Shown here: positions 1 to 64,000 of the stretch, in pieces
How the letters are laid out: each line of letters starts with the position of its first letter
How positions within the stretch are numbered: position 1 is the stretch's first letter
Assembly (NCBI GenBank): GCA_009783145.1
Contig: WRHR01000002.1
Coordinates: 34,834-98,833, forward strand
From: Alphaproteobacteria bacterium
GTDB lineage: Bacteria; Pseudomonadota; Alphaproteobacteria; Rs-D84
Direction of reading: 5' to 3'
Length of the DNA: 64,000 nt
Made by a program: the position numbers and the translations under genes
Notes under the pieces: generated by a model
What the model saw: only the letters and a program-made list of their open reading frames with translations
Databases searched by the model: none
What the model was told of the DNA's origin: nothing

Positions 1-90
1 CGCGCAGCTGTAATCCGAACGTTGAAGCCAGTTCGCCCGCGGTAGTCTTCGCCCCGCGCGGCCCGAATAAAAATTTCAATAGTTTCATCA
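1..90 (-). CDS. N-terminal fragment of a gene running off the left edge (MMKLLKFLFGPRGAKTTAGELAS...)
   Basis: ATG at 88-90 on minus strand, open to window edge; not in ORF track because partial. Confidence 0.2.
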
Positions 91-111
91 TAAAGGGAAT
101 TCTAAAACAAA

Positions 112-235
112 AATTAGCAATTAGCAATTAGCAATTAGCAATTAGCAGTTTGACGCAACAATAAGCATTGTCCATTATAATGGACAATGTTTCTAAATTC
201 TCCGAACCATTAATTGCTAATTGATAATTGCTAAT
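112..235. repeat. Heptamer-array hairpin element, family A: (gcaatta)x4 - spacer with TGTCCATTATAATGGACA - (taattgc)x3
   Basis: Tandem 7-mers 112-143 and inverted copies 209-235 flank perfect 18-bp palindrome 169-186. Confidence 0.85.
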
Positions 236-1015
236 TTATGGGCATTGGGACAGCAAATCCTGCACCATACGGACGTCGTCCGTTATCGAGACCGTAACTT
301 CGCGCTTCAGCCCGTCCTGAAAGGTATAAATGAACTGTGCGTCGGAAAAATCATCAAACGGCGCCAGCAGAGCGTCGAACCATTCGCGACGGTGGCACAG
401 GCAGACGTCCCGCACATCGGATACCGCATTCGCCGTCATAGTGCGCCGGTATTTCGCCTGAAGCTCGGCATCTCCGGTCACCAAGCAGCGATCGTTGAAT
501 CCGTAGAAGTTCGCGTCATCCACCATGAACTTGTATATGAGGCCGCGGGATGCCCCGGCATTTCGCAGTCTGTTCACCATTCCGCTTGTGCAGCAGGCGC
601 GCGACGCCCTCATCAGCGTTCTGTATCTTTTCACCAGCGGGCGCATATATTCCGCGTCCATATCTATTTCTTCCCCGGAATCTATCGCTCTTTGCAACGC
701 GGCCGTCCTTTCTTCCCCGATCGAGCGCGAGGGCAATTGCAACCCTTCCCTGACAAGCGGCTTGCGCGTCCAGATCCGGCACTCGGCATTCGTGAAAAAA
801 GGGCATCCCCTCTTTGAATACGGCGAAGAATAATTCAGCACGTTAAACGGTTTTCCGGCTTCGAATAAAAAGTCAAGCTCGTCAAATAAAACGGGGTCTC
901 CCTGAAAAACGATATCATCGGATATAAAGAAATCCGCGCTGCCGTCATCGGACGCAAACGCGCCGAACGAGCAAAGCGCAAACAGCAACGCGCAAATAGC
1001 AAATCTTGCTTTCAT
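236..1015 (-). CDS. Hypothetical secreted protein (cleavable signal peptide MKARFAICALLFALCSFGAFA)
   Basis: 259-aa ORF, N-terminal signal peptide; no recognisable domain. Confidence 0.5.
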   Translation of the reverse strand: MKARFAICALLFALCSFGAFASDDGSADFFISDDIVFQGDPVLFDELDFLFEAGKPFNVLNYSSPYSKRGCPFFTNAECRIWTRKPLVREGLQLPSRSIGEERTAALQRAIDSGEEIDMDAEYMRPLVKRYRTLMRASRACCTSGMVNRLRNAGASRGLIYKFMVDDANFYGFNDRCLVTGDAELQAKYRRTMTANAVSDVRDVCLCHRREWFDALLAPFDDFSDAQFIYTFQDGLKREVTVSITDDVRMVQDLLSQCP

Positions 1016-1035
1016 AATAAAGAATTATATCATAA

Positions 1036-1128
1036 ATAATGACTAATGACCAATGACTAATTACAAATGACCAATCCGCACCAAATTAGTCATTAATCAT
1101 TGGTCATTGGTCATTAAAAAAACCGCCT
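1036..1128. repeat. Heptamer-array hairpin element, family B: (aatgacN)x5 / inverted (attNgtc)x4
   Basis: taatgactaatgaccaatgactaat ... attagtcattaatcattggtcattggtcatt. Confidence 0.8.
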
Positions 1129-1147
1129 TTCGGCGGTTTTTTTTAGA
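1118..1147 (-). terminator. Intrinsic terminator (aaaccgcc-tttc-ggcggttt + T/A runs), bidirectional
   Basis: GC hairpin followed by U-tract on minus strand immediately after the stop of 1143-1817. Confidence 0.6.
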
Positions 1148-1817
1148 ATCCCTTGGGAGTTTCCATTTTGGTATTGGATATGCGCTTGTCCAATGCCGCG
1201 ACTATATCCGGCGTAATGTCCAAGCCTTTTATAGCGCTGGGCGCAACGCGGGCAAACCGGCCGTCGATTACCAATGACAGGTTCTTCTTCGCGATTATCG
1301 CATCCACTATCGGATCCAAATGATCCGACTGGATTTTGTTCAGGGCCTTTTGGAATGAAGTCTCTATCGCCTGGGCGCGAGTCGTCAGGTCCTGCTGCAA
1401 TTTGGAGACTTTCTGCTGGTATTCGACCACGCGTTTCTGCAGGGCTTCGCGCGAAAGCACGTCCTGGGACTTCTCGATCTCGACCTTTTCTTTTTCCAGC
1501 TCTTTCTGGCGGCGGGTCAGTTCGTCGCGCAGCTTGGTCTCGTACGATTCGCGCTGCTTGCGCAGGTCGATCAAGACTTTTGCCTCGGTCTGGATCGCAT
1601 CCATGCGGACGACCGCCATGCGCAGGTCCGCGCCGGTTACCGCCTCATTCGACACATGCGAAATCGCGCTATCTACCGACATCGGGCCTGAAAAATGCCG
1701 TACGGCCCAGAACCCCAAGATTGCGACAACCACAACCGCGGCGGCGATTATTCCGACTTTGGAATATTTTTTCAGATTGGCGGGAACCGCCACTTTTTTG
1801 GACATATTTACCTTCAT
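1143..1817 (-). CDS. OmpH/Skp-like periplasmic chaperone with N-terminal membrane anchor
   Basis: 224 aa, TM anchor then long K/E/Q-rich coiled coil typical of the OmpH family; call from composition only. Confidence 0.4.
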   Translation of the reverse strand: MKVNMSKKVAVPANLKKYSKVGIIAAAVVVVAILGFWAVRHFSGPMSVDSAISHVSNEAVTGADLRMAVVRMDAIQTEAKVLIDLRKQRESYETKLRDELTRRQKELEKEKVEIEKSQDVLSREALQKRVVEYQQKVSKLQQDLTTRAQAIETSFQKALNKIQSDHLDPIVDAIIAKKNLSLVIDGRFARVAPSAIKGLDITPDIVAALDKRISNTKMETPKGF

Positions 1818-1894
1818 AGCTTCTTCCTTTTTGTTATTAGGCGAGGAGAGTATAGCGAATTAATTACGGATTTCAATGAGAATTTTTGCGAAAT

Positions 1895-2596
1895 TTACCT
1901 TGCTGGAGACAGCCTGATTTCCACGCGCCGGTTCATACGGCGACCCGTATCGTCCTGGGCCGCGATCGGGCGCGCGGCGCCACGCCCGGTTATGAACATC
2001 CGCGACGTGTTGACCTCGTGCTTTGCCAGGAAAATCGCCACCCTTTGGGCCATGTCTGTCGACAGCGCAACCGCCGCGTCCTTGTCCCGCATAGCGTCCG
2101 TATATCCCGCGATTTCCATAAACGTGGCATCGTATTTTTTCAGAACCTTCGCGATGGTCTTCAACATATCCGCCCCGTCTGCGGAGATTTCCGGAGCATC
2201 CGAATACATAAACGAATCGCGCACAAGCAGCAAGACTACATCTGTCCCGACGCGCTGCACTTGGATTCCAGGCTTCAGCAAGGAATCATAAAGCTCTTGT
2301 TCCAACGCCACCATGTATTTGAATACCGCCGGGTCTATATCCGTACGGGCCGATTCCGCACCATAATTGCTGATTACTGATTGCTCATTGCCAATTAACT
2401 TGCCCCCATTGCCCAAGTAAACCGGGCGCTTTGCAATTTTCATAGTATCCGTCATTTCTCCCATGGTCGCCCCGCGAAGAATCGCGGGCCACTGGTCATG
2501 CGGCGGAGTTTTATATGCGACGCAGCCGCATATAAGAGTAAGAGAGTAGAAGAGTAGAAGAGTAGAAAAGAATGATAATAACCGATGTTTTTTCAT
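1895..2596 (-). CDS. OmpA-family peptidoglycan-binding (lipo)protein
   Basis: C-terminal OmpA_C/MotB-like domain (...TDAMRDKDAAVALSTDMAQRVAIFLAKHEV...NRRVEIRL); signal peptide encoded by the repeat at 2525-2640. Confidence 0.7.
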   Translation of the reverse strand: MKKHRLLSFFSTLLLFYSLTLICGCVAYKTPPHDQWPAILRGATMGEMTDTMKIAKRPVYLGNGGKLIGNEQSVISNYGAESARTDIDPAVFKYMVALEQELYDSLLKPGIQVQRVGTDVVLLLVRDSFMYSDAPEISADGADMLKTIAKVLKKYDATFMEIAGYTDAMRDKDAAVALSTDMAQRVAIFLAKHEVNTSRMFITGRGAARPIAAQDDTGRRMNRRVEIRLSPAR

Positions 2597-2640
2597 ATCT
2601 GATTCTCTCCTACTCTCTTACTCTTTTACTCTCATTTAAC
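2525..2640. repeat. Heptamer/octamer-array hairpin element, family C: (agagtaga)x4 / inverted (tactctc)
   Basis: gagtaagagagtagaagagtagaagagtagaaaag ... ctctcctactctcttactcttttactctc; left arm codes LLSFFSTLLLFYSLTL of the 1895-2596 product. Confidence 0.8.
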
Positions 2641-3456
2641 CCAAACCGCCACTTCGTTTTTATCCGCTTTGCGGCAGTAAGTCGCGGCGGATTCAAAGTA
2701 CCCGTTAACGCTGACGCGATCCGCCCAATCCAGCTTTACCGTCGCCAGCCAGCCGCAAGTCTTGAAATCCAGCCCATTCAGCACCAGCGCGAATTCGCGC
2801 ACTCCCGGATGGGCGAATACCGAGAAATCCGCACCCGCCAGCGGGCTTTTTTCTGTTTTCATCACACCAGATTTTACAAGATAGTCGGTGGAGATTCCCC
2901 CAAAATCACGCCGCGCGGCATACAGCAGTTTCGTATTGCTGGCAATCGCTTTCAAGTCTTCGACCGCAACCATGCGAATCTGGCGAGTGCGCACGACATT
3001 ATACATTGATATCGCGCCCGCAGTCATAACACCTGCGATTGCAAGAACGCCCAGCATCTCTATTAGCGAACGACCTGATTGCGACAGGTTGGAGGTTGGA
3101 GGTTGGAGGTTGGAGGTTATTGATTTTGTAGAACTTGAAAGCATCTTTTTTATCTCCTCACAGTCATTGTTGATATTGTTAAACCATTCTTCTGTCAGGT
3201 AATCATTATCTTTTAGCAATTCCAGCCAATACAAAGTTTCGGAACATTCTTTTAATGCTATGTATTGCTTATTTGCAAAATCTTTTCTGCTGCTGGCATA
3301 AGCAGCTTCTGCCAAATTAGCACCGATACTTGTCCCCGATCGTAAAATTTGTTTAGAAAGAATATATTCTTTTTTTTCATCACACAAAAATTTATATAAC
3401 TTTACAACTCGACTGGCAAACTTTTTACTCTTTGTAAAAATCATACTTTCTTTCAT
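2632..3456 (-). CDS. Chimeric ORF: N-terminal four-helix-bundle protein of the 23S-rRNA-IVS protein family (TIGR02436-like) + (TSNLQPP)x3 repeat linker + type IV pilin-like C-terminal half (GRSLIEMLGVLAIAGVMTAGAISMY prepilin motif)
   Basis: Residues 1-110 match the four-helix-bundle pattern (SIGANLAEA...FIALKECSETLYWLELL); AT-rich block 3125-3456; class-III signal motif internal to ORF. Confidence 0.5.
   Translation of the reverse strand: MKESMIFTKSKKFASRVVKLYKFLCDEKKEYILSKQILRSGTSIGANLAEAAYASSRKDFANKQYIALKECSETLYWLELLKDNDYLTEEWFNNINNDCEEIKKMLSSSTKSITSNLQPPTSNLSQSGRSLIEMLGVLAIAGVMTAGAISMYNVVRTRQIRMVAVEDLKAIASNTKLLYAARRDFGGISTDYLVKSGVMKTEKSPLAGADFSVFAHPGVREFALVLNGLDFKTCGWLATVKLDWADRVSVNGYFESAATYCRKADKNEVAVWVK
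3087..3118. repeat. (ggttgga)x4 tandem heptamer repeat, in-frame inside CDS 2632-3456
   Basis: ggttggaggttggaggttggaggttggagg encodes TSNLQPPTSNLQPP. Confidence 0.8.
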
Positions 3457-3460
3457 TTTT

Positions 3461-3492
3461 ACCTCCTACTTCCTACCTCTTACCTCCTACTT
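3461..3492. repeat. Family D (ggaagta/ggaggta) single arm between chimeric-gene start and dnaX stop
   Basis: acctcctacttcctacctcttacctcctactt. Confidence 0.6.
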
Positions 3493-5037
3493 AACCGATA
3501 CAACCTCTGCCCCCGCAAATAGATTCAAAGCGTTTGCAACGGCCGGGTCGGATTCTATTTCCGCTTTTTTTATTTCGCCCGGAGTTTGAAGCGGCTCAGG
3601 CCTTGAAGCCTGCTCTATTTTTTCCAGAGTCCAAGTTTTGCCGGTTTTTTCCAACAAGAACTTATTCAGCTTTATCTGGAAATCGCGATCGTCCCGTCGG
3701 TCAAAGAATTTTATATGCCCATCCGAAAACTCGATAACTTCTATATTGTTGTTCCAATGAGTCATCAGCAGCAATTCTTTTGCATCGGAAAGCGCACAAG
3801 CCAAATCCGCAGGAGAATTTAAAGCCGGAGGCGCGGAATGCGAGGACGGCTCCGGCTGCGCGGCTTTTACGCTTTTCGTTTTGCTTTTTTCGCCTTCGCT
3901 GTGCTGCAACAAAACGGAAACCGGCGGTATGTCCGCGATATGCATCAAGCGCACGAGCAGCATATCGAAGCACTGCTTTTGATTTCCCGCTGCCTGCATT
4001 TCCGGCTGCGCGGCCACCATAACCTGCCATATCCTCGACAAGGTATTTATCCCCGCGGTCTCGACGATTTTTTTGATCTGCTCTTTTTGGTCCGCAGTGT
4101 ACGGCGAGCTTGAAGCGCCGCCGGCGCGCAAGGCCGGATGCATTCTTGTCGCCCAATGAGTCCATTCCATCATGTCAGTCAGCAGCATAGTCAAATCCGC
4201 GCCGTTCGCGTACAGCGCGTCGGCTTTGGCGATCGCCGCCGCCACATCCCCGGATAGCAGAGTCTGCATAAAATCGACAACCACACCGCGGTCCGCGCGT
4301 TTCAGCATTTCCAAGACCGCCGCTTCATCAACCTTGCCCCCCGTCTGCGCGATTGCCTGGTCCAACAGAGATACTCCGTCGCGAGCGCTGCCGTCCGCGG
4401 CGCGGGCAATCAGATCATTCGCGCCTTCGGTCAGCTCTATCTTTTCTTGGTCCGCCATCCAAGCAAAATGCTTCTTTAAAATATCGACCGGTATGCGCAC
4501 CAGATCAAACCGCTGGCAGCGCGATAAAATAGTCACCGGGACTTTGCGGATTTCAGTTGTCGCAAGTATGAAAATAACATGCGATGGCGGTTCTTCCAGA
4601 GTCTTCAACAAAGCATTAAACGCGCTGGTCGACAGCATATGGACTTCGTCGATGATATATACTTTATAGCGGCCGTTCGTAGGGCGATACCCGGCGGCGT
4701 CCAGAATATCGCGCATATTATCCACGCCGGTGTGCGACGCGGCATCGATTTCCAAGACATCGATATGCTGGCCGGCGGCGATCGCGCGGCAGTTTTCGCA
4801 AGTCCCGCAAGGCGTCGCGGTGGCCTTGTCCGCGCTTTGGCAGTTCAAGGCTTTCGCCAGAATGCGCGCGGTGCTGGTTTTCCCGGTGCCGCGTATTCCG
4901 GTGAAGATATATGCGTGAGCAATACGGTCGGTATTGATTGCGGTGGTAAGAGTCTTGACCAAGACTTCCTGGCCGATAAGCGATGCGAAATCCTGCGAAC
5001 GGTATTTCCGCGCAAGAACGGTGTAATTTGTATCCAT
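3487..5037 (-). CDS. dnaX: DNA polymerase III subunit tau/gamma
   Basis: N-terminal clamp-loader AAA+ motifs (GTGKTSTARILAKALNC, Cys4 zinc module CGTCENC, DEVHML). Confidence 0.9.
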   Translation of the reverse strand: MDTNYTVLARKYRSQDFASLIGQEVLVKTLTTAINTDRIAHAYIFTGIRGTGKTSTARILAKALNCQSADKATATPCGTCENCRAIAAGQHIDVLEIDAASHTGVDNMRDILDAAGYRPTNGRYKVYIIDEVHMLSTSAFNALLKTLEEPPSHVIFILATTEIRKVPVTILSRCQRFDLVRIPVDILKKHFAWMADQEKIELTEGANDLIARAADGSARDGVSLLDQAIAQTGGKVDEAAVLEMLKRADRGVVVDFMQTLLSGDVAAAIAKADALYANGADLTMLLTDMMEWTHWATRMHPALRAGGASSSPYTADQKEQIKKIVETAGINTLSRIWQVMVAAQPEMQAAGNQKQCFDMLLVRLMHIADIPPVSVLLQHSEGEKSKTKSVKAAQPEPSSHSAPPALNSPADLACALSDAKELLLMTHWNNNIEVIEFSDGHIKFFDRRDDRDFQIKLNKFLLEKTGKTWTLEKIEQASRPEPLQTPGEIKKAEIESDPAVANALNLFAGAEVVSVK

Positions 5038-5094
5038 GATATTTTATTCCTTGTCGGCTAAGAATAGCAAAAATAAACCGCGTTTCAAGGAATA

Positions 5095-5265
5095 TGTTAG
5101 TCCCCCTTGTTAAAGGGGGAATTTTTGTTAATGAGCACGAAGTGCGAATTTACAAAAATAGGGGGATTATCGTTTTATACGAACATTACAAGATAATCCC
5201 CCTAAATCGCTAAACTCGCCTACGGCTCCTTAAGCGATTTTCCCCCTCTAACGAGGGGGATGACG
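5095..5265. repeat. Cluster of three G5/C5-stem hairpins upstream of dnaX
   Basis: cccccttgttaaaggggg; agggggattatc-N22-gataatccccct; ccccctctaacgaggggg. Confidence 0.6.
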
Positions 5266-5314
5266 AATAACATAACATTTGTAAATACCGACAAAATATG
5301 GTACAATTTACATT

Positions 5315-5566
5315 ATGAAACTGTTCAAACGCATCTTGGGCGTATCTTTGGTTACTGTAGGAGTCCTAGCGGGCAAGTCGGCCCTAGGTGCATCTTGCAA
5401 CTCGGCTATAGGGAACGGGACAGAAATTAATGGCGATTGTCGTTACGAAAGTTGCGTTAATGCAACCGATATTTTATCCAATGGAAAATGTTATTGCAAG
5501 AAAAGCAATTGTGATCCATCTGCCCCCATCAGTTTGTTCAGGCTTCGGGCCGGTTCAAACTGCTAA
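5315..5566 (+). CDS. Small secreted Cys-rich peptide (signal peptide + 8 Cys), AT-rich
   Basis: 83-aa ORF; low-GC block 5300-6330. Confidence 0.3.
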   Translation: MKLFKRILGVSLVTVGVLAGKSALGASCNSAIGNGTEINGDCRYESCVNATDILSNGKCYCKKSNCDPSAPISLFRLRAGSNC

Positions 5567-6322
5567 TCCTGCCTTGCTGGCTTGCTTTATATATTTCTTG
5601 AGTCTTCTGACCAAACCTTTTCTTTTCGCCATTTTATAAGCGAAACCGCATGGTCCATTATCCATCCAAGTATTATTATATCTTTCTTCTTCCCTGTCTT
5701 TATTAAACTGTAGTAACAGCTTATCCGCGCAAGCCGGGGACATTTTTTCATCTATTATGTGCTCCGCACACTTTTTCATCTGTGCATAAATCCGTTCGGT
5801 TTGCATTTGCAAGTTTTTCAGCGTCTGCTTATCATATTTTTGGGGCTTTACAATCCATTCATCGCGAAGCACGGAATACGAGGCCGCGTTTTTTGCGATA
5901 TCCGGCACCTGACCGTCTTTACCAAAAGTTCCGTCATTATTTTTGATATAAAAATTATGAAAAATAGCAATTTCCAATTTCCGCCCGCAAATTTTCGGCT
6001 TGAAAAAGCGAATGAAATAGTCTTGCAGATACCAAACGAATTCGTTGGCGATTTCAGGGTTGCAGACTTTAAGTATTCCCGATATATCCACAAAGATATG
6101 GACGTCTATATCGCTGGACCAGGTGTAAAAATAATTCGCCGCGGAACCGATAAGAACTATGTCCATAACATCCTTGTCATGATCAAGCTTTACATGAAAC
6201 GATTCTTCAAAAAAACCCAAAAACTCCCAGGCCCACTTCAATATGCATTGCCTAGCGGGCTGTCGCAACTTTTGCGAAGGCAGCCAAATTGTTTTTAATA
6301 ATTGTCGCTTTTGGGCAAACAT
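5555..6322 (-). CDS. Nucleotidyltransferase-fold protein (Pol-beta superfamily; GS-x10-DID motif)
   Basis: IVLIGSAANYFYTWSSDIDVHIFVD = hG[GS]...DxD signature; start taken at MFAQKRQLL (6322), 7 bp after the upstream stop; AT-rich. Confidence 0.5.
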   Translation of the reverse strand: MFAQKRQLLKTIWLPSQKLRQPARQCILKWAWEFLGFFEESFHVKLDHDKDVMDIVLIGSAANYFYTWSSDIDVHIFVDISGILKVCNPEIANEFVWYLQDYFIRFFKPKICGRKLEIAIFHNFYIKNNDGTFGKDGQVPDIAKNAASYSVLRDEWIVKPQKYDKQTLKNLQMQTERIYAQMKKCAEHIIDEKMSPACADKLLLQFNKDREEERYNNTWMDNGPCGFAYKMAKRKGLVRRLKKYIKQASKAGLAV

Positions 6323-6329
6323 ATTCTGA

Positions 6330-9212
6330 TTACGGACATGACCCACCGGGTGTTTCCATTTCCAACTGAAAACATTTCGGCACACCATTCAGCTTGCCAG
6401 CCCGAGTTATATAGCTACATCTAAGTCCAGCCGCGACGCATCCTTGCGGACCTTCCAGGTATCCCGTGCAGCTTTCATCCATAAATACCCAAACATAGTC
6501 TTCTGAACTATACGTTGAATGGTGCTCGCCATCACCATCTGCATAAGTGAAGCCATATCCTATAAAACCACAGGCAGGATTTATTGCCGCCCCTATTGTA
6601 AAAAGCCCTGAATCGCATCCGAAGCCTTTTGCCGGACATTGCGAATTACGTTCAACACAAGCCGAATTCTGGCTGGAACCTTGTGGTACTCCGCATATAC
6701 TGCCCAGCCATGTCGTTTCGATTGAACAGCAATGGTTATTGTCTGAATTTGCAGAACAAGTGCAATTCTCAATAAGTTGGCCAATTTCGCATGGCGGATA
6801 AACGCAGGAATTGCCGTTCGACTCTTGCCCTGTCGGACAGCAATACTGATTAATACCGGAAGTGCTTACGTCGCCGGGGCAAGCGCAAGACCCATCCATA
6901 GGGAAGTTTGCCGTCGAGCACTTGGGCTTACAGCCGTCGTCCCATGCTTGCCCGGACGGACAGCAATGTCCATGACTGGCGTTGCTGCAAGAGCACTCGT
7001 CCGTAGCGGGTCCCGGGATCGGGCACGGAGGCTTGCCCGTAACGCAATTCATCCCGTTCCAAATCTGTCCGACACCGCAATCCGGCTGACAACGGTTGAG
7101 GTTAATGTTCCAAACTTCGCCCGGCTCGCAGACGCCGTACGGCAATTCGCAGCGTCCCGAGATTACCAGATACCCGGCTTCGCAGACGCAGCGCTCATTC
7201 ACATAGAATCTCTGCAGACCCGTGTTTGGATCCGTTTGATATATTTGCCCAGGCCTTGGAATCGGCGCACCGACCTGCAACGACACCCAAGATGAATAAT
7301 CCGGACACAGCATCGACTGATAGAAGATATCCGATATGCTTTCTATGCATGTGTTCGGCTCGTCTATCGGACAAGCAACTTGATCGTCCGAGAACACCGC
7401 ATAGCCGCAAGTCAGCGCAACGTTCCGACACGCTCCTTTCAGCACCGCGTACACATTGTTGATATTCGCGTTATTAGACCAAGAATTAATCTGCATAACC
7501 TGCTGCGAATAGCACGCCGAAATTTCCGCCATACAACTGGAAGCGTAATCCGATATGATCCTTTCCTGAGCGGCGCGGATGCTGACCATCGCCCGCTGGA
7601 TATAATTCACCAATATATTATTCTTGTTGTTATACTTGCCGCGGTCGTCGTAAGTAAATGCGCGGCACTTGTCCAAGACCGGGCGGCAAAGGCCGCTGTT
7701 CGCATTGTCCCCCATTCCTATCTTCGAAAGCAGATACCGCACGATGCACTTGCCGTTATTGTTTTGAGCGTCGCAGGCGGAATAGCCGGACATGCTCCAC
7801 GCGCTGTTGATAAAGTTCGCATCTATCAGCGAATTATCATAATTAACCATCATCTTTCTTATCATAGAAATATTCTGGCCCAGTATGACTTCGCCATTTT
7901 CGTCTATGAATCTTTTTGTCGGATCCAAGCATTTCGCCATGTCGGCGCCGCAAACCATGTCGTCCTTCATGCATTGCTCCAAGGCCCCGACGCAGCCCTT
8001 GGCGTCGTACGCATTGTGGTCCTGCAGCACGGCCAGACGCGCCTTTTGCAGCATCTGCGTTGCGCTGCGCACGTTGGATTTAAGGGTATCGTTCATCTTT
8101 TCCAATCCCTTTTCGTACGCGATGCAGTCCTTGTCTATCTCCACGTCATAGCGGCCCGTAACCTGCCCGGTGTTCGCGCCCTTGGCCTTGCATGCGTTTA
8201 TCACGGGCGCGCAGCGCTTTTGCGCCATTTTGAACAAGTCCGTCCCGCGAAGGTTCGCAAACGAGGTATTGTTGTTCAGGCTGAACATTTCCGTAAAGTC
8301 CGTATCCAAATCGAAGTCCAAATCCAAATCCAGTCCGAAGTTGTTGTTGCCTTCCGCCACAAAAGATTCTGGGGTGCGTATCAGCTTTTCGATATCCGAC
8401 AGCATTCTGCGCGATTGGGTTGTGTCGCGGGCGTTCTGCAGTTCCAGCTCCGCTTCGGTGGCGGACATAATCGCGCGGATTTCCGGAGCCGTCAGCCCGA
8501 CATAGCGGATGCGCTGCGCCACGTCGTTCAACTGGCTGTTCGCTTCCTTTACGGCGCTTTCCACTCGCGCGTAAGACGACAAGCGCCCCGAACAGGCGCA
8601 TCGCTTTTGATTCGCGTCGATTACCGCGCAGAACTGATCCATGCAATCCGTGTACTGCACCATGCACGAATCGGTCGCAGCGCTGGTTTCTTCCCAGTTA
8701 AGCGCAGGCGCAGCAGGCGCAGAGGTCGCCGCGCGCGCCGTCAGATTACGGTTTTCGGCGCTTATATTCGAACCGGTTTGAAGGTCCGTGCCGACAATTT
8801 TCGCCCGTCCTCCGACTTCCGCCGTAGTCGGGCGCAAGGTAACCCCCGCGCGCCGCATAGGCGCGGACGCGTTCAGGCTTGCGGCATCGGTGCGCGCGGC
8901 GCGCCCTACTTGACGCGCGGCTTCGGTTATCGGGCTGGCGCGTCCGGATGCGGCCGGGGCCGCGTTCGCAACTTGACGAGATACGACTGCGCCGCGAGGA
9001 GACGGTGTCGCAGCTTGGACGCCAACTGCCGCCGGCTGATTCGCCGTTACGCGCGATACAACAGCGCCTTGGGTTTCAGTCTGATTTTGCGCGGACGAAG
9101 CGGCTGTAACGCCAACCTGCTGGCCTGGAATCGCGCGCGACGGGGCAACGTCAGCGGCCAGCGCCATGCCAGCGCAAAGAGCAAAGAACAAAGAGCAAAG
9201 AGCAAGTCTTTT
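6330..9212 (-). CDS. Large secreted Cys-rich protein B (signal peptide, A/T/G/R-rich disordered region, conserved Cys core, C-terminal Cys-dense repeats)
   Basis: about 960 aa from MKRLALCSLFFALCAGMALA; paralogous to 9215-11356 (YTDCMDQFCAV...RCACSGRL vs YYTCMDEICTA...RCACAGRV). Confidence 0.6.
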   Translation of the reverse strand, partial: KRLALCSLFFALCAGMALAADVAPSRAIPGQQVGVTAASSAQNQTETQGAVVSRVTANQPAAVGVQAATPSPRGAVVSRQVANAAPAASGRASPITEAARQVGRAARTDAASLNASAPMRRAGVTLRPTTAEVGGRAKIVGTDLQTGSNISAENRNLTARAATSAPAAPALNWEETSAATDSCMVQYTDCMDQFCAVIDANQKRCACSGRLSSYARVESAVKEANSQLNDVAQRIRYVGLTAPEIRAIMSATEAELELQNARDTTQSRRMLSDIEKLIRTPESFVAEGNNNFGLDLDLDFDLDTDFTEMFSLNNNTSFANLRGTDLFKMAQKRCAPVINACKAKGANTGQVTGRYDVEIDKDCIAYEKGLEKMNDTLKSNVRSATQMLQKARLAVLQDHNAYDAKGCVGALEQCMKDDMVCGADMAKCLDPTKRFIDENGEVILGQNISMIRKMMVNYDNSLIDANFINSAWSMSGYSACDAQNNNGKCIVRYLLSKIGMGDNANSGLCRPVLDKCRAFTYDDRGKYNNKNNILVNYIQRAMVSIRAAQERIISDYASSCMAEISACYSQQVMQINSWSNNANINNVYAVLKGACRNVALTCGYAVFSDDQVACPIDEPNTCIESISDIFYQSMLCPDYSSWVSLQVGAPIPRPGQIYQTDPNTGLQRFYVNERCVCEAGYLVISGRCELPYGVCEPGEVWNINLNRCQPDCGVGQIWNGMNCVTGKPPCPIPGPATDECSCSNASHGHCCPSGQAWDDGCKPKCSTANFPMDGSCACPGDVSTSGINQYCCPTGQESNGNSCVYPPCEIGQLIENCTCSANSDNNHCCSIETTWLGSICGVPQGSSQNSACVERNSQCPAKGFGCDSGLFTIGAAINPACGFIGYGFTYADGDGEHHSTYSSEDYVWVFMDESCTGYLEGPQGCVAAGLRCSYITRAGKLNGVPKCFQLEMETPGGSCP

Positions 9213-9214
9213 CA

Positions 9215-11356
9215 TTACCATTCGTGCGGCACGCATTGCCCGCCTTGGGTTTTGTACCCGTTGAAGCATCTGCATCCGATTTTCACGCATCCGTTCGTAC
9301 CGCCCGAGGTGGAAGTAATGCCATCGGAAGAAATGCCTTCGCAGACCGCGCTATAATCCGAATACGGAGGACACATCACGACGCCGGGGCCCCAGCCCGT
9401 GCCGAAGTCGCGGATAGAGCCTTCGCCATGCACGCCCGGCGTTTCCCGCAGGCAGCTTTCGCGCAACGATGCCGAGCTTTGTCCGCCAACCGCCGTTATG
9501 ACGTTCAGGATTTCCGTCAGCCGGACCACATTGCGGCAGTTATTGATGCTCCAATCCTGCGAGTTATTGCAACTGCCGGTGCTGTCCGGAACATCGATAA
9601 TTCTGCCCGCGCCTTGGCCGCATACCATGGTGTCATAGCAGCTTGGGACCTCCGAGCTCTGCGAGCAATAATTCCTTACGCGCGCCACGGTCCAATTCGG
9701 GTTAGACCGGTTCTGCTGGTCAAAGCAGTCATATATTTCATTGACGCAGTTCTTATAGTTCTCCTTGGCAGTCGCCAATTCGTTCGCCGTGTTCGTCGTT
9801 TCTTCCTGCGCGAACTCCAGACGCTTTTGCTGCAAGTATTGCGTCGCGGCGATCTTCTGATACGCCATGTTCGTCGCTTGCTTTTTCAGCTCTTCCCCAT
9901 ACAGGTCGCAATCCGCGTTCGCGTCCAGCGCATACTTTTGCAGGATGGAACGGCGCGCGTCCGCAACCGGGCGGCGCAAGTTCGCGTACGGGTCGCCGCT
10001 GGACGTCGTATAGCCATAGCACGCCGCGCTGGTGTTGCCGGTATAAGAATTTCCGGGGTTAACGAAGTTCAAATCGGACCCGTCGTTGCTGACGGTGATA
10101 GTGCTGTTAAGATTATACGGCCCGGTGGTGCCGCCGTACGATCCGCACGCTTCATAGATTCCGTTAAAGCAGGAATCCAGAACTCGGTTGCAGACGTTGT
10201 TGTGCCCGTACTGGAACAGCTGGTATCCCCAAAGCCTCGCCAGAAAGTCCGCCGACGTCTCGGTATTGAACAGGTTTATATCCGCCATCTGGCCCACTAT
10301 ATCGCTGACGTTCATGAACGAGTTGAACAAGTTGCCATCGTTGCTGCCCGTGATAACATTGATTTGGTTTATGGTGCTGGCATAGGTCTGCAGGTTCGCC
10401 AAGATATCGGAATCCGCGCCGTTCAGAACGCTCATAAACTCATTGAAGCTGTTCAGCCCCAGCGCGCCGTTGGTGCAGTACGAAGGCGGAGTCGTCGCAT
10501 TGCATGTCTCGCTGTATCCGGCGGTCTGTCCCATCATATGGTTGTTGCACCAGTCGGTCATGTTCTGCCCTGTGGTTTTCGCATCGCGCCAGGATACGCA
10601 GTTCAGGGTCTTTTCCGCATCGGTAAGTTGGAACGCCTCGTTCATGCTCTTGCCCCTGGTCATAATCAGCATAGACAGCTGGCCCGAAACTTTCAGCAAG
10701 TCTTCTTTCGCCTGCTGCAGTTGAGCCTCGACATTGGAAAAGGTCTTTACGCGTCCGGCGCAGGCGCAGCGGCGCTGGCCCGGATTGCGCGCGGTGCAGA
10801 TTTCGTCCATGCAGGTGTAATAAGATTCCAAACAGTTGGCGTAAGCGTCCGCGGAAATCAAGCCCGTGGTCGGATCTATTATGTTGGAATAAGTTCCCGT
10901 ATACAGCCTGTTCTGCAACAAGGTGTTCGAAGCGCTGACTCCGGCGCTGGCGCGGATCGGCACATCTCTCAGCGATATGCGCGCCTGGCTCGCGCCCGCC
11001 GGCATTGTTGCGGTACGCGCGGTGACACTGCGCGCCGGACTGCCGGGACGCGTCACTACATTTCTGGGGGTCGCGGCTGAAGCGGCATTCCCGCGCTGCG
11101 CCACGCCGCGCGAGGTCTGGCCGGTTGCTGCCGTGCCTCGGCTGGTCCCGGTTGTCGCGCCGGCTTTCGCCGCCGCCGATGTCGTTTGGGCACGTCCGGT
11201 GCGATTGTTCGCGGCGCCCGAGCGCCCGGACTGCGCGGCCGCAGTGGTCTGCGCAGGCACTGTCTGGTCGTACCCGGCAATCGGATCACCCAACGCTGGC
11301 AACGCAAAAGCGGCGCAAAGCGCAAACGCAAAGTATACAAAAAACCGGCTTTTCAT
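9215..11356 (-). CDS. Large secreted Cys-rich protein A (paralog of B)
   Basis: 713 aa, signal peptide MKSRFFVYFAFALCAAFALPALG; 4-bp overlap with downstream paralog suggests an operon. Confidence 0.6.
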   Translation of the reverse strand: MKSRFFVYFAFALCAAFALPALGDPIAGYDQTVPAQTTAAAQSGRSGAANNRTGRAQTTSAAAKAGATTGTSRGTAATGQTSRGVAQRGNAASAATPRNVVTRPGSPARSVTARTATMPAGASQARISLRDVPIRASAGVSASNTLLQNRLYTGTYSNIIDPTTGLISADAYANCLESYYTCMDEICTARNPGQRRCACAGRVKTFSNVEAQLQQAKEDLLKVSGQLSMLIMTRGKSMNEAFQLTDAEKTLNCVSWRDAKTTGQNMTDWCNNHMMGQTAGYSETCNATTPPSYCTNGALGLNSFNEFMSVLNGADSDILANLQTYASTINQINVITGSNDGNLFNSFMNVSDIVGQMADINLFNTETSADFLARLWGYQLFQYGHNNVCNRVLDSCFNGIYEACGSYGGTTGPYNLNSTITVSNDGSDLNFVNPGNSYTGNTSAACYGYTTSSGDPYANLRRPVADARRSILQKYALDANADCDLYGEELKKQATNMAYQKIAATQYLQQKRLEFAQEETTNTANELATAKENYKNCVNEIYDCFDQQNRSNPNWTVARVRNYCSQSSEVPSCYDTMVCGQGAGRIIDVPDSTGSCNNSQDWSINNCRNVVRLTEILNVITAVGGQSSASLRESCLRETPGVHGEGSIRDFGTGWGPGVVMCPPYSDYSAVCEGISSDGITSTSGGTNGCVKIGCRCFNGYKTQGGQCVPHEW

Positions 11357-11421
11357 AAAAAACCCCTTCCCTATATTCGTTTTATTATATCATAAAAACT
11401 AACTGAGTGAAAGCGTTATCA

Positions 11422-11508
11422 ATGACTAATGACCAATGACTAATGTTTAATGACCAATATAAGCGCCCATTAGTCATTCGTCATTTATCATTGGTCATTA
11501 GTCATTAA
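11422..11508. repeat. Heptamer-array hairpin element, family B (second copy)
   Basis: caatgactaatgaccaatgactaatg ... cattagtcattcgtcatttatcattggtcattagtcatt. Confidence 0.8.
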
Positions 11509-11536
11509 AAAATCGCCGCGAATACGGCGATTTTAT
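11509..11536 (-). terminator. Intrinsic terminator (aatcgccg-cgaata-cggcgatt + U-tract on minus)
   Basis: Hairpin plus T-run directly after the stop of 11537-11965. Confidence 0.55.
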
Positions 11537-11965
11537 TTACTCTTCGTCATTCGTTCCGACGACCTCTTCAATTTCTATCTTGCTTGCTTTCCATTCGGAT
11601 TTTTTAGCCTCGCATTTCTCGCCTCTATCGCCTTCTTTGGCGTCGCAATTCCATTCTTTTTTCATGCCGTCTTTTTTATCTTTCCATTTGGCTTTTTCCC
11701 CGGCTTTTTTATCCTTCCATTCTTTCTTCTTGCCTTCTTTTTTAGCTTTCATTTCGGCTTTCTTGGCATCTTTCGTACCTTTGCATTCCGTCTTTATGCT
11801 TTCGCGTTCTTGGGTCGCCTCTTCCGTGCCGGTGTACGATTTATCGGTAATCTCTACTGTCGCCGGCTCCTTTTTCTTGCCCAGGAAATCAAACATGCCG
11901 GCACTTGCCGCCGATATACCGATAACCAAAGCCAACCCCGAAATCATAACTTTTCTCATAAGCAA
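11537..11965 (-). CDS. Small secreted Lys/Glu-rich repeat protein (EWKDKKAGEKAKWKDKKDGMKKEW)
   Basis: 142 aa, signal peptide, internal K/E repeats with spaced Trp and Cys. Confidence 0.4.
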   Translation of the reverse strand: MLMRKVMISGLALVIGISAASAGMFDFLGKKKEPATVEITDKSYTGTEEATQERESIKTECKGTKDAKKAEMKAKKEGKKKEWKDKKAGEKAKWKDKKDGMKKEWNCDAKEGDRGEKCEAKKSEWKASKIEIEEVVGTNDEE

Positions 11966-12024
11966 TCTCCTTTCTGCTGTTGCTGAAGCACTCTAGCATT
12001 AATCGCTAAAAATGAAAAGCTGTT

Positions 12025-12237
12025 TTATCTGCCAAAGCCGAGTTCTTTTAACTCTTTCTTATATTTTTGAAAGTTCGGGCATTTTGACTGGTCGCAGCCG
12101 GCGCTCCAGAACCCGCAAGTTTCGCAGGGATTCCGGGGGCGCTGTAAATGGGCTGAGCCCGGCGGGGGGCCAAATTCCGACATTCTCGTTTCTTTTGTTA
12201 GAAGCATCAAAGACTGTAATAAAAAATTTCGCGACAT
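12025..12237 (-). CDS. Possible small Cys-rich zinc-binding protein (CETCGFWSAGCDQSKCPNF)
   Basis: 70-aa ORF, CxxC...C...C spacing; weak. Confidence 0.2.
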   Translation of the reverse strand: MSRNFLLQSLMLLTKETRMSEFGPPPGSAHLQRPRNPCETCGFWSAGCDQSKCPNFQKYKKELKELGFGR

Positions 12238-12440
12238 GCATCAGGAAAGGATTCAACCGCCCATTTTGCCGATATTATGAACATTTTCATACAACTATAA
12301 AGAGATGGACGCAAAATAAACAACCAATATTAGTTAGGAATAATTGCGTACAATTGTAAGTTGTATCTTTCCAACAATTCGCGCGCAGGATTTGTTTTAG
12401 CCCTCAAAACATGGTACAATAGCATCAAAAGGAGGGGGCT

Positions 12441-12716
12441 ATGAGCTACTTAACAATAATCCGCAATATAAGAAACACATTATTCAAAGTATTTTTGATA
12501 AACATTTTGTTTGTTATCGTATTTTGGGTATTCGCGATGCTGGATCTGATGCAGTACTTTATATGGGCGCTGCCCGGCTGGACATTGGAAATGACCAATG
12601 ATTATATCATATGGCTGATCGGGCTTATAGAAGTTGTAAACCTTGTTCTGTTCCTGGCGCCGACCTTGGCGCTGAGCTGGGAAATCGGCCGCGTAAAGCC
12701 GAAGAAAAAGAAATAA
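12441..12716 (+). CDS. Small membrane protein (2-3 TM)
   Basis: 91 aa hydrophobic; aggagggggct SD 6 nt upstream of ATG. Confidence 0.35.
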   Translation: MSYLTIIRNIRNTLFKVFLINILFVIVFWVFAMLDLMQYFIWALPGWTLEMTNDYIIWLIGLIEVVNLVLFLAPTLALSWEIGRVKPKKKK

Positions 12717-12747
12717 AAATTCCGCCGGATGGCGGGATTTTTATTCT

Positions 12748-13158
12748 TTATTTTTTTCTTTCGCCATATTGTTCCATCAACTGTTTGTCTATAGTCCTCC
12801 TTGCCGCGCTTCGCAATGCAAGCCATAATTTATACTTGTCGCAGTCGCATTCTCTCGGATCGCAATTCCTGCAATTTTTATGAGAACCGCAGCCGATTTT
12901 ATCCTCAATATCCACATTGGAAATACGCTGAACGGCGCGGCACACAGTATCGGCAATTTTACTACCCTTCTTTCCGCCCGCTTCTTGGCCAAGATAAGCT
13001 TCATCAAGACGCTTTGCGTCATCGAAATAACCGGCAGGCATTGTTTCTGCCCATTCTGCATTTGTTAACTTATCCCCGTCGTTATTAAACATAGCATTTC
13101 TCTTTTTTCCCCGCCAAAAACTCTCTTCCGTTAAACCTGGGCTGATTGTACAATACAT
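12748..13158 (-). CDS. Hypothetical protein with C-terminal Cys cluster (CGSHKNCRNCDPRECDCDKY)
   Basis: 136-aa ORF. Confidence 0.3.
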   Translation of the reverse strand: MYCTISPGLTEESFWRGKKRNAMFNNDGDKLTNAEWAETMPAGYFDDAKRLDEAYLGQEAGGKKGSKIADTVCRAVQRISNVDIEDKIGCGSHKNCRNCDPRECDCDKYKLWLALRSAARRTIDKQLMEQYGERKK

Positions 13159-13180
13159 AAGAAGCTTGTCAAGTTTTATA

Positions 13181-13207
13181 AAAAAATCCCGCTATGAAAG
13201 CGGGATA
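13181..13207 (-). terminator. Native rrn operon intrinsic terminator (aucccgcuuucauagcgggau + U7 on minus strand)
   Basis: Classic stem plus U-tract; lies just beyond a degenerate copy (13225-13258) of the 23S-5S spacer hairpin. Confidence 0.6.
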
Positions 13208-13258
13208 ATATTGTCGGTTTTTATGCTTGTCCGCCGAAGCCTTGGCGAAAGCGGATTA

Positions 13259-13284
13259 ACAGAAATTGGTTCTGGCGACGACCT
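13259..13284. repeat. 26-bp direct repeat = duplicated 3' end of the 5S rRNA gene (right junction of the inserted cassette)
   Basis: acagaaattggttctggcgacgacct identical to 15868-15893. Confidence 0.9.
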
Positions 13285-13286
13285 GG

Positions 13287-13889
13287 TTATGCACTCATAA
13301 TACTATCCACCAATTTATGGATTCCAGCAAGCTTAGACGCCTCATACTCCTTGCCATCCGCATTGCTAAGCCCCCAGCTCCTGGCCGTATCTTGTGCCAA
13401 TTCATACCTTTTCATCATGTCCTCGAAGTTAAACTTTGCTCCATCACTATGGTCATACCCAGGCATTATTTCTTCTAGCTTCTTTTGGCACTGATGTCTT
13501 GTCGTTGGGATATCAGAAGGCGGAACATAATGTGATAACGCCCATGCTTCTATACACGGCGTATTCAATGCTATTTGTACTTTTGGCCTATTGGCAACCG
13601 AATTGCTTTCCTTTGCCTTTTGATATGCCAGTCTTACTCTTTCCGCTTTATCATCGTGATCAAACACGCACCAATATTCTACGCTTTTCTCTATTCGCTT
13701 ATCTTTGACAAAAGATACCATTCCCTCAACAATCTTCAATGGATCCGTATGCTTGTGGGGTTGAATTTGAAGCATACATCTTGGATTTAATTTACTAATC
13801 GCATCCAAATACCTTGGTTCGGAATTCACTCCCTCACAAATCACATATACTGTTTTGGTAATCAAAGGTCTACTTGGCGGGCATCTCAT
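13287..13889 (-). CDS. RloB-like protein (AbiLii-like component)
   Basis: N-terminal VYVICEGVNSEPRYL matches the RloB (vICEGxtEpnYf) signature; 20-bp overlap with the upstream ATPase gene. Confidence 0.6.
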   Translation of the reverse strand: MRCPPSRPLITKTVYVICEGVNSEPRYLDAISKLNPRCMLQIQPHKHTDPLKIVEGMVSFVKDKRIEKSVEYWCVFDHDDKAERVRLAYQKAKESNSVANRPKVQIALNTPCIEAWALSHYVPPSDIPTTRHQCQKKLEEIMPGYDHSDGAKFNFEDMMKRYELAQDTARSWGLSNADGKEYEASKLAGIHKLVDSIMSA

Positions 13890-15192
13890 CCGTATTCTCC
13901 GCAGATTTTACACCATCCAAAAAGAGATGCGCCCCTAAAAAGGGAATTGCACCATATACGCCATTCAGATACCCTCTTTCCACATCTTTGTCTTTGCGGG
14001 GGGCAAAATCTGCCAACGAATATAATTTCGAGGAATGGTCAAAATCTTTTTTTACAAACCAAATTTCATCATCACGCCATATATCCTGAATATCCATTAG
14101 CAGCGTGTTATGCAAAGATACCAATATTTGTGAACCATTTTTATTATCTGCCAATAATTGCTGCAATAAGCGCTTTACAATGAACGGATGCAGAGAGCTA
14201 TCAAACTCATCAATTATCAATAAAGCGCCTTTTTGATAATTTTTAAAGTTATATAACGCCAAAGCAAGATGTATTAGCCTATTCGTCCCGGTAGATAGTT
14301 CTGACAACTCAAAATACTCGTTCTCGACTTTGATTTTCAACTTCTCTCCTTTCGCCTTTCCAGATGCAACATCAAATGTAAAAACATAGTAGTCTTCACC
14401 ATCCATATATGATAGAGCATCGCCGAATTTTACAGGTGTCGTATATTTGGACGGCTTACTCTTTAACAATTCATTTGTTAAATCATCTGAAATTTTTACA
14501 AATTCCGCGCACTGAATACCAACATCGGATTCTTGCAATAACCTATTTAAAAATTCGGGAAAACTACTCTGTGTGTTATAAACATTATAGAATGACGACA
14601 TCTTGACCTTGGTCTTATCGTTGAAAAGCAATATGGCCCCAAAAAATTCATATAAATTTTCTATATGATCTCTATACGACCAATCAATGCTATTGAGGCC
14701 GTCAGTATCTAATTTGCGAATATAAGACATTCGATCCGCAACGGTTTTATTTTCTCTCGACCAATTTCCACCACATTCGACCTTGCCTTTTGAGCGACGA
14801 AATATCAATTCAGTTTGCGAGTCGTCTTTTATCAGTTCAAATTTCTCACTAACAAATTCCGCAGGTCTGATCTTCATTTCATACAAATACTTTTTGTTGC
14901 TCCATATAAAGCTGATTTTAAAAACCGATTCGTTATTTTCGGAAAATCTGAATTGGCTTGCCTTTACATTCAACGAAGAAATATCATCCATTTCTATCAA
15001 CAAACTTAACCAGCTCAATGAATTCATAAAATTTGATTTTCCGCTCGCATTTGCACCATAAATTACTGCTCCTGATAAGTATTCATCTGAGACAATATGG
15101 TCCAAGTGTTGTCTGCTGCCGGTTTTTTCAAAACTAATCTCTTGTTCGGAATCAAACGAGCCAAAATTTGACACGGAATATTTCACAAGCAT
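13870..15192 (-). CDS. AAA_21-type ATPase (AbiLi-like / RloA-like component)
   Basis: Walker A GANASGKSNFMNSL, Walker B LLIIDEFDSSLHP typical of AAA_21. Confidence 0.7.
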   Translation of the reverse strand: MLVKYSVSNFGSFDSEQEISFEKTGSRQHLDHIVSDEYLSGAVIYGANASGKSNFMNSLSWLSLLIEMDDISSLNVKASQFRFSENNESVFKISFIWSNKKYLYEMKIRPAEFVSEKFELIKDDSQTELIFRRSKGKVECGGNWSRENKTVADRMSYIRKLDTDGLNSIDWSYRDHIENLYEFFGAILLFNDKTKVKMSSFYNVYNTQSSFPEFLNRLLQESDVGIQCAEFVKISDDLTNELLKSKPSKYTTPVKFGDALSYMDGEDYYVFTFDVASGKAKGEKLKIKVENEYFELSELSTGTNRLIHLALALYNFKNYQKGALLIIDEFDSSLHPFIVKRLLQQLLADNKNGSQILVSLHNTLLMDIQDIWRDDEIWFVKKDFDHSSKLYSLADFAPRKDKDVERGYLNGVYGAIPFLGAHLFLDGVKSAENTDEMPAK

Positions 15193-15487
15193 GATTAACC
15201 CCTTTTATAAAAACTTCGTAAGTTTATCTTAATCGTTACACCAATGTCCGAAAAAATCAAGCAGAAAATACGATAAAGTCGCAAAAAAACAAACACTCTT
15301 GCTATTCTCGATTTTTTCGCATTCTTTATTTGACTTTTCCGTAATAGTGTTGTATAATAAAAAAGAATCACCCGAAATGGATGATTCTTCCAAAACCGGA
15401 ATCAACAAATGGCAACTCAATTTCGGCTTAAAGCACCCTGATTATGCCATAAGATGATTCTTAAAACAACAGGTATTTTGACCACAT

Positions 15488-15826
15488 GTGCAAAATACCG
15501 CATACCAAAAACAAAGGATTTATCTAATGGTATATGTAATTAATGCAACCGGCAATTATCCAAAAGATTGCCCGCCTCAATACGATTCTTGGATCGATTA
15601 CTGGATAAAAAAACGCGGCCTGATACCCGAGTGGTGTAGACACTGCAAAACGAACACGAAAGAATTAGATGGCGGCCATGTACGAATTGTAGAACAGGGC
15701 CCGGACGGAAAATGGTATTATAAAGGCGAAACCTTGTATATCGTCCCGATTTGTCGCGGATGCAATAATCCTAACAACCAAGAAATTTTCTCAGTATCAG
15801 AAACAGACTTGGTTCCTGTACCATAA
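15488..15826 (+). CDS. Small HNH-like (bba-Me) zinc-finger nuclease candidate
   Basis: CRHC ... LDGGHV ... N ... IVPICRGCN spacing resembles CxxC-H-N-CxxC HNH cores. Confidence 0.4.
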   Translation: MQNTAYQKQRIYLMVYVINATGNYPKDCPPQYDSWIDYWIKKRGLIPEWCRHCKTNTKELDGGHVRIVEQGPDGKWYYKGETLYIVPICRGCNNPNNQEIFSVSETDLVPVP

Positions 15827-15829
15827 AAA

Positions 15830-15853
15830 ACGCCCCAAAAGGGGCGTTTAATT
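15830..15853. terminator. Bidirectional intrinsic terminator (aaacgcccc-aaaa-ggggcgttt), now terminating 5S/rrn on minus
   Basis: Perfect hairpin with A-run one side and T-run the other. Confidence 0.65.
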
Positions 15854-15876
15854 CGGTTTTTATGTTTTACAGAAAT

Positions 15877-15995
15877 TGGTTCTGGCGACGACCTACTCTT
15901 CCGTGGCTTAAGCCAAAGTACCATTGGCGATGCAGGGTTTCCCTGTCTGGTTCGGGATGGAACAGAGGGTGGCTCCCGCTCAATAATCACCAGAA
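15877..15995 (-). rRNA. rrf: 5S ribosomal RNA
   Basis: ...CCAUCCCGAACCAGACAGGGAAACCCUGCAUCGCCAAUGGUACU...GGAAGAGUAGGUCGUCGCCAG; flanked by 16-nt inverted processing arms 15870-15885 / 15989-16004. Confidence 0.85.
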
Positions 15996-16155
15996 CCAAT
16001 TTCTGCGCTTGTCCGCCGTAGCTTTAGCGAAGGCGGAAACATCGTAATTCAAAATATCAAAGAATCCATTCTTTCAACATACTCTTCAAGCATTCTGTTT
16101 GATTTCACGGCGCGCGAGGCGTCATGAAATCAAACAAAGATAAAAAGTCGATCAT

Positions 16156-19027
<2,872 letters not shown>

Positions 19028-19062
19028 TTTATCCAATGCTTGAAGAGTAGGTCGTAACGCGA

Positions 19063-19170
19063 GACGCGAGACACGAAACGCGAAAAAACCAACTGCTTCA
19101 AATTTGGTAAAATAACTTGAATGAGCTATAATCGCACGCGTCACGCATCTCGCGTTTCGCGTCTCGATTT
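19063..19170. repeat. Heptamer-array hairpin in the tRNA-23S spacer: (cgcgaga)x2(cacgaaa)(cgcgaaa) / inverted (tctcgcg)(tttcgcg)(tctcg)
   Basis: cgcgagacgcgagacacgaaacgcgaaaa ... cgtcacgcatctcgcgtttcgcgtctcg. Confidence 0.7.
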
Positions 19171-19603
19171 TCAGCAGTTGTAAGTTGATTCTTGTTCTTT
19201 GAATTGAATTTCATCGCGACGCAACCCGGGCCCTGAAAAAATCATAGATTTTTTTGGGTGGGAATTCGCGACGATACTTCTATTTTCAGAAAGATATTTT
19301 GAGATTATTACGATGTCTATTTAGTAGCTAGAAGCTACTAAACAAACACAAAAACCGATTCACAATATAAAGCAGATTCACATATGCGAACATATGGAAT
19401 CATTGGTAAATTCCGGGTTCGCACCGAGATGCGAACACGGGCTTGTCCGAAGACAAACAATTTACCAATGATTCCAACCTCATCAAAAAATAATACCAAA
19501 CTTGAACAGTCCCCCTTCGCGCTTTGCGCTTCGGGCGACACTCCTTCGCCTTCGCTGCTCGGCTTGGGTGGCTTGCCACCCGAAGCCTCGCAGAGGCGAA
19601 GGG

Positions 19604-19680
19604 TGGTGGGTCAGGAAGAACTCGAATCTTCGACCTCCGCTGTATCAGAGCGGCATTCTAACCAACTGAACTACTGACCC
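19604..19680 (-). tRNA. tRNA-Ile (anticodon GAU), CCA encoded
   Basis: Cloverleaf; anticodon loop CUGAUAC. Confidence 0.85.
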
Positions 19681-19685
19681 AAACT

Positions 19686-19761
19686 TGGTGGAGCCAATCG
19701 GACTCGAACCGACGACATCCACGTTGCAAACGTGGCGCTCTACCAGCTGAGCTATGACCCC
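19686..19761 (-). tRNA. tRNA-Ala (anticodon UGC), CCA encoded
   Basis: GGGGUCAUAGCUCAGCUGGUAGAGCGCCACGUUUGCAACGUGGAUGUCGUCGGUUCGAGUCCGAUUGGCUCCACCA. Confidence 0.9.
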
Positions 19762-19889
19762 GAAACAAACTCTGGGGACAACAATGGTTAAAAATTTGCT
19801 TTGCTGATACCAAAGTTTCTTCATCTTGTAAAGGGATGTTCAGACAGTCGTTTGGATTAATGACACTTCGTGAGAAGTGTTTTATCTAT

Positions 19890-21585
<1,696 letters not shown>

Positions 21586-21939
21586 TTAGAAAACTTGTTT
21601 GTTTGTCCGTGCACTAAACTAAACTGACATTGAATGTTAGTTCGTTTTACTATTTCGCAAGACAAGTATTTTAACGAGGCCACAAAATTTTGTAACCTAC
21701 TACCTGTCTAGGATATGCACTATGACAATTGTCAAAGTTTGGATTTTCCCAAATTCAACTGTCTGCACATCCCTTCTTTTTATGATTTGTATTTTGCAAC
21801 GCAAAACACCCATCATAAATCTTGATGAGCTGCTTTATTCACAATGTTGCGATTTTTCCTGGGACAACGAATCGTGTTGTTTCCATAAAACCGCAGAATT
21901 TCAGGGGTTGAAGCTTTTGTTCCAACTTGAAAGCCCGCA

Positions 21940-21969
21940 TAATATAAAGTGTTTTTATGAAAATGTCAA
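21940..21969 (-). promoter_or_regulatory. Candidate rrn P1 sigma-70 promoter (TTGACA - 16/17 nt - TATATT) with AT-rich UP region
   Basis: Minus-strand reading ccccTTGACAttttcataaaaacactTTATATTATgcggg, about 360 nt upstream of 16S. Confidence 0.5.
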
Positions 21970-22127
21970 GGGGAAAATTAAAAATATTTTCTGCGGCACC
22001 CTGCGGGAAACTAACGAAAAATGCATTTTTCTGTCTATACATGCCCGTTTTGTAAATCATCTTATACAAAACTGCGTTTTTTACCCGCAAATTCGCTATT
22101 AAAAAAATTTTGCATAGCAAAACTTGA

Positions 22128-22152
22128 TTATAAAAAATCCCGCAAAAGCGGG
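22128..22152. terminator. Intrinsic terminator (aaaatcccgc-aaaa-gcgggatttt)
   Basis: Perfect hairpin with flanking A/T runs after the stop of 22158-23060. Confidence 0.65.
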
Positions 22153-22157
22153 ATTTT

Positions 22158-23060
22158 TCAAAACCTATACATCAATCCCAGTTTTATCATCGGGAATAAT
22201 TTTAATTTCGCCAGTTCGTCATCGGCCATGCGCAACGCTGCTTTTTTATTGGTGTTAAGCTCGGTTTCTACCGGCGTGCCTTTGATAACCGGATCCCAAT
22301 TATCTCCATCGTCATGGCTGACCCATAAATTATCCAGCGGTATATTCAGCCCCAGTCTCGCAGTCCGGCTGGTAAACACTGCGCCCGCGTCCATATATAT
22401 CTTCACGCCCCACAACAGCCCCAGATCGAAACCGGTTCCCAGATACGGCCCGGAATATTTCCAAGTCATATCCGCGCCGACCTTCAGCTCGGTGCCGCTG
22501 TATCCGTAAAGGGTGTCGTTCAGCTCGAACGTTATCATATCGTCATCTGTGCGCGTCCCCTTGATGCCCGCGCCGGCGCCGATTTTTCCGGTCATATATC
22601 CCCCCGATATGCGCACACCCCCAAGGAACCAAGTATCCCCGAACGGATAGAAATCAACAATCGCGCCGATATGATTTGCTTTCAGATCGATATTGCCTTT
22701 TAGGGATATGTTGTCGTCGATTTCAAAGCCGTCATTGCCGACCGCCGAATCAATCGCCGAATTTATCGTGGATTTGATCGGAGAAGTCGTGGCGAAATCC
22801 AGGCGCAGCCCCAAACGCTTCCACCAGAACGAATCGAAATTTTTATTCGCGTATCCGACAAATCCGTTCAAGCCGGATGTAAAGGACACGCCGAGTCCCA
22901 ACTGCATTCCTTGCGGGAACTCGGTCTTGGGATTCGATGCCACGACCGGCGCCTTGACTTCCGATAAATCGGCTTTTATTTCTTCAAGCGCGCTCTCGTT
23001 CGCGAACGTGGGCAGGACAAACATCGTTGCAAAAATAACCGGCAAAATCTTTTTCATCAT
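22158..23060 (-). CDS. Outer-membrane beta-barrel protein (porin-like), C-terminal ...LMYRF
   Basis: Signal peptide, alternating amphipathic strands, terminal aromatic Phe; paralog of 23539-24819. Confidence 0.6.
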   Translation of the reverse strand: MMKKILPVIFATMFVLPTFANESALEEIKADLSEVKAPVVASNPKTEFPQGMQLGLGVSFTSGLNGFVGYANKNFDSFWWKRLGLRLDFATTSPIKSTINSAIDSAVGNDGFEIDDNISLKGNIDLKANHIGAIVDFYPFGDTWFLGGVRISGGYMTGKIGAGAGIKGTRTDDDMITFELNDTLYGYSGTELKVGADMTWKYSGPYLGTGFDLGLLWGVKIYMDAGAVFTSRTARLGLNIPLDNLWVSHDDGDNWDPVIKGTPVETELNTNKKAALRMADDELAKLKLFPMIKLGLMYRF

Positions 23061-23086
23061 ATGGGGAACTCCTTTTGTACAAAATA

Positions 23087-23347
23087 GGTCCAGAATTGGT
23101 TAAATTCCAGGTCAAGGCGGCAGGGAAATTAAAACAAGAACAAGGACTTTCGCGAAACAAGTATATTATACTTGTGAGCGGAAAGCCGCAGTTATTGGTT
23201 TAATTTGACGCCGTCCCGAAGGATGTGGCTAAAATCCCCCATCGCTTTGTCAAACCGGCTCGTCGTATTATATACGCCTTCGCCGATTTTCCGCGCGCTG
23301 TGCGATTTTATCTCGCACCTTGACCTGGAATTTAACCAATCCTGGAC
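23087..23347. mobile_element. MITE-like element: 261 bp bounded by 31-bp terminal inverted repeats, no ORF
   Basis: ggtccagaattggttaaattccaggtcaagg ... ccttgacctggaatttaaccaatcctggacc (30/31 match). Confidence 0.6.
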
Positions 23348-23430
23348 CTAACTATAACAATCAAAAGGAATGTTTTCAAGCGTATATTACATTAACCGTA
23401 TAACCATATAACCATTAATCACGAATCACT

Positions 23431-23520
23431 TGTCGTTCTAGTATACTAGAACGGCAAGTATAAAATAAAATGTCCATTATAACGGACAACGTTCATTATC
23501 GCGTACGACTTATGATTAGG
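23431..23520. repeat. Composite palindromic element: TTCTAGTATACTAGAA + TGTCCATTATAACGGACA + cgacttatgatta (copy 1)
   Basis: Homologous to 52131-52225. Confidence 0.7.
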
Positions 23521-23538
23521 GTCAGGACTCAATGAAAT

Positions 23539-24819
23539 TCAAAATCTATACATTACCCCCAGGCGCACTATCGGATAGAATTGAAAATCTTTCAGAATGT
23601 TATTGGCATCGCGCACTATATTATGGCGGCCGCGATGGTACTCGTCTATTATGCCCTGCACATCGGAATCCAGCGCGCTGTGCGCGTTCGCAACCGCATC
23701 CTGCACTATATTATTGATAGCGTCGCAATTGCCGCCGCATGCGGCGATACCCGCGCTGTACCAAATTGGCGGAGCGCCGCCTCCTATTACCCATGACGTT
23801 ATGTCGTTCAAAATGACGGTCGGATCTATATTGCCGGCAATCAAGATATTCTGGAACAGGCTGACGTCAGTCCCGTTGAAGTTTCCCCCCGGCGCGGTCA
23901 GGATTTCATCCAGGATGCTGCCGAGAAGCCCCGCGGTCGTCCCCGGTATATCGTTCTTATCAATATTAGTCCAACCGCATTCGAAGCCGTTGCCGATAAC
24001 GTAACAGGCTTGGATTTTATCATAGGGAAGAACTATATCGCTGTCATGCAGCTTGGGCGGATTGGTAAATATCACGCCCGCATCGACAAAGAACTTAAAG
24101 CCGCGAAACACGCCGATGTCCCAGCCAAGCCCTCCGTAAGGCCCGTTGTATTTCCAATTCAATTTTCCGCGGACTTGCGCGCCGCCTTGCAAACGGGTCC
24201 TGATTTCGCCGGCGGCGCCAACATCGATTATGAATCCGCCGGGCGGAGTATCATTCGGCACATTCGCCCGCAGATCGATGTCCAATCTGCCGATATAATA
24301 ACCGCCGGATAGGCGAAATCCGCCCACAACGGCGGTATCTCCAAAAGGATAAAAATCAATCAGCCCGCCGAACCGGTTATCATTTACGGAAAAGACGCCG
24401 TTAACTCCGTCCAGATTCACGTCTGCGCCATGAATTGCTATCGGGTCAAAGGCATCTTCCCATTTATAGTTATATTTCAGCCCCAGAACATTAAGATTGA
24501 AGTCTATGCTGGTCTCGTCATAAACGCGCGCCGAAATCATCTTATTCGTGCCGGTGGCCAAATCGGCGCGGAATCCGAATCGCTTTCCCCAAAAGCCCGG
24601 CGCGTCCTTATTCGCATATCCGACGAACCAGTTCACCGAAGAAAGAGGCCAAAGCGCCAAGGGAGCGCCGATTCCGAACTGCCATCCCGCATACGGTGAC
24701 TTTTGCGGAGCGGATTTGCCGTCTTTCAGAACTTCATCTATAGGCTTCAGATCGGGCGCTTCTGCAAAAGCAGGTATAGCAAATGCAACCGCAAAAATAA
24801 TCGGCAATATTTTTCTCAC
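23539..24819 (-). CDS. Outer-membrane beta-barrel protein paralog, C-terminal ...VMYRF
   Basis: 426 aa; signal peptide MRKILPIIFAVAFAIPAFA; shares N- and C-terminal blocks with 22158-23060. Confidence 0.6.
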   Translation of the reverse strand: MRKILPIIFAVAFAIPAFAEAPDLKPIDEVLKDGKSAPQKSPYAGWQFGIGAPLALWPLSSVNWFVGYANKDAPGFWGKRFGFRADLATGTNKMISARVYDETSIDFNLNVLGLKYNYKWEDAFDPIAIHGADVNLDGVNGVFSVNDNRFGGLIDFYPFGDTAVVGGFRLSGGYYIGRLDIDLRANVPNDTPPGGFIIDVGAAGEIRTRLQGGAQVRGKLNWKYNGPYGGLGWDIGVFRGFKFFVDAGVIFTNPPKLHDSDIVLPYDKIQACYVIGNGFECGWTNIDKNDIPGTTAGLLGSILDEILTAPGGNFNGTDVSLFQNILIAGNIDPTVILNDITSWVIGGGAPPIWYSAGIAACGGNCDAINNIVQDAVANAHSALDSDVQGIIDEYHRGRHNIVRDANNILKDFQFYPIVRLGVMYRF

Positions 24820-24846
24820 AAGCCGTTTATATAATTATATAGGGAT

Positions 24847-25611
24847 TTACTCAATAAGTTTAATTTCTTTTGCATTCAATTCGCGAACTTTGCCGGGCGC
24901 CAGATCACCCAGCCGGGTCGGTCCGTAAGATTCGCGATGAAGTTTTTTCACCAAAAATCCAAGATAGTCCATAACTATTCTAATCTCATTCTTTTTGCCT
25001 TCTTGCAATGTCAGGCGAACGGTTAAGGGATATCGCGACAGCAACTCTATCTCCATCGGCGCATATTGCACCCCGTCGATTTTTATCCCATTTCGCGCAT
25101 TATCAAAAATAAAATCATCGGAATTTAAGGGCGATAGAAAACCGCGCAAAGCCTTTGCCCGCGCAGGTGACTTTATTTCCGCAAAACTCTTGGGATGCAG
25201 CCCGGCGACATAAACTCGTTTTATTCCGCTGGAGGGCAAAGTCAGCCGCCGCGCCAGTTCGCCATCGTTCGTCAGCAGCAGCAAGCCCGTAGTTTTATAA
25301 TCCAATCTTCCAACATATTTGAAATTATGCAGCTTTGCCGGCAAGTAATCATAAATCGTCGCGCGCGCTTGCGGATCGCTGCGGGTCGTCATAGTATTTA
25401 TCGGTTTATTAAAAGCAAAAATTCGAGCCTGCGATTCGCCGGCTAATGATTTGCCATCAACTAAAATTTTCTCGTCGCCATTTATAAAAAATACTGGCGT
25501 AAGAATTTTCTCGCCATTCACGAAAACCTTGCCGTCGACGATAAGCTTTTCCGCCTCGCGGCGCGACGCGATTCCAGAGTCTGCGATAAATTTGGCGATT
25601 CTTGTTTTCAT
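24847..25611 (-). CDS. rluB: Ribosomal pseudouridine synthase, RsuA/RluB family (S4 domain + catalytic GRLDYKTTGLLLLTNDG)
   Basis: S4-like N-terminus, conserved catalytic Asp motif. Confidence 0.8.
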   Translation of the reverse strand: MKTRIAKFIADSGIASRREAEKLIVDGKVFVNGEKILTPVFFINGDEKILVDGKSLAGESQARIFAFNKPINTMTTRSDPQARATIYDYLPAKLHNFKYVGRLDYKTTGLLLLTNDGELARRLTLPSSGIKRVYVAGLHPKSFAEIKSPARAKALRGFLSPLNSDDFIFDNARNGIKIDGVQYAPMEIELLSRYPLTVRLTLQEGKKNEIRIVMDYLGFLVKKLHRESYGPTRLGDLAPGKVRELNAKEIKLIE

Positions 25612-25613
25612 TA

Positions 25614-25738
25614 ATTAGCGATTAGCAATTATCAATTAGCGATTAAAAATGCAACAATATGAAATGTCCAATATACTGGACAATGTTATTACCAGTTCCC
25701 CAATTGCTAATCGCTAATTGCTAATCGCTAATTCCTTT
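25614..25738. repeat. Heptamer-array hairpin element, family A (second copy) with central TGTCCAATATACTGGACA
   Basis: ttagcgattagcaattatcaattagcgatt ... ttgctaatcgctaattgctaatcgctaatt; shared gcaacaata flank. Confidence 0.85.
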
Positions 25739-27984
25739 ACTGTTTTCGTCTTCGGGTCGTATACCTTTGGGGTGCCGCGATATCCCATCGTAGAATGATG
25801 GCTGGGGATTAGAAATTCCGGCAGAGGCGTGCTTTCGCCCATACTCCTGAACGCCTGCAGCCGCGGGTCGGAATACGCCGGAGTATAATCCGCTTCGATC
25901 GGCCTGTGGTACCAGCCTTGGAATATTACCAGCTCCTTTTTCGCGTCCAGCTTCAGAATATCCATAGTGCTGTAAAGCGGCTTTCTTTCCGTCGTCGTAG
26001 TGTCTTTTCCGTCCGCGCCCTTGGTCTTTTTCTCCTCCACTTTTTCGCCCATCATATCCGAAAATCTTTTGGCGGTATCGGGGTCATTCTGGCGGAAAAC
26101 GATTTTCGCCGCAGTCGTGGAAATTATGGTTGCCGCCGCGTCCGCGCCGTACTTTTCCTGAATCTGGTGAATATCCTGGCCGATGATAAGATAAGACACT
26201 TTCTGTCCTCGGCCGATATCGGGCCCTTGGATAATCGCCTGCATCTTTTGCATTTTGGGCATTTCGTCCAAGACGAACAAGGCGGGGAACGGCCCGACTT
26301 TTTGACCCTTATGCTCGTCGCCGGGCGCGTTCGCAATCAGAAACTTAGACATAAGCTCGATAAATATTGCCGTTATCGGGTTCAAGGCGTCGGCATCGAC
26401 CTGATTGATGGACAGGTATACCGTAACCGGCTTTATTTTTCCATCGCGCGGGTCGATCATACCGCGCAGATCCGCGAAATGAAAATCACTGTGGCTGGTG
26501 CGATTTCGCACGGCGGCGTTTCGGAAAATCCCCAGCCCCGCCAGAACCGTGGACAGGATGGAGCCGCGCTCCTTGTCCGGGGTATTCGCAATCTGCGTAA
26601 GCTCCAAAACCGCGCGATGGCTGTATCCGTACTGCAGCGCTTCGTTCACCGCGTTCAGGAACAAGTCCTTCATGGGATCGGCCATCATCACCATCTGGTC
26701 GCCTTGCTTGCGGCGGTTTTCTATTTCCTCGGCGATCAGCACCTGATTTTTGTTCAGCCAGTCCAGAATCATGGACAAAGACGCCTCTTTCCCGATCCAA
26801 TCGTCCGGAATCTTCGCCCAAGTCCCGATATGGACATAGTTCATGGCATTCAACTGCCCGTTGGCCAAGGCATGCAGCGCGGCATCCGCATTCGGGTCAT
26901 TCATAAGGGTATAATACTCGCCCAGCAATGCGGCGTCTTCGGAATCGAATTGTCCAGATTGCAGGCGCGCGTAAAAATACTCGTCCGCCTTGACCTTGTC
27001 TATCTTGGAAACCATAAAGTTGATAAGACCCGAAAGCGCCGCGCGGCCGGAAATCGTCCAATGGGGGTCGGCGGTAGAGCTTGTCTTGTCCGCAATAAGC
27101 GTGGAGCATATGGAGTCTATGTAAAGGTCGCGCTCTTCGGCCAGAAACGGCACATGCGAAGGCGATAAAGGGTTCCAGGACGGATAATAAATGCCCGCCG
27201 CCGGATCGTCCTGGCCCGCCCAGTTCATGATAAACACCGGGCCTACTTTCTCCGCGCGATACGCGGACGACTGCTGCTTTAATTCCGGCTTCGGGTCGTT
27301 GATAATCATCGAAACGCCGGTGCAATCAAAGATAGTGGGCAAAACGACGCCTTGGGTTTTACCGGTCCCTGGAGGAGCCAAACATAGGGCGGAAAAAGTC
27401 TCCTTCATCATCAGCGGCTTTTTCTTCCAATAGCCCAGAACCATCATAAAACCGTCAAGCAGGCCCATTTTTTTGACATCTTCGTCATTGGCCTTGCGCG
27501 AGGACTCTTCTTTCAGGGTGTCTTTGCCATGTGGGTTGAACTCTTTAAGCAGGGTATCGTCCGCCAGGATGAAAAACACGGCCAGCGGAAGCAGCGGGGC
27601 AAGCGTCGCAATATCGGTCTGGGTGACGGCTCTCATAAGCCAATCCGGGACTTCGGCCAGCACGGACAAGCCGCCGCTGCGCAGCAGGTTTCCGAAATAT
27701 ACGCTGATCCACTTGGCGGCGGCCGGCGACCAGCCATAGCGCCATATATGCTCGATCGGAAACGCCAGAATAAACGCCAGCGCGCAGGACAGCCAGATAA
27801 TAAGCTTGTACCGCATATTCCAGAACAAGCGCGCCAAGGGCGTCCTTTCGTGGTCCTTGTACACGGACGAGTCGAATATCTTCAGCCCCTTGCCTTTGCC
27901 CGAAAACGATAAAAAGTTGAACTTTTCTGCCATTAGGTTTATTATACCAAAAAAATAGGTAATTGATAATGCAAAACTTGCCAA
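25714..27984 (-). CDS. virD4: Type IV secretion coupling protein VirD4/TraG family
   Basis: Two N-terminal TM segments, Walker A LAPPGTGKTQGVVLPT, Walker B FVLDEMP, 756 aa. Confidence 0.8.
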   Translation of the reverse strand: MASFALSITYFFGIINLMAEKFNFLSFSGKGKGLKIFDSSVYKDHERTPLARLFWNMRYKLIIWLSCALAFILAFPIEHIWRYGWSPAAAKWISVYFGNLLRSGGLSVLAEVPDWLMRAVTQTDIATLAPLLPLAVFFILADDTLLKEFNPHGKDTLKEESSRKANDEDVKKMGLLDGFMMVLGYWKKKPLMMKETFSALCLAPPGTGKTQGVVLPTIFDCTGVSMIINDPKPELKQQSSAYRAEKVGPVFIMNWAGQDDPAAGIYYPSWNPLSPSHVPFLAEERDLYIDSICSTLIADKTSSTADPHWTISGRAALSGLINFMVSKIDKVKADEYFYARLQSGQFDSEDAALLGEYYTLMNDPNADAALHALANGQLNAMNYVHIGTWAKIPDDWIGKEASLSMILDWLNKNQVLIAEEIENRRKQGDQMVMMADPMKDLFLNAVNEALQYGYSHRAVLELTQIANTPDKERGSILSTVLAGLGIFRNAAVRNRTSHSDFHFADLRGMIDPRDGKIKPVTVYLSINQVDADALNPITAIFIELMSKFLIANAPGDEHKGQKVGPFPALFVLDEMPKMQKMQAIIQGPDIGRGQKVSYLIIGQDIHQIQEKYGADAAATIISTTAAKIVFRQNDPDTAKRFSDMMGEKVEEKKTKGADGKDTTTTERKPLYSTMDILKLDAKKELVIFQGWYHRPIEADYTPAYSDPRLQAFRSMGESTPLPEFLIPSHHSTMGYRGTPKVYDPKTKTVKELAISN

Positions 27985-28742
27985 GGATTTTTATTAACGA
28001 GCCTTTGGAATCCGGAAAGCAAATCCCGATTTCCAAAGACCAGCTGCACTACCTGCAGAAAGTAATGCGGACGGAAAAATGTCTGGTTTTCAATGCCGGA
28101 AAAGAATTCAATGCGCAGGTCGCCGGCTCGCAGCTTTCGGTTCTGGATTTGACCGAGCATCCTGACCCGTCCAATAATTTGATCTTTGCATTTGCACCGA
28201 TAAAGCAGTCAAGAATGGAAGAAATGCTGAATGCGGCAACTCAAATGGGCGTGGCGAGGTTACAGCCGGTTATCACAGAGCGCACCACCGAGAGATTTCC
28301 AAAATGGGAAAGAATTAGAAAAATCATAATCGAAGCATCGGAACAATCGGGTCGCAATTCCGTCCCCGAACTCCTGCCGCCGATTAAATTTTCGGAATTC
28401 GTAGGGGCGAATGAAAATTCGCCCGGCAATTTAATTTTCGCAGACGAGCGGTTCGCGCATGAGGTGTTCCCCTCCTGTGGAGGGGTGGATGCGAGCGAAG
28501 TGAGCAGACGGGGTGGTTCTTGTAATATGCGAGAATTAAACGAACCACCCCGCCCTGCGGGCACCCCTCCACAGGAGGGGAACCGCGACCCCACCACCGT
28601 GCTCATTGGCCCCGAAGGAGGATTCTCCCCGGCGGAATTCTCGGCATTGGACGCATCCGATGCAATAGGAATCAGCCTTGGAAAAACAATCCTGCGCGCT
28701 GAAACCGCTGCAATCGCCGCATTGGCGAAAATTATTGATTAA
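27963..28742 (+). CDS. rsmE: 16S rRNA m3U1498 methyltransferase RsmE carrying an in-frame palindromic-element insertion
   Basis: N-terminal PUA-like and C-terminal SPOUT (LIGPEGGFSPAE) blocks; the only housekeeping gene on the plus strand. Confidence 0.75.
   Translation: MIMQNLPRIFINEPLESGKQIPISKDQLHYLQKVMRTEKCLVFNAGKEFNAQVAGSQLSVLDLTEHPDPSNNLIFAFAPIKQSRMEEMLNAATQMGVARLQPVITERTTERFPKWERIRKIIIEASEQSGRNSVPELLPPIKFSEFVGANENSPGNLIFADERFAHEVFPSCGGVDASEVSRRGGSCNMRELNEPPRPAGTPPQEGNRDPTTVLIGPEGGFSPAEFSALDASDAIGISLGKTILRAETAAIAALAKIID
28466..28583. mobile_element. RPE-like palindromic element (GTTCCCCTCCTGTGGAGGGGTGG ... CACCCCTCCACAGGAGGGGAAC) in-frame within rsmE
   Basis: 118-bp nested inverted repeat; copies at 31143-31252 and 35708-35834. 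Confidence 0.85.
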
Positions 28743-28773
28743 TGATTACAAAATAAACGCGGCTATGCCGCGT

Positions 28774-30384
28774 TTATTTTGTCGTTCTTTTTATCCACCA
28801 CATCTGGCCGATTCCGAACAGGTTGGAAACCGTCCAATACAGCACCAGTCCCGCCGGCATCCATGCAAACATCGCGGTAAATATTACAGGCATCCACTTC
28901 ATCATTTTCTGAGTCTGCGCCATCGGGTCGTTGCCCGTAACCTTGTTTGCAGCGGATTGCAGATGCATCTGCCACCACATTGACGCTCCCATTACTATCG
29001 GCAGGATAAAGTAAGGATCCATCACCGCCAAATCCGAAATCCACAAGAACTGCGAATGACGCAGCGGCGCCGCAATCAGCAGCGCTTTATAAAGCGCGAA
29101 GAAAATCGGAATCTGCAAAAGCATGGGCAAACATCCAGACATCGGACTGGTCTTGCTGTCTTTATACAGCTTCATCATCTCCTGTTGCATGCGTACCTTG
29201 TCGTCTGCATACAGCTTTTGAATGCGCTGCATTTCCGGCTGCATTTTCTGCATCGCGGCCATGCCGACAAAAGACTTGCGCGTCAGCGGCCACATCAGGA
29301 TTCTGATAATTATCGTCAGAAGAATAATCGCAACGCCATAGTTCGCCACCAGCGAATACAACGCATTCAGCGCCCAAAGGAACGGACGCGACAGGAACCA
29401 GAACCAGCCGTAATCAAGCGTCTGATCAATGCCGCGGATAGAGGTGGCCGCGGCTTTCAGCACTTCGGGCGTTTTGGGCCCTGCAAAAATTCTTGTTGTG
29501 AAAGTAGTTATCCCGCCGGCCGGCACAGAAACAGCCGACGCGCTTGCTTCGGCCTGCAAGCGCCCGTCTCCCAGCGGTTTTATTTTTATCGTTTGGTCCA
29601 CAGAACCCAGGCTGGCTATGACCTGCCAGTATTGGTCTTCGAATCCGACAAACCCTGCGGGCGTTGTCCAAGCATAAGATTTCTTACCGACGGATTTCCA
29701 GGATTCGCGTTCAATACTGCTGTTTGCAAAAGCAACCCCGCCGGTTGAAACTCCGGCCGTGTCGGCGCCTGCATCGCGCACGATCCGCGCATAAGGAACA
29801 AACGACACATCGCGCTTGGAATTGTTTCTGATAGTGTCGGTGATTGTAATTATGTAATTTTCTTTATCAGAAATTTCTATGGCGCGCGAAAATTCTATCC
29901 CATCGGAGTTTTTCCAAACAATATTCTCGAATCCGGTTCCTACGTTTTTTTGATTCCAGTGCGTAGCGACGTTCGGCGCGGTAGTTCCATTCGCAATCAA
30001 CCCGACTTCTATGAATTCATTTTTCCCGGACAAAATGCCAACGGCTTCTTCGCTATTTTTTGCGGCTTTGTAATTATGCAGGCGAATATCGCTGATGCGA
30101 AGCCCTTGGGCGTTAAAGCCCATTTTCCAACCCATGGTCTCGTGACCGAGCGGAACGACAACAGCATTTGAAACATCTTCGACCTGCGCCGCCGCGACAT
30201 CCGTATTTTGCTCTGCGGGCGCAGGGCTCTGCTTCGGAGACAGCCAAGCGCTGAAAATCCACCAAGCCAGCAGGAATATGACTATCCACCATAAAACTCC
30301 GGTGAATTTCGATTTCTTCGAATTCGCGTCTTTCGCCGCCAGCCAAGAGGAAAACCCTGAATTATTCTCTAAATATTTTACCAT
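28774..30384 (-). CDS. yidC: Membrane protein insertase YidC
   Basis: Large periplasmic domain then 5 conserved TM helices (…FGWGIILLTIIIRIL…); start taken at MVKYLENN. Confidence 0.85.
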   Translation of the reverse strand: MVKYLENNSGFSSWLAAKDANSKKSKFTGVLWWIVIFLLAWWIFSAWLSPKQSPAPAEQNTDVAAAQVEDVSNAVVVPLGHETMGWKMGFNAQGLRISDIRLHNYKAAKNSEEAVGILSGKNEFIEVGLIANGTTAPNVATHWNQKNVGTGFENIVWKNSDGIEFSRAIEISDKENYIITITDTIRNNSKRDVSFVPYARIVRDAGADTAGVSTGGVAFANSSIERESWKSVGKKSYAWTTPAGFVGFEDQYWQVIASLGSVDQTIKIKPLGDGRLQAEASASAVSVPAGGITTFTTRIFAGPKTPEVLKAAATSIRGIDQTLDYGWFWFLSRPFLWALNALYSLVANYGVAIILLTIIIRILMWPLTRKSFVGMAAMQKMQPEMQRIQKLYADDKVRMQQEMMKLYKDSKTSPMSGCLPMLLQIPIFFALYKALLIAAPLRHSQFLWISDLAVMDPYFILPIVMGASMWWQMHLQSAANKVTGNDPMAQTQKMMKWMPVIFTAMFAWMPAGLVLYWTVSNLFGIGQMWWIKRTTK

Positions 30385-30403
30385 TAAAAAACCTTCGGTT
30401 TTT

Positions 30404-30525
30404 AAGTAGGAAGTAGGAGGTAGGAAGTAGGAAATAAAAAGCAACAATAAACGATGTCCATTATAATGGACAACGATTACCTTACTCTATCACTTCCTAC
30501 TTCCTACCTCCTACTTCCTACTTCT
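30404..30525. repeat. Heptamer-array hairpin element, family D: (ggaagta)xn - TGTCCATTATAATGGACA - (tacttcc)xn
   Basis: taagtaggaagtaggaggtaggaagtaggaaat...cttcctacttcctacctcctacttcctacttc; palindrome at 30455-30472. Confidence 0.85.
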
Positions 30526-31062
30526 TGTTATTAACCATCCCAACAGATACGCCGCAACGCCGATGCTGATGCAAATGTCCGCCACATTGAACGCCGGCCA
30601 GTGAAATCCCCTCACGTGAAAATCTAAAAAGTCGATCACCGCGCCAAAGCGGATGCGGTCTATCAGATTCCCCAAGGCCCCGCCGATTATCAGCGACAAT
30701 GCTATGCGCTCGTACTTTTCTTTTGCGCGAGCGAACAGGTGATAAGCCAGAAAGCCTATTATCGCGCCCGTCAGCGCGATTATAACAAACGGCGCCGAGC
30801 TCCCCAGCGCACGGAATAATGAAAAGCTGGTTCCCGGATTCCAGACGAACACGAACTTGAACCAGGATGTCATAGGCAGACTCAGCAAGTCTGCGCCATG
30901 CACGACCATGCCTCCATTGCAAAATGGCGAGTGCAAGTCGCATGCGGCGCCGAACCAATGAAATCCGACCGGAGACATTGTCATAATCCAGCCCTTGGTC
31001 AATTGGTCGAGAACGACCACCAAAAGAATAAAGAATAAAGAATAAAGAATAGATTTCTTCAT
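30511..31062 (-). CDS. lspA: Lipoprotein signal peptidase II
   Basis: 183 aa, 4 TM, conserved Asp blocks; N-terminal MKKSILYSLFFIL coded by an (aagaata) array. Confidence 0.8.
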   Translation of the reverse strand: MKKSILYSLFFILLVVVLDQLTKGWIMTMSPVGFHWFGAACDLHSPFCNGGMVVHGADLLSLPMTSWFKFVFVWNPGTSFSLFRALGSSAPFVIIALTGAIIGFLAYHLFARAKEKYERIALSLIIGGALGNLIDRIRFGAVIDFLDFHVRGFHWPAFNVADICISIGVAAYLLGWLITRSRK

Positions 31063-31142
31063 ATATCAACCTTTTGATTGGGGCATTATAACGGAAAACT
31101 TCTGCAATACAAATGAAATATGGCAGAAGAAGCGGGGTCGCA

Positions 31143-31252
31143 GTTCCCCTCCTGTGGAGGGGTGGCCGCAGGCCGGGGTGGTTCTTGTAATCTGCGAAAA
31201 TTAAACGAACCACCCCGTCGGCTACGCCGACACCCCTCCACAGGAGGGGAAC
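31143..31252. mobile_element. RPE-like palindromic element, intergenic copy
   Basis: cagttcccctcctgtggaggggtgg...ggggtggttcttgtaatctgcgaaaattaaacgaaccacccc...cacccctccacaggaggggaac. Confidence 0.85.
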
Positions 31253-31267
31253 ACCACGGCGCAAATT

Positions 31268-33001
31268 TTAATGATTATGCTTTTCAATTGCGTCGGCCAA
31301 GGCTTTATAATTACTATCCCGCAAGGCGGTCAAAAGGCCGTCTATCTTATTCTTCTGAATCCCCAGCGCGATCAAGACTTCCTGGCCCAGCACAAAGCTG
31401 GATTCTATCGTTTCCGGCAATGCGACCAATGCGCCCTCGGCCCGCAATTCTTCCGATTCCTGCATATTGCGCACGCGCGCAAAGATTTTTACCCGCGGCG
31501 ATGCTAACCTGGCCGCGCGTATAGTCCGCTTCGCTATCGCGGCATTATTCAGCGCCACCACTACCGCGCGCGTGCGCCGTGGCGCAAGGCCCAGTCTTTT
31601 CAGAACAGCCTCGCTGGTCGTATCGCCGTAAAATACGTTAAAGCCCGCCTCGCGCGCAAAAGCCACCGCATCGACATTCGCGTCGATTGCAAGGTACGGA
31701 ATTTTTTGCGCCTCCAGCATCTGCGCGATAGTATGCCCCACGCGTCCGAACCCGCAGATAATTACTTCCGCCTTGATTTCCAGCAGCTTTTCGTTATTTA
31801 TCTTTTCGGCCTGAGCGGGATTGAATAATTTCCCGCGCGAATTCAGCAAGTCATAAACCGCCAGCAATATCGGCGTCACCATCATCGACACGACTATGAT
31901 TGCGGTCAAGACTTCGCCATGTCCGAACGGTATGGCTTGGATATCATTGGTTTTCATAGTCTGCAGAATCAGCAGCCCGAATTCGCCGCCTTGGGCCAGA
32001 ATCAATGCGATAAGGAACGATTCGCGGCTGGAAACATTTCTTACGCGCGCAACTATGTAGATCGCAAAGAACTTGATTACGACCAATGCGATAACGCCCA
32101 GCGCGATAACCCACCAGTTCTGGGCCAGCAGCGGCAAGTCCAGCCCCATGCCCAAAGCGATGAAAAAGAATGACAAGAACAATATCTGATAAGGTTGCAT
32201 GTCCGCCTGAACCTGATGGCGGTATACGGTCTCGGACAGCAGCATTCCGGCAAGGAACGCGCCCATCGCAGGGGGCAGCCCAAAATACCCGAACACCACC
32301 GCCCACAAAACTATGTTCAGCAATATGGCCAAAAGGAAGGCTTCTTTGGATTTGAGTTTTACAACGGCCCTCATCAAAGGATTCAACAGGAACCGGCCGA
32401 CGATGACGACGCCCAGAACAAGACCGGTCGACATAACCAGAATATCGATGACTTCGGCGCCAAGGTTAAACGAACGGCCGGCCAAAATAGGCAGCATCGC
32501 CAGCAAAGGAATAGACAGCAAGTCTTGAAACAGCAATATGGAAAAGGTCTGGCGGCCCATGTTCGACTGCAGCTCGTTTCGATCGGCCAGAACTTGCAAG
32601 TCGCCGGAAGTGCTGGACATAGCCAGCATCAAGGACACCATAACCGTCCCCATTATCGTCCAACTGGTCAGCCCGAAAAGAATAGGGAATATCATCACGG
32701 CAACCATCAGAACCTGCGCGGCGCCGAACCCGAAAATGCTATGGCGCAGTCCCCAAAGGCGCCGCATGTTTATTTCCAACCCTATGACGAACCACAAGAA
32801 TATGATTCCGATCTGCCCCAGGAAAGTCCATATTTCCGAAATCTCCCACAGCTTCAACGCATAAGGCCCGGCAATAACGCCCGCGGCCAGAAACGCCAGC
32901 AAGGTCCCGACGCGGAAAAGGCGCAGCAAGAACACCAGCGCGAACGCAACGCCCAGGAATATGAAAATAGAAGTGCTCATTTTTTCTCTCCGTCCCCGCA
33001 A
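31268..33001 (-). CDS. kefB: CPA2 K+/H+ antiporter with C-terminal TrkA-N (KefB/KefC type)
   Basis: About 12 TM Na_H exchanger domain + Rossmann GFGRVGHTIAQML. Confidence 0.8.
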   Translation of the reverse strand: MRGRREKMSTSIFIFLGVAFALVFLLRLFRVGTLLAFLAAGVIAGPYALKLWEISEIWTFLGQIGIIFLWFVIGLEINMRRLWGLRHSIFGFGAAQVLMVAVMIFPILFGLTSWTIMGTVMVSLMLAMSSTSGDLQVLADRNELQSNMGRQTFSILLFQDLLSIPLLAMLPILAGRSFNLGAEVIDILVMSTGLVLGVVIVGRFLLNPLMRAVVKLKSKEAFLLAILLNIVLWAVVFGYFGLPPAMGAFLAGMLLSETVYRHQVQADMQPYQILFLSFFFIALGMGLDLPLLAQNWWVIALGVIALVVIKFFAIYIVARVRNVSSRESFLIALILAQGGEFGLLILQTMKTNDIQAIPFGHGEVLTAIIVVSMMVTPILLAVYDLLNSRGKLFNPAQAEKINNEKLLEIKAEVIICGFGRVGHTIAQMLEAQKIPYLAIDANVDAVAFAREAGFNVFYGDTTSEAVLKRLGLAPRRTRAVVVALNNAAIAKRTIRAARLASPRVKIFARVRNMQESEELRAEGALVALPETIESSFVLGQEVLIALGIQKNKIDGLLTALRDSNYKALADAIEKHNH

Positions 33002-33004
33002 AAC

Positions 33005-33838
33005 TTATAGCACATTAGCGCGCGCTAGTTCAACAAACTTTTCCATAGGCAATTCTTCCGCGCGCTCTTGCCCGGTTAATCCGAATTGCGACCAATCGAC
33101 GCCGGGCATAATGCTGCGTATCATTTTCCTCCGCTGGCCGAAAAGCTTCGCGGTCAGCTTTTCAACGGATGACAGCTGAATTGTTTTTTTATCTTTCGGG
33201 ATTATCTGCACAACCGCGCTTTGGACTTTCGGCGCGGGGAAAAAAGCGGTATTCGGAATATTGAATAAAATCTTCGCGTCCGCAACCAAAGCGGTAAGAA
33301 CGCTCAGCCGGCCGTATTGCTTATCGCCGACGCGCGCGACGATTCTATCCGCCACTTCGCGCTGGAACATTAAGGTCATAGAGTGGAGAGTGGAGAGTGA
33401 AGAGTGTAGTTGGTGCAGCCACTGAATTAAAAGTTCAGTTCCGATATTATACGGAAGGTTGGAACAAATTGCTAAATCATCTGCACTCTTCACTCTCCAC
33501 TCTTCACTCTTGAAATATTTCAATGCGTCGCCATAAATAACTTCCAGGCGGCCGTCTGCGGCGTTCGAAATTTTTTTCAAAATCAGCCCGGTCGCACGGT
33601 CTTTTTCAATCGCGATAACTCGCGCGGCGCCGCACTCCAGCAAAGCGCGCGTCAGGCCGCCCGGCCCTGGGCCGACTTCGACAACCGTAGCGCCCTGTAT
33701 GCCCGGCACGCTGCGCGCTATTTTCCGCGTGAGGTTCAGATCGAACAGGAAATTCTGGCCCAGCTGCTTTTTGGGTTCCAGGCCCGCATCGCGCATCATT
33801 TCTGCAACTGGGGGAAGATTTAATAATTTTTCATTCAT
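33005..33838 (-). CDS. rsmA: 16S rRNA (A1518/A1519) dimethyltransferase
   Basis: SAM motifs VVEVGPGPGGLT, NLPYNI; contains a 28-bp inverted repeat pair in-frame. Confidence 0.85.
   Translation of the reverse strand: MNEKLLNLPPVAEMMRDAGLEPKKQLGQNFLFDLNLTRKIARSVPGIQGATVVEVGPGPGGLTRALLECGAARVIAIEKDRATGLILKKISNAADGRLEVIYGDALKYFKSEEWRVKSADDLAICSNLPYNIGTELLIQWLHQLHSSLSTLHSMTLMFQREVADRIVARVGDKQYGRLSVLTALVADAKILFNIPNTAFFPAPKVQSAVVQIIPKDKKTIQLSSVEKLTAKLFGQRRKMIRSIMPGVDWSQFGLTGQERAEELPMEKFVELARANVL
33379..33512. repeat. Inverted heptamer arrays (gagtgaa/gagtgga ... cactctt/cactctc) inside the rsmA coding sequence
   Basis: atagagtggagagtggagagtgaagagtgtag and ctgcactcttcactctccactcttcactcttg, 71 bp apart, bracketing the NLPYNI codons. 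Confidence 0.85.
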
Positions 33839-34464
33839 ATCTGCTTTCTGCCGCCGAACGCAATGCTCAGCGTTCCGTCGTCGATGTAATCCAGGTCGCC
33901 GCCCAAAGGCACGCCGGATGCCAGTTCTGTAAATTGTAGGGGCGAAATATTTTTCGCCCCAGGGGCGAATGATAATTCGCCCCTACAAACCTGTGCGACA
34001 TAATGCTGGGTTGTTTTTCCTTCCACCGTATTGGGCAGGGCAAAAATGATTTCGACTATTTTTTCATCATCGATACGCGCGGGCAGACTTGCGATATTCA
34101 AATCTTCGGGAGTGGTTCCCGCGGCGCCGGACAGCAAGCCGCCGATGATATGATAGCGCCCCTTGAACACGCCGGATTTTTCCAAAGTCCAAACATCGCC
34201 CAAATCGCGGACCAGACATAACTGGCCGTTAGCGCGCGCGGGATCGCGGCAGAATTCGCAATTATCACAATCGGTCAAACACCCGCATACGGGACAAGGA
34301 CGTACAGATTCGGCAGTATCATTCAGCGCTGCGGCCAGGGCAGCGGCCCTGCCTGTTTTGTCCTGCAACAGGGCCAAGACTATGCGCTGCGCCGCCCGCC
34401 CTCCGACCCTGGGCAGCTTTGCGAATTGTTTAATAAGCTTTTCGATTTTCTGATTCATCGACAA
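33835..34464 (-). CDS. recR: Recombination protein RecR
   Basis: HhH, C4 zinc finger CPVCGCLTDCDNCEFC, Toprim; carries a 53-bp in-frame double hairpin. Confidence 0.85.
   Translation of the reverse strand: MSMNQKIEKLIKQFAKLPRVGGRAAQRIVLALLQDKTGRAAALAAALNDTAESVRPCPVCGCLTDCDNCEFCRDPARANGQLCLVRDLGDVWTLEKSGVFKGRYHIIGGLLSGAAGTTPEDLNIASLPARIDDEKIVEIIFALPNTVEGKTTQHYVAQVCRGELSFAPGAKNISPLQFTELASGVPLGGDLDYIDDGTLSIAFGGRKQI
33935..33987. repeat. Tandem double hairpin (ggggcgaa-N-ttcgcccc)x2 framed by tgtagg...cctaca, in-frame inside recR
   Basis: tgtaggggcgaaatatttttcgccccaggggcgaatgataattcgcccctaca encodes CRGELSFAPGAKNISPL on minus. Confidence 0.8.
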
Positions 34465-34507
34465 AATATTAGCCTAAACTAACAACATAAATAAAGCACA
34501 AAAAACT

Positions 34508-34538
34508 TTGACAAATCAGTTTTAATCTATGTTATAAT
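34508..34538 (+). promoter_or_regulatory. Candidate sigma-70 promoter TTGACA-N19-(TGt)TATAAT with strong SD aaggaaagga
   Basis: tttgacaaatcagttttaatctatgttataatat 25 nt upstream of the ATG at 34565. Confidence 0.45.
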
Positions 34539-34564
34539 ATCCATAACCAAGGAAAGGATATAAA

Positions 34565-35692
34565 ATGGCGGACACTCAAAAATACCCGAAGTCATTCGAA
34601 GAAGTCTTGAAGATGGCGATGGACAAGAAACCGGAAAAAGGAAGATTTGGCGATTGGGGGGGCTGGCGCATCATGGCAAACGCCGGCAAGGCGGAATTTA
34701 TCGGAACCCCTTGGAGCGAGGGCTTTCCGAAAACACTGGATGATGCCAAACATCTGAGAGTTTGGCACGACAATGAAGAATTTTTCGAAATGTTTATCAA
34801 TGCTGACGCGGATAACTCCGCCGAAGCGAGGGATTTTCTGCAGCGCGCGAATCTTATCGGCGCCGTGCTGGATAATAACTTCAAAAGTCCGGAAAATATG
34901 ATTGTCTTTCTGAAAAACGTGAAATCCCTGACCGACGAGCAGCTGAAATACAATGTGCTGAAACAAGTATCCGACCACAACGATAAAAAAATAAATTATG
35001 ATAAAAATTTGATGCTTGCACAAAGCCCGTTTGTAACGACGAACGACCTGCAGCATGTTTTATGGGTGATTTACGAATATAACGACAGAAAAGACGACCT
35101 GGCGCAGTGGTCGGCGGAACAAAGGGAAATCGCGGCCAAAGTCGCGAATGATTTGCTTGCGCTTGCCGACAAGGAACTGCGCGCGGAACTTGCCAAAGAC
35201 ATTCCGGATACGCAGGTTTTCAAAGACCTTGAAAGAAATTCGGATGCGGCTATCAAGTATTTGCCGGCAGCGCAGGATTACAAAGAAAAACAAAATCTGG
35301 AGAAAGAAATCGCGAAAAAGTTCGATGTGAACCAATTGCTGGGCGACACCGAATATATCGCCAAGTACGACCAAAGCGTCTTGTTGAAAAACGAAGAGCT
35401 GAAAGCGGAAATAGAAAAACTGAATCGCGAAAAAGAGGAAAACGCCGCACAGCAACAGCGCGATTCCAAATATAGAACGGAACTGGAGCAAATGAACGCG
35501 CGATTGCAGGGAGAGATTACCGGGCTAGAAAACCAGCTGTCGGAAGCAAAGAACACTTCCCAAAACACGCAATCGAAATTAGCTAAGCTTCAAGAAGCCG
35601 TGGAAAATACTTCTGCAAAAACATCTTTGAAAACCGGCAGAATCGCAAATTTGCAAAAGATTGTAAAAGAGCAAACCGAACAAAAAAAATAA
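34565..35692 (+). CDS. Hypothetical soluble protein with a long C-terminal coiled coil (K/E/Q-rich)
   Basis: 375 aa, no signal peptide, no recognisable domain; one of the few plus-strand genes. Confidence 0.5.
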   Translation: MADTQKYPKSFEEVLKMAMDKKPEKGRFGDWGGWRIMANAGKAEFIGTPWSEGFPKTLDDAKHLRVWHDNEEFFEMFINADADNSAEARDFLQRANLIGAVLDNNFKSPENMIVFLKNVKSLTDEQLKYNVLKQVSDHNDKKINYDKNLMLAQSPFVTTNDLQHVLWVIYEYNDRKDDLAQWSAEQREIAAKVANDLLALADKELRAELAKDIPDTQVFKDLERNSDAAIKYLPAAQDYKEKQNLEKEIAKKFDVNQLLGDTEYIAKYDQSVLLKNEELKAEIEKLNREKEENAAQQQRDSKYRTELEQMNARLQGEITGLENQLSEAKNTSQNTQSKLAKLQEAVENTSAKTSLKTGRIANLQKIVKEQTEQKK

Positions 35693-35707
35693 TAAAAGCG
35701 GGGTGGT

Positions 35708-35834
35708 GTTCCCCTCCTGTGGAGGGGTCGGCGAAGCCGGGGGTGGTTCGGGTAATGTTCGTATGTTGTGTATAATTTCGTGCATTACATAAACCACCAC
35801 GGCCCTTTGGGCCACCCCTCCACAGGAGGGGAAC
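35708..35834. mobile_element. RPE-like palindromic element, intergenic copy 3
   Basis: gttcccctcctgtggaggggtcgg...ggggtggttcgg...accaccacgg...cacccctccacaggaggggaac. Confidence 0.85.
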
Positions 35835-35863
35835 ACCACCACACGAATTTCAGAATATTTTAA

Positions 35864-36976
35864 TCAATGAAACACAAAGCAATCTATCTGCTGCGTTTTG
35901 GCCGCCTGGCATGCGCTCTGCGCCGCGCTTTCCGACAGGCCGTTCGCACGCACGCGGAACATTCCGCTGGGGGAAGGCTCAACCACCGCTGACAGTCCTG
36001 TAATATTACGAACGCGCGTCACTTGCGATTCTGCGGCCGCCCGTGATCCGAAAGCACCAAATTGAACGCCAGTCCCGCCCGCGTTTTGCACGGGAACAAT
36101 TGCCGCGGGCTTGCTTAACGGCTTCGTTACGGCCACGGGCGGCGGCGCATAATTATTCTGCACCGCAACCGGCGCCGCGCCAGTTCCTAGTATTGTAAAT
36201 CCTTTATCCAGCATCCTTGTCGAAACCGCGGCGCGAATATCCTTGGTTTGCGCGCCCAGAACAACGCTCATCACGCGCCGACCGTCGCGTTTGGCTGTTG
36301 CCACCAGCGAATATTTGGACTTGTTCGTATATCCTGTCTTCATACCGTCGCATCCCGGATACGACGCCAGCAGCCGGTTCCCGTTGGTATAAGTCTGCCC
36401 GTTATAAGTCCAGCTTTGAATCCCGAAATATTTCCAATATTGCGGGAAATGCTTGTAAACCGCCATAGACAGCAATGCGATATCGCGCGCGCTTGACAGG
36501 TGGTCGTCGTCCGGCAATCCGGACGAGTTCTCGAAATTAGTCTTGGAAAGCCCGATTTCCGTCGCGACCTGTGTCATCAATGACGCGAAGTTTCCCTCCT
36601 TTCCACCCTTCAGGTTTTCCGCCAAAACCCGCGCGACATCATTCGCGCTGTGCACCGCGACGGCTTTTATCGCGTCTTCAACCCTTATCTTCGACCCCGC
36701 GGCCAGGCCCAGTTTTACAGGCAAAGCATTCGCCGCGCTTTGCGAAACGATTAAGTGGTCGTCCAGATTAAGACGCTTGTGCTCCAACGCGTCGAATGTC
36801 AGATACAGCGTCATGATTTTCGTAAGAGATGCCGGATAATTCAGGTCGTTCGCGTTCTCGGAATAAAGCACTTTGCCCGTATCCAAGTCCGCGACAAGCA
36901 CGGCGTTATAGTCGGCTGCAAACGCCGATACCGAAAGAATAAAGAATAAAGAATAAAGAATAAAGAATCTCTTCAT
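35864..36976 (-). CDS. dacA: D-alanyl-D-alanine carboxypeptidase (PBP5/6 class) with C-terminal SPOR domain
   Basis: SxxK (ASLTK), SxN (SAND), KTG motifs; C-terminal VQFGAF...SPOR-like; signal peptide MKRFFILYSLFFIL from a repeat arm. Confidence 0.8.
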   Translation of the reverse strand: MKRFFILYSLFFILSVSAFAADYNAVLVADLDTGKVLYSENANDLNYPASLTKIMTLYLTFDALEHKRLNLDDHLIVSQSAANALPVKLGLAAGSKIRVEDAIKAVAVHSANDVARVLAENLKGGKEGNFASLMTQVATEIGLSKTNFENSSGLPDDDHLSSARDIALLSMAVYKHFPQYWKYFGIQSWTYNGQTYTNGNRLLASYPGCDGMKTGYTNKSKYSLVATAKRDGRRVMSVVLGAQTKDIRAAVSTRMLDKGFTILGTGAAPVAVQNNYAPPPVAVTKPLSKPAAIVPVQNAGGTGVQFGAFGSRAAAESQVTRVRNITGLSAVVEPSPSGMFRVRANGLSESAAQSACQAAKTQQIDCFVFH

Positions 36977-37082
36977 AGCATGAAAGAGTACAAAATTTTC
37001 ATATAAAAGGTCAATTAATAAAAGTACCGCGCAACCTAGATTACGCGGCCCTAATTTATTCTTTATTCTCTATTCTTTATTC
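36937..37082. repeat. Heptamer-array hairpin element, family E: (aagaata)x3 - spacer - (tattctt)x3; left arm codes the dacA signal peptide, right arm abuts the pyk stop
   Basis: gaaagaataaagaataaagaataaagaat ... ttattctttattctctattctttattcttta. Confidence 0.8.
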
Positions 37083-37083
37083 T

Positions 37084-38472
37084 TTAATCCAAATCTCTCA
37101 ACGAAATTTTATCCCCTTCGACTATTACCAGCTTTCCGCGCGTGACGCCAAAGCGACGCGCCGCCTCGGACGCGTCCTTTTGTCCGAACATCTGCTCGTT
37201 AAAAATCGGATAGACCCCGCGCGAAAGGCACAACTGATTCGCATCTATCGCATCGTTGCAGACCGCGATTATCGGCATATCGGGTTTCCGACAGGAAACA
37301 GCCGTCGCAATTTCAGTCCCCGCGTCAAACACCACGATCGCCGCGGCTTTGTTCAAATGAGCCATCGACGCGACGCTGCGCGACCAGTCGTTTTCGGGCA
37401 AGTTCTCGATTCGCGTCCAATCCTGTCCGTTCTCATAAACGTCCCCGTCGGCGTTGGTCACGATTTTCGACATAGTATCGATCACGTTTATGGGATTGTC
37501 GCCAATGGTCGTTTCTTCGCTGGTCATAACGCAGTCCGCGCGCAAATAAGACGCCAGCGCGACGTCGGAAATTTCCGCGCGCAAGGGGAACTCGCTGTGA
37601 ACCATGCTGCCCAGCATCTGCGTTGCGACGATGATCGGCTTGTTCATCTTGCGGCACATGCGGATGCTTTCGCGCTGCAGCGCGGGAAGCTTTTCAAAAG
37701 GTATTTCCACGGCCAAATCCCCGCGCGCGAACATAATAGCGTCGGAAATCTGAATGATTTCTTCCAGCCGTTCCAACGCCTGGGGCCGTTCTATTTTCGA
37801 AATGATTTTAATAGGCTGACTGGAACGAGCCGTGATAAAATCGCGGGCCTCGGCCACGTCTTCGGGCCGCTGCACGAAAGAAATCGCAACCCAATCGGGG
37901 TTCTTGGTCAGCGCGTATTCCAAATCCGTACGGTCTTTTGGCGTCAGCACCGAAGTTTCTATATCGGTATCGGGAATATTGAACCCGCGGCGCGACCAGA
38001 TTTCGTCGCCGCGCTTTACTTTTGTCGTCACGGAGCAGAGCCTGGATTCAACCGTGCAATTGTTATTCAGAACTTCCAGCTCTATCTTTCCATCATTCAA
38101 TAAAACGCGGTCGCCGACTTTCAAGGACTTCAAGACATCGTTATCCGGCAGGCAGACGCGGGTTTCATCGCCGCGAGCAGGATTATTGTCCAGAACGAAT
38201 TCCTGACCGACTTTCAAAGGATAGTGGTTTTCGGTTTTAAAGTCGCCTATGCGGTGCTTTGGCCCCTGCAAGTCCGCGATGATCGCAATCGGACGGCCCA
38301 GTTCTTCGGATATCTGTCGTATCAAGTCAATCTTTTGCCCCTGGACATCGCCGGTGTCATGCGAAAAATTCAGGCGGCAGGCATTCACGCCCGCATCAAC
38401 CATCGACTTCAAAGTCTTGTAATCCTGGCTGTTCGGTCCGATGGACGCGATTATTTTAGTGAGTTTGGTCAT
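37084..38472 (-). CDS. pyk: Pyruvate kinase
   Basis: MTKLTKIIASIGP..., conserved K+/Mg sites, 462 aa. Confidence 0.85.
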   Translation of the reverse strand: MTKLTKIIASIGPNSQDYKTLKSMVDAGVNACRLNFSHDTGDVQGQKIDLIRQISEELGRPIAIIADLQGPKHRIGDFKTENHYPLKVGQEFVLDNNPARGDETRVCLPDNDVLKSLKVGDRVLLNDGKIELEVLNNNCTVESRLCSVTTKVKRGDEIWSRRGFNIPDTDIETSVLTPKDRTDLEYALTKNPDWVAISFVQRPEDVAEARDFITARSSQPIKIISKIERPQALERLEEIIQISDAIMFARGDLAVEIPFEKLPALQRESIRMCRKMNKPIIVATQMLGSMVHSEFPLRAEISDVALASYLRADCVMTSEETTIGDNPINVIDTMSKIVTNADGDVYENGQDWTRIENLPENDWSRSVASMAHLNKAAAIVVFDAGTEIATAVSCRKPDMPIIAVCNDAIDANQLCLSRGVYPIFNEQMFGQKDASEAARRFGVTRGKLVIVEGDKISLRDLD

Positions 38473-38553
38473 AAGAAATTACTCCGTAAATTCTAATTGA
38501 TTTTTCATTTTTCAATGATACCATACCTGCGCAAATAAACAAGAGGGATTTTT

Positions 38554-38802
38554 ATGGCAAAAGAAAACCACGGCTCCATAGACAATAAACAATTGCTGAC
38601 CATCATAGAGCGCGTTGAAAAACTGCAGGAAGAAACCAAGGCAATCGCGGCCGATATCAAAGAGATATACGCCGAGGCTAAATCGGCCGGATACGACCCG
38701 AAATACATCCGCCAGATGATACGCCTGCGCAAACTGGATCCGGATGAAATCGACGAAGCGGACGAGCTGACCAAGATGTACCGCAACGCTCTCGGTTTAT
38801 AA
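38554..38802 (+). CDS. GapR-like DUF2312 (UPF0335) small DNA-binding protein
   Basis: 82 aa; LLTIIERVEKLQEE...IKEIYAEAKSAGYD matches the alphaproteobacterial DUF2312 pattern. Confidence 0.65.
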   Translation: MAKENHGSIDNKQLLTIIERVEKLQEETKAIAADIKEIYAEAKSAGYDPKYIRQMIRLRKLDPDEIDEADELTKMYRNALGL

Positions 38803-38839
38803 ATCGCTTTCGCGATTTATAAACCGAGAGCAGAGTAGC

Positions 38840-38935
38840 GCGCGCTTCGCGCGCAGAGTAGAAGAGTAGGAGATTATTAGATACTCTCTAACTCTTTTAC
38901 TCTGCGCGCGAAGCGAGCGTTACTCTCTTACTCTT
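38840..38935. repeat. Heptamer/octamer-array hairpin element, family C (copy 2) with GC hairpins gcgcgcgcttcgcgcgc
   Basis: cagagtagaagagtaggag ... tactctctaactcttttactctgcgcgcgaagcgagcgttactctcttactctt. Confidence 0.8.
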
Positions 38936-39235
38936 ATGAAAAGATTCTCTCGCACTATTGAAAACTTTACCTGCGCGCATTGCGGCGCGAGCGTGAAAGG
39001 TGACGGCTATACCAACCATTGCCCACGCTGCCTTTGGTCGCGGGATGTGGATATAACTCCTGGCGACCGCGCATCCAGATGCGGCGGAATGATGCGTCCC
39101 ATCGGAGTCGAAACCACAAGCGACGGATTCATAATAATTCACAAATGCGAGAAATGCGGCAAGATTGCCCGCTGCCGCGCCAGCGAAAATGACGACACGG
39201 GCGCAATAATCAAGATTTCAGTGCAGCCGCTATGA
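38936..39235 (+). CDS. RNHCP-domain zinc-ribbon protein
   Basis: CAHCG ... TNHCPRC ... CEKCG spacing. Confidence 0.5.
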   Translation: MKRFSRTIENFTCAHCGASVKGDGYTNHCPRCLWSRDVDITPGDRASRCGGMMRPIGVETTSDGFIIIHKCEKCGKIARCRASENDDTGAIIKISVQPL

Positions 39236-40793
39236 ATGCGGTAAAAAGCGGATGTCCAGTATAGGGACTGCTTTGAAACTCCGGATGGAACTGGCCCGCG
39301 ATATAGAACGGATGATCCGGAATTTCGATTATTTCGGGCAGGCGGCCGTCCGGAGACTTTCCACTGATTACCATCCCGTGCGCGCTAAGAATATTTTCGT
39401 ACTTTATATTTAATTCGTAACGATGCCGGTGGCGTTCCGAAATTTTGGGCGCGCCGTAAATCTTTTCCGCCAGCGTTCCCGGTTTTATAAAGCAAGGATA
39501 CGCGCCCAGGCGCAACGTTCCGCCCAAATCGATCTTGTCGTGACCCGGCATTATGTCTATTACCGGCTCGCACTTGTCCGAGAACTCCGTACTGTGCGCA
39601 TTTTTTATTCCGGCGACATTGCGCATGAATTCTATAACCGCGACCTGCATCCCCAGACAAATTCCAAGATAAGGGATTTTGTTTTCGCGCGCGTATTCTG
39701 CGGCGGCTATCTTCCCGTCTATCCCGCGCGCGCCGAATCCGCCGGGGACCAGAATTGCGGACACGCCCGCCAAGTCTTTCGGATCGAATTTCTCCGCATC
39801 GACTTTTTTGATTTTCACGCGGACGTTGTTTTGAATTCCGGCATGGAATAACGCTTCATTCAACGATTTGTACGCATCGGGAACGTCAAAATACTTTCCG
39901 ACCATCGCGATTTCAACCTCTTGCAAATCGCCGGACAAGTACTTTTCGATACGATGAAAGCGCGACAGATCGCCGGCTTTGTTCTCCAGGCCGAAATGCT
40001 CCGCCGCGCGCGCGAACATATCCTGGGCCTCGTACGCCAGCGGAATCTTGTAAATATTATCAACGTTGACCCCCGAAATCACACTGCGCTCCGGCAGATT
40101 GCAGAACAGACCGATTTTTTCACGCTCGCTTTGCTCCAGCATGCGCGGGCTCCGCACGATCAGCATATCCGCCTGGATTCCGCTTTCCAGCAGCAGGCGC
40201 GTCGATTGCTGCGTTGGCTTCGTTTTCAATTCTCCGCTCTGTTCCAGATAAGGCGCCAAGGTCAAATGTACGAACATCACATTGCGCCGCCCGATATCGT
40301 TCGCGAACTGGCGGATTGATTCAAGAAGCACATTGGCTTCCATATCGCCTACGGTTCCGCCAAGCTCGCAAATTATGAAATCGGCATTGTCCGCAGGGGC
40401 GGCGATGTATTCCTTTATCTTATCCGTAATATGCGGAATTGTCTGAACCGTCGCGCCCAAGTAATCGCCGCGCCTTTCCGCATTCAGGACTTCCCAATAA
40501 ACTCGGCCCCCAGATACGGAATCGTTCCGCGACAACTTTATATCCAGAAATCTTTCATAATACCCCAGGTCCAAATCAGTCTCGAACCCGTCGTCGGTAA
40601 CGTAAACTTCCCCATGCTGCAGAGGCGACATAGTGCCGGGATCGACATTCAGATAACCGTCGAACTTGCGCGAATGAACGGCATATCCGCGCGATTGCAG
40701 CAGCGCGCCCAAGCTTACGGCCGCGACGCCCTTGCCCAATGACGATACTACGCCGCCGGTTATGAAAATATATTTGGGGGATTTTTGTTCCAT
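39210..40793 (-). CDS. pyrG: CTP synthase
   Basis: N-terminal synthetase P-loop GGVVSSLGKG, C-terminal GATase (GICLGMQ). Confidence 0.9.
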   Translation of the reverse strand: MEQKSPKYIFITGGVVSSLGKGVAAVSLGALLQSRGYAVHSRKFDGYLNVDPGTMSPLQHGEVYVTDDGFETDLDLGYYERFLDIKLSRNDSVSGGRVYWEVLNAERRGDYLGATVQTIPHITDKIKEYIAAPADNADFIICELGGTVGDMEANVLLESIRQFANDIGRRNVMFVHLTLAPYLEQSGELKTKPTQQSTRLLLESGIQADMLIVRSPRMLEQSEREKIGLFCNLPERSVISGVNVDNIYKIPLAYEAQDMFARAAEHFGLENKAGDLSRFHRIEKYLSGDLQEVEIAMVGKYFDVPDAYKSLNEALFHAGIQNNVRVKIKKVDAEKFDPKDLAGVSAILVPGGFGARGIDGKIAAAEYARENKIPYLGICLGMQVAVIEFMRNVAGIKNAHSTEFSDKCEPVIDIMPGHDKIDLGGTLRLGAYPCFIKPGTLAEKIYGAPKISERHRHRYELNIKYENILSAHGMVISGKSPDGRLPEIIEIPDHPFYIAGQFHPEFQSSPYTGHPLFTAFIAAALKS

Positions 40794-40846
40794 AAGAAAA
40801 CTCCTTATGGACTTCTATAATAGCATTTATTAGGATTTGATTCAAG

Positions 40847-42766
40847 ATGAATTCGGCATTTGCTCTTTTCTCGTTCTGCGCGGGTATCGCGATTTATTTC
40901 ACATTGCCGTTGGAGCCGTCGGTCGCCTATCCTTTGCTAATAGCGGCTTTATGCGCGGCGAACTTTTTCGTCTGGCGGAAAAACCGCGCCGCGATCGTTT
41001 TCGCGCTTCTGTTCGGGTTCTTCTATTCAGCCCTCTATACCCGGCTGATAGACATTCCGCGGATAACATATCCAAAGCGCGATATAGAAATCTCCGGCAT
41101 CGTGAAAGGCATAGATTACACGCCGGATAGAATCCGGATATTCATAAAGACATCGCTTATCGGCGCGGGAGCATACGGCCGGCCCGAAGACGCGACAACC
41201 ACGCCTATGCTCGTGCGTTTATCCATGGCGGCAGATAGCCAGCTGCCGGGCATAGGCGATGAAATCACGGCAACCGCAACCTTGTTCCCGCCAAGGGCTG
41301 CGGACAGTATTGGGGGATTCGACAGCGCCGAATGGGCTTACTTCGCTGGAATTTCCGCGACCGGCGTAATAAAAGAAATGTCCGTAACGAATCCGAAGCC
41401 GAAATCGGATATCGCGACTTTGCGCGATTATATGCATCATCAGTTCCGCTCGCCGCTGTTCGATTCGCTTGTGCTGGGATACAAGCGCACTATGACCGCG
41501 GAAGAAAACAACGCTTGGAAAGCAGCCGGCGTCGCGCATGTATTCGCCATCAGCGGATTTCATATGACTCTGGTCGGAGGATGGCTGTTCGCGATATTCT
41601 ATTTTCTGTTCCGCGCCATGCCGGCAGTGACGCGGAGGTCTTCCGCAAGGTATCCGGCAATGATCTGCGCTTGGTTCGGACTGCTGTTTTATCTGTTCCT
41701 GTCGGGCGCCAATGTCGCGACGCAAAGGGCGTTCCTGATGACCAGTTTCGTATTCGCGGCATTCATGTTCGGGCGCAGCGTCTTCTCGATGCGCAACGCA
41801 TGCATAGTCTTTGTCGCATTGCTGCTTGCATGCCCGCATTATTTGCTGCAGGCGGGATTCCAGCTTTCATTCAGCGCGATCTTCGGACTGATATGGTATT
41901 TCAGCGGCGCAAAGTATGCAAAGCTTTCGCGCTGGCAGAAAGTAAAGCGCGGCATAAAGGCCATGGTTATGACGACGATGGTCGCGACGCTCTTCACCGG
42001 GCCGTTCATCGCGTATCATTTCAATATGGTTCAGATTTACAGCCTGATCGGCAATCTGCTTTGCCTGCCGATTTTCTCTTTTCTGATTATGCCGCTGGTA
42101 TTGCTTGGACGCGTGGAATGGGCGGGGACGGTTTACGGCTTCGCGCTGGATATCGCGCGATGGATTGAAACTCTGCCGGCCGCGCTGTTGCAAATCCCAA
42201 GGGTTTCGGGACCAGCCTTGACCTTGATGGTCGTCGGACTGCTGTGCCTGATAATGGTTAAGAATAAAAGAATGCAAATTATTGCGACGGCATCCTGTTT
42301 TCTGTTATCCGCGATTTGGATTACGGCAAGCCCCAGGCCGGTATTCTACGCAAGCGCGGACCACGAGCTCATAGGACTGGTCAAAGACGGAAAATTGCAT
42401 TTCAACAGAAATAAAGCCAGCGGAAATAACTTCGCGTTCGATTCGTGGAAGCTGTCAAACTTCGAGCAGGCAGGCACAATAAACCTGCGCATAAAGTGCG
42501 AAAAAGGACTATGCGAAATCAATACCGAAAAATGGAATCTGGCGTATACTCAAAAGTTCATTCCGCTGTTGAACAATATGGAAAAGTTATGCGCGGAAAA
42601 TGACTTCATAGTTTCGTATTTGAAAATAGAAGCGCCGAACTGCAGGGCCGAAATCCTGCGCGGGGGATTCGTGATTTACAAAAGCGGCAAGGTGGAATAC
42701 GTAACCGCTAACCGTTACTGGCATATTCGGCCGAAACAAAATACAGACCGGACGGCGGAGCAGTAG
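40847..42766 (+). CDS. comEC: ComEC/Rec2-family DNA internalisation channel protein (no obvious metallo-beta-lactamase domain)
   Basis: DUF4131 + competence domain (AGVAHVFAISGFHMTLVGGW), about 10 TM, 639 aa. Confidence 0.65.
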   Translation: MNSAFALFSFCAGIAIYFTLPLEPSVAYPLLIAALCAANFFVWRKNRAAIVFALLFGFFYSALYTRLIDIPRITYPKRDIEISGIVKGIDYTPDRIRIFIKTSLIGAGAYGRPEDATTTPMLVRLSMAADSQLPGIGDEITATATLFPPRAADSIGGFDSAEWAYFAGISATGVIKEMSVTNPKPKSDIATLRDYMHHQFRSPLFDSLVLGYKRTMTAEENNAWKAAGVAHVFAISGFHMTLVGGWLFAIFYFLFRAMPAVTRRSSARYPAMICAWFGLLFYLFLSGANVATQRAFLMTSFVFAAFMFGRSVFSMRNACIVFVALLLACPHYLLQAGFQLSFSAIFGLIWYFSGAKYAKLSRWQKVKRGIKAMVMTTMVATLFTGPFIAYHFNMVQIYSLIGNLLCLPIFSFLIMPLVLLGRVEWAGTVYGFALDIARWIETLPAALLQIPRVSGPALTLMVVGLLCLIMVKNKRMQIIATASCFLLSAIWITASPRPVFYASADHELIGLVKDGKLHFNRNKASGNNFAFDSWKLSNFEQAGTINLRIKCEKGLCEINTEKWNLAYTQKFIPLLNNMEKLCAENDFIVSYLKIEAPNCRAEILRGGFVIYKSGKVEYVTANRYWHIRPKQNTDRTAEQ

Positions 42767-43457
42767 GCCCCGCGGCGCTGCGATTTTTCGCCGCAAAGAT
42801 TTCATCTATGTCGTACGGTTTTCCCAGCCCGATTTCAACCAAGGTCCCGACCATATTGCGGACTTGGTGATGCAGGAATGACCGCGCGGAAAAATCAATC
42901 GTTATCAGTTCCCCGTTACTTGTTATTCGTATTTCATCAAGAGTTTTTACGGGCGATTTAGCCTGGCATTCCGAAGCGCGAAAACTCGTGAAGTCATGAT
43001 TGCCATGCAGTTTCTCAGCCGCAGCGCGCATAGCGTCGATATCCAGCGATCGCGGAATCCACCAGACCTTATTTTTATCCAATACGGCCGGCGCGCGCCT
43101 ATTCAAAATCACATAGCGATAATTTCGCCGCAGGCAAGAAAATCGAGCATGAAAATCATCGGGAACAATTTCGCAATTCAGAACGCAAACCGGCGCATCG
43201 TTCAGATAAAAATTAAGCGCGCGCATAACCGTTTCCGCATCATGATCTGAATCAGATAAATCAAAATGGCAAGCCATGCCAAGAGCATGCACGCCGGCGT
43301 CCGTGCGGCCAGCTGCAAAGACTTCCACGTATTGCTGGCAGAACTTGAACACAGCATCCTGCAGCAAAGACTGCACGGATGGCCCCTGAGCATTTTCCTG
43401 CCAGCCGATCAAATCCGTCCCGTCGTATTCAAGAGTGAGTTTATAGCGAGTCATTTT
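42708..43457 (-). CDS. truA: tRNA pseudouridine(38-40) synthase
   Basis: GRTDAGVHALGM catalytic motif; start taken at MTRYKLTLEYDG. Confidence 0.8.
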   Translation of the reverse strand, partial: KMTRYKLTLEYDGTDLIGWQENAQGPSVQSLLQDAVFKFCQQYVEVFAAGRTDAGVHALGMACHFDLSDSDHDAETVMRALNFYLNDAPVCVLNCEIVPDDFHARFSCLRRNYRYVILNRRAPAVLDKNKVWWIPRSLDIDAMRAAAEKLHGNHDFTSFRASECQAKSPVKTLDEIRITSNGELITIDFSARSFLHHQVRNMVGTLVEIGLGKPYDIDEIFAAKNRSAAGPTAPPSGLYFVSAEYASNG

Positions 43458-44251
43458 CCAAATTCTATCTTCCCGCGCTGGCCGTTTACAAAATCTTTCC
43501 ACGCCATAGGCTTCTTTCCGGCGGGCTGCACGCGCAGGATTTCTAATTTTCCATCCACTATCTTTGTTTCCAAAATCTTTACATCAATCCCGTTGATAAC
43601 CGTGCGGGCGCCAATGCTGCGAACTTGATTATGAATTTCGCGCGGGCTTTGCGACCAATCAATCAGTTCGTCATCTCCCGTCCATTTGCGCGTGAATGTC
43701 GGCGTTCCAACTTGCGGCCGTGGGGGATACTTCTCCGGCGAACGCAGATATTCCAAAATCATCGGCGTGGCGATTTCGCCAACGCGCGCCTCGACATCGG
43801 CCAAGGCATCGTTTTCGCCAATAGCAAATGCCTGCCGCATCAGCACATCGCCCGCGTCGACTTCCTTTGCTACTTGCATCAGGCAGACCGCGCTGTCCGC
43901 GTCGCCGTTGTAAATGGCAGTAGTCATAGGCGACGGCCCGCGATACTTTGGCAAATCACTGGGATGAATATTAAGCGTCGGCGCGGCATTCAACACGTCG
44001 TCTTTCAATATAACGCCATAAGATGCAACAAGGATATAATCGGCACCGTTTCCTTGAAATTCCTTAATGCTGGTATGCACTGGAATTCCATGCGATTCGG
44101 CCCATTCGTGAACCGCGGATTTCTTCAGCTCTTTTTTGCGGCCCGCCGGTTTTGGCGCGCGAGTAAATACGGCAACGATATCATGCTCCGCCGCCACGCG
44201 GTCAAATACCGGTATTACCCAAGAAGATGTGCCCATTAAAATCAGCTTCAT
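43451..44251 (-). CDS. fmt: Methionyl-tRNA formyltransferase (short form, 266 aa)
   Basis: Formyl_trans_N (HPSDLPKYRGPSP) + shortened C-domain; fmt-def adjacency. Confidence 0.8.
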   Translation of the reverse strand: MKLILMGTSSWVIPVFDRVAAEHDIVAVFTRAPKPAGRKKELKKSAVHEWAESHGIPVHTSIKEFQGNGADYILVASYGVILKDDVLNAAPTLNIHPSDLPKYRGPSPMTTAIYNGDADSAVCLMQVAKEVDAGDVLMRQAFAIGENDALADVEARVGEIATPMILEYLRSPEKYPPRPQVGTPTFTRKWTGDDELIDWSQSPREIHNQVRSIGARTVINGIDVKILETKIVDGKLEILRVQPAGKKPMAWKDFVNGQRGKIEFGK

Positions 44252-44766
44252 TTTCTCTTCCTAACTTTCCTCATCATCATCTCGCGCTTTACGGGCGACA
44301 AATGGTCTATAAACAAGATTCCGTCCAGGTGGTCTATTTCATGCTGGAAAATCCGCCCGGAAAACCCGGTCAACTCTCGCGTCTGGCGCGCCCCAAGCTC
44401 GTCCGTCCATTCGGCGATTACTGATTCGGGACGCTCCACATCCGCATATATCGGCAAATCGTCCGGCCCCAGAATGGACAAGCAGCCTTCTTCCTTTATG
44501 CAAATCTTTTCGGACTTCGATATAATCCGCGGGTTTATCATTTTATGCAGTATGCCGGGGTCTTTGCGATTTTTCACTTCCCTCATCACGATAAAGCGCA
44601 AAAGGACTCCGACCTGGGGCGCGGCCAGGCCGACGCCGTTCTGCTCGTCCATCATTTCGGCCATTTGGGCTAATTGGTCGCGAACTTGGGGAGTAATATT
44701 CCCCACCGGCGCGCACTTTTCACGCAGCACAAGGTCCCCGCAAAGTTTCATTTGTAATTTGCTCAT
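44248..44766 (-). CDS. def: Peptide deformylase
   Basis: GVGLAAPQ, EGCLS, HEIDHLDG motifs. Confidence 0.9.
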   Translation of the reverse strand: MSKLQMKLCGDLVLREKCAPVGNITPQVRDQLAQMAEMMDEQNGVGLAAPQVGVLLRFIVMREVKNRKDPGILHKMINPRIISKSEKICIKEEGCLSILGPDDLPIYADVERPESVIAEWTDELGARQTRELTGFSGRIFQHEIDHLDGILFIDHLSPVKREMMMRKVRKRK

Positions 44767-44798
44767 AGCTGGTTATAATCATAACAAAGGAAATTGAA

Positions 44799-45671
44799 AT
44801 GGCAATCATTTTCGCACTTTTGGGCGTAATTATAATTCTACTGGTGATTTTGCTGGTCCGGCGCCAAACCGTGGACTTATCCAGTCTGCGCGAGGATAAC
44901 GTCCGTATGCGGGAAAAACTGGCCGAGCGCTTGGGCGCCTTGGCACAGAACGCTGCGGACCTGAAGAACATCAGCGGCGATATCGCGAATTTCAAGAATA
45001 TCCTTATGGGCTCGAAACAAGCGCGCGGAAGTTTTGGCGAACGCCAATTGGAAGATCTGGTCGCCGATATAATGCCTCCGGAAACTTATGCTTTCCAGAC
45101 AACTATGGAAAACGGAGTTCGCCCGGATTGCATAATCCGCCTTCCCTATCCGCCAGGAGATATGATTATAGACAGCAAGTTCCCGCTGGAGGGATACGCG
45201 AAATACACCGAAACGCCAGACGACGGGACAAGGAAGATTTTTGAGCTTTCCGTGCGCACTCATATAGATTCGATCGCATCGAAATATATTATTCCGGGCA
45301 AGACGGCTGAAAGCGCAATGATGTTCATCGCGTCGGAATCGATTTTCGAAACCCTGCATCGCGAGTTTCCGGGTATCATAGATTACGCCGCGCGCAAGAA
45401 AGTCTTTATAGTGTCGCCAGCGACATTGTGGGCGACATTGAATACAATCCGCGCAGTGCTGTCTGACATAAAAATCAAGCGCGTTGCGGGACAGATAAAA
45501 AAAGAATTGGATATGCTGCTGACGGACTTGGGGCGCCTGAACGAGCGCGCAGGAAAACTTGACTCTCACTTCCGCGCAACAGCGACGGATTTGGAAGACT
45601 TGCAAACCTCAATCCGCAAAATCACCCCGCGCGCGGAAAAGCTGAGAGAATTAGAATTCGGCGACGAGTAA
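44799..45671 (+). CDS. rmuC: DNA recombination protein RmuC (short)
   Basis: N-terminal TM + coiled coil + RmuC nuclease-like domain. Confidence 0.65.
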   Translation: MAIIFALLGVIIILLVILLVRRQTVDLSSLREDNVRMREKLAERLGALAQNAADLKNISGDIANFKNILMGSKQARGSFGERQLEDLVADIMPPETYAFQTTMENGVRPDCIIRLPYPPGDMIIDSKFPLEGYAKYTETPDDGTRKIFELSVRTHIDSIASKYIIPGKTAESAMMFIASESIFETLHREFPGIIDYAARKKVFIVSPATLWATLNTIRAVLSDIKIKRVAGQIKKELDMLLTDLGRLNERAGKLDSHFRATATDLEDLQTSIRKITPRAEKLRELEFGDE

Positions 45672-45673
45672 TC

Positions 45674-46312
45674 TTATCCCGAAACGCGCTGACCGGTTTT
45701 CGGATTTATCCAGATTTGCTCTTTCGCCAATGACATCATCGGCATGTCGGATTTATTATCCGAATAAGCCCGGACTACATTCGGCATTATTTTTTTACGC
45801 CGCGCCCATCCGTCCAAAGCAACGACCTTGTTCTCGCCCCAGTTGAACGACTTAAACGACTTGTACTTCCAAGGCTGCGCGCGATCCATCTCCGAACAGA
45901 TAACACCGTCAAAGCCCAAGTCCTCCACCAGCGGCTTTATCAAATAACTTGGCGACGCGGAAAGGCACAGCGCTATATTTCCGGCAGCTTTTTCTGCGGC
46001 CACCGTTTTTTTCGCCCACGCGAAACGTTTCTTTTTAAATCCTCGGATAAATTCCGGCGCAAGCCGCGCCACCATATCCGCCGATAAGCACCGGCGCATT
46101 ACCCGGCGCCACAAAAATGAAAGCGACGTTATGCGCCCCGGCACGCGCGGCCGGTCGAACAGCTTCAATATTCCGCCAAGCAGAATAAGCGGCAGAAAAA
46201 ACCAAGGACGCGGCGAATGCATAAAGCAATATAATACAAATCCGGTATTCGCATCACCAGCCGACAGCGTCCCGTCAAAATCAAAAACAACAATGTTTTG
46301 TTTTTTTATCAT
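45674..46312 (-). CDS. HAD-superfamily hydrolase (HAD-IB-like)
   Basis: Motif I VVFDFDGTL. Confidence 0.55.
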   Translation of the reverse strand: MIKKQNIVVFDFDGTLSAGDANTGFVLYCFMHSPRPWFFLPLILLGGILKLFDRPRVPGRITSLSFLWRRVMRRCLSADMVARLAPEFIRGFKKKRFAWAKKTVAAEKAAGNIALCLSASPSYLIKPLVEDLGFDGVICSEMDRAQPWKYKSFKSFNWGENKVVALDGWARRKKIMPNVVRAYSDNKSDMPMMSLAKEQIWINPKTGQRVSG

Positions 46313-46317
46313 TCCAC

Positions 46318-46438
46318 TACCCCGCCCACTTCGTGGGCACCCCTTCGCCAGCGAATGGGAATTTAGACCGAGCCATGCCGAAGCAAATTCCCCTTCGCTG
46401 GCGAAGGGGTGGCGGCGAAGCCGCCGGGGTAGTGGTTT
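46318..46438. repeat. Nested palindromic element (ccactaccccg...ccccttcgccagcgaa...ttcgctggcgaagggg...cggggtagtgg)
   Basis: Two concentric inverted repeats between the acrB stop and the HAD start. Confidence 0.7.
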
Positions 46439-49400
46439 TTATTTATTACGATTACGCACGCGTTCCATCAGAGTGAATATAGCCGGTGTGACCATGAAAG
46501 TCCAGAACAATGATGCCAGGATTCCGCCGCAAATAACCGCGGCCATGCTGCTTTTCATCCCGTCCACGGACCAAAGCTGCGGCACCATTCCGGCCGCAAC
46601 CGCAATCGTGGCCATCAGAATCATACGTTTTTTGTCGTTAAACTCCGCCCACAGCGCGCTTGTCCGCGATTCCCCCTGGTTTATCCTGGCAATCGTCGGC
46701 TCCAACAGCAGAATATTGTTGTTCACGACCAAGCCCACCAGCATGACTATGGCCAGCATCGCGGCCACATTGATGGTGGCCCCCGACAGGAACATCAATA
46801 TGAACACTCCGGAAAAGCTGGTGAGTATTCCCGTCGCAATCGTAAACGGATGCACCCAGGTATTCATCATCGCCGCCAGCAGCATAAAAGTCAAAATCGT
46901 CGCCAGCAGAAACGCCTGCCCGATTTCCCCGGTCGTCTCGGACTGGATTTCGCTCATCCCGCCGAACTGCGCGTAATAACCGGGCGCCCAGTCGATGGTT
47001 TTCAGCGCCGATTCTATCCTGCTCTGCACGGGACCTATGGTGCTTTTACCCAGATTGATATTTATTTCAGTAATGCGGTTTTTATCCAGGCGGCGGATAT
47101 CCGGCGTTGCTTGCGCGAATTTTATCTCGCCCAATTCCGACATCGGCACCAGGCCCTTTTGCGACGCGACGAACACGCTGTCGAACATCTCGCGATTTTT
47201 GAACGGCTTCGCGAATTCCAAGACTATCGGGTATTCCTTGCCCGCTTCCTTGTATTTGTAAGAGTCATTTCCAAACAATGCGGTTCGCAAGGCGGTGCCG
47301 GCGTACGCATTTTTTATTCCCCAGAAACTCATCGCGTCGGCGTCCGGAACAAACGTGATTTCCATGCCGGGGGCTTGCTGCGCGCGAACCGCGCTTTGGA
47401 TTTCCGGAATTCGGTTCAGCAGCTCTATGACCTGATCCGCGTATGCTTCGCGCTTTGTATCGTCTTCACCATTTATGTCCAAAATCATGTCGGACGAGTA
47501 ATCGCCGCCCATAGCTTCGCCCGCGCGAATCTGAATTTCCGCGTCCGGAATCTGAGACAATGCGGGCAGCATAACTTGGGCCAAGCGCTTGTCCGAAAGT
47601 TTTCTTTTCCCATACGGCACCAGCTCTACCTTTACGGTTACATTCTGAACGCCGCGCTCCCCGATTTTTACCGAAGTGGATTTTACTTCCGTAAATTCGC
47701 GCAGCTTTTCCTCGATCTGCAGCGCGATCTTTTCGGCCTTCGCATAAGAGCTTCCCGCCGGCGCCCGCGCCGTGACCGTGATTTGACTTGCGTCTATATC
47801 AGGCCTGAACTCGTTCCCGACCCAACGCATCGGAATCAAGCTGAGCACCAAAACAGCCGCGGCAATACCGACCGCTTGCCATGGTTTTTTCAACTGCCAA
47901 TCATAAATCGGTTTGAACCAAGAAAGAGAATTGTCATTTTTCTTTTCTTTATTCTTTATTCTTTTTTCTTTATTCTTTCTTAAAATCTTCGCGATCATCA
48001 TCGGCGTCAGGGTAAAGCTGAACATCAAAGACAATATCGTCAAAAACACGACGGTCAATCCAAACTGAGCCATAAACTGACCCGCAATCCCGCCCATGAA
48101 CGCGATTGGCAGAAACACGACTATATTCGTGCCCGTCGCCGCCAGGATCGGAACCACGACTTTTTTGGTGCCGTCGACCGCCGCTTGTTCCGGCGTTTTC
48201 CCGACATCTAATTCTTTCAGCGCCGCCTCTATCAGAACTATCGCGTTGGAGATCAAAGTCCCCAAAGCCGACGAGCACGCCAGCAAAGTCATCGCGTTAA
48301 TCGTAAATCCCGCCGCGTCCATAAACAGGAATCCCGCAACCAAAGATGCCGGTATCACAATGCCGGCTATTACCGTGGACCGCCAGTTGCGCGTAAAAAA
48401 TAAAAGCGTCAAAACAGTAAGGGCCAACCCCAAAACTATCCCAAGAATCGTGTTGTTTGTTTCCTTTGAAACAGCAACAGAAGAATCGGATATTATTTCC
48501 ATCCGCGCATCCGGATAGCGCGTCTGCATGTCTTTTTCCAGTGCGGGCAATTGCTTATGCAATTGGTTGGCAATCTTTATGGCATTTCCGTCAGTGGCTT
48601 TTACCACGGATAAAATCACGACCGGCTTGCCGTCATAACGCGCGCCGGTCTCGATATCGCGCGCGGCATCTTTGACATCCGCGATGTCGCGCAAGGCAAA
48701 GTTCTGGCCTTCGGCCGTAGTGATATGCAGGCCCTTGATATCGTCGACAGATTGGAATTCTCCAATAAAGCGTATGTTGTTGGAGTCCTGCCCCGCCTCT
48801 ATCTTTCCGCCCGGCACGTTCAGGTTATGGGCGGCCAGCGCCCCCACTATATCCATAACGGCAACGCCGCGCGCGGCCATCAGCTCTGGATTCATAAATA
48901 TGCGAACAGCGCGGCTTTCCCCGCCGAACAGAGAAACGGAGGCAACGCCCTTCACAGCCGTAATTTTATTCGCAAGCGCGTCGTTGACATAGAATTCCAA
49001 GTCGCGCGGGTTGGTCCCGGTCAGAACTATATCCACAACCGATTGCTGCAGAGGGTTCAGCTTTTCCACAACCGGCTGTTTTAATCCTTCGGGGAATTCG
49101 TTCGAAATCGCGTCCAGCTTTGCCTTCACTTCGGCCGCCTTGTCATTGACATTCACGCCGATGTTGAATTCCGCCATGACGAAGCCGCCGTTTTCAAAGG
49201 CTTGGGATTGTATGCGCTTTATTCCCGCAACTTCGGACATGGCATCTTCCGCTTTTTGAACGACCTGGGTTTCTATTTCCGCAGGAGACGCGCCGGGATA
49301 GACAAGCGTCGCCGTAACCATGGGCAGGTCTATGGGGGGTATGCGCTCCACATTCATTTTCGGGAACGCGACAATCCCCAGCACCACCCACAAAAGTACG

Positions 49401-49444
49401 AACATAATCGTAGTAACCGGCCGCTGCACGAAAAATTTTATCAT
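46439..49444 (-). CDS. acrB: RND multidrug efflux permease (AcrB/HAE1 family)
   Basis: 1001 aa, 12 TM, two large periplasmic loops; contains an in-frame (aagaata) repeat at 47943-47983. Confidence 0.85.
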   Translation of the reverse strand: MIKFFVQRPVTTIMFVLLWVVLGIVAFPKMNVERIPPIDLPMVTATLVYPGASPAEIETQVVQKAEDAMSEVAGIKRIQSQAFENGGFVMAEFNIGVNVNDKAAEVKAKLDAISNEFPEGLKQPVVEKLNPLQQSVVDIVLTGTNPRDLEFYVNDALANKITAVKGVASVSLFGGESRAVRIFMNPELMAARGVAVMDIVGALAAHNLNVPGGKIEAGQDSNNIRFIGEFQSVDDIKGLHITTAEGQNFALRDIADVKDAARDIETGARYDGKPVVILSVVKATDGNAIKIANQLHKQLPALEKDMQTRYPDARMEIISDSSVAVSKETNNTILGIVLGLALTVLTLLFFTRNWRSTVIAGIVIPASLVAGFLFMDAAGFTINAMTLLACSSALGTLISNAIVLIEAALKELDVGKTPEQAAVDGTKKVVVPILAATGTNIVVFLPIAFMGGIAGQFMAQFGLTVVFLTILSLMFSFTLTPMMIAKILRKNKEKRIKNKEKKNDNSLSWFKPIYDWQLKKPWQAVGIAAAVLVLSLIPMRWVGNEFRPDIDASQITVTARAPAGSSYAKAEKIALQIEEKLREFTEVKSTSVKIGERGVQNVTVKVELVPYGKRKLSDKRLAQVMLPALSQIPDAEIQIRAGEAMGGDYSSDMILDINGEDDTKREAYADQVIELLNRIPEIQSAVRAQQAPGMEITFVPDADAMSFWGIKNAYAGTALRTALFGNDSYKYKEAGKEYPIVLEFAKPFKNREMFDSVFVASQKGLVPMSELGEIKFAQATPDIRRLDKNRITEININLGKSTIGPVQSRIESALKTIDWAPGYYAQFGGMSEIQSETTGEIGQAFLLATILTFMLLAAMMNTWVHPFTIATGILTSFSGVFILMFLSGATINVAAMLAIVMLVGLVVNNNILLLEPTIARINQGESRTSALWAEFNDKKRMILMATIAVAAGMVPQLWSVDGMKSSMAAVICGGILASLFWTFMVTPAIFTLMERVRNRNK

Positions 49445-49466
49445 TTTAAAAACCTTTGGTTTTATT

Positions 49467-49590
49467 AGGTAGGAGGTAGGAAGTTGGAGGTAGGAGGTAA
49501 GAGAGTAAAAGTTTTTTCTTTTAATTTATAGAATAAATTCTTAATCACCAACTTCCTACCTCCTACTTCCTACTTTCTACTTTTGTCCCT
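49467..49590. repeat. Heptamer-array hairpin element, family D with central ttggtgattaagaatttat core (inverted relative to the 53330-53462 copy)
   Basis: taggtaggaggtaggaagttggaggtaggaggtaagagagtaaaag ... accaacttcctacctcctacttcctactttctac. Confidence 0.8.
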
Positions 49591-50123
49591 TCTTCCACCC
49601 TGGAAAGAATAATCACATCGCCGTCATTCAATCCGCGCTGGATTATGGCGTTTTCTGAATCTGCGCCCAGCACTTTCACTTCGCGGCGCACCGCGATTCC
49701 GTTTTCCAGGGCCATCACGGCACTGTTATTCACCGCGTAAATCGGAACCATAATACCAGTATATCTCGCTTCGGCGAATTGCTCGCCATCTTCGGCCCCC
49801 TGCGTTTTTATCATATACATTCCGGTATCCAGGTCCAGTCTGGAAGCGACGGAAACTATGCGCCCCGCGCCGACGCGCTGACCCACGCCGAACTTTCCAA
49901 TGCGGGCTCCGGACACGAACGAGCGGTTATTATGGATGAACAAGGGCTCGCGCAATACGCCCATTTCTTCCTGCGCGGTAATGGTTTGAACGGGCACGTG
50001 CGAGGCGCGCGCGGCGTTGAATACTTCGCGTTTGCTTTCCGAATAAATCGAATGGACGCGGAATCCGATCCAGCCCGCCATTATAACGCCTAATAAAATA
50101 TATATTGTCTTTTTCATAACCAC
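49563..50123 (-). CDS. Short RND periplasmic adaptor (membrane fusion protein) lacking the alpha-hairpin region
   Basis: 186 aa, N-terminal TM + beta-barrel/MP-like C-terminal half; position between tolC and acrB. Confidence 0.5.
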   Translation of the reverse strand: MVMKKTIYILLGVIMAGWIGFRVHSIYSESKREVFNAARASHVPVQTITAQEEMGVLREPLFIHNNRSFVSGARIGKFGVGQRVGAGRIVSVASRLDLDTGMYMIKTQGAEDGEQFAEARYTGIMVPIYAVNNSAVMALENGIAVRREVKVLGADSENAIIQRGLNDGDVIILSRVEEGTKVESRK

Positions 50124-50133
50124 CCCGTTTTAT

Positions 50134-51462
50134 TTATGATTTTTCGCCATTAAGTTTCTTAATTTGTTCCGCGGACATCAGCAAATTATATTTCGCGTTC
50201 AAGACCGCCATATCCATCTGAGACAATGCAGCCGATACGTCGGACAGCTCCACCGCGCTGGTTTGCCCGGCCGCAAACCTGTCGCGGGAATATCCGTACG
50301 CTTTCTCGGCCAAATTGCGCGCGTTTTCAAGACCCGCTAAGTTCCCCCGCAGGTGGTCGTACCTTTTCACCGCGGTATTATACTCCTCGGACTTGAGCTT
50401 TTTGGACTTGTCCAAGTCCTGGCGCGCCGCTTCGGCATCCATTGCGGCGACCGTGGCATTGGCGCGGTTCAGGCCTCCGTCGAAAATCGGCACGGTCAAG
50501 CTGAGGCCCCAATAAGCGTTTTGCGCCTTGCTTCCATTCCACAGCTGATAGTCGTCTTTCATAGCGACGTAGTTATAAGACGCCATCGCCGCCAAGGTGG
50601 GCAAATATCCGGCGCGCTTCGACGAAGCATTCCTCTCATGCATCCTCACCTGCTGGGACAGCAAGTCCCATTCCGGATTGTTTTCCATCTTGCCCGCTTC
50701 CAGCATGCCAAAGGAGGACGGGAAATCGTCGAGCAGGACCAACTGCTCGTCCGCGTCGATGCCAGCCATGATTTTCAGCATCCTTTGCGCAGTGTCGCGG
50801 TTAAACTGAGCATCGGACAGGTTTATTTCCTTGGCGGCGATGTCGGCTTCTATCTTCACAAGGTTGGCGCGGGACGCGCGGCCGGCGCTGGTCAGCTTTT
50901 TCCTCGCGGCATATGCGTCATTCAAAGATTTTTCGGAAATCGTAACCGCACCGTCCGCCATTTTTGCCGTCCAATACAATTGGGCCGCCGCATAGCGCAC
51001 TTCGCGGCGGGTCAGCTCCTTGCCGGATTCGGACATCTTTATCGCGCTACGCAGGCCATCGACCGCATATCCTATTTTCCCAAAGGTATAAATCGGCTGA
51101 GTGATTGTCACGCCGGCTATCAGAAAATTATCGGGAATGGAAATATTTTGATTTCCGTTGTTAATCTGAGCAAGCAGCCCGCCGAATTCCGGCGGCAGAT
51201 CCACGCCTTCGGAGCTGAAGGGTTTGCGAACGTTAATAAGGTTCATATATGTTGCGGTGCCCTCTACATGAAACCAGCGGTTGGCATTCGCGGCACTAAG
51301 CCCGGCTTGGGCCTTTCTTAAATTCGCGTCGGCTTTTTTCGCGTCGTGCGATTCGGCTTCTATCATCTTGACGGCGTCCTCGAAAGAAAGATCGCGCGCA
51401 TACGCGCCGGGCAACACAAACGCACTCGCCAATACGGCGTAAAGTAATTTATTCACCTGCAT
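50134..51462 (-). CDS. tolC: TolC-family outer-membrane efflux channel
   Basis: Signal peptide, duplicated OEP repeats, 442 aa. Confidence 0.8.
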   Translation of the reverse strand: MQVNKLLYAVLASAFVLPGAYARDLSFEDAVKMIEAESHDAKKADANLRKAQAGLSAANANRWFHVEGTATYMNLINVRKPFSSEGVDLPPEFGGLLAQINNGNQNISIPDNFLIAGVTITQPIYTFGKIGYAVDGLRSAIKMSESGKELTRREVRYAAAQLYWTAKMADGAVTISEKSLNDAYAARKKLTSAGRASRANLVKIEADIAAKEINLSDAQFNRDTAQRMLKIMAGIDADEQLVLLDDFPSSFGMLEAGKMENNPEWDLLSQQVRMHERNASSKRAGYLPTLAAMASYNYVAMKDDYQLWNGSKAQNAYWGLSLTVPIFDGGLNRANATVAAMDAEAARQDLDKSKKLKSEEYNTAVKRYDHLRGNLAGLENARNLAEKAYGYSRDRFAAGQTSAVELSDVSAALSQMDMAVLNAKYNLLMSAEQIKKLNGEKS

Positions 51463-51518
51463 TTCTCCTTGTTTTCACATTTTGCAACGCCATCGGCGTA
51501 TCCTCACGATGCGCACAT

Positions 51519-51547
51519 CAAAAATTTTCTAATAACGAAAATTTTTG
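51519..51547. promoter_or_regulatory. Inverted repeat CAAAAATTTTC-N7-GAAAATTTTTG between marR and tolC, candidate MarR operator
   Basis: Perfect 11-bp arms in the promoter region of the efflux operon. Confidence 0.4.
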
Positions 51548-51571
51548 TGTGCTTTTACGCTCGGATTCATT

Positions 51572-52006
51572 TTATTGTTCCATTTTGTTCAGAAGTTTAT
51601 TTATGGTTTCCAAAGCATCGGTAAGCTTTTCCTCGTCCTGGCGACTGATTCCGGAAAAGAATTCTTCGACCCGCGTCCGCAGCAGGTCCATCGCGCGATC
51701 GGCCAATTTGGCACCCTTGGCGCTTACGGAATACCAAGTGTTGCGCCGGTCGGATTCGTCGATTTCGCGGCTGATCAGCCCGTCCTTTTCAAGATTTCTG
51801 AAAAGCGCGCATAAATTCGACGCTGGCGTCATTTCGCGCCGCGCGATATCTTTCAGCTTCGCGCGCCCCGACAGGCGCAGGCGAACAATCATCTGAAGTT
51901 GTGCGCGCGAATATCCAAAGAAGTCCGCGCCGGCTTTCAACCTGTCCGACATCCTGTCTATGGCCCGCATATTGCTTTCGATAAGTTCTACAAATCTTTT
52001 CTTCAT
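51572..52006 (-). CDS. marR: MarR-family transcriptional regulator
   Basis: Winged HTH (LSGRAKLKDIARREMTPASNLCALFRNLEKDGLISREIDESDRRN). Confidence 0.8.
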   Translation of the reverse strand: MKKRFVELIESNMRAIDRMSDRLKAGADFFGYSRAQLQMIVRLRLSGRAKLKDIARREMTPASNLCALFRNLEKDGLISREIDESDRRNTWYSVSAKGAKLADRAMDLLRTRVEEFFSGISRQDEEKLTDALETINKLLNKMEQ

Positions 52007-52130
52007 GATTTATTGTCCTCTATAATTATTATAGATAATAATAATTATTACAGACAATAAAATAATTTGCAAGGAAAATTTTCATAAGCCGCGAATCGTA
52101 AGCCGTTAACGGATGGCTTGGCGATAATAT

Positions 52131-52225
52131 TTGCTATTCTAGTATACTAGAATAGCAAACATAAAACCAAATGTCCATTATAATGAACATTGTCCATTGT
52201 TGCATTCGACTTACGATTAACGATT
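52131..52225. repeat. Composite palindromic element copy 2: TTCTAGTATACTAGAA + TGTCCATTATAATGAACA + cgacttacgattaacgatt
   Basis: Homologous to 23431-23520. Confidence 0.7.
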
Positions 52226-52231
52226 CATGGC

Positions 52232-53311
52232 TTACGATTGCTTCAGGATTTCTTCAGCGATGTTAGCAACGGCATTGTTTTCAATCTTCGCCTTTGCCGC
52301 CATCTTTTTCAGGCGCGCCCCATTGCTAAACAATTCCTCCAGCGTTGCGGATAGCCACCTTGAAGTAAATTTGCTCTGCGGGATTGCAATGCCGCCGCCT
52401 TGCGAAGCAAAAACTTCCGCATTCGCCGCCTGGTCGGGGTTTATCCCCAACGGGACCAGAATCGCCGGACGGCCAACGGTCTGCAATTCCGCGACCGTGC
52501 TTGCGCCGCTGCGCCCTATCACCAAGTCCGCCGCCGCCACTTCCGATGCCATATCATGAATGAACGACAGCACGTTCGCCTTCACGCTGTTGCCGGCATA
52601 GAACCTTTGCAAGCGCGCGACGTTTTCCGGCCGGGTCTGATGCACTATGAACAGCTTCTTTACGATGGATGACGGAAGAAGGATGATGGACGACGGAACC
52701 ACGTCGTCCAAAATCTGCGCCCCTAACGAACCACCGGTGACAAGAAGACGGATGATGGATGATGGATGATGGATGATGGATGACATAAATTCTTTACGAA
52801 CAGGTAATCCTGTATAAACAACTTTCAACTTTCCATCATCCGTCATCCGTCTTCCATCATCCATTCCCTCCACCTTTGGAAAACTTGTCATCAAAGTATT
52901 TACCCAGCGCAGGGCGAATTTATTCGCGCGACCAATTGCCGCGTTCTGCTCGTGCAATAATGTCGGGATTTTCCAAACGCGCGCCGCCAAAATTGCAGGA
53001 ACGGACGCATAGCCGCCGAATGCCACAACTCTGTCCGGTCGGAAAACCATAAAGCGCAGCGTCAGAGCAACCGCCGAAAAGCCGATCTTCATCAATGCGA
53101 AGACTTGCTGCAACTTTCCCTTGGCGCCGACGCCGGACGCCCAAACCCAAGCGATTCCCGCGCGCGGAGGCTTATTCTTTTTCACCATATCCATAACGCG
53201 CGAATCGGTCGAGATTATCACGCGATTATGGCGCCGCACCAATTCTTCGGCAACGACCAGCGCTGGAAAAACATGCCCGCCGGTTCCCCCGGTCGCAATC
53301 CATATCTTCAT
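52232..53311 (-). CDS. murG: UDP-GlcNAc:undecaprenyl-PP-MurNAc-pentapeptide GlcNAc transferase
   Basis: GGTGGHVFPAL N-terminus, C-domain LLVTGGSLGA; linker holds an inverted (ggatgat) array element. Confidence 0.85.
   Translation of the reverse strand: MKIWIATGGTGGHVFPALVVAEELVRRHNRVIISTDSRVMDMVKKNKPPRAGIAWVWASGVGAKGKLQQVFALMKIGFSAVALTLRFMVFRPDRVVAFGGYASVPAILAARVWKIPTLLHEQNAAIGRANKFALRWVNTLMTSFPKVEGMDDGRRMTDDGKLKVVYTGLPVRKEFMSSIIHHPSSIIRLLVTGGSLGAQILDDVVPSSIILLPSSIVKKLFIVHQTRPENVARLQRFYAGNSVKANVLSFIHDMASEVAAADLVIGRSGASTVAELQTVGRPAILVPLGINPDQAANAEVFASQGGGIAIPQSKFTSRWLSATLEELFSNGARLKKMAAKAKIENNAVANIAEEILKQS
52748..52867. repeat. Inverted heptamer arrays (ggatgat)x5 ... (atcatcc)x4 inside the murG inter-domain linker, in-frame
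   Basis: gacggatgatggatgatggatgatggatgatggatgacat ... ccatcatccgtcatccgtcttccatcatccattcc; codes MSSIIHHPSSII and GMDDGRRMTDDG around the conserved GLPVR block. Confidence 0.85.
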
Positions 53312-53329
53312 AAAAAAACCTCCGGTTTC

Positions 53330-53462
53330 TATAAAGTAGGAGGTAGGAAGTAGGAAGTTGGTGATTAAGAATTTATATCTCGAAATAAAAGCTCTTACTC
53401 TCTTATTTCCTACCTCCTACCTCCTACCTCCTACTTCCTACTTCCTACTTTCTACTTCCACT
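53330..53462. repeat. Heptamer-array hairpin element, family D between ftsW and murG (right arm overlaps the ftsW 3' end)
   Basis: agtaggaggtaggaagtaggaagttggtgattaagaatttat ... ttcctacctcctacctcctacctcctacttcctacttcctactttctacttcc. Confidence 0.8.
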
Positions 53463-54597
53463 TGTCCTCTCGCACCAATGCCAATATCATACCAAACATC
53501 AGGCAGAATGCAACAAAAGACGAGCCGCCGTAAGATATGAACGGCAAAGTCATTCCCTTTGGCGGAAACAGCCCCAGCGCCGACATCACGTTTATGCAAA
53601 CTTGAGTGCCGAACAAGGCGAACAATCCGCCGCATGCATAAAAAACAAACTTGTCCTTGGCTCGCGTCGCGTCTGTAGCCAGGCGTTTCATCACGTATAA
53701 AAATCCCAGCAAAAGGACGCAGGCTATTATGGCGCCGGAATCTTCCGCTATCGCGGAAAAAACAAAGTCCGTATGCGCGTCGGGCAGCGATTGCTTTATA
53801 AAGCTGTCTTCGCCGCGGCCGAATAATCCGCCGTGCTTTACCGCCTCTACCGATTTTTTAATCTGATAGTTATCGCCGCCGCCGGCAAGACCCAAGAACC
53901 CCAGCACCCTCATTCGTACGTGCGACATGGTGAAGAATGCGAACACTCCACCCGACGCACCGACGCCCGCAAAAATCGGAAGAAAATACATCGGCAAGCC
54001 CGCCAGAAAAATCATAGAAGCGAACACGATTAAATAAAGAACGAACGAGCCGAAATCCGGATGAGTCAATATAATCAAAATCGCGGGCAGAAATAATGCC
54101 AGATATGCCGGCCAGCCGTCCCATTTCCATGCTCGCTTTGCAAAGAATATATCGCCCGGCGCCAGCTTTTCAATGCGCGTCAAGAACCATGCGGTTAAAA
54201 TTATGAAGCCCGGTTTCAACAAGTCGCTGGGCATAACGGACGCAAAGCCCAGATTGACCCAGCGCGCGGATCCTTTGACCGCTGCGGGCATGACCAAGGT
54301 CGCAATCAGCAGCAGCCCGCATATGACCACGTTCACGAACGCGACGGCGAAAACTTGCCTTTTGCTTAAGAATGACGACACAAGCAGCGTTATCAGCCCC
54401 AGTATGTAAAAGGGTATCGCTTTCAGCAGAAAGAAATGCCACGGCTGGGGCGGATTCATACGCTCGGCCGCCACAGAGCCGGCGGACACCATCGCCCACA
54501 TGCCGACGAATATAAGCGCGATAACGCACCAGAACAGACGGCGGTCTATTTCAAAATACCAGCTTGTTAATTTGCTCTCTTCGCTTCGGCGCAGCAT
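53452..54597 (-). CDS. ftsW: Cell division/peptidoglycan polymerase FtsW (SEDS family)
   Basis: 10 TM SEDS topology, 381 aa, dcw-cluster context. Confidence 0.85.
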   Translation of the reverse strand: MLRRSEESKLTSWYFEIDRRLFWCVIALIFVGMWAMVSAGSVAAERMNPPQPWHFFLLKAIPFYILGLITLLVSSFLSKRQVFAVAFVNVVICGLLLIATLVMPAAVKGSARWVNLGFASVMPSDLLKPGFIILTAWFLTRIEKLAPGDIFFAKRAWKWDGWPAYLALFLPAILIILTHPDFGSFVLYLIVFASMIFLAGLPMYFLPIFAGVGASGGVFAFFTMSHVRMRVLGFLGLAGGGDNYQIKKSVEAVKHGGLFGRGEDSFIKQSLPDAHTDFVFSAIAEDSGAIIACVLLLGFLYVMKRLATDATRAKDKFVFYACGGLFALFGTQVCINVMSALGLFPPKGMTLPFISYGGSSFVAFCLMFGMILALVREDKWK

Positions 54598-54598
54598 T

Positions 54599-55666
54599 TT
54601 ACAACCTCAACAATAACAACGCGATTCCTGAAAACAGAATCGACATTATGAAAAACCTTTCCACGATTTTTGATTCGGGCAGGCCCAGTTCTTCGAAATG
54701 ATGATGCAGCGGCGCGCGCTTGAAGACTCTCTTGCCGACTCCGTTTTTCTTGGTCAGCTTATACACGAAAGTCTGAATAAAGCTGGACAGCAATATGGCG
54801 ACCAGCATCAGGGACGCAACGCCGATTACTATCTCGGCCTTAAGCAGCATCGATACGGTTCCGACAAATCCGCCAAGAGCAAGGCTGCCCGTATCGCCCA
54901 TAAAGATACTTGCGGGCGCGGAATTGAACCACAGGAATCCGACCAGCGCGCCCAGCGCCGCTCCGATTATCGGAAACAGGCTTGCCGCTTCGGGCAACAT
55001 AACCGCGTTCGGGATAAAGCCAAGGCGCGTCACTCCGAACAAGGCGATCAACGCCACGACCAAAATCGGAATATAAATTTTCGACAGCATGCCGTCCAGC
55101 CCGTCCGTAATATTCGCGGCATTGGCCGTGCCAGCGATTACGAAATACGCCAGGACGAAATATAAAATCCCCAGCGGCAAAAGATACCCGCCCGGAAACC
55201 AAAGCGAATATTCCGGCAGATAGAAAGGCATCGTCTGATTGATGAAATAAGCCAGCCCCAAAACGCCCAGCCCTTCCAGCCCCAGGCGCATTTTGGGCGA
55301 CAGGCCGTTGTCGGCTTTCTTGCTCTGAGAGCGGACTTTTTTAAAGTCGTCGGCAAATCCTATGGCGCCGAACCATAACAAGGCCGCGATTGAGATCCAA
55401 GGCGCATCCTGGCCCCAGTCCATAAACAAAACGCCGCCAACAACAATTGCCAAGACCATCAGCAGCCCGCCCATAGTCGGCGTTCCCGACTTGATCAAAT
55501 GCGACTGCGGCAAGTTTTCGTTAATGGGCTGTCCTTTTTTCTGCCAGCGGCGCATGGCGTTTATGTAGCCCCGCCCGAAAATAACCATAATCAGAAAAGC
55601 TGCAGCAAACCCGCAAGCGAAAAGCGCCCCGCCGCCAAGTTCAATGTTCAAGAGTTGTGGTAACAT
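54599..55666 (-). CDS. mraY: Phospho-N-acetylmuramoyl-pentapeptide transferase
   Basis: 355 aa, 10 TM, conserved DD/DGLDG and HHH motifs. Confidence 0.9.
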   Translation of the reverse strand: MLPQLLNIELGGGALFACGFAAAFLIMVIFGRGYINAMRRWQKKGQPINENLPQSHLIKSGTPTMGGLLMVLAIVVGGVLFMDWGQDAPWISIAALLWFGAIGFADDFKKVRSQSKKADNGLSPKMRLGLEGLGVLGLAYFINQTMPFYLPEYSLWFPGGYLLPLGILYFVLAYFVIAGTANAANITDGLDGMLSKIYIPILVVALIALFGVTRLGFIPNAVMLPEAASLFPIIGAALGALVGFLWFNSAPASIFMGDTGSLALGGFVGTVSMLLKAEIVIGVASLMLVAILLSSFIQTFVYKLTKKNGVGKRVFKRAPLHHHFEELGLPESKIVERFFIMSILFSGIALLLLRL

Positions 55667-55674
55667 AGTTTGTT

Positions 55675-55750
55675 CCTTTTTTTATTTACGATTTAAGATT
55701 TGCGATTTTACTCCCGACAAATCGTAAATCGCAAATCGTAAATTATTTTT
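55675..55750. repeat. Heptamer-array hairpin element, family F: (tttacga) / (atcgtaa) arms around GGGAG-like core
   Basis: ttatttacgatttaagatttgcgattttactcccgacaaatcgtaaatcgcaaatcgtaaatt. Confidence 0.8.
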
Positions 55751-55754
55751 TCCA

Positions 55755-56486
55755 TTATATCCCCAAAATCGTCCAAAGCAATCTCCGCGCGTCGATATAC
55801 GATTTATACAGCAATTCGCCGACCCTCTTCCACCGCGCCACCAGATATTTTTTCTTTTCGGCATAATTGATGCTGCTGGCCACGCCCTTGCGTTCCCAAG
55901 CGATGTTAGGGAATACCGACCGGCCGCGGACGCGGTACTTCCAATATTTTATGTACTCGTGGTCATGCGGGACGAACATAGGCAGCATTTTGGCGACATA
56001 TCTTTTCGCCGCATCGCGCTTTATCAGATAAGCCCCGGATTTGTTCTGATGAAACGCGTTCCTTACCAGATGATATTTTCCGCCAAGCAACTTGCGCATA
56101 CGGATTTTTCCGCCTCCATGTGTGCCGTATAGCTTCACGATATCCCAATCGTCCTTTGATATTATGTCGTCCAAGACCTGCTTGAAATCCACAGCGAACT
56201 CCATATCGTCTTCCAGTATCAGGCCGATGTCGGCGCCCGTTTCGACGAATTTCTCCAATGCCTCGTAATGCGAGATATAGCACCCGATTTCATTGTTCAT
56301 CACGATTCTGCCGTGGACGAAAGTATGAAGGCCGCGATTGACCTCCCTGCTTGTAAATGTCCGTATCTTGCCGTCGGTGCCCGAAACGCGGACAAAATCC
56401 AAGCCGACAGCTTTCAGGTTTTTTTCGGTTTGTTCCATGCGCTCGGGTGCGCGGTCCAAATTTATTACGAGCGTTTTCATTTTCAT
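55755..56486 (-). CDS. Glycosyltransferase family 25 (LPS core beta-glycosyltransferase-like)
   Basis: MKMKTLVINLDRAPERMEQTEKNL... typical GT25 N-terminus. Confidence 0.65.
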   Translation of the reverse strand: MKMKTLVINLDRAPERMEQTEKNLKAVGLDFVRVSGTDGKIRTFTSREVNRGLHTFVHGRIVMNNEIGCYISHYEALEKFVETGADIGLILEDDMEFAVDFKQVLDDIISKDDWDIVKLYGTHGGGKIRMRKLLGGKYHLVRNAFHQNKSGAYLIKRDAAKRYVAKMLPMFVPHDHEYIKYWKYRVRGRSVFPNIAWERKGVASSINYAEKKKYLVARWKRVGELLYKSYIDARRLLWTILGI

Positions 56487-57793
56487 TTCTTCTTTCCCTC
56501 CGCAAAGATTTTTCGCCAGTCGGAAACTTGCTTTTTCGTATTATCCCAAATCTTTTTCAGGTCGCCGCTGACTTGCTTGCCGAACGACTCGTCTATCTTT
56601 CCGCCCATGTCTTCCGCAATCTTGGTCGCTTTATCCGCCAGATATGCGACCAGGCAGCCGACTATCAGGACCGGCATAAAGCCTTCGGATTGCACTGTCG
56701 GAACCTTGTCTCCCAAATCAGTTGTAACCACTCCGCCCAGCAATGCCGCGCCTATGGCCGCAACGACCGCGAGTATAATGAAGTAAATCACCGCCTGGAT
56801 GAACCTTTTTATCTGGTCGGGCAGCGAGGTATATTTGAAAATTCCCGCAAAGGCCGTAAATATGGTGGCCGGGATGCCTTCCAAGTTTGTGGCCTTCTTG
56901 CCGCCGAAGCATTCCGTAATAGCGGTAAACGGAAGCAGCATTATCGCCATGAACAAGTCCACTATCACGCCCAGCGCCAGCAAGGCGAACTTCCAGATAT
57001 TTATCGTGAAAATCACGACAAAGACAGCGCCCGCGACGAAAGTCAGCGCGCTGTGGCCGATCCCAAACCACATCCACTTGAAGCCCGCCGCGACGCAGGT
57101 ATAAAAGAATCCCGATAGACGCGTCGGCAGGCATAATAAATCCGCCGTGTAACGCGATGATACTATCCCGCCGCTATTACCCACAAACTGGCGGATCGCA
57201 TCGCAAGTATCGGGCAGCTTTGTCCCCGCCGCGCCCGCGACGGAATCCAGTATCAGGTTCGACATATACGCGCCGGCGCTTATTATTGGCCCGAAGATCG
57301 TCATAAAAATCTGGCCCGGATTGTTGGACAGCACCCACAGCCAGACGGAAATCAACAGCGCTTTCTTTGCGACCTCTACGCCCAACTTTTTAACATCACC
57401 CTGGCCTTTTATGAGATTATAAGCCTCGAACATTATCCAGAACGCGAACAGGGCCACCAGCAGGGTTTGCACGAACTCGAACAGAGAACGCTGCAGAGCG
57501 TCGCTGATGCGGGACAGGGCGCCGATAAAGGCCTTTCCCACGCGCGCTTCTATAGGAACGTAATCTTTTACCAGCGCTTTCTGAAAATTGCCCTGGAACG
57601 AATCTATGTCCAGCGACAGATTGCTCATAAGAAGTTTCTGTTTTTGTTCGTCGAGCCAAGAGCCGGTATTCCCACCAGCGACGATTTCGCCGGCTATGGC
57701 TTCATTATTAATCACAGGAGACAGAACATCATCGGCAAAGGCATTGCCGATGCAAAGAATAAAGAATAAAGAATAAAGAATAAATTTTTTCAT
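56483..57793 (-). CDS. VirB6/TrbL-like type IV secretion inner-membrane protein, paralog D
   Basis: Signal peptide MKKFILYSLFFILCIGNAFA (repeat-encoded), multi-TM core, hydrophilic C-tail; start taken at MKKFIL. Confidence 0.55.
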   Translation of the reverse strand: MKKFILYSLFFILCIGNAFADDVLSPVINNEAIAGEIVAGGNTGSWLDEQKQKLLMSNLSLDIDSFQGNFQKALVKDYVPIEARVGKAFIGALSRISDALQRSLFEFVQTLLVALFAFWIMFEAYNLIKGQGDVKKLGVEVAKKALLISVWLWVLSNNPGQIFMTIFGPIISAGAYMSNLILDSVAGAAGTKLPDTCDAIRQFVGNSGGIVSSRYTADLLCLPTRLSGFFYTCVAAGFKWMWFGIGHSALTFVAGAVFVVIFTINIWKFALLALGVIVDLFMAIMLLPFTAITECFGGKKATNLEGIPATIFTAFAGIFKYTSLPDQIKRFIQAVIYFIILAVVAAIGAALLGGVVTTDLGDKVPTVQSEGFMPVLIVGCLVAYLADKATKIAEDMGGKIDESFGKQVSGDLKKIWDNTKKQVSDWRKIFAEGKKK

Positions 57794-57797
57794 TCTA

Positions 57798-59261
57798 TCA
57801 ACTCTTCTTCCCAAACGCGCCCGTGACTTTTTTCGTTATGCCGGACGGGATATCCCACAGCTTTTTCCCGAACTCCTTGAACGTGCTGCCGATATTTAAT
57901 ATGCCGTCCTTGCCGCCTTGCGTGTCTCCTACCAGAATCTTGTCGATCTTATCCTGCACAACATAGAAATAGACCAGGAATATCCCCAGCATCAGCATAA
58001 AGAACTGCCAGCCGTCCTTCATAAAGTCGAACGCGCCCGGATGCTGGGCCTCCACGATGGCCTTTTCGCGGCTAAAGCATTCTTTAAATAAATTCTTGTC
58101 CATTACGCCGTCGACCAGCGATATGCTTTCGCATTCGGCAAATACTTGCGCCACAACGACGTTTCGCGAGTTCTCGGCCGTCTGCATTCCGGCAAGACCA
58201 GGCGGGAAAATCGCGGAGTATCCGTCCAGAGGTCCCGGGAAATATTCGTCCGCGGCATAGGTCACCACCGCATAGATTATCAGGACTTTCAAGGTAATCG
58301 CGACCACCCGCACAGCGCAATTCACCAGCATTTCGACGGATTTCCCCACTGCGCCCTTTAATATATTCCAAACGTTCTCATATGCATAACTGGCGATAAT
58401 AACGGGCAAGAAGATTATTATAAATACAAGGCGGAAAACTACATTTAAGATATCGAAGAACAGGCTGAACCCGATGATTAAGAACATGATGACCAAACCC
58501 AGGCCCGCCATCCAAGTGAACAATCCCCCGCCCATCCCCATCCAGGAAAAATTCATCAGCGAAAAGCCCCCTGACGCGCCGGCAAGTATCACCGTGCTGG
58601 CATTACCAATAACGCACATAAACGGTTTTAACGCCGGCCCTATGACGTTGCTTTCTCCGGCGCTGGACAGAGCCGGACAGCTTGCCGCGCTGACCGCACC
58701 GGTCGCGGCCATAGCCAGTTCCGAGCCCACATACATAACAGGCCTGATAGTAATATCGGATACCGCCTTTAAAATCCCGGTCCCGCCAAGCGACAGCGCG
58801 CCCAGGAAAGCGCCCACCGCCAGCACGCGCGCGCCCTGCTTCCATACCCCGTCGAACCACTTTTGAAAGTCAAGTTTTCTTTCGTCCTCTTTCATTTCAA
58901 TGTTTTGTTTGTTCGCTTCCCGCAGAGTCTTCACCGTATGCATAAACAGGAAAATCACGAACCCCAGCGCCAACAGTATCCATAGGTTGCCGACCAGCGC
59001 TTCCCAGAAATCTTTCGTCGCCGTCCCTATTATATTGAACAACTGCTGGACGTACGGGCATAAAAAGCATCCGCGGCTTGCGGATATGTCGCAAACGCCA
59101 TTTGCATCGCAAGCCCCAGTGGCGTGCAGAAAGCTGTCCAGGCTGACATAACTGATAGAATCGCCGTTAATGCTGGACGACAAGTACCAGATGCCGACGC
59201 CCAGCGCGATTATCCACATAATCGCCTCTACCGCCATCAAGATGAGTTTCGACTTCAACAT
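57798..59261 (-). CDS. VirB6/TrbL-like protein, paralog C
   Basis: 487 aa; N-terminal TM, periplasmic CFLCPYVQQLF Cys pair, polytopic core. Confidence 0.55.
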   Translation of the reverse strand: MLKSKLILMAVEAIMWIIALGVGIWYLSSSINGDSISYVSLDSFLHATGACDANGVCDISASRGCFLCPYVQQLFNIIGTATKDFWEALVGNLWILLALGFVIFLFMHTVKTLREANKQNIEMKEDERKLDFQKWFDGVWKQGARVLAVGAFLGALSLGGTGILKAVSDITIRPVMYVGSELAMAATGAVSAASCPALSSAGESNVIGPALKPFMCVIGNASTVILAGASGGFSLMNFSWMGMGGGLFTWMAGLGLVIMFLIIGFSLFFDILNVVFRLVFIIIFLPVIIASYAYENVWNILKGAVGKSVEMLVNCAVRVVAITLKVLIIYAVVTYAADEYFPGPLDGYSAIFPPGLAGMQTAENSRNVVVAQVFAECESISLVDGVMDKNLFKECFSREKAIVEAQHPGAFDFMKDGWQFFMLMLGIFLVYFYVVQDKIDKILVGDTQGGKDGILNIGSTFKEFGKKLWDIPSGITKKVTGAFGKKS

Positions 59262-59340
59262 GATTTACGATTTACGATTTACGATTTACGATTTAGGGAG
59301 TCAAATCGTAATTCGCAAATCGTAAATTATTTTTTCTCCT
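59262..59340. repeat. Family F heptamer-array hairpin filling the gap between virB6 paralogs C and B
   Basis: atgatttacgatttacgatttacgatttagggagtcaaatcgtaattcgcaaatcgtaaatt. Confidence 0.85.
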
Positions 59341-60586
59341 CTGTTCCCGATTTTGCTTCTTTCTTGTCTCCGTCTTCGGCTTTTTTCTCCGGCTCTTTTC
59401 CCGTTGCCGCGTTCCACAGGATTGTTCCCGTTTTCTTCGCGAAATCAAAAGTATTCTGTCCGATTTTTAATGCGTCTTCGCCCAGCTTGTCGCCAATGGG
59501 GTGCCTTTCTTCTATATTGAACGTTTTATGTATCTCTTTCGCCACATCCCCGATATGGTCGGCCAGGTATTGCACGACATAGATCAGGACTATGACCCCG
59601 CCCAGCGTTACCATCGCCAGATTGTCGCCCTCCAGATCGCCCGCGAAAACGCTGCCATCCATTATGCCTTTGGCGAGAGCGGCGCTGTCCGCTCCGGGGC
59701 TGGAAAAGAACTTCGCGACAATCGTCATTATCACGACATAGGTTATCACGACCGTTGCCAAGGACACTATGGAGTTTATCACATTTCGGAAGTATCCTTT
59801 TTCGCCGACTATGGCGGTCCCGATGCTTTTCACCCACTTGGCGGACTCGCCGAATTGGGCGTTTTGTATTACGAAAAAGACCAGCATTATCGGAAAGAAG
59901 AACGCGAAGAATGTAAGGTCTATGATCACGTCCACAAAGTAAAAGCAGAATTTTATGAACAGCCTGAAAAACGACCAGACAATAAAAAGCCCCATAAAGA
60001 ACAGCATTATATGCTTTATAAGATTGCTGACCGGCCAAAGGGCTTTCCAAGTGAGCGAATGGTCCACAATCACCATTCCCATCTTCATCATCGCCTGGAA
60101 CTGAGTAATGCTGGTCTTCATCAAAAGGACTATGCGGTCGCGGAGCTCGGGCCGGTAAAACCCGTTGTCCGGCATCTGTTCGGTTCTGTATACTACTTTT
60201 TCCGAGACCTTTCCTTCTTCGGTATTCAGCATGGAATGAGTATATACCAGGGTCATATCGGCAACGGGCTCGAAAGTTATAGTAGTGATAAACCGCGGCA
60301 CCATAACGCCCAGCCCAAGGATGGCGATAACGACAAGCGAGTTTATCATAACCGGTTTGAAATATTTCTGATACGTCGGGTCAATATCGTCGGATTTCAG
60401 ATTCTGCAGGACCGCATACAAGACGTAAAAGGCGACAAACACGGACAGCAATACGGCCGCCAGCAACGCCATCTTGTCATAAATCGCGGCAGCCGCGGCG
60501 CTGATTACCTGGAACAGGCGGTCGAATATTGGGCAGCTCCAGCACTGCACGGTTTTACCAACAAAAGTGTCTATTAATGTGTTCAT
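59327..60586 (-). CDS. VirB6/TrbL-like protein, paralog B
   Basis: 419 aa; CWSCPIFDRLF motif, polytopic, KE-rich C-tail. Confidence 0.55.
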   Translation of the reverse strand: MNTLIDTFVGKTVQCWSCPIFDRLFQVISAAAAAIYDKMALLAAVLLSVFVAFYVLYAVLQNLKSDDIDPTYQKYFKPVMINSLVVIAILGLGVMVPRFITTITFEPVADMTLVYTHSMLNTEEGKVSEKVVYRTEQMPDNGFYRPELRDRIVLLMKTSITQFQAMMKMGMVIVDHSLTWKALWPVSNLIKHIMLFFMGLFIVWSFFRLFIKFCFYFVDVIIDLTFFAFFFPIMLVFFVIQNAQFGESAKWVKSIGTAIVGEKGYFRNVINSIVSLATVVITYVVIMTIVAKFFSSPGADSAALAKGIMDGSVFAGDLEGDNLAMVTLGGVIVLIYVVQYLADHIGDVAKEIHKTFNIEERHPIGDKLGEDALKIGQNTFDFAKKTGTILWNAATGKEPEKKAEDGDKKEAKSGTEEKK

Positions 60587-60665
60587 TTACGATTTACGAT
60601 TTACGATTTACGATTTACGATTTAAGGAGTCAAATCGCAAATCGTAATTCGTAAATATTAAATTA
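60587..60665. repeat. Family F heptamer-array hairpin filling the gap between paralogs B and A
   Basis: (tttacga)x5-tttaaggagtcaa-(atcgcaa)(atcgtaa)... Confidence 0.85.
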
Positions 60666-61946
60666 TTTTCCTTTTACCCACCCCAGCGCTTTCCCCGCCT
60701 TCTTGCCCCATTCGTTCACGTTCTTGTATGCTGTTTTGGTGTCCGCTTTCGCGTTATCGTACAGCTTGGTCATACTCTTATCCTTATCGGCGCCCGTATA
60801 TTTCATCAGTTGCTCTTTCGTCTCGTCAAAGATTTTGAACATCAAAAAGAACGTAAGCAGCGCGGACAGCCAGACGATGGAATGCCCTCCGAATCCCATC
60901 GCCCCGTCCCCGTTCCCCGAGAATGCGGGACCGTTAAAGTTAAACAAGGCGCGCACCGCCGCGATATTGATCGCCAATATAAACACGCATGCAATCATAG
61001 TTATAACCAGCTTCTTCAAGCTGTCTATTATACCCCCGAATGCGGGCCACGGATCAATCCATTTATCCGAGTCTTTCGCAACAAACATCAGGACTTTGAA
61101 CGGGTACAGCATCAAGGCCATTCCGAACTCGAAGATGCCCTGGATTATCAACAATGCCATAAAGAAGTTGCTGGACACAAAAGCAAATACCAGGAAAATC
61201 CCCGTAATCAGATTCAATAAATCCCGCCCGCCGTTCGGGACAAGATTGGCCATTCCAGTCAAGCCGGATGTTATGAATGTCAGCCCGCGCTTTATTATCT
61301 GATTATTGACATGGGTTATATCGGCGACGGGTTGGACCAGGAATTGGCAACTTTCTTTTGAGATATACTCTTTTTTTATGATGTTTTCCGGGCATTCAAT
61401 CTGCCGCGCGCCGGCGAACTCATTATTTTTATTTATGATTTCGGAAATGCTGTGCGTATAAAGCGCGCCAAAGCGCAGGAAAGGATCGACCACGACTTGC
61501 GTGACATATTGGGGCTTTACCTGCAAAAGCAATCCGGCGGCGATGATTCCGCGCAAGGCGGGCTTTACCAGGTCCTCGGAAATTTTCAGCGCGGACGCTT
61601 TGCCTTCCCACATCTGTCCGCCTTTCATTCCGAAAAAGGACAGCCAGCTTGGCGGCAGATACATCTTGACCAGATACATTCCGATAAAAAAGCCCAGCCA
61701 TCCCCAAACGAACAAGTAAATAATCCCGTCGCCCTTGCCGACAAAGAACTCGTACCCCGCCATAGCGATGGACATGAACGAGTCCAAAACTATGGGAACA
61801 AACGGGGACAAGTCCAGGCCGTCCACCAGCCCCCAAGCGGCATGCGCCCCAAGGGGCGCAGAGCATAGAGCAAAGAGCAAAGAGCATAGATAAAAGAGTT
61901 TTCTCGAGAATTTCATCCAATCCTGATTATAGCATAAAAAGCCCAA
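60663..61946 (-). CDS. VirB6/TrbL-like protein, paralog A (true start probably MKFSRK about 61913)
   Basis: Signal peptide LFYLCSLLFALCSAPLGAHA, CQFLVQPVADI motif, polytopic. Confidence 0.55.
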   Translation of the reverse strand: MGFLCYNQDWMKFSRKLFYLCSLLFALCSAPLGAHAAWGLVDGLDLSPFVPIVLDSFMSIAMAGYEFFVGKGDGIIYLFVWGWLGFFIGMYLVKMYLPPSWLSFFGMKGGQMWEGKASALKISEDLVKPALRGIIAAGLLLQVKPQYVTQVVVDPFLRFGALYTHSISEIINKNNEFAGARQIECPENIIKKEYISKESCQFLVQPVADITHVNNQIIKRGLTFITSGLTGMANLVPNGGRDLLNLITGIFLVFAFVSSNFFMALLIIQGIFEFGMALMLYPFKVLMFVAKDSDKWIDPWPAFGGIIDSLKKLVITMIACVFILAINIAAVRALFNFNGPAFSGNGDGAMGFGGHSIVWLSALLTFFLMFKIFDETKEQLMKYTGADKDKSMTKLYDNAKADTKTAYKNVNEWGKKAGKALGWVKGK

Positions 61947-61973
61947 TCAAATTATGATATAATTGATAAAAAC

Positions 61974-63368
61974 ATGACCCGCTGGCGCAAATTTTGGATA
62001 ATTTTTCTTTCTTTCCTCCCCTTCGGCGCGGGGGCGGTTGCTCCGTTGGTAATCGGGCTGATTGCCGGCGGGATTTCAATCGCAGGTTTTTCAATTTACC
62101 GGTCTATGTCGCCCGTTAATATGCAGGACGCGCTCTCGTTCTTTTCCAGTTGCTGGTCATGCGGCATATTCAACGACATAATGCTGGCCATGTCCGATAT
62201 TTTGCCGAAAATCTATTCCGCAATCGGCGAGTTCTGCGTGCCTATGGCATTCGCGCTTACGGCCGTTTACTTCGGCTGGGAAATCTTAAAGGGCTATATC
62301 GGCGTGGGAAAGCAGCCCGATGCATGGAGCATTTCGGGCCAATTCGGCACGCACTTGGTAAAACTGGCACTCGTCGTCGCGCTTTTTCTGTTCCCTTTGC
62401 CGCGCTTCATAACGAACGTCGCGATAGAGCCCATATTCAACGTCGGCCTATCCCTTGGGCATGCGGTTGACGGCAAGTTCGCCAAGGGTACCGCCAGCGA
62501 GCATTCGTTCGAGTCCTGCCTGGTCGCGACCGCAGTGATGGACCCGTCCAGCGCAGAGCTCGCAGCAAAAGGGGGCCTGTCCCCCGAAGCCTTGGCGAAG
62601 GGGGGCGCTTTTTCACCAAAGCTGCGCCATAACATGACATGCCAACTGGGCCAGGTCCATCAGATGACGGGGCTGGGCCTGACCGCAGGCTGGACCATTA
62701 TGAACATGGCGTTCAACGGCGAATATATGCACAAGCTGATCATCCCGATATTCCCGAACGTGGCGATGTTCTTGGCGGGAATGCTGGTTACGGTATTGTT
62801 TTTCTTTGCGCTGATTCCCGTGCCGCTTTACTTTCTGCTGACTTTCATAAGACTGTCGATGAACCTGGTGATGCTTCCGCTGATGCTGTTGGGGTGGCTT
62901 TTCGAAGGATGGCAAATATTTCCCCAAGGCAACAAGCCCAAAATTATCATCGACCAGGTGGTTCAGGATTCTCTGGGCATCGCGATGGTCGGGATATTTA
63001 CGGCCTTTTCGGTATTGTTCCTGAATGCGGCGTTCGGCAAATGGGGGGGCGCGAGCGTATTGCAGACCGCATTGGAGACAAACGATTCGCATTATCTTAT
63101 AGACGGCCTGATGATGAATAACGGAAGCCTGATCACGATACTGATGCTGGGAATATTCCTGGCTATGTTTATGAACTCCATACCGGCGCTGACCCAAGCA
63201 TTGTTCGGCGAGGTCAAAATCCCGGAAGATTACTATAAGAAAGCCCGCGACGACCTGAAAAAAATCAGCGGAAATGTGACTGACTGGTGGAAAAAAGTCA
63301 GCAAGGCAAATAAAGGTGAAAGTGCAGGTGCAAGTGAAAGTGGAAATGCAAACAAAACAACTAACTAA
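61974..63368 (+). CDS. VirB6/TrbL-like protein, paralog E (opposite strand to A-D)
   Basis: 464 aa; CWSCGIFNDIM motif; C-tail GESAGASESG coded by a hairpin arm. Confidence 0.55.
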   Translation: MTRWRKFWIIFLSFLPFGAGAVAPLVIGLIAGGISIAGFSIYRSMSPVNMQDALSFFSSCWSCGIFNDIMLAMSDILPKIYSAIGEFCVPMAFALTAVYFGWEILKGYIGVGKQPDAWSISGQFGTHLVKLALVVALFLFPLPRFITNVAIEPIFNVGLSLGHAVDGKFAKGTASEHSFESCLVATAVMDPSSAELAAKGGLSPEALAKGGAFSPKLRHNMTCQLGQVHQMTGLGLTAGWTIMNMAFNGEYMHKLIIPIFPNVAMFLAGMLVTVLFFFALIPVPLYFLLTFIRLSMNLVMLPLMLLGWLFEGWQIFPQGNKPKIIIDQVVQDSLGIAMVGIFTAFSVLFLNAAFGKWGGASVLQTALETNDSHYLIDGLMMNNGSLITILMLGIFLAMFMNSIPALTQALFGEVKIPEDYYKKARDDLKKISGNVTDWWKKVSKANKGESAGASESGNANKTTN

Positions 63369-63395
63369 CCCTTTCACCTGCACTTGCACCTGCAC
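63314..63395. repeat. Hairpin (gtgcaggtgcaagtg / cacttgcacctgcac) spanning the stop codon of virB6 paralog E
   Basis: 15-bp perfect stem, one arm coding, the other just 3' of the stop. Confidence 0.55.
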
Positions 63396-63574
63396 GATTC
63401 GCCAGAAAGTCAAGTTTTTTATTTTTTCGGGCGGGATTTTTTTTGGCTTCCGAATCTGATATAATTTTCTTTGATGAATTGTGAACCGCTGAATTCTCCG
63501 ACTTTATTCTGGCCCAAAAGCCGATGCCGCGATTCGGACGTCTATCAAGCGGCAAGGCGCGTTATTTCGGATAA

Positions 63575-64000
63575 ACATGGCGAAATGCCAAGGGTGGCAT
63601 CCAATGACCTCGATATGGCGGAGTTCTTCAAGGCCGGCCCGGACACGATTCTTTACTATCCAGTGTTTGCGAATTCGGTCGGCTGGTGGGGAGAGCTGCT
63701 GGGCGGCGGGGCGCGCGTATGCGACCAGTTGAAGATATCGCCGGAATGCAGGCTGATGGCGATAACGGGCACCCAAGAGTCCCCCTTCGCCAAGGCTACG
63801 GCGGACAGGCCAGCGCCCAAAAATCAGAACCTCCTGTTCGCGGCCGAGATTTTTCCAACCCCCGGATTTTTCAAGAAACTCGCATCGGTCGGGGCAACCA
63901 TATCCGATATGCTGGCGACAGAATCCGGCACTGCTTTGGCTCTTTTCTCCAGCAAAAATCAAAGCAAATTCCAAAATTTCATAGAATCCACGGGCAACTT
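63575..64000 (+). CDS. 5' portion of an unknown protein running off the right edge (MPRVASNDLDMAEFFKAGPDTILYYPVF...)
   Basis: GC3-rich open frame to window end; preferred over the antisense minus ORF 63504-63974. Confidence 0.35.

Follow-up and report, generated by a model that had tools for sequence, protein, structure and literature searches.

Four unrelated proteins encoded in one stretch of alphaproteobacterial DNA begin with hydrophobic peptides that are read from short tandem repeats, which raises the question of whether the repeats gave these proteins their export signals or were written into signals that already existed. The stretch (the window, 64,000 nt of contig WRHR01000002.1, assembly GCA_009783145.1) comes from Alphaproteobacteria bacterium of the Rs-D84 lineage, a small-genome gut bacterium. 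This genome was covered over 64 kb and four other genomes as 5-21 kb pieces.

A lineage-specific class of heptamer arrays

The 64 kb window contained 41 period-7 arrays, while most of 80 related loci had approximately 0-3 per 20 kb, and in a TRF scan of these loci (1.4 Mb) only the window and the termite-gut MAG locus L007 were 7-mer-dense. Weak period-9 and period-12 matches in other related loci were ordinary coding repeats. At least 10 unit families were found in the window, and most of the arrays formed inverted pairs located at gene boundaries; the 5′ arm on the sense strand was purine-rich in 13 of the 15 inverted pairs. Arrays were densest between genes (4.36/kb), less dense within the first 30 codons (1.51/kb) and sparsest in internal coding sequence (0.15/kb). 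With at most one mismatch allowed, AAGAATAAAGAATA was observed 18 times when 0.05 was expected from shuffles. Several arrays were perfectly homogeneous (100% matches), and the AAAGAAT arrays of three genes had identical stretches of about 27 nt in common. Unit variants were mirrored in both arms of some pairs, e.g., as a G/A alternation at 25613-25732.

The loops between the arms were unrelated, so whole elements had not been copied: only three loops shared a core, TTGTCCATTATAATGGACA, and the remaining ones differed or were ancestral coding sequence. No REP-like consensus (20-40 nt in REP/BIME) beyond the heptamers was found in the 64-kb window, a Pfam scan of 58 window ORFs returned no transposase, RAYT or reverse transcriptase, and a literature search on Enterousia/Rs-D84 repeats found no mention of such arrays. 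They are a lineage-specific short tandem-repeat class of a sub-clade of Rs-D84/Enterousia-like gut alphaproteobacteria. Some of them lay in frame inside proteins or in RNA genes:

52750-52864: MurG
33380-33511: RsmA
47945-47978: AcrB-like protein
21367-21401: 16S rRNA
18394-18472: 23S rRNA

The MurG and RsmA arrays sit in variable loops, and the rRNA arrays in 16S V1 and the 23S helix-25 region.

Arrays in the N-termini of unrelated proteins

The four arrays of the original prediction were found again within a few bases (in lspA, dacA, ORF 57793 and the OmpA gene), and the peptides quoted for them, MKKSILYSLFFIL, MKRFFILYSLFFIL, MKKFILYSLFFIL and MKKHRLLSFFSTLLLFYSLTL, were exact. YSLFFIL is indeed read from AAAGAAT, with the three AAAGAAT arrays sharing one reading register (ILYSLFFIL). 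The arrays are coding, and the four products are unrelated to one another: a Peptidase_S11, a Peptidase_A8, a lipoprotein of the OmpA family and a hypothetical polytopic membrane protein. To call a Sec (SPase I) signal we used a positive n-region, an h-region some 8-15 residues long and small c-region residues at -3/-1, and for SPase II a lipobox [LVI][ASTVI][GAS]C directly after the h-region. The features around dacA were as follows:

35864-36976, minus strand: dacA (Peptidase_S11 + SPOR), signal peptide MKRFFILYSLFFILSVSAFA, then predicted cleavage before AD
36934-36968, minus strand: sense-strand (ATTCTTT)5 array, DacA codons 3-15, encoding FFILYSLFFIL, the h-region; 3′ arm of the pyk-dacA inverted pair
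36977-37015, minus strand: promoter-like motif, TTGACC, 17-18 nt spacer and extended -10 TGTACTCT, within the loop and some 10 nt upstream of the dacA ATG
37026-37049, minus strand: terminator-like GC hairpin and T-run downstream of pyk, inside the pyk-dacA loop
37055-37086, minus strand: purine-rich partner arm (AAAGAAT)4.6, with the pyk stop codon (37084-37086) inside

The dacA array pairs, as had been claimed, with an arm at the pyk stop codon; the arms are 90 nt apart and show 97% complementarity along 31 nt, and the hairpin is predicted to be very stable (z -8.0). The promoter-like motif (TTGACC-N17-TGnTAnnnT) was conserved in five genomes, and because it lies inside the loop, the dacA transcript itself probably does not carry the partner arm. 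By inspection the signal peptide reads MKR/FFILYSLFFILSVS/AFA, with predicted cleavage before AD. A signal peptide of about 20 residues preceded xYxAxLVAD in 120/120 DacA homologs, and the next Met of DacA comes only beyond the catalytic SxxK motif.

Two further ATTCTTT arrays had no partner arm within 300-400 nt:

30511-31062, minus strand: lspA (Peptidase_A8), Pfam PF01252 at residues 12-175
31023-31051, minus strand: (ATTCTTT)4.1 array, no partner arm, LspA codons 4-14, encoding ILYSLFFIL, most of TM1
30404-30524, minus strand: AAGTAGG/CCTACTT inverted pair between lspA and yidC, whose 5′ arm gives the last LspA residues (RK) and stop codon
56483-57793, minus strand: hypothetical polytopic membrane protein with its ATG at 57793, one of four weakly similar tandem paralogs
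57754-57784, minus strand: (ATTCTTT)4.4 array, no partner arm, h-region of the signal peptide MKKFILYSLFFILCIGNAFA, which is followed by DD

In LspA the array segment is TM1 and not a cleaved signal. Among 71 related loci, where the N-terminus was readable, the orthologs had MKK plus about 15 hydrophobic residues and then DQxTK; the distance from M1 to the D of DQxTK was 19 residues in LspA and 18-19 in the orthologs; the N-terminal TM helix, which ends at DQxTK, is thus conserved in length. Heptamer units in degenerate form also make up LspA TM1 at the orthologous position in MAG Gsp477_bin73. The 3′ arm of the lspA-yidC pair is most likely the yidC 5′ UTR, and this yidC array (30404-30433), which lies upstream of the likely start M22, was left out of the coding set.

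The membrane protein had 5-7 TM-like segments, its three tandem paralogs were weak, and its signal peptide by inspection was MKK/FILYSLFFILCIGN/AFA with predicted cleavage before DD; all of its homologs had a signal peptide ahead of the conserved mature start. The label "VirB6-like" that it had been given was not upheld, with no Pfam match at E<=5 and no NCBIfam match at E<=1. A likeness (GTTGATA..ATGAARAAA) upstream of the lspA and ORF 57793 arrays was too short to tell from chance and was set aside.

The fourth predicted gene carried an 8-mer array:

1895-2596, minus strand: OmpA-family lipoprotein, Pfam OmpA domain at residues 133-221, lipobox ICGC directly after the array
2534-2567, minus strand: array of the 8-mer AAGAGTAG (CTACTCTT), codons 10-21, encoding STLLLFYSLTL within the lipoprotein signal peptide; 3′ arm of a hairpin
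2605-2633, minus strand: purine-rich 8-mer partner arm with an SD-like GGAGAG inside, overlapping the stop codon of the upstream ORF

Its hairpin is also predicted to be very stable (z -6.1), and YSLTLICGC followed by VAY aligned with L(A/S/M)(G/A/C)C followed by (V/I/A)AY in homologs (90 N-termini inspected out of 120). The proposed dual use of one DNA segment, as structural element and as export signal, would hold for DacA and OmpA only (2/4 genes), and not for LspA and ORF 57793, which have no partner arm.

Four further secreted proteins that the original prediction had missed have array-encoded signal peptides of the TTTGCTC family (LLFALCS):

957-1003, minus strand: degenerate TTTGCTC-family array encoding FAICALLFALCS, signal peptide of ORF 236-1015
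9174-9205, minus strand: TTTGCTC-family array encoding LALCSLFFALC, signal peptide of ORF 6330-9221
11313-11333, minus strand: short TTTGCGC/TTTGCTC-like array encoding FAFALCA, signal peptide of ORF 9215-11356
61860-61898, minus strand: TTTGCTC-family array encoding LFYLCSLLFALCS, signal peptide of ORF 60663-61916

Further predicted cleavage contexts found by inspection were FGAFA before SD, GMALA before AD and LGAHA before AW. Sec (SPase I) architecture was present by inspection in DacA and in ORFs 56483-57793, 236-1015, 6330-9221, 9215-11356 and 60663-61916. Of 26 genes with a hydrophobic N-terminus, 8 had an array there, compared with 0/26 other genes (Fisher p = 0.002); this comparison is circular in part, since an array in itself renders an N-terminus hydrophobic. 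Judged by their sequences, at least eight unrelated proteins take the hydrophobic core of a predicted export signal (TM1 in LspA) from arrays, and the array-encoded peptides probably work as export signals.

When ortholog N-termini were compared, those of DacA, the membrane protein, OmpA and LspA all showed an equally long signal peptide or TM1 ahead of the conserved mature sequence, and homologs of DacA and the membrane protein matched the window proteins in signal-peptide architecture as well. Array-free relatives already carry equivalent signal peptides, which does not support the idea that the arrays donated them. The arrays instead overwrote an existing h-region with its length unchanged, and did not confer export.

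Turnover of the units between genomes

DacA and the membrane protein shared one unit within each of five genomes (TTCTTTA, TTCATTG, TTCATTA, TTTGCTC and CATTTTT), and such a genome-specific heptamer common to both implies concerted evolution of dispersed arrays. Orthologous arrays stayed in frame between genomes at about 60-73% protein identity. N-termini with lag-7 periodicity were found in 8, 6 and 4 of 120 homologs, versus 0-1 at lags 5, 6 and 9. Hairpin pairs were kept at orthologous sites in three genomes (in the FtsW-MurG spacer, within MurG, and around the start codons of DacA and the membrane protein), where the heptamer was wholly replaced and complementarity was retained. Such persistence with heptamer turnover resembles selection on structure, and agrees more with a functional hairpin than with a purely tolerated repeat.

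Independent contigs were found by exact-protein look-up, and the 90% clusters were single-member. The window was 100% identical to contigs ERZ27257305, JGI 3300002504 and ERZ27257320 over 2552, 1058 and 3311 bp, and repeat number was invariant over at least five arrays, coding and non-coding, in these three independent (consensus) assemblies. The same copy number in at least three independent assemblies argues against phase variation.

Comparison with known repeat systems

Rickettsia palindromic elements (RPE) reportedly occur in frame within protein-coding and RNA genes. They are units of 100-150 bp with a family consensus, inserted as one block. The arrays are like RPE in being a palindromic class of a reduced alphaproteobacterial genome that occupies intergenic DNA, permissive MurG and RsmA loops and structural RNAs with function intact; in-frame presence in conserved protein-coding and RNA genes, as for RPE or MITE, was seen in MurG, RsmA, AcrB-like, 16S and 23S. 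However, the window elements repeat their arms only, as tandem heptamers with genome-specific units, and a whole-element consensus of the RPE/MITE kind was absent, the loops containing, for example, the TGxPVR motif in MurG, NLPY in RsmA and the promoter-like motif in dacA.

In Neisseria opa, (CTCTT)n lies in the leader-peptide coding region of one paralogous adhesin family and is long and polymorphic. There, too, the signal-peptide hydrophobic core is written in tandem units whose length is not divisible by three, but the window arrays are short, invariant across assemblies, located in unrelated housekeeping genes and part of a genome-wide inverted-repeat class. Cyanobacterial STRR are heptamer tandem repeats in intergenic DNA. 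TAACTGA heptamer repeats are found in Beggiatoaceae, cyanobacteria and Bacteroidetes, with 169 direct and 1 indirect (MacGregor 2015, PMC4679880). The arrays share with both the 2-6 or more 7-nt copies, the abundance in intergenic DNA and the frequent position just upstream of start codons. TAACTGA/STRR, however, have one conserved unit in almost only direct repeats and are not reported as signal-peptide coding, whereas in the window there were 10 or more unit families, arranged for the most part as inverted pairs; the units were specific to the genome, the arrays often overlapped the ends of coding sequences, and no single shared unit in direct repeats was seen.

Enterobacterial intergenic repeats (ERIC/RU-1 and RU-2 (YPAL)) are fused to ORFs and give predicted signal peptides or TM segments, e.g., in Y. 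pestis YPO1552 (Delihas 2007, PMC2759123). This is the same use of an intergenic palindromic repeat in frame, but those cases are mostly small, poorly conserved ORFs with non-tandem repeats of 100-170 bp, whereas the window arrays lie in conserved housekeeping proteins, cover the h-region only, preserve its length and recur across genomes. SSR phase variation in general is treated in PMC3315296 and PMC3899988, and our literature search on repeat-encoded signal peptides returned general SSR/phase-variation papers and Delihas (2007) only.

Proposed explanation and alternatives

We think it probable that tolerated lineage-specific repeats replaced signal-peptide h-regions and TM1, with units evolving in concert. 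An array consists of 4-8 copies of a 7-nt (sometimes 8-nt) unit, and most arrays form inverted pairs at gene boundaries. Since 7 is not divisible by 3, all three frames are read in turn, and the same 7-residue repeat results whatever the entry frame. Stops were present in all purine-rich partner arms, and such arms supply the stop codons of pyk, lspA and others; a purine-rich arm nearly always has stop codons, so it can only end a gene. Only 3.5% of heptamer classes were both stop-free and of mean Kyte-Doolittle hydropathy >=2.0, with ATTCTTT at 2.23 and TTTGCTC at 2.53. Only certain T-rich arms are open and hydrophobic (ILYSLFF, LLFALCS), so only T-rich arms are found in signal-peptide cores. 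An h-region or first TM helix needs only length and hydrophobicity, so a 5′ T-rich array can replace this segment with function kept, and the n-region (MKK/MKR) and c-region (AxA or lipobox) would remain unique. Homogenization would act within an array, from one arm of a pair to the other and among the dispersed arrays of a genome, presumably via template switching or gene conversion; no mechanism or enzyme that could homogenize separate loci was identified among the window ORFs. Such concerted evolution makes signal peptides of unrelated proteins identical in DNA within a genome and different between genomes.

Alternatively, the hairpins may be selected RNA or DNA structures (intercistronic RNase III/processing sites, backup terminators, or translational or promoter-occluding switches) whose 3′ arm, in genes of exported proteins, was placed in signal-peptide codons, which would put structural and export constraints on one sequence. 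The predicted stability of the array hairpins (z -4 to -13), complementarity preserved with different heptamers in three genomes, unit variants mirrored between arms (25613-25732), the strand bias of the purine-rich arm (5′ in 13/15 pairs) and the terminator-like hairpin, promoter-like motif, RBS and start codon in loops all agree with this, and the 16S and 23S arrays are at what we take to be the sites of RNase III-excised intervening sequences in other bacteria. But a partner arm is missing for six of the eight window N-termini that arrays encode, the conserved promoter-like motif probably leaves the dacA mRNA without its 5′ arm, intrastrand template switching could keep complementarity without selection, and most Enterousia relatives are array-free, so the structure is dispensable; we consider such a dual role unlikely. 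Possible, though doubtful, is that the Rs-D84 sub-lineage has an active process that writes and homogenizes complementary heptamer arrays genome-wide, by hairpin-templated template switching with inter-locus gene conversion or by co-evolution with a heptamer-reading factor. If true, a genome-specific "word" would rewrite signal peptides, protein loops, stop and start codons and rRNA expansion helices in concert, which would be a new kind of concerted evolution, one that acts on coding DNA.

Units of 7 or 8 nt within codons 3-29 of envelope-protein genes, and the perfect homogeneity that implies ongoing slippage or conversion, could also suggest slippage-prone contingency loci that toggle exported proteins by frameshift, like opa CTCTT. 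We regard this as very unlikely: arrays have only 4-5 copies, orthologous arrays stay in frame across genomes, most arrays are intergenic inverted pairs, repeat number was identical in the three assemblies (at consensus level, where minority variants are invisible), and the genes affected (lspA and dacA, and murG and rsmA internally) are housekeeping genes. All four are essential. The probability is smaller again that the starts are mis-called and the arrays are 5′ UTR. Arrays do precede the likely yidC start M22, and in the related loci L084 and L085 they come before the conserved RecR and Fmt N-termini; in the four cited genes, however, this is already contradicted, with orthologs placing the starts upstream of the arrays and no usable start downstream. 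The position of the next DacA Met and the signal peptides of its 120 homologs, the ortholog-like N-terminal length of LspA, the OmpA lipobox directly after its array and the signal peptides of all membrane-protein homologs speak against it. That T-rich hydrophobic codons merely appear periodic by chance, hydrophobic codons being T-rich at position 2, has practically no probability left and is already refuted by the excess over shuffles, the ~27-nt identity in three genes, the complementary partner arms, periodicity at lags 7 and 8 but not 5, 6 or 9, and the ordinary signal peptides of array-free relatives.

Significance

Replacement by tolerated repeats amounts to a natural test, in which the h-region is so unconstrained that numerous conserved proteins, unrelated to one another, can have it overwritten at once by a genome-wide repeat; for Sec, lipoprotein and signal-anchor functions alike, a repeat of 7 residues like ILYSLFF seems to be enough. 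For annotation, ATG-containing units disturb gene calling by giving false starts, purine-rich arms add stop codons and C-terminal tails, and arrays inflate rRNA length, but they could also serve as lineage markers for a poorly known gut clade. One unit in different genes of a genome, with another unit at the orthologous sites elsewhere, is unusual for bacterial coding sequence, and this pattern points, for reduced genomes, to a mechanism of mutation or conversion that is unexplored.

Repeat arrays at the N-termini of four genes

The original prediction had placed repeat arrays at the N-termini of four unrelated proteins. The arrays were confirmed both by reading the minus strand and with Tandem Repeats Finder.

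Table. The four genes (all on the minus strand), their Pfam domains, arrays and 5' coding sequences
LspA, 30511-31062, minus strand: Peptidase_A8; array 31023-31051, perfect period-7, 4.1 copies; ATG AAG AAA TCT ATT CTT TAT TCT TTA TTC TTT ATT CTT
DacA, 35864-36976, minus strand: Peptidase_S11 and SPOR; array 36934-36968, perfect period-7, 5.0 copies; ATG AAG AGA TTC TTT ATT CTT TAT TCT TTA TTC TTT ATT CTT
ORF 57793, 56483-57793, minus strand: polytopic membrane protein; array 57754-57784, perfect period-7, 4.4 copies; ATG AAA AAA TTT ATT CTT TAT TCT TTA TTC TTT ATT CTT
OmpA-family ORF, 1895-2596, minus strand: OmpA domain; 8-mer CTACTCTT array, 2534-2567

The three AAAGAAT arrays encode an identical nonapeptide, ILYSLFFIL, in one common register, and a 14-nt probe of two units gave 18 matches against 0.05 expected from shuffles. 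ORF 57793, which has three weakly similar tandem neighbours, had no match in NCBIfam or, with thresholds relaxed as well, in Pfam, so the label "VirB6-like" proposed for it is unverified.

The arrays are coding

True starts downstream of the arrays, which the original prediction had named as its refutation, were looked for with orthologs. In 120 of the 120 closest DacA homologs a signal peptide some 20 residues long precedes the invariant xYxAxLVAD, and the window DacA has its next Met only beyond the catalytic SxxK motif. LspA orthologs in 71 related loci, where the N-terminus was readable, start with M-K-K and about 15 hydrophobic residues followed by DQxTK, and LspA of the window has the same M1-to-D spacing. 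In all homologs of ORF 57793 the conserved mature start follows a signal peptide with a terminal AxA, and all OmpA-family homologs inspected are lipoproteins with the lipobox directly after the hydrophobic stretch. The ortholog N-termini thus agree for all four genes that the arrays are translated and are not 5' UTR. The non-repeat parts of these N-termini are an n-region (MKK/MKR) and a c-region (AFA| or lipobox), so that, as judged from sequence, the arrays form the predicted h-region of signal peptides and, in LspA, the predicted TM1. The segment is no longer than in array-free relatives; the arrays took over a pre-existing hydrophobic core, and did not "donate" an export signal as had been proposed.

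In yidC (28774-30384) the longest ORF begins at a TTG upstream of a CCTACTT array (30404-30433); TM1 spans residues 50-68 and translation probably begins at M22 (MVKYLENN), so this array is probably 5' UTR that ends short of the coding sequence. Units containing ATG (ATGCTCT = MLYALCS) led to homologs annotated with a start inside the array (P0005, P0009, P0253). The over-extended N-termini of eight DacA homologs (P0020, P0021, P0034, P0038, P0043, P0056, P0085, P0109) read IISALD(H/P/Q/V)KGGFFV, evidently translated from a conserved non-coding element, a G-run and then a T-run, that precedes dacA in other Enterousia lineages.

A repeat class at gene boundaries

The source of the window is an uncultured alphaproteobacterium of the gut, a relative of Candidatus Enterousia, a genus in the order Rs-D84, which has genomes below 1 Mb; the related genomes come from termite-gut MAGs. 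The window holds 41 period-7 arrays and several 8-mers in about ten unit families (AATTAGC, TAATGAC, AAGTAGG, AAAGAAT, ATTTACG, GAGCAAA, AGAGTAG(8), GGATGAT, AGAGTGG, ACGCGAG, ATAAGTT), with 15 inverted pairs whose loops are 6-86 nt. Such 7-mer arrays are almost absent from most of 80 related loci; their density in L007, from the termite-gut MAG Gsp477_bin73, equals that of the window.

Table. Array density in the window
Intergenic: 4.36 arrays/kb (arrays are 14% of intergenic bases)
First 30 codons: 1.51 arrays/kb
Last 11 codons: 1.17 arrays/kb
rRNA operon: 1.05 arrays/kb
Internal coding sequence: 0.15 arrays/kb

N-terminal arrays were found in 8/26 genes with a hydrophobic N-terminus versus 0/26 others (p = 0.002, in a partly circular test). 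A second family, TTTGCTC (LLFALCS), makes up the predicted signal-peptide core of ORFs 236-1015, 6330-9221, 9215-11356 and 60663-61916.

Because a 7-nt period runs through all three frames, each array strand can encode only one heptad peptide. Stops are absent from a given strand in 69% of the 2340 heptamer classes, and only 3.5% combine this with a mean hydropathy of at least 2.0; ATTCTTT (ILYSLFF, 2.23) and TTTGCTC (FALCSLL, 2.53) are such units. Stop codons occur in all of the purine-rich partner arms (AAAGAAT, AAGTAGG, AATTAGC, TAATGAC and others), and for this reason these arms abut or supply the stops and last residues of pyk, lspA (RK*), ftsW (KWK*) and other genes. The purine-rich arm is 5' on the sense strand in 13 of the 15 inverted pairs. 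The explanation we favour is a lineage-specific class of heptamer arrays, evolving in concert and placed at gene boundaries, whose purine-rich arms end genes and whose T-rich arms are translated as signal-peptide or TM cores, since that segment tolerates any hydrophobic sequence. In two related loci (L081 9979-10010, L086 9976-10009) an (AATGAAC)n or (AAAAATG)n arm provides two codons, the TGA that ends one gene and the ATG that starts the following one.

Arrays inside proteins and rRNA genes

Two pairs lie in frame within MurG (52750-52864) and RsmA (33380-33511), where the loops encode the conserved TGLPVR (TGxPVR) and NLPY and the arms stand in for variable segments on either side. Since the loops encode conserved motifs, the arms arose flanking ancestral sequence and not as one inserted block. 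Unit variants remove in-frame stops in the arms of MurG and RsmA and in an AcrB-like pump. The pump array (47945-47978) is a solo AAAGAAT-family array in antisense orientation that encodes KNKEKRIKNKE at codons 489-500, and a T-to-A unit variant abolishes the TAA stop expected from a perfect array. Many further in-frame pairs lie within conserved cytoplasmic proteins of related genomes, among them L084 mutS (5-2374), truB (2377-3387) and rsmA (5750-6787), and L007 dacA linker (2384-2454) and recR (5219-5298).

The 16S gene (19890-21586) is 1697 nt long versus a 1533-nt model and carries an array hairpin, AGAGTAAG/CTTACTCT (21367-21401), close to its 5' end, immediately preceding GGCGCACGGGTGAGTAA in the V1/helix 6 region. 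In the 23S gene (16139-19031) an ATAAGTT/TTATAAC hairpin lies at 18394-18472, about 560-640 nt from the 5' end, in the helix-25 region where other bacteria have intervening sequences. Another inverted pair (19057-19166) is just upstream of the 23S gene.

Imperfectly complementary arrays (3086-3118, 3460-3490) flank the gene at 2632-3456 for a PF05635 "23S rRNA intervening sequence protein", a four-helix bundle. The reading frame of this gene continues through a CCAACCT array, translated as TSNLQPP, and then enters an N-terminus like that of type IV pilins, G|RSLIEMLGVLAIAG, with an N_methyl motif (E = 0.003). A second PF05635 gene adjoins an array in L086 (6992-7298). The low-GC island at 12000-15200 (0.37-0.43 versus about 0.50 elsewhere) lies beside the rRNA operon, at its 5S end. 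Encoded there is an OLD/Abi-like pair, made up of an RloB-like protein and an AAA_21/AAA_15 ATPase, which is probably a mobile defence module.

Concerted evolution between loci

The signal peptides of DacA and the ORF 57793 ortholog are arrays of one shared unit within each of five genomes, and the unit varies between genomes by one or two substitutions.

Table. Unit shared by DacA and the ORF 57793 ortholog
Window: TTCTTTA
Gsp477_bin73 (L007 and L081, adjacent NCBI protein accessions): TTCATTG
JGI sample 3300042603 (L083 and L082): TTCATTA
JGI contig Ga0466703_316765 (L084): TTTGCTC
GCA_031555055.1 (L085 and L086): TTCATTT

The dacA arrays are orthologous, since they share conserved flanks, with a promoter-like motif and a TCGG on the 3' side. 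Between the arms the two genes have unrelated sequences, so the array was homogenised and not moved as a transposed cassette. In Gsp477_bin73 a degenerate heptamer array makes up LspA TM1, placed as in the window, and lag-7 periodic N-termini occurred in 8, 6 and 4 of 120 database homologs versus 0-1 at lags 5, 6 and 9.

Phase variation was weighed as another explanation, in which the arrays would be contingency loci. Three independent contigs found by exact-protein look-up (ERZ27257305, JGI 3300002504 and ERZ27257320) matched the window at 100% identity over 2552, 1058 and 3311 bp, covering the lspA and ORF 57793 arrays and two intergenic pairs, in consensus assemblies that hide rare variants. 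This identity, the low copy numbers, the housekeeping nature of the genes and a frame kept over long evolutionary distances make a contingency role unlikely.

Hairpins and the proposed dual role

One segment had been proposed to serve as both structure and export signal. The physical overlap is real for a subset, dacA and OmpA, with predicted RNA folds of -57.4 kcal/mol (z -8.0) and -41.9 kcal/mol (z -6.1); the lspA, ORF 57793 and all four TTTGCTC arrays are solo. The dacA partner arm (37055-37086) is inverted, 31 nt long and 97% complementary, and contains the pyk stop codon. Start-spanning hairpins are likewise predicted in L081, L084, L085 and L086.

The pyk-dacA loop holds a terminator-like hairpin and, at 36977-37015, a promoter-like motif (TTGACC, a 17-18-nt spacer and TGnTAnnnT), kept upstream of dacA in the five genomes (window, L007, L083, L084, L085). 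Some 10 nt separate its end from the ATG, so the leader would be very short or absent. If TTGACC-N17-TGnTAnnnT is the dacA promoter, dacA mRNA lacks the upstream arm, which would leave read-through RNA or DNA as the only places for the long hairpin to form.

Orthologous sites, among them the FtsW-MurG spacer (window, L081, L082) and one inside MurG (window, L081), have kept their pairs, with complementarity intact and units that are wholly different; the MurG pair of L081 (14136-14256) has another heptamer (AAAGGCA/GCCTTTT). Unit variants are also mirrored between the two arms. Such persistence favours a functional or mechanistically maintained structure.

The loops of three pairs with arms of different heptamer families (112-236, 25613-25732, 30404-30524) share a core, the 18-bp palindrome TTGTCCATTATAATGGACA followed by TTATTGTTGC, which may act as a terminator or operator or mark the centre of an element.

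Relation to known repeats

Rickettsia palindromic elements are tolerated in permissive protein loops and RNAs, as the window arrays are. A non-triplet tandem repeat encodes the leader-peptide core of Neisseria opa, and cyanobacterial STRR are abundant intergenic heptamer arrays. Arrays of that kind are also formed by the TAACTGA repeats of Beggiatoaceae and cyanobacteria (PMC4679880). ERIC/RU-2 fusions have been reported to form predicted signal peptides (PMC2759123). None of these unites all features of the window: tandem-heptamer inverted arms, many unit families, genome-specific units common to unrelated genes, and h-region replacement in conserved housekeeping proteins. We found no description of this class in the Enterousia/Rs-D84 literature. 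The observation behind the original prediction is confirmed and its interpretation partly supported. The process that homogenises arrays between loci, together with any role of the hairpins, is where the finding could gain importance.

Follow-up and report, generated by a model that had tools for sequence, protein, structure and literature searches.

Inverted heptamer arrays around the NLPYNI codons of rsmA are one locus of a lineage-specific population of heptamer-repeat hairpins in a gut alphaproteobacterium

[quoted passage not shown] Its identity is supported by the open reading frame, a Pfam RrnaAD match (E = 4e-46), PDB matches to RsmA/TFB1M, and an AF2 model with a mean pLDDT of 88.5. 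The codons of the NLPYNI motif (residues 127-132) are flanked by two arrays of a 7-nt unit in inverted orientation:

33005-33838, minus strand: rsmA, 277 aa
33480-33511, minus strand: mRNA-upstream arm, AAGAGTG-type heptamer array, sense strand purine-rich
33410-33479, minus strand: native rsmA DNA between the arms, DDLAICSNLPYNIGTELLIQWLHQ, motif IV strand and next helix
33380-33409, minus strand: mRNA-downstream arm, CACTCTT-type array, sense strand pyrimidine-rich

The upstream arm is translated as FKSEEWRVKSA (residues 109-119), the connector from motif III (GDAL) to the motif IV strand, and the downstream arm as LHSSLSTLHS (residues 144-153), where a helix ends and a loop leads into the LMFQ strand. 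The segment between them is (near-)invariant among 30 relatives. Tandem Repeats Finder (TRF) recovered AGAGTGG x3.9 at 33380-33406 (95% matches) and TCTTCAC x4.6 at 33480-33511 (88% matches). The arms are about 90% complementary over 30-33 nt: an ungapped alignment gave a 33-nt stem with 3 mismatches, and a repeat search returned 24-nt arms at 33380-33403 / 33480-33503 (92%), extending to 40 nt at 33380-33419 / 33471-33510 (85%). The best inverted-partner score is 24.5-25, compared with at most 9.5 in shuffled flanks. When a 161-nt stretch of the gene was folded, it reached -63.4 kcal/mol as RNA (z = -9.4) and -41.7 kcal/mol as DNA (z = -10.0), and 0 of 200 shuffles folded as stably. Each arm is a direct heptamer array without internal dyad symmetry or tag. 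The rsmA DNA is 100% identical on four fetched contigs from independent assemblies, and is therefore not an assembly artefact; the identical protein is reported on five contigs. Because all other copies of the window species are 100% identical, they are uninformative on copy-number change or inversion. The species is present in SRR5248970, SRR6220664, ERZ27257305 and JGI 3300002504.

The open reading frame is intact, and the arrays are read in frame within variable connectors of reduced model confidence. Residues 111-120 form the second-lowest ten-residue block of the AF2 model (mean pLDDT 64, the lowest being residues 21-30 with 62), and residues 141-150 have a pLDDT of 78. Both loops vary in length and sequence across all relatives, and repeat-derived inserts are also found in relatives at the N-terminus and in the loop near residue 216. 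Each loop differs in length by about one residue from E. coli RsmA, and by +4 and +1 residues from the closest array-free relative (L001); array-free relatives have loops of nearly equal length. L003, L004 and L089 are further array-free sisters. In L005 and L108, a loop is filled by other repeat types. Both descriptive claims of the sequence-only reading therefore hold: the inverted repeat pair around the NLPYNI codons is confirmed by TRF, alignment and shuffles, and the protein length is unchanged relative to E. coli to within about one residue per loop.

Arrays of the same kind are spread over the window, which contains 42 arrays of 7- or 8-nt units with at least 3 copies each; 33 of these make up 17 inverted pairs. 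The pairs are mostly intergenic or inside rRNA inserts; intragenic cases comprise the pairs in rsmA and murG, the rRNA inserts and several single arrays. A period of 7 or 8 was assigned to 49 of 71 TRF rows. Under stringent settings, 15 arrays have period 7 and none has period 5, 6, 8 or 9, and shuffled sequence yielded no stringent period-7 array. At least 10 heptamer families occur within the 64 kb, recurring at several loci and in several species. Individual copies include the following:

112-236: AATTAGC pair, 63-nt spacer with the same palindromic core as the pair at 30404-30524
1037-1116: AATGACT tight hairpin, 9-nt loop
2534-2633: inverted pair of the 8-mer AAGAGTAG, 37-nt spacer
3086-3490: bracket around an S23p ORF downstream of dnaX, AGGTTGG (3086-3118) and TACCTCC (3460-3490)
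11421-11507: AATGACT tight hairpin, 9-nt loop, second copy of the element at 1037-1116
18394-18472: 23S rRNA hairpin of ATAAGTT heptamers, in an insertion of about 170 nt at Rfam LSU model position 583/584
19057-19166: ACGCGAG pair in the rRNA operon spacer
21367-21401: 16S rRNA array of the 8-mer AGAGTAAG, in a 168-nt insertion near the 5' end of the gene
25613-25733: AATTAGC pair, 56-nt spacer with a core related to the TGTCCATTATAATGGACA palindrome
30404-30524: lspA-yidC intergenic AAGTAGG pair, 30/30 complementary, 58-nt spacer with the palindrome TGTCCATTATAATGGACA
36934-37086: AAAGAAT pair, 86-nt spacer, spanning the pyk / D-Ala-D-Ala carboxypeptidase junction
49467-49582: AGGTAGG / ACTTCCT pair upstream of acrB
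52750-52864, minus strand: murG pair, GGATGAT x4.9 and TCCATCA x4.7, in murG (52232-53311)
53330-53463: AAGTAGG / TTCCTAC pair between ftsW and murG
55684-55743: ATTTACG tight hairpin, 10-nt loop
59262-59327: GATTTAC pair, with a partner arm (59303-59327) that TRF missed
60585-60663: ATTTACG tight hairpin, 6-nt loop

Several of these copies are related to one another. The two AATGACT hairpins are homologous and keep the same order of unit variants, the spacers of the 53330-53463 and 49467-49582 pairs are homologous in opposite orientations, and a variant unit of the 30404 pair is mirrored exactly between its arms. The 16S rRNA insertion sits near SSU model position 80, and the S23p ORF (23S rRNA intervening-sequence protein) adjoins dnaX and has no reverse transcriptase beside it. 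An insert in recR (33936-33986) carries GTAGGGGCGAA as an inverted doublet, unlike the rsmA arms. An Rfam search of the window returned rRNA and tRNA matches only, and a Pfam scan of about 50 window ORFs found no transposase, RAYT, recombinase, invertase or reverse transcriptase.

In murG, the arms (52750-52783 and 52832-52864) stand on either side of a 48-nt spacer coding KLKVVYTGLPVRKEF, the same layout as in rsmA, as had been proposed from the sequence. The pattern extends well beyond these two genes, to the 17 pairs of the window and to related genomes. The further proposal of a targeted or selected process stands in part: the layout is non-random, but the process is not aimed at conserved genes, most pairs being intergenic or in rRNA inserts.

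Across the array-rich loci, the element consists of two inverted arms of about 25-40 nt, each with some 3.5-6 copies of the 7-nt unit and in one case 8. Neighbouring arrays of the same family are inverted in 38 cases and direct in 1, the spacer measures 47-86 nt in 25 of the 38 inverted pairs, and in all 18 strongly skewed pairs the arm rich in purines is the 5' one. The heptamer vocabulary is redundant, with 27 redundant families observed where 4.5 are expected (maximum 13 in 2000 simulations); this simulation of exact redundancy replaced single-linkage clustering, which chained nearly everything together. The array ends showed no conserved termini, target-site duplications or GTAG-type tags.

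The nearest relatives of the window are gut alphaproteobacterial MAGs, including Candidatus Enterousia. Among GTDB species representatives, the best 80 loci, mostly Enterousia-like, had no inverted repeat at the rsmA site; the informative relatives were found by protein search and exact look-ups. A metagenome scan with the window RsmA returned three relatives at 71-73% identity, a number kept low because the search patterns contained the array peptides, and L090 and L108 (more than 62% identical) are likewise array-bearing. Overall, 152 of the 169 sequences examined (the window and 168 loci) are free of heptamer arrays. Of the 120 closest RsmA proteins, about 20 have a 7-residue periodicity in both loops.

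In at least nine related species, the two RsmA loops both contain arrays that are complementary to each other, and at least seven different heptamers are used. Among them are AAGAGTG in L169, GATTTCT in L085, ATGGAYG in L086 and L088, GGGGACT in L087, AATTAGC in L171, AAAATTG in L172 and GTGATTC in L090. Four further species have one arm or mismatched arms. In L005 and L108, AAAATTG is found only in loop 1, L022 possesses only arm 2, and L170 combines an arm 1 of the L087 family with a perfect L090-family arm 2; from L170 and L022, it appears that the rsmA arms can turn over singly. MurG relatives likewise have 7-residue-periodic peptides in the two loops that match the window murG arrays. Orthologous intergenic sites hold array pairs of different families, and L170 has such a pair at the site orthologous to 36934-37086. 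The sharing of heptamer families between species is incongruent with their relatedness. With the loops masked, a neighbour-joining tree of RsmA proved star-like in its deep branches, and gains and losses could not be counted on it.

The arrays are more conserved than their surroundings. Between the window and L169, third positions are identical at 16 of 24 sites in the arrays, 92 of 237 in the rest of the gene and 9 of 23 in the spacer, and in six other species pairs the arrays are likewise more conserved than synonymous sites. The third positions between the arms diverge like the rest of rsmA, which indicates that no contiguous element was inserted. The comparison shows arrays that are held at the nucleotide level and are not drifting. 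Mismatches in the rsmA stems across species, read on the sense strand, comprise 6 G·U and 15 A·C, and those of the window pairs, read on the plus strand, 16 G·T and 11 A·C. With no excess of G·U, selection at the mRNA level is unsupported; a further constraint or drive would act on DNA, and not on wobble-tolerant mRNA pairing or on the peptide. A register test for whole-arm copying gave a weak difference (11.3% mismatch in register, 13.8% when shifted by one unit).

The rsmA pair thus belongs to a population of heptamer-repeat hairpins that is specific to the lineage and spread over the genome. To explain it, we favour, with a probability of about 0.5, heptamer hairpin arrays resembling STRR (short tandemly repeated repetitive) sequences, which would act on the level of DNA and persist only where loops are permissive, a mechanism that we infer from the patterns above. 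Slipped-strand replication of a 7-nt unit would create and homogenise the arrays, and intrastrand or fork template switching, a known mechanism of quasipalindrome correction, would then turn a nearby tract into an inverted copy. Template switching would account for same-family neighbours being nearly always inverted, and for arrays that largely replace loop sequence and do not merely add to it. Purifying selection on RsmA would spare arrays only where any sequence is tolerated, presumably the pair of surface connectors that flank the motif IV strand and helix. These connectors lie one typical arm-to-arm distance apart, hence a pair that brackets NLPYNI; most simply, the two loops are the sole permissive sites within the usual arm distance of 50-90 nt. 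The arms would be translated as low-complexity linker peptides, leaving the enzyme intact.

Slippage alone fails to explain both the conservation at the nucleotide level and the limited vocabulary common to several species. Under neutral slippage and drift, one would not expect arrays to be more conserved than synonymous sites, nor family sharing at odds with relatedness, nor the handedness (18 of 18) and preferred spacer length. Such features suggest either selection on a DNA structure or a dedicated copying factor. A hairpin kept at one position despite changes in sequence is a classic signature of a functional structure. A bolder reading, which we offer tentatively and think may well be wrong, is a clade-specific DNA-level copying or maintenance system (molecular drive) in gut alphaproteobacteria. 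It would install inverted, handed heptamer pairs (5'-purine / 3'-pyrimidine) at a fixed spacing of about 60-75 nt, take the heptamers from a small vocabulary common to species, keep the arrays at the nucleotide level even in essential genes and rRNA, and swap the family at a site arm by arm. If so, the hairpins would function as genome punctuation or as a structural signal, or else serve an unknown enzyme as substrate, and would offer a handle on the unexplained STRR and LSSR (long simple sequence repeat) heptamers of cyanobacteria and Xanthomonas.

Alternatively, the hairpin could function as RNA. The arms would pair in rsmA mRNA and in operon transcripts as a 25-33 bp duplex, where RNase III cleavage or ribosome stalling would tune expression or punctuate polycistronic transcripts, as in excised rRNA intervening sequences. 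The predicted rsmA RNA stem is indeed very stable, its position is kept through sequence changes in at least nine species, and the 5'-purine / 3'-pyrimidine handedness holds for transcripts of either direction. The same kind of hairpin occurs in the 23S and 16S inserts and around the S23p ORF, a classic RNase III-processed architecture, and the Coxiella intervening sequence has GACAGAT heptamer repeats at its RNase III site (PMC4990558). However, on the transcribed strand G·U and A·C mismatches number 6 and 15 in rsmA, and 11 and 16 for the window genes, which are mostly on the minus strand. Cleavage within a housekeeping coding region would also destroy the message, single or non-complementary arms are kept in L022 and L170, and no Rfam family matches. 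We consider this explanation unlikely.

It also seems improbable that the arrays are non-autonomous mobile elements of REPIN or MITE type, with a trans-acting enzyme inserting arms, or arm-spacer-arm units, at hairpin-prone or permissive sites; at rsmA, two arms of the same family would have landed on either side of the motif. Families do recur at unrelated loci and in different species, in a pattern incongruent with relatedness. The two AATGACT hairpins are copies of each other, one spacer core is found between different arms, one spacer is found in both orientations, and the inverted doublets, whose spacer measures about 50-90 nt, are reminiscent of REPINs (PMC3116915). Yet between the arms rsmA and murG keep their own conserved coding sequence, whose synonymous divergence is ordinary, and the array ends lack the conserved termini, target-site duplications and GTAG-type tags mentioned above. 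The families, at least 10 in 64 kb, are many more than a single transposase could be expected to handle, and no transposase was found, nor any RAYT, among the approximately 50 window ORFs scanned.

That the hairpin might mediate DNA inversion, as the sequence-only reading had suggested, is unsupported, and we regard an invertible switch, in which the 70-nt segment would be reversed by recombination between the arms to switch RsmA off and on, as very improbable. The arms are inverted repeats of about 30 bp, the flipped window segment is in frame and free of stops, and two intergenic loci have homologous spacers in opposite orientations. However, the flipped form lacks NLPYNI, its frame is interrupted by stop codons in 7 of 10 relatives, the orientation is the same in all four fetched assemblies of the species, and no invertase or recombinase domain was found among the window ORFs scanned. 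The architecture is moreover shared by rRNA inserts and tight hairpins, where inversion would be meaningless. A switch to an alternative protein was rejected as well, the inverted frame being open in the window and closed in most relatives. Chance resemblance or an assembly artefact, for which only the short arm length speaks, has a negligible probability given the shuffle controls, the identical DNA in four fetched assemblies that differ in sample and pipeline, and the recurrence of the layout in at least nine other species.

STRR heptanucleotide repeats of heterocystous cyanobacteria were reportedly described by Mazel et al. in 1990, and Vioque is said to have found STRR arrays inside an RNase P RNA gene in 1997. 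The arrays described here resemble STRRs in their 7-nt unit, their short tandem arrays, their several dispersed families per genome and their tolerance within a structural RNA gene as helix extensions. They differ in being almost obligatorily inverted pairs with a preferred spacing, and in flanking a catalytic motif in coding sequence at positions kept across species. The host is also a gut alphaproteobacterium and not a heterocyst-forming cyanobacterium, so that the arrays would work like STRRs without being members of the named cyanobacterial families. The GGGGACT heptamer of L087 is the complement of STRR1 CCCCAGT, which may be a coincidence given about 55 families. Heptamer repeats have been known from cyanobacteria since 1990 and from Xanthomonas since 2015. 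In the literature, we found no description of these arrays in Alphaproteobacteria.

Related repeats include GGGGAYT in Nostoc (PMC4692102) and, in Xanthomonas, GGGAATC heptamers over-represented in one lineage (Rehm et al. 2015, PMC4692102). In Xanthomonas, two close convergent (inverted) arrays occur in 70-75 cases per genome, and arrays lie at or overlap gene ends and recur at shared intergenic positions in related species, where their length and sequence vary (PMC4692102). Lineage-enriched heptamer arrays, inverted pairs and shared intergenic sites are thus common to both systems. In contrast, the Xanthomonas arrays belong to one G-rich family, discussed as G-quadruplex-forming, and the window has at least 10 mostly A/T-rich families; bracketed protein motifs and rRNA arrays, both present here, are not reported in that study. 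A G-quadruplex reading was dropped here because most families are A/T-rich, as was a programmed frameshift signal, since the units do not fit the X XXY YYZ pattern of slippery heptamers.

Rickettsia palindromic elements (RPEs) are palindromic repeats lying in frame in protein-coding genes (PMC10969869). As in those Alphaproteobacteria, hairpin DNA is here translated within conserved enzymes at fold-compatible sites. An RPE, however, is one contiguous insert of about 100-150 bp from a conserved sequence family, whereas rsmA has two separate 30-nt tandem-heptamer arms with native gene DNA between them and a net length change of only 1-4 codons per loop; the pair thus shares with RPEs the in-frame, tolerant site, but is not the single contiguous element of an RPE or MITE. 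REPINs are REP doublets that form hairpins and are mobilised by RAYT transposases (PMC3116915). They share with the arrays inverted sequences of about 25-35 nt with a spacer, more doublets than singlets and genome-dispersed copies. Each REP is by itself a palindrome with a GTAG/CGTC tag, and REPs are found outside genes, with one family per RAYT, whereas the arms here are non-palindromic, untagged and of many families, and can lie in genes around native sequence.

The likeness to rRNA intervening sequences rests on the heptamer hairpins in the 23S and 16S inserts and on the S23p ORF between inverted arrays. A long stem at the tip of an rRNA helix is found for the rRNA copies only, and the rsmA and murG pairs lie in mRNA coding sequence. 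This clade is unusually informative, combining many families per genome with near-obligatory inverted pairing, handedness and preferred spacing. Its copies in conserved genes (rsmA, murG, recR-type loops and rRNA) allow orthologous sites to be compared against a synonymous-site clock in a dozen species, and show the extent to which an essential enzyme tolerates repeat-encoded peptides beside a catalytic motif. A practical consequence of the arrays is that gene calls become inflated and fragmented, that 16S and 23S change in length, and that phylogenies inferred from alignments of these MAGs can go astray.

The inverted repeat pair in rsmA is real, it is not random, and its scope goes beyond what the sequence-only reading had seen. 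It represents a single locus in a genome-wide system of arrays, tandem runs of a unit of 7 nt (sometimes 8 nt). Its two arms lie within the gene as follows:

33005-33838, minus strand: rsmA, 277 aa (Pfam RrnaAD, E = 4e-46)
33380-33406/09: period-7 array AGAGTGG, 3.9 copies, inside rsmA (TRF)
33480-33511: period-7 array TCTTCAC, 4.6 copies, inside rsmA (TRF)

The arrays are mutually reverse-complementary over 24 nt at 92%, 33 nt with 3 mismatches, or 40 nt at 85%. The best inverted partner for the arm scores ~25, where shuffled flanks give 9.5 or less, and the 161-nt stretch folds better than all 200 shuffles (z = -9.4 as RNA, -10.0 as DNA). The DNA of the pair is 100% identical on four fetched contigs of independent assemblies, and a protein identical to the window RsmA is reported on five contigs. 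On the coding strand, the upstream arm encodes FKSEEWRVKSA (residues 109-119) and the downstream arm LHSSLSTLHS (residues 144-153), with NLPYNI (residues 127-132) between them. The two connectors flanking this block, loops 1 and 2, differ by ~1 residue each from those of E. coli RsmA, in agreement with the unchanged length claimed from the sequence, and by +4 and +1 residues from the closest array-free relative.

Of the 71 repeat rows that TRF called in the window, 49 have a period of 7 or 8. A stringent scan for periods 5 to 9 returned 15 arrays, all of period 7, and its shuffle control (five trials) gave no period-7 array and one period-5 match. Among the 42 window arrays with at least three copies, 33 make up 17 inverted pairs, most of them at gene junctions. 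The likeness to murG is borne out, and the layout extends beyond these two genes to an rRNA insert and the flanks of an S23p ORF:

52750-52783 / 52832-52864: murG pair, inverted arrays flanking the conserved block KLKVVYTGLPVRKEF
15880-21586, minus strand: complete rRNA operon (5S, 23S, two tRNAs, 16S) with oversized genes
18394-18472: heptamer hairpin, held in a ~170 nt 23S rRNA insert at Rfam LSU model position 583/584
21367-21401: 8-mer array, held in a 168 nt 16S rRNA insert near the 5' end, model position ~80
3086-3490: array pair around an ORF for S23p (23S rRNA intervening-sequence protein, PF05635), not within an rRNA gene but directly after dnaX

LSU position 583/584 is the helix-25 hairpin of E. 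coli 23S, a classic intervening-sequence site. The 16S rRNA gene is 1697 nt long and has a further 21-nt insert near model position 188. The S23p ORF is exactly flanked by inverted heptamer arrays (AGGTTGG / TACCTCC), and together they resemble an intervening-sequence-type cassette in an mRNA context. Recurring families, that is, arrays with a common unit, are AATTAGC, AATGACT, AAGTAGG, AAAGAAT, AAATCGT, AAAGAGC and the 8-mer AAGAGTAG.

The closest relatives come from uncultured alphaproteobacteria of the gut, many of which bear the label Candidatus Enterousia, and their best RsmA identity to the window is 74-76%; no homologue between 76% and 100% was found. The system is lineage-restricted: 152 sequences out of 169 (window plus 168 loci) are free of heptamer arrays, and the rsmA site of 80 GTDB representatives showed no inverted repeat. 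An array-rich subset of relatives carries 0.5-1.4 arrays per kb, with inverted rsmA arrays in exactly the two window loops, mostly with other units (L numbers denote relatives' loci):

L169: AAGAGTG, the window unit
L085: GATTTCT
L086, L088: ATGGAYG, the unit of the window murG pair
L087: GGGGACT
L171: AATTAGC, a unit that the window has between genes
L172: AAAATTG in both loops
L005, L108: AAAATTG in loop 1 only, loop 2 being taken by a different palindromic insert
L090: GTGATTC
L091: degenerate arrays, complementarity retained

A 7-residue periodicity marks both loops in ~20 of the 120 closest RsmA proteins, and likewise either side of K-x-x-VYTGLPVR in MurG relatives. Orthologous intergenic sites (lspA-yidC, the carboxypeptidase gene 5' end, trbI-cagX) hold differing pair families in the window, L088 and L170. 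With arrays in the relatives' rsmA, MurG and intergenic sites, the layout is neither limited to two genes nor missing from related genomes, and positions persist while families turn over.

The anatomy, established on the window together with 11 array-rich loci (38 pairs in all), is paired, inverted, handed and spaced. Same-family arrays within 450 nt of each other are inverted in 38 cases and direct in one. Arms measure ~25-40 nt, and 25 of the 38 spacers measure 47-86 nt (median 57) whether they hold a coding block, a palindromic core or an ORF; a minority of pairs form tight hairpins, their loops 4-27 nt long. The purine-rich arm is the 5' arm in 18/18 pairs with strongly skewed composition, a property identical on both strands. 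The vocabulary is limited, since 55 canonical units over 82 loci give 27 redundancies, compared with 4.5 expected and a maximum of 13 in 2000 simulations, and units are common to different species at non-orthologous loci.

Why the pair brackets NLPYNI probably follows from where RsmA tolerates inserts. Loops 1 and 2 vary in length and sequence in all relatives, and the intervening block is nearly invariant. In an AlphaFold2 model of the window RsmA (mean pLDDT 88.5), the stretches encoded by the arrays, one the connector leading into the motif IV strand and the other the last part of the helix after it, are among the least confident parts (pLDDT 64 at residues 111-120 and 78 at 141-150; lower still only at 21-30, with 62). 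Relatives' RsmA also carry repeat-derived inserts at the N-terminus and in a loop near residue 216, loop 2 of L005 and L108 is filled by unrelated palindromic elements, and RecR behaves comparably in one loop. In RsmA, no tolerant sites other than these two loops lie a typical arm-to-arm distance from each other. The proposal of a targeted or selected process holds in its non-random part; purifying selection probably filters where arrays survive, in place of a process aimed at catalytic motifs.

In recR (33835-34464, minus strand), an in-frame insert of ~11 residues lies within 33920-33990. It is a GTAG-tagged, REP-like inverted doublet of GTAGGGGCGAA (33936, plus; 33986, minus), which TRF also called as a 23-nt repeat. 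L085 and L171 have other inserts in the corresponding loop, and the GTAGGGGCG palindrome filling rsmA loop 2 of L108 is similar. Such inserts constitute a second, RPE/REPIN-like class of intragenic repeat in the clade.

The two arms of rsmA can change separately: in L170 a degenerate arm 1 from the L087 family stands with a perfect, non-complementary arm 2 from the L090 family, and L022, from an array-poor genome, has arm 2 only, of the L085 family. Array blocks may be copied whole, as suggested by variant units in common order in two AATGACT hairpins (1037-1116, 11421-11507), by the variant AAAATGG at one common place in L005, L108 and L172, and by a variant perfectly mirrored between the arms of the 30404 pair; a general register test, however, is only weakly positive (11.3% versus 13.8% mismatch). 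Family sharing does not follow relatedness, the window being nearer by RsmA and KefB to L087 (other family) than to L169 (same family); the single-gene tree is star-like, too much so for counting events. Maintenance acts at the nucleotide level. Third-codon identity between the window and L169 is 16/24 in the arrays, 92/237 in the rest of the gene and 9/23 in the block between the arms, and arrays likewise exceed synonymous sites in six other species pairs of common family. This better conservation argues against free drift and, with ordinary third-position divergence outside the arrays, rules out recent transfer of the whole rsmA segment.

For the mechanism we infer DNA-level slippage and template switching, with a probability of about one half. 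Slippage of the 7-nt unit would create and homogenise arrays, as many are 100% perfect, and template switching from one tract to another close by, of the kind known from quasipalindrome correction, would create or renew the inverted partner and so account for the 38:1 inverted bias, the short range and the loops being largely replaced, not lengthened. These two processes alone leave unaccounted for the limited shared vocabulary, the conservation above synonymous background, and the handedness and preferred spacing, and here a function of the DNA structure or a dedicated enzyme could come in. That the hairpins function as RNA is doubtful, because stem mismatches on the transcribed strand show no G·U excess over A·C (6 versus 15 in rsmA across species; 11 versus 16 in window pairs, mostly minus-strand), which argues against selection on wobble-tolerant RNA pairing.

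The array pairs belong with heptamer-repeat hairpins. Among the closest kinds are the cyanobacterial STRR heptamers, which occur even inside the RNase P RNA gene. The rsmA unit of L087:926-1051 (GGGGACT / AGTCCCC) is that of STRR1 (CCCCAGT), a match that may be coincidental given ~55 observed families. Another such kind is the GGGAATC arrays of Xanthomonas, which often come two together, convergent and inverted, at the ends of genes (PMC4692102). The copies in rRNA and around S23p match rRNA intervening sequences with S23p, such as that of Coxiella, with heptamer repeats at an RNase III site (PMC4990558). Rickettsia palindromic elements are similarly tolerated in frame inside enzymes, but are single contiguous inserts (PMC10969869). 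A REPIN/MITE-like mobile element is an unlikely origin. REPINs share the inverted doublet with spacer, yet are GTAG-tagged, individually palindromic, extragenic and RAYT-linked (PMC3116915). No earlier account of such arrays in Alphaproteobacteria came up in the literature that could be searched. What is new in these hairpins is that pairing is obligatorily inverted and has a handedness, that each genome holds many families, that maintenance is at the DNA level, and that fixed positions within essential genes and rRNA are occupied across species.

The suggested DNA inversion between the rsmA arms is highly improbable: the flipped frame stays open in the window, but the flip removes NLPYNI and meets stop codons in 7/10 relatives, assembled copies on the four fetched contigs show one orientation only, and no recombinase was found among the scanned window ORFs. 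One hint in its favour, the AAGTAGG elements 49467-49582 / 53330-53463 with homologous spacers in opposite orientation, is equally well explained by insertion in either orientation. Relative to their common conserved, ribosome-binding-site-like flank AAAAACCTYYGGTTT the spacer is reversed, and it would have been either flipped between inverted arms or inserted both ways.

Both AATGACT hairpins directly follow a small GC-rich stem and T run (intrinsic-terminator-like) of the upstream minus-strand gene, a hint that terminators are the sites where this family lands or from which it grows. Unpaired AAAGAGC / AAAGAAT arrays lie in coding sequence (969-1003, 9174-9205, 31023-31051, 47945-47978, 57754-57784, 61860-61898), mostly within 40 codons of the start of the longest ORFs; their products may be signal-peptide-like or membrane stretches, or the starts may have been called too far upstream. 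Series of large ORFs without a Pfam match (419-487 aa and one of 986 aa) occupy 56483-63368 and 6330-9290, with an AAATCGT-family hairpin at every junction between them. A tandem repeat of period 33/66 nt (11649-11799; 2-4 copies, ~70% matches) lies inside ORF 11537-11965, which has no Pfam match. The 18-nt palindrome TGTCCATTATAATGGACA has five copies in the window (169, 23471, 25665, 30455, 52172; 0.03 expected), every one in an intergenic core and three of them flanked by heptamer arms, of different families. It is preceded at two sites (23438, 52139) by another perfect palindrome, TTCTAGTATACTAGAA, and both may be operator or promoter modules.

Follow-up and report, generated by a model that had tools for sequence, protein, structure and literature searches.

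An in-frame, GTAG-tagged REP dimer in the recR gene of an uncultured alphaproteobacterium, a probable REPIN-like insertion

How two GC-rich hairpins came to lie within the reading frame of recR, and whether they represent a mobile sequence, was the question raised by one locus in a 64-kb stretch of DNA from an uncultured alphaproteobacterium (contig WRHR01000002.1; the whole stretch is referred to here as the window). The 53 bases flagged by the first-pass annotation (window positions 33935-33987) were tgtaggggcgaaatatttttcgccccaggggcgaatgataattcgcccctaca, letter for letter, and had been described there as two tandem perfect hairpins. The pairing of GGGGCGAA with TTCGCCCC was confirmed; the arrangement was not, since the two units do not form a plain tandem doublet but are inverted REPs, placed head to head, each with a GTAG head (Table 1). 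On the forward strand, positions 33936-33986 read GTAG GGGCGAA atattt TTCGCCC cag GGGCGAA tgataa TTCGCCC CTAC. The coding strand of recR reads GTAG-GGGCGAA-ttatca-TTCGCCC-ct-GGGGCGAA-aaatat-TTCGCCC-CTAC, and unit B is the first REP encountered along the gene. Each unit is 24-25 nt long and consists of a stem of 8-9 bp (GGGGCGAA[A/T]) and a loop of 4-6 nt; the GTAG tetranucleotide lies directly outside each stem, unpaired, and the spacer between the two inverted units is 1-3 nt.

Table 1. Coordinates of the recR element, its component units, the surrounding genes and the second REP copy in the window
Feature	Position	Strand	Details
REP head-to-head dimer (REPIN-like)	33936..33986	.	51 nt = 17 codons; core of the flagged 33935-33987
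REP unit A	33936..33960	+	GTAG head 33936-33939; stem GGGGCGAA(A), 8-9 bp; AT-rich loop
REP unit B	33962..33986	-	GTAG head 33986-33983; stem GGGGCGAAT; loop tatc
recR	33835..34458	-	207 aa from ATG at 34458; TTG start at 34464 gives 209 aa
ksgA/rsmA (RrnaAD)	33005..33838	-	start overlaps recR stop
Second REP copy, single unit	28401..28424	+	GTAG GGGCGAAT gaaa ATTCGCCC; in rsmE-like RNA methyltransferase ORF 27963-28742

The hairpin pattern GGGGCGAA-N(3-12)-TTCGCCCC occurred in the window only at 33939-33960 and 33962-33983, and 100 dinucleotide-preserving shuffles gave a mean of 0.00 and a maximum of 0 occurrences. The predicted fold of the element region as single-stranded DNA had a free energy of -23.9 kcal/mol, compared with -7.3 ± 2.0 kcal/mol for shuffled sequences (z = -8.2), and that of the sense RNA was -41 kcal/mol (z = -7.5). 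The minimum-free-energy fold was one long hairpin in which an outer stem joined units A and B and left the GTAG heads outside.

Other identities for the palindrome were also considered. A terminator and promoter scan was negative at the element: both strands of 33935-33987 lacked a terminator-like site, with no T-run tail, and the interpretation of the element as an intrinsic terminator was dropped for this reason. An Rfam scan of the region from 27.5 to 36.5 kb (E≤1) yielded no match at the gathering threshold; the matches obtained were to generic hairpins and miRNA-precursor models, all of them sub-threshold (for example, 24 bits against a threshold of 114 bits), and assignment to a known RNA family was dropped accordingly. 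An artefact or chimera of a single assembly is unlikely because the sequence recurs in four other contigs. Identical DNA (100%, over 3.5-20 kb) was found in L001 and L251-L253, which are filed under other sample or run records and may not be independent read sets, and there was no presence/absence polymorphism among the five contigs of the strain, which, being identical, are uninformative about recent mobility.

The product of the recR open reading frame was 100% identical to P0001 (MCL1891855.1), which bears the name RecR and comes from a MAG labelled "Alphaproteobacteria bacterium". Pfam analysis identified the RecR_HhH, RecR_ZnF, Toprim_4 (residues 81-161) and RecR_C (residues 184-207) domains, and in the interval between the last two of these the REP dimer contributes residues ~162-179 (CRGELSFAPGAKNISPLQ). 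The first-pass annotation had correctly placed the segment in frame within RecR, coding CRGELSFAPGAKNISPL(Q); the location that it gave, the Toprim region, was refined to the C-terminal edge of that domain, before RecR_C. Its description of recR as an essential gene was too strong. The gene is a conserved repair gene, and is non-essential in model bacteria. The reading frame, every conserved RecR motif and every invariant column were intact, and comparison with orthologs gave an amino-acid identity of 0.81-0.89 versus a third-codon-position identity of 0.46-0.53. As judged from these identities, recR is under purifying selection and its third positions are near saturation. In two AlphaFold2 models, both of low confidence (pLDDT 63 and 69), the insert was predicted to be coil, with a long helix on one side and a short strand on the other. 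Because the start of ksgA overlaps the stop of recR, the two genes were taken to share a co-transcribed context. The ksgA gene has its own intragenic inverted heptamer-repeat arms (33380-33510), and the murG gene of the window also carries repeats. Heptamer tandem repeats occur throughout the window, and the repeat load of this lineage is unusual.

The loop that carries the insert was scored as the stretch bounded by the motifs QHY and F[ST]ELASG, which could be done in 118 RecR orthologs. Its length was 10-13 aa in 109 of them (mode 12), compared to 22 aa in the window RecR. These lengths bear out the earlier reading of the segment as an insertion, as opposed to a palindrome at a site where the orthologs are equally long. 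Consistent with this result, a HMMER alignment with the solved RecR structures 5z2v and 3vdp placed an 11-aa gap exactly opposite ELSFAPGAKNISP, and the corresponding sequence of the element-free ortholog in L002 was not predicted to form a hairpin (-2.1 kcal/mol). The nearest relatives of the window RecR (P0003, P0004 and P0008) also are without the element. When proteins were searched again with only the insert-containing C-terminal 69 aa as the query, 56 RecR fragments were returned, and a REP-coded loop was present in none of them; in the approximately 50 additional fragments, the scorable loops were 11-13 aa with one of 16 aa. The net gain in the window RecR was ~10-12 aa (30-36 nt), which is less than the full 53 nt, and ~6-8 native loop codons were missing or overwritten.

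This loop is not occupied by REPs alone. In other orthologs, unrelated GC-rich palindromes or heptamer repeats in frame are found both here and in a second loop, which belongs to the zinc finger; in L127, L129 and L131, heptamer tandem repeats fill these RecR loops. Insertions into RecR proteins of this clade recur at these two sites, and on the evidence of the alignments the loop site is permissive in general.

The anatomy of the element was compared with that of published repeat families. GTAG REPs have an unpaired terminal GTAG, a stem of 5-13 bp, a loop of 2-20 nt and a total length of 20-40 bp; they are present in tens to thousands of copies per genome, mostly extragenic and downstream of ORFs, with a RAYT gene in the same genome (PMC3733652). 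In their head-to-head dimers the GTAG tags face outwards, and the two units are 1-5 or 20-100 bp apart (Di Nocera et al. 2013, PMC3733652). A REPIN consists of two inverted REPs that can fold as one long hairpin, and it is the doublet, not the singlet, that replicates, as a genomic population of near-identical doublets (Bertels & Rainey 2011, PMC3116915). REPs and their head-to-head dimers, or REPINs, are mobilised by RAYT, also known as TnpA-REP (PMC3733652; Nunvar et al. 2010, PMC2817692; Bertels & Rainey 2011, PMC3116915). The window element shares the GTAG head, the GC-rich stem of 8-9 bp, the short loop, the head-to-head arrangement and the 1-3 nt spacer. It also resembles these elements in being part of a dispersed family, in lying in frame in a DNA-repair gene, as already described for such REPs, and in belonging to a class found in or near RAYT-like genes of other genomes. 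There are also differences. Both window loci are intragenic, although GTAG REPs within genes, most of them dimers that code for 20-30 aa, have been known since 2013 (PMC3733652), and the location is thus compatible with membership of the group; in addition, the recR element takes the place of some native loop sequence and is not a pure addition. On its sequence features, the recR element is a GTAG-tagged REP in the form of a head-to-head dimer, equivalent to a REPIN; it represents a known kind of insertion and implies no new mechanism. Intragenic REPs are over-represented in replication and repair genes (uvrABCD, recBCD, polA and dnaE2; PMC3733652), and neither recR nor this stem sequence had a match in the published lists of REP-tagged genes or the supplementary tables of that paper.

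In-frame palindromic repeats in alphaproteobacterial housekeeping genes are also familiar from the Rickettsia palindromic elements (RPEs), which Ogata et al. reportedly described in 2000 under the title 'Selfish DNA in protein-coding genes of Rickettsia'. RPEs resemble the recR element in this respect and in being translated as extra surface segments. As with RPEs, several genes of one region are affected here: recR and rsmE, together with the other repeats in ksgA and murG. The comparison was made by size and tag, and on size RPE-1 (~100-150 bp) differs from the 51 bp element described here. RPE-4 and RPE-6 of Rickettsia have been classed as CGTC-tagged REPs (PMC3733652), whereas the tag here is GTAG and the host is an uncultured alphaproteobacterium, not Rickettsia.

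The window contained three REP units of this class at two loci, both of them intragenic. The second locus is a single unit, GTAGGGGCGAATGAAAATTCGCCC, in the rsmE-like gene, where it is read in frame as VGANENSP; an ortholog is 6 aa shorter at that point. There was no other doublet of the recR-element sequence in the 64-kb window, this single unit being the only further copy. The rsmE copy was identical at 30 of 30 nt to the start of a recR insert in a different organism (L003), a match that takes in the loop and 6 nt past the hairpin. In the related alphaproteobacterial contigs L129 and L142 there were 3-6 units per 11-19 kb, which included intergenic head-to-head dimers with spacers of 1-2 nt (L129, 13123-13170; L142, 735-786 and 5639-5687) as well as single REP units inside long ORFs. 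When the class GTAGGGGCGAA...TTCGCCC was scanned for in a one-genome-per-species set and in JGI metagenomes, at least ~120 loci were obtained from each; among the matches listed were loci from Desulfobacterota, Cyanobacteria, Chloroflexota, Bacteroidota, Clostridia and others, and many of the listed loci were single GTAG...CTAC hairpins or spaced dimers. Judged by these sequence matches, the recR unit belongs to a dispersed repeat family, and we infer from this membership that the recR copy itself is mobile. The original proposal of a mobile-hairpin insertion is supported by the second in-frame copy, by near-identical units at the same recR site elsewhere and by the presence of the class in many genomes.

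RAYTs are usually single-copy genes, and for that reason the lack of one in a window of 64 kb says little. No Y1_Tnp domain was detected by Pfam in the 54 ORFs of the window, tblastn searches of the window with ten RAYT/TIRYT sequences (Additional file 5 of PMC3733652) gave no match, and no RAYT family was listed in ~70 kb of related contigs. When ~240 listed REP-anchored loci from other taxa were searched by tblastn, six RAYT-like genes were found (L014, L069, L147, L157, L192 and L209). Four of the six were run through Pfam and all four matched Y1_Tnp; for the three of these that were run against NCBIfam, the best match was NF047646, "REP-associated tyrosine transposase" (E ~1e-15, below the equivalog cut-off). 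A GTAGGGGCGAA-type REP was located inside the transposase reading frame at five of the six loci. At L209, related-variant REPs were found just downstream of the RAYT-like gene, with the queried REP ~6.5 kb away. As far as these loci indicate, the REP class is RAYT-associated at the class level, and we infer the same link for the genome studied here.

Taken with the loop lengths, these observations indicate that the recR element is probably a GTAG-REP head-to-head dimer, a REPIN-like non-autonomous mobile element that has lodged in frame in RecR. It would occupy the turn that follows the last helix of Toprim and precedes the strand leading into the RecR C-terminal domain. A RAYT encoded elsewhere in the genome would excise or copy REP single strands and integrate them as ssDNA, and a copy would survive if the loop that it entered was permissive and its frame was one of the two without a stop, the third frame reading G-TAG, a stop. 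The insert would then be translated as a passenger peptide without a function of its own, in a loop that tolerates the extra residues. After insertion, small indels may have trimmed and re-phased the unit, with a T gained ahead of the GTAG head and with both the spacer and some codons of the native loop being lost.

Three other RecR orthologs had a REP at the same codon, in the form of a single unit (L126), an adjacent dimer (L004) and a spaced dimer (L003). The single unit of L126, ATAGGGGCGAATTATCATTCGCCC, gives a loop of 14 aa and is identical to window unit B at 23 of 24 nt; the window differs from L126 by exactly 24 nt. In L004 the stems are GGGCGCAT and GGGCGGAT and the loop is 22 aa; these stems have a different sequence from those of the other carriers yet pair perfectly, and they match a REP subfamily that is found between genes in relatives. 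The dimer of L003, the insert that begins with the 30 nt of the window rsmE copy, has a 19-nt spacer and a loop of 27 aa, and a dimer of this spaced type, its spacer nearly the same, is also present at L205, an unrelated locus from a metagenome. In all four carriers the REP head is placed exactly 12 nt after the QHY codons, on top of the conserved I/V-G codons of the native sequence, and the right end of the element is directly next to the Phe codon. The net gains are +2, +10, +10 and +15 aa, with ~6-8 native codons missing. Plain cut-and-paste insertion does not predict the fixed 12 nt and the missing 6-8 native codons. The REP identities of 23/24 and 30/30 nt were far higher than the third-position identity between the same recR genes. 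REP units that are so much better conserved than the genes around them fit a templated or mobile source.

The placement of the REP head and of the first stem bases, which coincide with the conserved native I/V-G codons, can also be read as evidence that the palindrome arose in place. Under such a scheme a native half-stem in the I/V-G-A-x-N codons (for example, ATA GGG GCG AAT) would have been extended by fold-back template switching or slippage and then by a local duplication of 23-24 nt, with no mobile element involved. The small steps between orthologs would suit this scheme, in that the single hairpin of L126 is only 2 aa above the modal loop and the window equals L126 plus exactly 24 nt; the lineage is also prone to local repeats, as seen in the heptamers of the L127, L129 and L131 loops and across the window. 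Local events of this kind do not, however, account for the 30/30 nt identity between the rsmE copy of the window and the recR copy of a different organism, for the identical 24-mer class in many genomes and phyla, in or near RAYT-like genes, or for the recurrence of the L003 spaced dimer at L205. Furthermore, the inverted layout with GTAG outermost is that of a canonical REP dimer and not of a direct duplication. Origin in place was considered very improbable on this evidence.

Both stop-free REP frames are in use among the recR carriers: the window reads TGT AGG GGC, while L003, L004 and L126 read GTA GGG GCG. The encoded insert peptides differ completely (CRGELSFAP / GAKNISPL, VGANENSPG, GANYHSPMQ and AHIMRPDNGRMISAP), and it is because they differ entirely between carriers that the insert peptide was interpreted as a passenger. 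An alternative is that the inserted peptide has been co-opted and alters RecR, through its ring or its RecO or RecF contacts, with a resulting shift in recombination or mutation rates. Altered function was the speculation of Di Nocera et al. for REP-tagged repair proteins (PMC3733652), and both the over-representation of REP insertions in replication and repair genes and the two recurrent insertion sites in RecR of this clade are compatible with it. The protein sequence of the insert is, however, not conserved, the peptides being unlike between carriers and even between frames of the same REP; the predicted structure of the insert as coil, at low to moderate confidence, also argues against it. 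Co-option was judged highly unlikely.

It was also considered that the hairpin pair is kept as a cis-acting nucleic-acid structure in the recR-ksgA operon, such as a protective or RNase-processing stem-loop of the mRNA, a translational pause or a gyrase- or IHF-type binding site, with the peptide being incidental. The stability of the predicted sense RNA fold is in keeping with such a role, as are the perfect stems in four orthologs that are near synonymous saturation, including the diverged but fully paired stems of L004; REPs elsewhere have been reported as mRNA stabilisers and protein-binding sites (PMC3733652). More than 95% of the orthologs, however, are without the structure, P0003, P0004 and P0008 among them. 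Where it is present its form varies between single, adjacent double and spaced double, and the unrelated palindromes and heptamers in the same loop of other orthologs suggest that the site is permissive, not that the structure is required. Neither a T-run tail nor an Rfam family match was found, and the stems of L004 are better read as a different REP subfamily than as compensatory evolution. Maintenance as a cis structure was regarded as unlikely.

The number of insertions that gave rise to the four carriers was addressed separately. Their identical boundaries suggest one ancestral event. In a neighbour-joining tree of loop-masked RecR (185 columns, 100 bootstraps) the four carriers were never monophyletic, and no alternative node exceeded 44%. 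A single ancestral event is argued against by this lack of monophyly, although the nodes are weak, by the absence of the element from the nearest relatives and by REPs that are near-identical despite synonymous saturation; a single protein tree of 185 columns cannot separate one insertion from several. It is possible, if doubtful, that either REPs have been captured repeatedly and with nucleotide precision at one recR codon in separate lineages, by insertion 3' to a native RTAG-like tetranucleotide, or an ancient REP has been kept perfect by conversion from the genomic pool.

The repeated-capture alternative has a parallel among known transposases. RAYTs are Y1/HUH enzymes of the IS200/IS605 family. 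The target of elements such as IS608 and ISDra2 in this family is a specific tetra- or pentanucleotide, recognised via the hairpin foot of the element itself, and insertion takes place on its 3' side. By analogy, such target choice would explain recurrence at one native RTAG-like site; unlike these elements, the recR element contains no transposase gene. If one of the two alternatives were true, either REP/RAYT integration would select a native RTAG-like tetranucleotide in the IS200/IS605 manner, or conversion would maintain an old copy. The series of no element, single unit, adjacent dimer and spaced dimer would then provide a natural system in which to follow REPIN integration, decay and renewal, of which we know of no direct in vivo demonstration.

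With this locus, recR and an uncultured alphaproteobacterial lineage join the repair genes that carry in-frame GTAG REPs, and the recR case is in line with the preference for replication and repair genes that had already been noted for such insertions, and lends it support. The peptides that these REPs encode (VGANxxSPL, GRKIFRPY and CRGExxFAP) inflate protein length and can mislead alignment, the assignment of domain boundaries and gene calling in MAGs. Since different states of the element are found at one codon across orthologs, the locus may be used to test REP and REPIN target choice and persistence.

In the RecR proteins of this clade, two recurrent insertion sites were found, a loop and the zinc finger, as seen in the orthologs from loci L127, L129/L130, L131, L004 and L005. 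Besides REPs (GTAG-headed repetitive palindromes), these sites carried in-frame heptamer tandem repeats (CCAGCCA x3, GGCCAGC x3 and CGAATCA x5). A GTGG-headed palindrome family was common to the zinc-finger site of the L004 protein, where it encodes SRLIKGDLG, and the loop of the L005 protein, where the peptide is TRLSKGDLG. The zinc finger of L127 RecR contained a G/C-run palindrome (-99 kcal/mol), which accounts for a gain of approximately 40 aa.

Other coding sequences of the window also contained repeats. Two inverted heptamer arms of the AGAGTGG type flanked the conserved NLPY motif of ksgA/rsmA on both sides, with approximately 5-6 aa gained per arm compared to orthologs; in the L004 ortholog the same two sites were occupied by different inserts. 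The murG inverted repeat, with GGATGAT heptamer arms, lay at about aa 150-187, between the two glycosyltransferase-28 domains. In the rsmE-like gene, one copy of a further palindromic repeat family, GGTG(G)TGTTCCCCTCCTGTGGAGGGG..., followed the REP immediately and in frame, a gain of approximately 27 aa. This copy (28463-28592) and that at 31134-31255 were about 81% identical across 130 bp; two contigs that are 100% identical to window sequence (L252 and L253) both ended within the latter copy.

The 16S rRNA gene was 1697 nt in length, compared to 1533 nt for the model. Perfect palindromes and AGAGTAA heptamer arms were present in its 5' domain, especially at 21205-21513, and therefore hairpin elements appear to have been inserted in this gene as intervening sequences. 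A 23S_rRNA_IVP domain was encoded elsewhere in the window.

Inverted repeats of 80-150 bp were observed in nearly all of the spacers that separate same-strand genes. Their arms consisted of tandem heptamers (AATTAGC, AAGTAGG, AGAGTAG, AAAGAAT, ATTTACG and others), several of which contained GTAG. The elements at 119-236 and 30404-30523 had a common central core, CAACAATAAnCnnTGTCCATTA/TAATGGACAA, and different heptamer arms; a GTAG-GCGCGCG REP was embedded in the element at 38832-38926. To our knowledge, no family of such heptamer-armed design has been described.

A low-GC (0.37) stretch adjoining the rRNA operon contained a gene pair, one member for an RloB-like protein and the other for an AAA_21/AbiEii-type ATPase; the pair resembles a defence or toxin-antitoxin module and was apparently acquired. 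Several long ORFs of the window (277-986 aa) had no Pfam match, including three consecutive ORFs and a group of five at 56.5-64 kb.

Coordinates of repeats and genes in the window and in REP-anchored loci (L-numbers)
Sequence	Position	Strand	Feature
Window	119-236		intergenic heptamer-armed inverted repeat
Window	1025-1121		same
Window	2531-2628		same
Window	11416-11511		same
Window	25613-25733		same
Window	30404-30523		same
Window	36934-37085		same
Window	38832-38926		same
Window	49469-49580		same
Window	53336-53427		same
Window	59257-59333		same
Window	60585-60663		same
Window	28463-28592		GGTG(G)-type repeat
Window	31134-31255		GGTG(G)-type repeat
Window	35702-35840		GGTG(G)-type repeat
Window	33005-33838	minus	ksgA/rsmA
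Window	33380-33510		AGAGTGG-type arms
Window	52232-53311	minus	murG
Window	52750-52862		murG inverted repeat
Window	19890-21586	minus	16S rRNA
Window	2632-3456		ORF, 23S_rRNA_IVP domain
Window	13287-15192	minus	RloB-like/AAA_21 pair
Window	25714-27984		VirD4/TraG-type coupling protein
Window	5555-11356		three ORFs without Pfam match
Window	22158-24819		ORFs without Pfam match
Window	56483-63974		ORFs without Pfam match
L069	308-901		RAYT-like gene, internal REP
L147	60-830		RAYT-like gene, internal REP
L157	575-1213		RAYT-like gene, internal REP
L192	433-987		RAYT-like gene, internal REP
L014	3366-3965		RAYT-like gene, internal REP

In unrelated bacteria, GTAGGGGCGAA-type REPs were found inside the reading frames of genes resembling REP-associated tyrosine transposases (RAYT; Y1_Tnp / NF047646-like), after the HUH motif and before the C-terminal tyrosine region (for example, ...VGAKDFSPL...). 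These REPs thus sit within the very gene presumed to encode their transposase. Among the matches listed (L006-L125 and L132-L250), the 24-mer class GTAGGGGCGAA(N4-8)TTCGCCC was near-identical across many phyla, with copies in Geomonas, Cyanobacteria, Chloroflexota, Bacteroidota, Clostridia, Desulfobacterota and candidate phyla. Since REP/RAYT co-evolution is usually described as lineage-specific, such cross-phylum conservation of a REP sequence is unusual.

Follow-up and report, generated by a model that had tools for sequence, protein, structure and literature searches.

Genome-wide tandem arrays of 7-nt units have been described in Xanthomonas (GGGAATC) and Nostoc (GGGGAYT), where they are mostly intergenic with an intragenic minority of 7–11%, and occupy positions that are conserved between species while their lengths and sequences vary (Rehm et al. 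2015, PMC4692102). Each Xanthomonas genome has 70–75 convergent pairs of arrays, one on each strand, with the potential to fold into stem-loops (PMC4692102). Among the long SSRs of bacteria, heptamers are the most frequent class and are ascribed to polymerase slippage (PMC4679880 and PMC4692102, both citing Mrazek 2007). Template switching can write a perfect stem in one event (PMC8794818, PMC5453318, PMC8604942, PMC5941160), and it both creates and maintains hairpins and homogenizes the arms of inverted repeats (PMC8794818, PMC8604942, PMC5941160). Rickettsia palindromic elements (RPEs) are tolerated as encoding surface or variable segments and are also found in RNA genes (PMC1779305, PMC10969869), and the Coxiella 23S IVS has three copies of GACAGAT at its RNase III site, in a copy number that varies among strains (PMC4990558). 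Multi-unit inverted heptamer arrays were not found described in the literature for Alphaproteobacteria or for coding regions, and the Xanthomonas arrays are the nearest precedent. Here we describe inverted heptamer arrays that lie in frame within the murG gene of a gut alphaproteobacterium, on a 64-kb stretch of DNA that we refer to in its entirety as the window.

Three inverted heptamer arrays in murG

murG is an essential, single-copy cell-wall gene, and in the window it lies in a dcw cluster with the order mraY-ftsW-murG. Its product contains the PF03033 and PF04101 domains, matches a database protein at 100% identity, and aligns with the solved MurG structure 3s2u with E = 3.9e-41. Three heptamer arrays (A, B, and C) are present in frame, and all of the MurG motifs are conserved despite this palindromic repeat. 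The features of the gene are:

52232–53311, minus strand: murG CDS, host of arrays A, B, and C (359-aa ORF, NCBI MCL1891872.1)
52832–52864, minus strand: array A, encoding GMDDGRRMTDDGK, residues 149–161 (codons 52829–52867)
52784–52831, minus strand: loop of the A-B hairpin, native conserved coding sequence KLKVVYTGLPVRKEF with the G-x-PVR block at the domain junction
52744–52783, minus strand: array B, encoding MSSIIHHPSSII, residues 176–187; the coding strand reads (ATCATCC) x5
52718–52738, minus strand: TGGSLGA codons, the C-domain glycine-rich motif between arrays B and C, with T192–G197 invariant (coordinates from the ORF)
52664–52698, minus strand: array C (GATGGATGACGGAAGAAGGATGATGGACGACGGA), encoding VPSSIILLPSSIV, residues 205–217, 3′ of GGS

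An initial annotation of this DNA had reported (ggatgat) and (atcatcc) inverted arrays in frame within murG, and both the TRF calls and translation of the intact ORF bear this out. The inverted arrays are confirmed as real and as far beyond chance, with a three-unit pattern (≤3 mismatches) giving 7 matches versus 0.00 expected from 100 shuffles. That annotation recognized the A/B pair and placed it correctly around the conserved G-x-PVR block just ahead of GGS (A and B flank YTGLPVR, with TGGSLGA downstream of both), but 48 nt rather than 45 bp separate the two arms, and array C was overlooked.

Array A has the coding-strand units GGATGAT, GGAAGAC, GGATGAC, GGATGAT, and GGAAAG; its plus-strand sequence, TCCATCATCCGTCATCCGTCTTCCATCATCCAT, comprises four units, two of them exact (4.7 copies by TRF). 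Array B is perfect on the plus strand from 52750 to 52783, where TRF reports (GGATGAT) x4.9 with 100% matches, and it reaches 52744 through one degenerate unit. Array C has about five degenerate units overall, including GTCGTCC, ATCATCC, TTCTTCC, and GTCATCC on the coding strand, and it mirrors arm A down to the GGAAGA variant unit. Array A is the reverse complement of both B (48 nt away) and C (133 nt away), with 28/31 bp complementary between A and B, and 29/34 between A and C (34 nt, 85%). In array A, units 2 and 5 are those at which TGA would fall in frame, and both have a T-to-A change, as read directly from the sequence and frame table.

Folded as RNA, the 231-nt array region of murG has a predicted energy of −98.6 kcal/mol (z = −7.8); for DNA the value is −50.9 kcal/mol (z = −7.7), and in each case 0/200 shuffles were as good. 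In the MFE structure the A-B stem is about 31–36 bp and its loop, in which Y166–R172 are invariant, forms a small inner hairpin. An Rfam scan of the window returned only rRNA and tRNA, with no known RNA family at murG. Programmed frameshifting was considered and rejected, as the ORF runs through without interruption and the units do not match the X XXY YYZ pattern of slippery sequences.

The initial annotation had named a sequencing or assembly error as what would undo its claim. An ENA contig (ERZ27257320) is 100% identical to the window over 2080 nt and a Logan contig (SRR6220664) over 1633 nt, arrays included and possibly from overlapping read sets, and across these three assemblies there is no difference in unit count and no broken frame.

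Placement of the arrays in the MurG protein

The arms occupy three permissive segments, namely the loop before the last N-domain strand (A), the interdomain linker (B), and the first C-domain helix (C). At site B there are 19 aa from PVR to TGGS, the same number as in about 40 array-free relatives, such that the segment is of native length with its codons recoded. The 25-aa segment at site C is likewise equal to that in array-free relatives and aligns to native residues of 3s2u. Site A differs in having a 21-aa segment versus a baseline of 14–15 aa in relatives, and is about 10 aa longer than in the P. aeruginosa and Acinetobacter MurG proteins (3s2u and 7d1i). The proposal that variable linker sequence had been replaced in place with little net length change therefore holds for B and C, but A is an insertion of 6–7 aa; nor is the protein of normal length, as members of the clade typically have 347–348 aa and the window protein, at 359 aa, has 11–12 more.

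An AlphaFold2 model built from an 18-sequence alignment has a mean pLDDT of 68.5. Residues 122–183 (A and B included) fall below 50, so the model does not give reliable spatial positions for these two arrays and was used for site C alone. Site C lies in the first C-domain helix (residues 199–217), which is modeled with confident pLDDT.

Heptamer arrays throughout the window

murG is one of many array-bearing loci. The window contains 37 arrays of period 7, compared to 6, 3, 3, and 0 for periods 5, 6, 8, and 9, and most of them form inverted pairs, 6–340 nt apart, with many different units. There are about 16 inverted pairs (murG among them) with 21–30 matched bp, and at least 12 unrelated units, including AATTAGC, TAATGAC, AAAGAAT, ATTTACG, and GGATGAT, none of them with G3 tracts. 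Non-coding DNA, which is roughly 10% of the window, holds 23/40 arrays, and the remainder are in signal peptides (some encoding the signal-peptide cores), variable loops, and rRNA expansion sites; intergenic gaps, 5′ UTRs, rsmA, and both rRNA genes are all represented. Two further pairs are of particular relevance:

53330–53457, minus strand: (AAGTAGG)n/(CCTACTT)n hairpin filling the ftsW-murG gap (from the array calls)
33380–33511, minus strand: intragenic pair in rsmA/ksgA, whose arms (KSEEWRVKSAD and HSSLSTLHS in translation) lie on either side of the catalytic NLPY

The ftsW-murG gap is 140 nt in the window versus 2 nt in the syntenic relative L095, and the two genes overlap in L010. In the rRNA genes, there is a hairpin in 23S helix 25 (at about model position 583), and a 168-nt insertion in 16S helix 6 near model position 80, and intercistronic hairpins are found directly upstream of Shine-Dalgarno sequences. 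PF05635 (S23p/bAvd-like) genes are situated within such hairpins in the window and in the relative L096, where the hairpin is inside the dcw operon. A DGR-like mechanism, considered in view of these bAvd-like genes, is speculative, and no template/variable repeat pair was seen.

The sequences between arms are native and functional, being G-x-PVR in murG, NLPY in rsmA, and elsewhere start codons or a promoter-like palindrome, and no contiguous insertion could therefore yield these pairs. Variant units are mirrored between paired arms, and stop-avoiding variant units are present in murG arm A, rsmA arm 1, and arm A of the relative L002. Three elements share a homologous loop module with the arms in register, in which the same two positions of every unit differ (AATTAGC versus AAGTAGG) and the partner arm has the complementary changes, a pattern of concerted evolution. 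Several unit families recur within one genome (AAGTAGG x4, AAAGAAT x5, and ATTTACG x4), while orthologous gaps carry genome-specific units; this sharing within genomes and difference between them hints at inter-locus exchange or mobility.

Turnover and loss of arrays among relatives

The window has 0.39 arrays/kb, compared to 0.44/kb for close relatives and 0.57/kb for L002 and L041 combined, and the density falls to 0.011/kb in a clade of 60–69% identity (186 kb) and 0.005/kb in distant relatives (204 kb). Homologous murG arrays with other units are present in at least eight independent metagenomic relatives, and at least six different units are found at the murG sites as complementary pairs. 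The window has GGATGAY/ATCATCC, and L009 and L010 have GGCAGAA/TTCTGCC (A-C pairing 29/33), L094 has GGCAAAA/TTTTGCC (A-B pairing 30/34), L002 has GTAGACA/TGTCTAC, L041 has CAGTCGC/GCGACTG plus an outer GGCRTAG/CTTATGC pair, and L091 has GTCAGTC. Array A is the reverse complement of a nearby arm in the window and in L009, L010, L094, L041, and L002; on the same complementarity measure, array-free relatives score 5–11. The array-bearing lineages share only 67–79% MurG identity, with the closest non-identical relative in the comparison at 79%, yet complementarity persists at the same murG sites.

The initial annotation had described a feature specific to the murG linker, and this is too narrow given the third arm, the use of C as the partner of A in L009 and L010, and the genome-wide extent of the trait in this lineage. 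The arrays are not a murG-specific device but a habit of the lineage, in which hairpin-forming pairs arise wherever they can be tolerated, in frame even inside essential genes. They are also dispensable in murG, as judged from the sequences of two relatives: L095 is nested in the array-bearing clade (in a rough NJ tree, rooted at the midpoint and with no support values) but is missing the A insert along with 4 aa of C, and carries one array in 21 kb, and L096 is array-rich with none in murG, both of which argue against a required function. The contrast between L095 and the window might reflect a dedicated factor rather than a passive mutational bias. In L008 and L091–L093 the pairing of the murG arms has decayed.

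Origin of the murG arrays

We lean, with some reserve, toward the murG arrays being the local product of a lineage-wide DNA-level process that combines heptamer slippage with inverted templated copying. Replication slippage would expand, contract, and homogenize the heptamer units inside each arm, and an inverted copy would be written at a nearby site by intra- or inter-strand template switching (quasipalindrome correction), after which the two arms could keep correcting one another. Purifying selection on the protein would then determine the sites at which arms persist and the form they take, such that the sense-orientation arm stays imperfect exactly where a pure array would place TGA in frame. 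The conserved G-x-PVR and GGS motifs between the arms are untouched, and the encoded peptides are presumably tolerated passengers. We infer both the mechanism (slippage combined with template switching) and the direction of copying from C to A; the native C segment probably served as the template for arm A, with B built or homogenized later. Slippage or template-switch events are not visible among the three identical copies of this strain (the window, L006, and L007).

Several other explanations bear on the same observations. If the arms formed a functional RNA stem in the murG or dcw-operon mRNA, where RNase III would process the transcript or initiate its decay, or where translation would pause between the MurG domains, selection for pairing would keep them complementary as their sequence turns over; the persistence of complementarity among murG genes of 67–79% identity could equally reflect such selection, and at least six units paired at the same sites amount to covariation by the standards of RNA biology. 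The very stable predicted RNA fold agrees with this, as does the presence of the same type of hairpin at classical RNase III places (the 23S helix-25 and 16S helix-6 insertions and the surrounds of S23p ORFs) and just 5′ of Shine-Dalgarno sequences between cistrons, and in the Coxiella 23S IVS tandem heptamers coincide with the RNase III site (PMC4990558). We nonetheless consider an RNA function unlikely. Stem mismatches show no strand bias: in 17 stems, 14 mismatches are G.U-compatible on the transcribed strand versus 16 on the opposite strand, and 24 are of other types, although with 30 informative mismatches this comparison has low power. The A arm pairs with B in some lineages and C in others, its pairing has decayed, been lost, or is absent in the relatives noted above, and a cleavage-prone stem within an essential coding region would be costly. 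Selection for pairing alone would also not keep the tandem periodicity, and leaves the heptamer form of each arm unexplained.

We regard it as more doubtful still that in-frame insertion of mobile palindromic elements akin to MITEs, RPEs, or IVSs left the arrays behind as remnants, with the S23p hairpins as possible master copies. The recurrence of unit families at several loci per genome, the genome-specific units in orthologous gaps, the loop module shared by three elements, and the PF05635 genes inside hairpins all fit with mobility, and RPEs insert in frame in another alphaproteobacterial group (PMC1779305, PMC10969869). However, the inter-arm sequences YTGLPVR in murG and NLPY in rsmA are native and invariant, and no contiguous element can therefore have been inserted; B and C are of native length, each lineage has its own units at murG, neither target-site duplications nor shared termini were seen, and a non-exhaustive search identified no transposase. 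Phase variation, with 7-nt slippage toggling murG or varying its peptide, has in its favor the perfect five-unit repeat of array B within a coding region, and other window arrays in signal-peptide cores recall the Neisseria opa CTCTT repeat (cited in PMC4692102). It is very improbable here, as frameshifted cells would die for want of an essential single-copy gene, arms A and C are degenerate, the three assemblies (which may share reads) do not differ in copy number, and the inverted pairing is left without a reason. Lastly, short-read assemblers can mis-resolve tandem repeats and the source is a metagenome-assembled genome, but the chance of an artifact is negligible given the three identical assemblies, the intact ORF, the homologous arrays with other units in independent relatives, and the length of each array (33–40 nt), which is shorter than a sequencing read.

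Wider implications

A more far-reaching reading, which we put forward tentatively and regard as rather unlikely, is that this clade of insect/animal gut Alphaproteobacteria has an active and so far undescribed hairpin-writing system, in which a dedicated factor would install and homogenize mirrored heptamers genome-wide. The S23p/bAvd-like four-helix-bundle proteins sited inside such hairpins are candidates for this factor. Such a factor would act on operon junctions, 5′ UTRs, signal peptides, and rRNA, among other sites, and also in frame next to catalytic motifs in essential enzymes. The repertoire of units would be particular to each genome, and arrays would have been purged from close relatives without the factor, L095 for example.

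MurG and RsmA illustrate that essential enzymes can hold long in-frame hairpin repeats around invariant catalytic motifs, with arms that remain complementary through many sequence replacements. The arrays are a natural system for studying the origin and upkeep of long perfect stems, by template switching versus compensatory selection, and for asking why 7-nt repeats are the favored long microsatellite in bacteria. They also call for caution in annotation, as complementary turnover of a stem, the usual proof of a functional RNA, may stem here from DNA-level homogenization. The peptides encoded by the arrays have a 7-residue periodicity and lie in loops and signal peptides, offering cheap variation in protein length and sequence.

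Comparison with known systems

The Xanthomonas and Nostoc arrays resemble those described here in being genome-wide tandem 7-nt arrays that are mostly intergenic, with an intragenic minority, and that keep their positions across species as length and sequence change. murG shares with them at least three tandem 7-nt copies and a convergent pair, and the window shares the excess of period 7 over neighboring periods. The dominant G-rich quadruplex-forming unit of the Xanthomonas type is absent from the window: Xanthomonas has one such family (GGGNATC), whereas there are a dozen or more unrelated and mostly non-G-rich units in these 64 kb. In contrast to Xanthomonas, pairs here are in frame in essential genes around catalytic motifs and also in rRNA, units at the same site change between lineages yet remain complementary, and the host belongs to another phylogenetic group, the gut Alphaproteobacteria.

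Template-switch or quasipalindrome correction (PMC8794818, PMC5453318, PMC8604942, PMC5941160) has in common with the murG arrays the in-place reverse-complement copying of nearby sequence, the homogenization of arms, and the potential to act in coding sequence. The cases on record are isolated and have non-repetitive arms, whereas here the arms are tandem heptamers with homogenized units and are pervasive (about 0.4–0.6 arrays/kb). RPEs (PMC1779305, and the MITE review PMC10969869) are likewise in-frame palindromic repeats in alphaproteobacterial protein genes, and murG has an in-frame palindrome without gene disruption; but RPEs are contiguous insertions of 100–150 bp with a family consensus, whereas the murG arms flank native codons and form neither a fixed sequence nor a contiguous element with a consensus and defined ends.

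The Coxiella 23S IVS with its S23p ORF (PMC4990558) is a stem-loop insertion in an rRNA helix with a PF05635 ORF in the loop, and the window has a similar arrangement in its heptamer hairpin in 23S helix 25 and in an S23p gene between heptamer arms. The predicted A-B stem of murG is of the IVS type in being near-perfect and at least 20 bp long. The Coxiella heptamers are a short one-sided direct repeat, whereas the mirrored arrays of murG lie in the coding part of an mRNA and enclose a native loop. Contingency loci (H. influenzae SSRs, PMC12721329; Neisseria opa CTCTT, cited in PMC4692102) share a unit in coding sequence that is not a multiple of three, and the signal-peptide arrays of the window are placed similarly to that of opa. 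murG differs from these in being essential, with a product that is not of the dispensable surface-exposed kind, and in having arrays that are paired and inverted, with no copy-number variation seen across three identical assemblies that may share reads.

The murG arrays and their sites in relatives

The gene carrying the arrays is unambiguously murG, with Glyco_transf_28 N and C domains in its 359-residue ORF. It lies in a dcw cluster ordered mraY-ftsW-murG, matches the solved MurG 3s2u (E = 3.9e-41), and its product is 100% identical to NCBI MCL1891872.1 (an uncultured alphaproteobacterial MAG). Three in-frame heptamer arrays are present, A and B found by TRF and a repeat finder and C by the repeat finder:

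52232-53311, minus strand: murG, 359 aa, host ORF of the arrays
52832-52864: site A, degenerate complement of the B array; coding strand encodes GMDDGRRMTDDGK, residues 149-161
52750-52783: site B, perfect (GGATGAT) x4.9; coding strand encodes MSSIIHHPSSII, residues 176-187
52664-52698: site C, third array, encodes VPSSIILLPSSIV directly after TGGSLGA

A and B flank the invariant YTGLPVR, confirming the initial annotation of in-frame arrays on both sides of the conserved G-x-PVR block, which in the E. coli MurG structure reportedly marks the N/C domain junction. These arrays had been described as paired and 45 bp apart; the pairing holds (28/31 complementary), with a measured spacing of 48 nt, and both are real, but site C, complementary to A at 29 of 34 positions, had been overlooked. 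Such a signal greatly exceeds chance: seven matches to the unit-array pattern were counted with 0 expected, and the fold z-scores of the region are -7.8 (RNA) and -7.7 (DNA). A sequencing or assembly error in the repeat, raised earlier as a concern, is vanishingly improbable: two further assemblies are 100% identical through the arrays, and many independent metagenomes contain homologous arrays.

The arrays had also been regarded as in-place replacements that leave MurG at normal length, and we compared length baselines from ~45 clade relatives for which DNA sequence was available. From the LMxSF anchor to YTGLPVR (site A region) the window has 21 aa, and since this exceeds the baseline of 14-15 aa, A is a 6-7 aa insertion of ~3 heptamers; the site is ~10 aa longer than in P. 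aeruginosa and Acinetobacter MurG. The site B region (PVR to TGGS) is 19 aa in window and baseline alike, the site C region (GGSxGA to HQTRP) is 25 aa with a baseline of 22 or 25 aa, and B and C are recoded at native length. Replacement in place thus describes B and C but not A, and normal length is loosely true at most, with 359 aa compared to a clade norm of 347-348 aa. In an AlphaFold2 model C lies inside a confident helix (199-217), and A and B within a low-confidence stretch.

Array sites in murG of relatives (locus; MurG identity; site A; partner; match)
L009, L010; 77%; (GGCAGAA)n; C = (TTCTGCC)n, no B array; 29/33
L094; 71%; (GGCAAAA)n; B = (TTTTGCC)n; 30/34
L002; 67%; GTAGACA type; B, TGTCTAC type; 21/28
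L041; ~65%; nested, inner (CAGTCGC)n, outer GGCRTAG; inner B = (GCGACTG)n, outer C = (CTTATGC)n
L008, L091, L092, L093; 72-79%; arrays present; pairing decayed; weak

The units at these sites differ between relatives and are complementary where pairing has not decayed, and wherever A is enlarged, the lineage also has a complementary partner for it. Our complementarity measure is 14-26 in array-bearing relatives and 5-11 in ~40 array-free ones. In a rough NJ tree of MurG built after masking A, B, and C, locus L095 (GCA_009784275.1, WRCA01000004.1; 347 aa), which has no arrays, groups inside the array-bearing clade with L009/L010 as its sister, so that its most likely history is a loss of the A insert and of 4 aa from C. 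Locus L096 is array-rich genome-wide, yet its murG has no arrays. The arrays are therefore dispensable for MurG.

A second in-frame pair and coding constraints

33005-33838, minus strand: rsmA/ksgA (16S rRNA dimethyltransferase), second in-frame inverted heptamer pair, arms 33380-33406 and 33480-33511

The rsmA pair behaves identically to that in murG. One arm, (AAGAGTG/GAGAGTG)n, encodes KSEEWRVKSAD and the other, (CACTCTY)n, encodes HSSLSTLHS, with the catalytic NLPY motif between them. In RsmA relatives both sites again hold 7-residue periodic peptides, built from different units, and three of these relatives (P0162, P0160, P0150) contain MTDDG... with SSIIxHPSS, the unit family of the window murG.

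Any heptamer array yields the same 7-residue repeat from all three frames; (ATCATCC)n gives IIHHPSS and its complement (GGATGAT)n gives G*WMMDD. Read against these frames, every third unit of murG arm A would place a TGA in frame, and both units so affected have a T->A change (GGAAGAC, GGAAAG); the first of the two is mirrored in C (TTCTTCC) but not in the perfect arm B. Stops are likewise avoided in rsmA arm 1 (GAGAGTG -> TGG) and in arm A of L002. Stop avoidance in the coding frame accounts for one arm being perfect and the other degenerate, and it shows that the arrays are translated and that purifying selection acts on them. At C, a P-x-x...L-P-x-A-L pattern kept by array-free relatives is present in native-length sequence, from which we infer that C served as the template for A; B would have been built or homogenised later.

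Heptamer arrays across the lineage

Heptamer arrays are a genome-wide trait, not specific to murG. The window contains 37 period-7 arrays, versus 3-6 for periods 5, 6, 8, and 9, and ~16 inverted pairs with stems of 21-30 matched bp, loops of 6-340 nt, and a dozen unrelated units. Array density is 0.39/kb in the window, 0.44/kb in close relatives, and 0.57/kb in L002 plus L041, compared with 0.011/kb in 186 kb of a 60-69%-identity gut/rumen clade and 0.005/kb in 204 kb of distant relatives. Non-coding sequence, ~10% of the window, holds 23 of 40 arrays; 13-14 are coding and 4 are in the rRNA operon.

L095, with one array in 21 kb, is syntenic with the window from mraY through comEC and has compact operon junctions, providing a natural array-free control genome for finding the cause of the trait. 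The ftsW-murG gap is 140 nt in the window and hairpin-filled (53330-53457) but 2 nt in L095, and the mfp-acrB gap is 118 nt and hairpin-filled (49463-49583) versus an 8-nt overlap; L091, L093, and L094 have hairpins of other units at these junctions. Both junctions share one genome-specific type (AGGTAGG in the window; TAGTCAW in L091, 4889-4980 and 8565-8601), which suggests homogenisation between loci. Each of the three AAGTAGG-family hairpins is flanked by the same mini-palindrome, AAACC-NNN-GGTTT (30389-30403, 49448-49462, 53315-53329); on the mRNA strand it includes the Shine-Dalgarno sequence (GGAGG/GAAGG) of the gene downstream.

Arrays and repeats at other sites include:

18359-18503: 23S insertion, arrays 18394-18418 and 18444-18472, Rfam model position ~583
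~21340-21507: 168-nt 16S insertion, 8-mer array 21367-21401, near Rfam model position 80 (helix 6 / V1)
19053-19166: further array pair just upstream of the 23S 5' end
2632-3456, minus strand: 23S-rRNA-IVS-protein gene (PF05635, E = 4.7e-31, residues 3-107) between inverted arms 3086-3118 and 3457-3490
7075-7523 in L096: dcw-operon gene of PF05635/bAvd-like type (E = 2.7e-35), located between mraY and ftsW
969-1003, 2531-2567, 9171-9205, 31023-31051, 36934-36968, 57754-57784, 61854-61890: arrays encoding hydrophobic signal-peptide cores
47929-47978: array within an RND pump gene
168-187, 23470-23489, 25664-25683, 30454-30473, 52171-52190: palindrome TTGTCCATTATAATGGACAA, containing TATAAT
52022-52060: 19-nt direct repeat (ATAATTATTACAGACAATA x2.1) immediately upstream of the marR start
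11649-11799: T-rich 33/66-nt tandem repeat, 2-4 copies, 68-75% matches, inside minus-strand ORF 11537-11965

The 23S position we take to be helix 25, a classic IVS site; the 16S is lengthened to 1697 nt by its insertion. At the window PF05635 gene the upstream arm supplies an AGGAGGT Shine-Dalgarno sequence, and the ORF meets no stop codon ahead of the (AACCTCC)n arm, continuing into a pilin-like N-terminal-methylation segment (residues 126-149; a weak match to PF07963 that falls below its cut-off). The L096 gene has the same design, with a (GTAATCG)n array on one side and a (CGATTAC)n array on the other. Signal-peptide arrays, such as (ATTCTTT)n encoding ILYSLFF and (TTGCTCT)n encoding LLFALCS, occur in several unrelated exported proteins and are mostly unpaired; those at 2531-2567 and 36934-36968 pair with a 5' UTR arm in a hairpin enclosing the start codon.

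The TTGTCCATTATAATGGACAA palindrome is present five times versus 0.01 expected and may be a promoter/operator module. Three copies serve as loops in heptamer hairpins whose stem units differ, and the other two, one located between murG and marR, share a further upstream palindrome, TTCTAGTATACTAGAA. The repeat at marR is a candidate operator, and the T-rich repeat has no relation to the heptamer arrays.

Origin of the arrays

The best model, in which we place slightly better than even confidence, is that heptamer slippage and inverted templated copying would generate the arrays, with the outcome filtered by selection on the protein. Three intergenic hairpins have loop modules that are homologous as far as the arm boundary, and their arms align in register, differing at the same two positions per unit (AATTAGC vs AAGTAGG). 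The partner arm differs in complementary fashion, so that change is concerted within and between arms. Variant units are mirrored between arms (e.g. 30/30 bp at 30404-30524), and stem mismatches are strand-symmetric, with 14 G.U on the transcribed strand, 16 on the other, and 24 of other types. These three observations favour a DNA-level homogenising process; template switching makes in-place reverse-complement copies and homogenises inverted-repeat arms (PMC8794818, PMC8604942, PMC5941160). Contiguous insertion is excluded in murG and rsmA because the loops are native functional sequence.

Pairing persists at the same sites over deep divergence, which could mean that RNA-level selection for structure keeps the arms paired; we consider this possible but rather unlikely, as there is no G.U excess on the transcribed strand and selection on pairing gives no reason for identical tandem units. 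Recurring unit families and S23p-containing hairpins would accord with a mobile-element origin of the arms, but native loops do not fit, and we regard it as doubtful; phase variation is more unlikely still. Confidence in slippage and templated copying is tempered by these rival readings and the persistence of pairing, and because no single event was observed and the model does not account for the 7-nt period or the sharp sister-genome contrast. The murG arrays are real and non-random; in the preferred reading they are tolerated there, and come from a heptamer repeat process that forms hairpins throughout the lineage. The underlying system is unusual and suited to testing the origin and co-evolution of stems.

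Comparison with known systems

An incomplete literature search, in which absence is not proof, found no published description of a multi-unit, coding-invading heptamer form. Among long simple-sequence repeats, heptamers are the most frequent class in many bacteria, according to PMC4679880, which cites Mrazek 2007. Rickettsia palindromic elements (PMC1779305, PMC10969869) share the in-frame habit, but are contiguous consensus elements, unlike the window arrays. The Coxiella 23S IVS, with an RNase III site at tandem heptamers and an S23p ORF (PMC4990558), parallels the 23S helix-25 hairpin and the S23p gene between heptamer arms in the window. The closest precedent is the paired heptamer arrays of Xanthomonas, where GGGAATC arrays form convergent pairs, 70-75 cases per genome and mostly intergenic, at positions that are conserved yet variable between species (PMC4692102). 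In contrast, the window units are many, unrelated, and non-G-rich, the lineage shows lineage-specific complementary turnover at fixed sites, and the arrays are in frame within essential genes around catalytic motifs, and also in rRNA.
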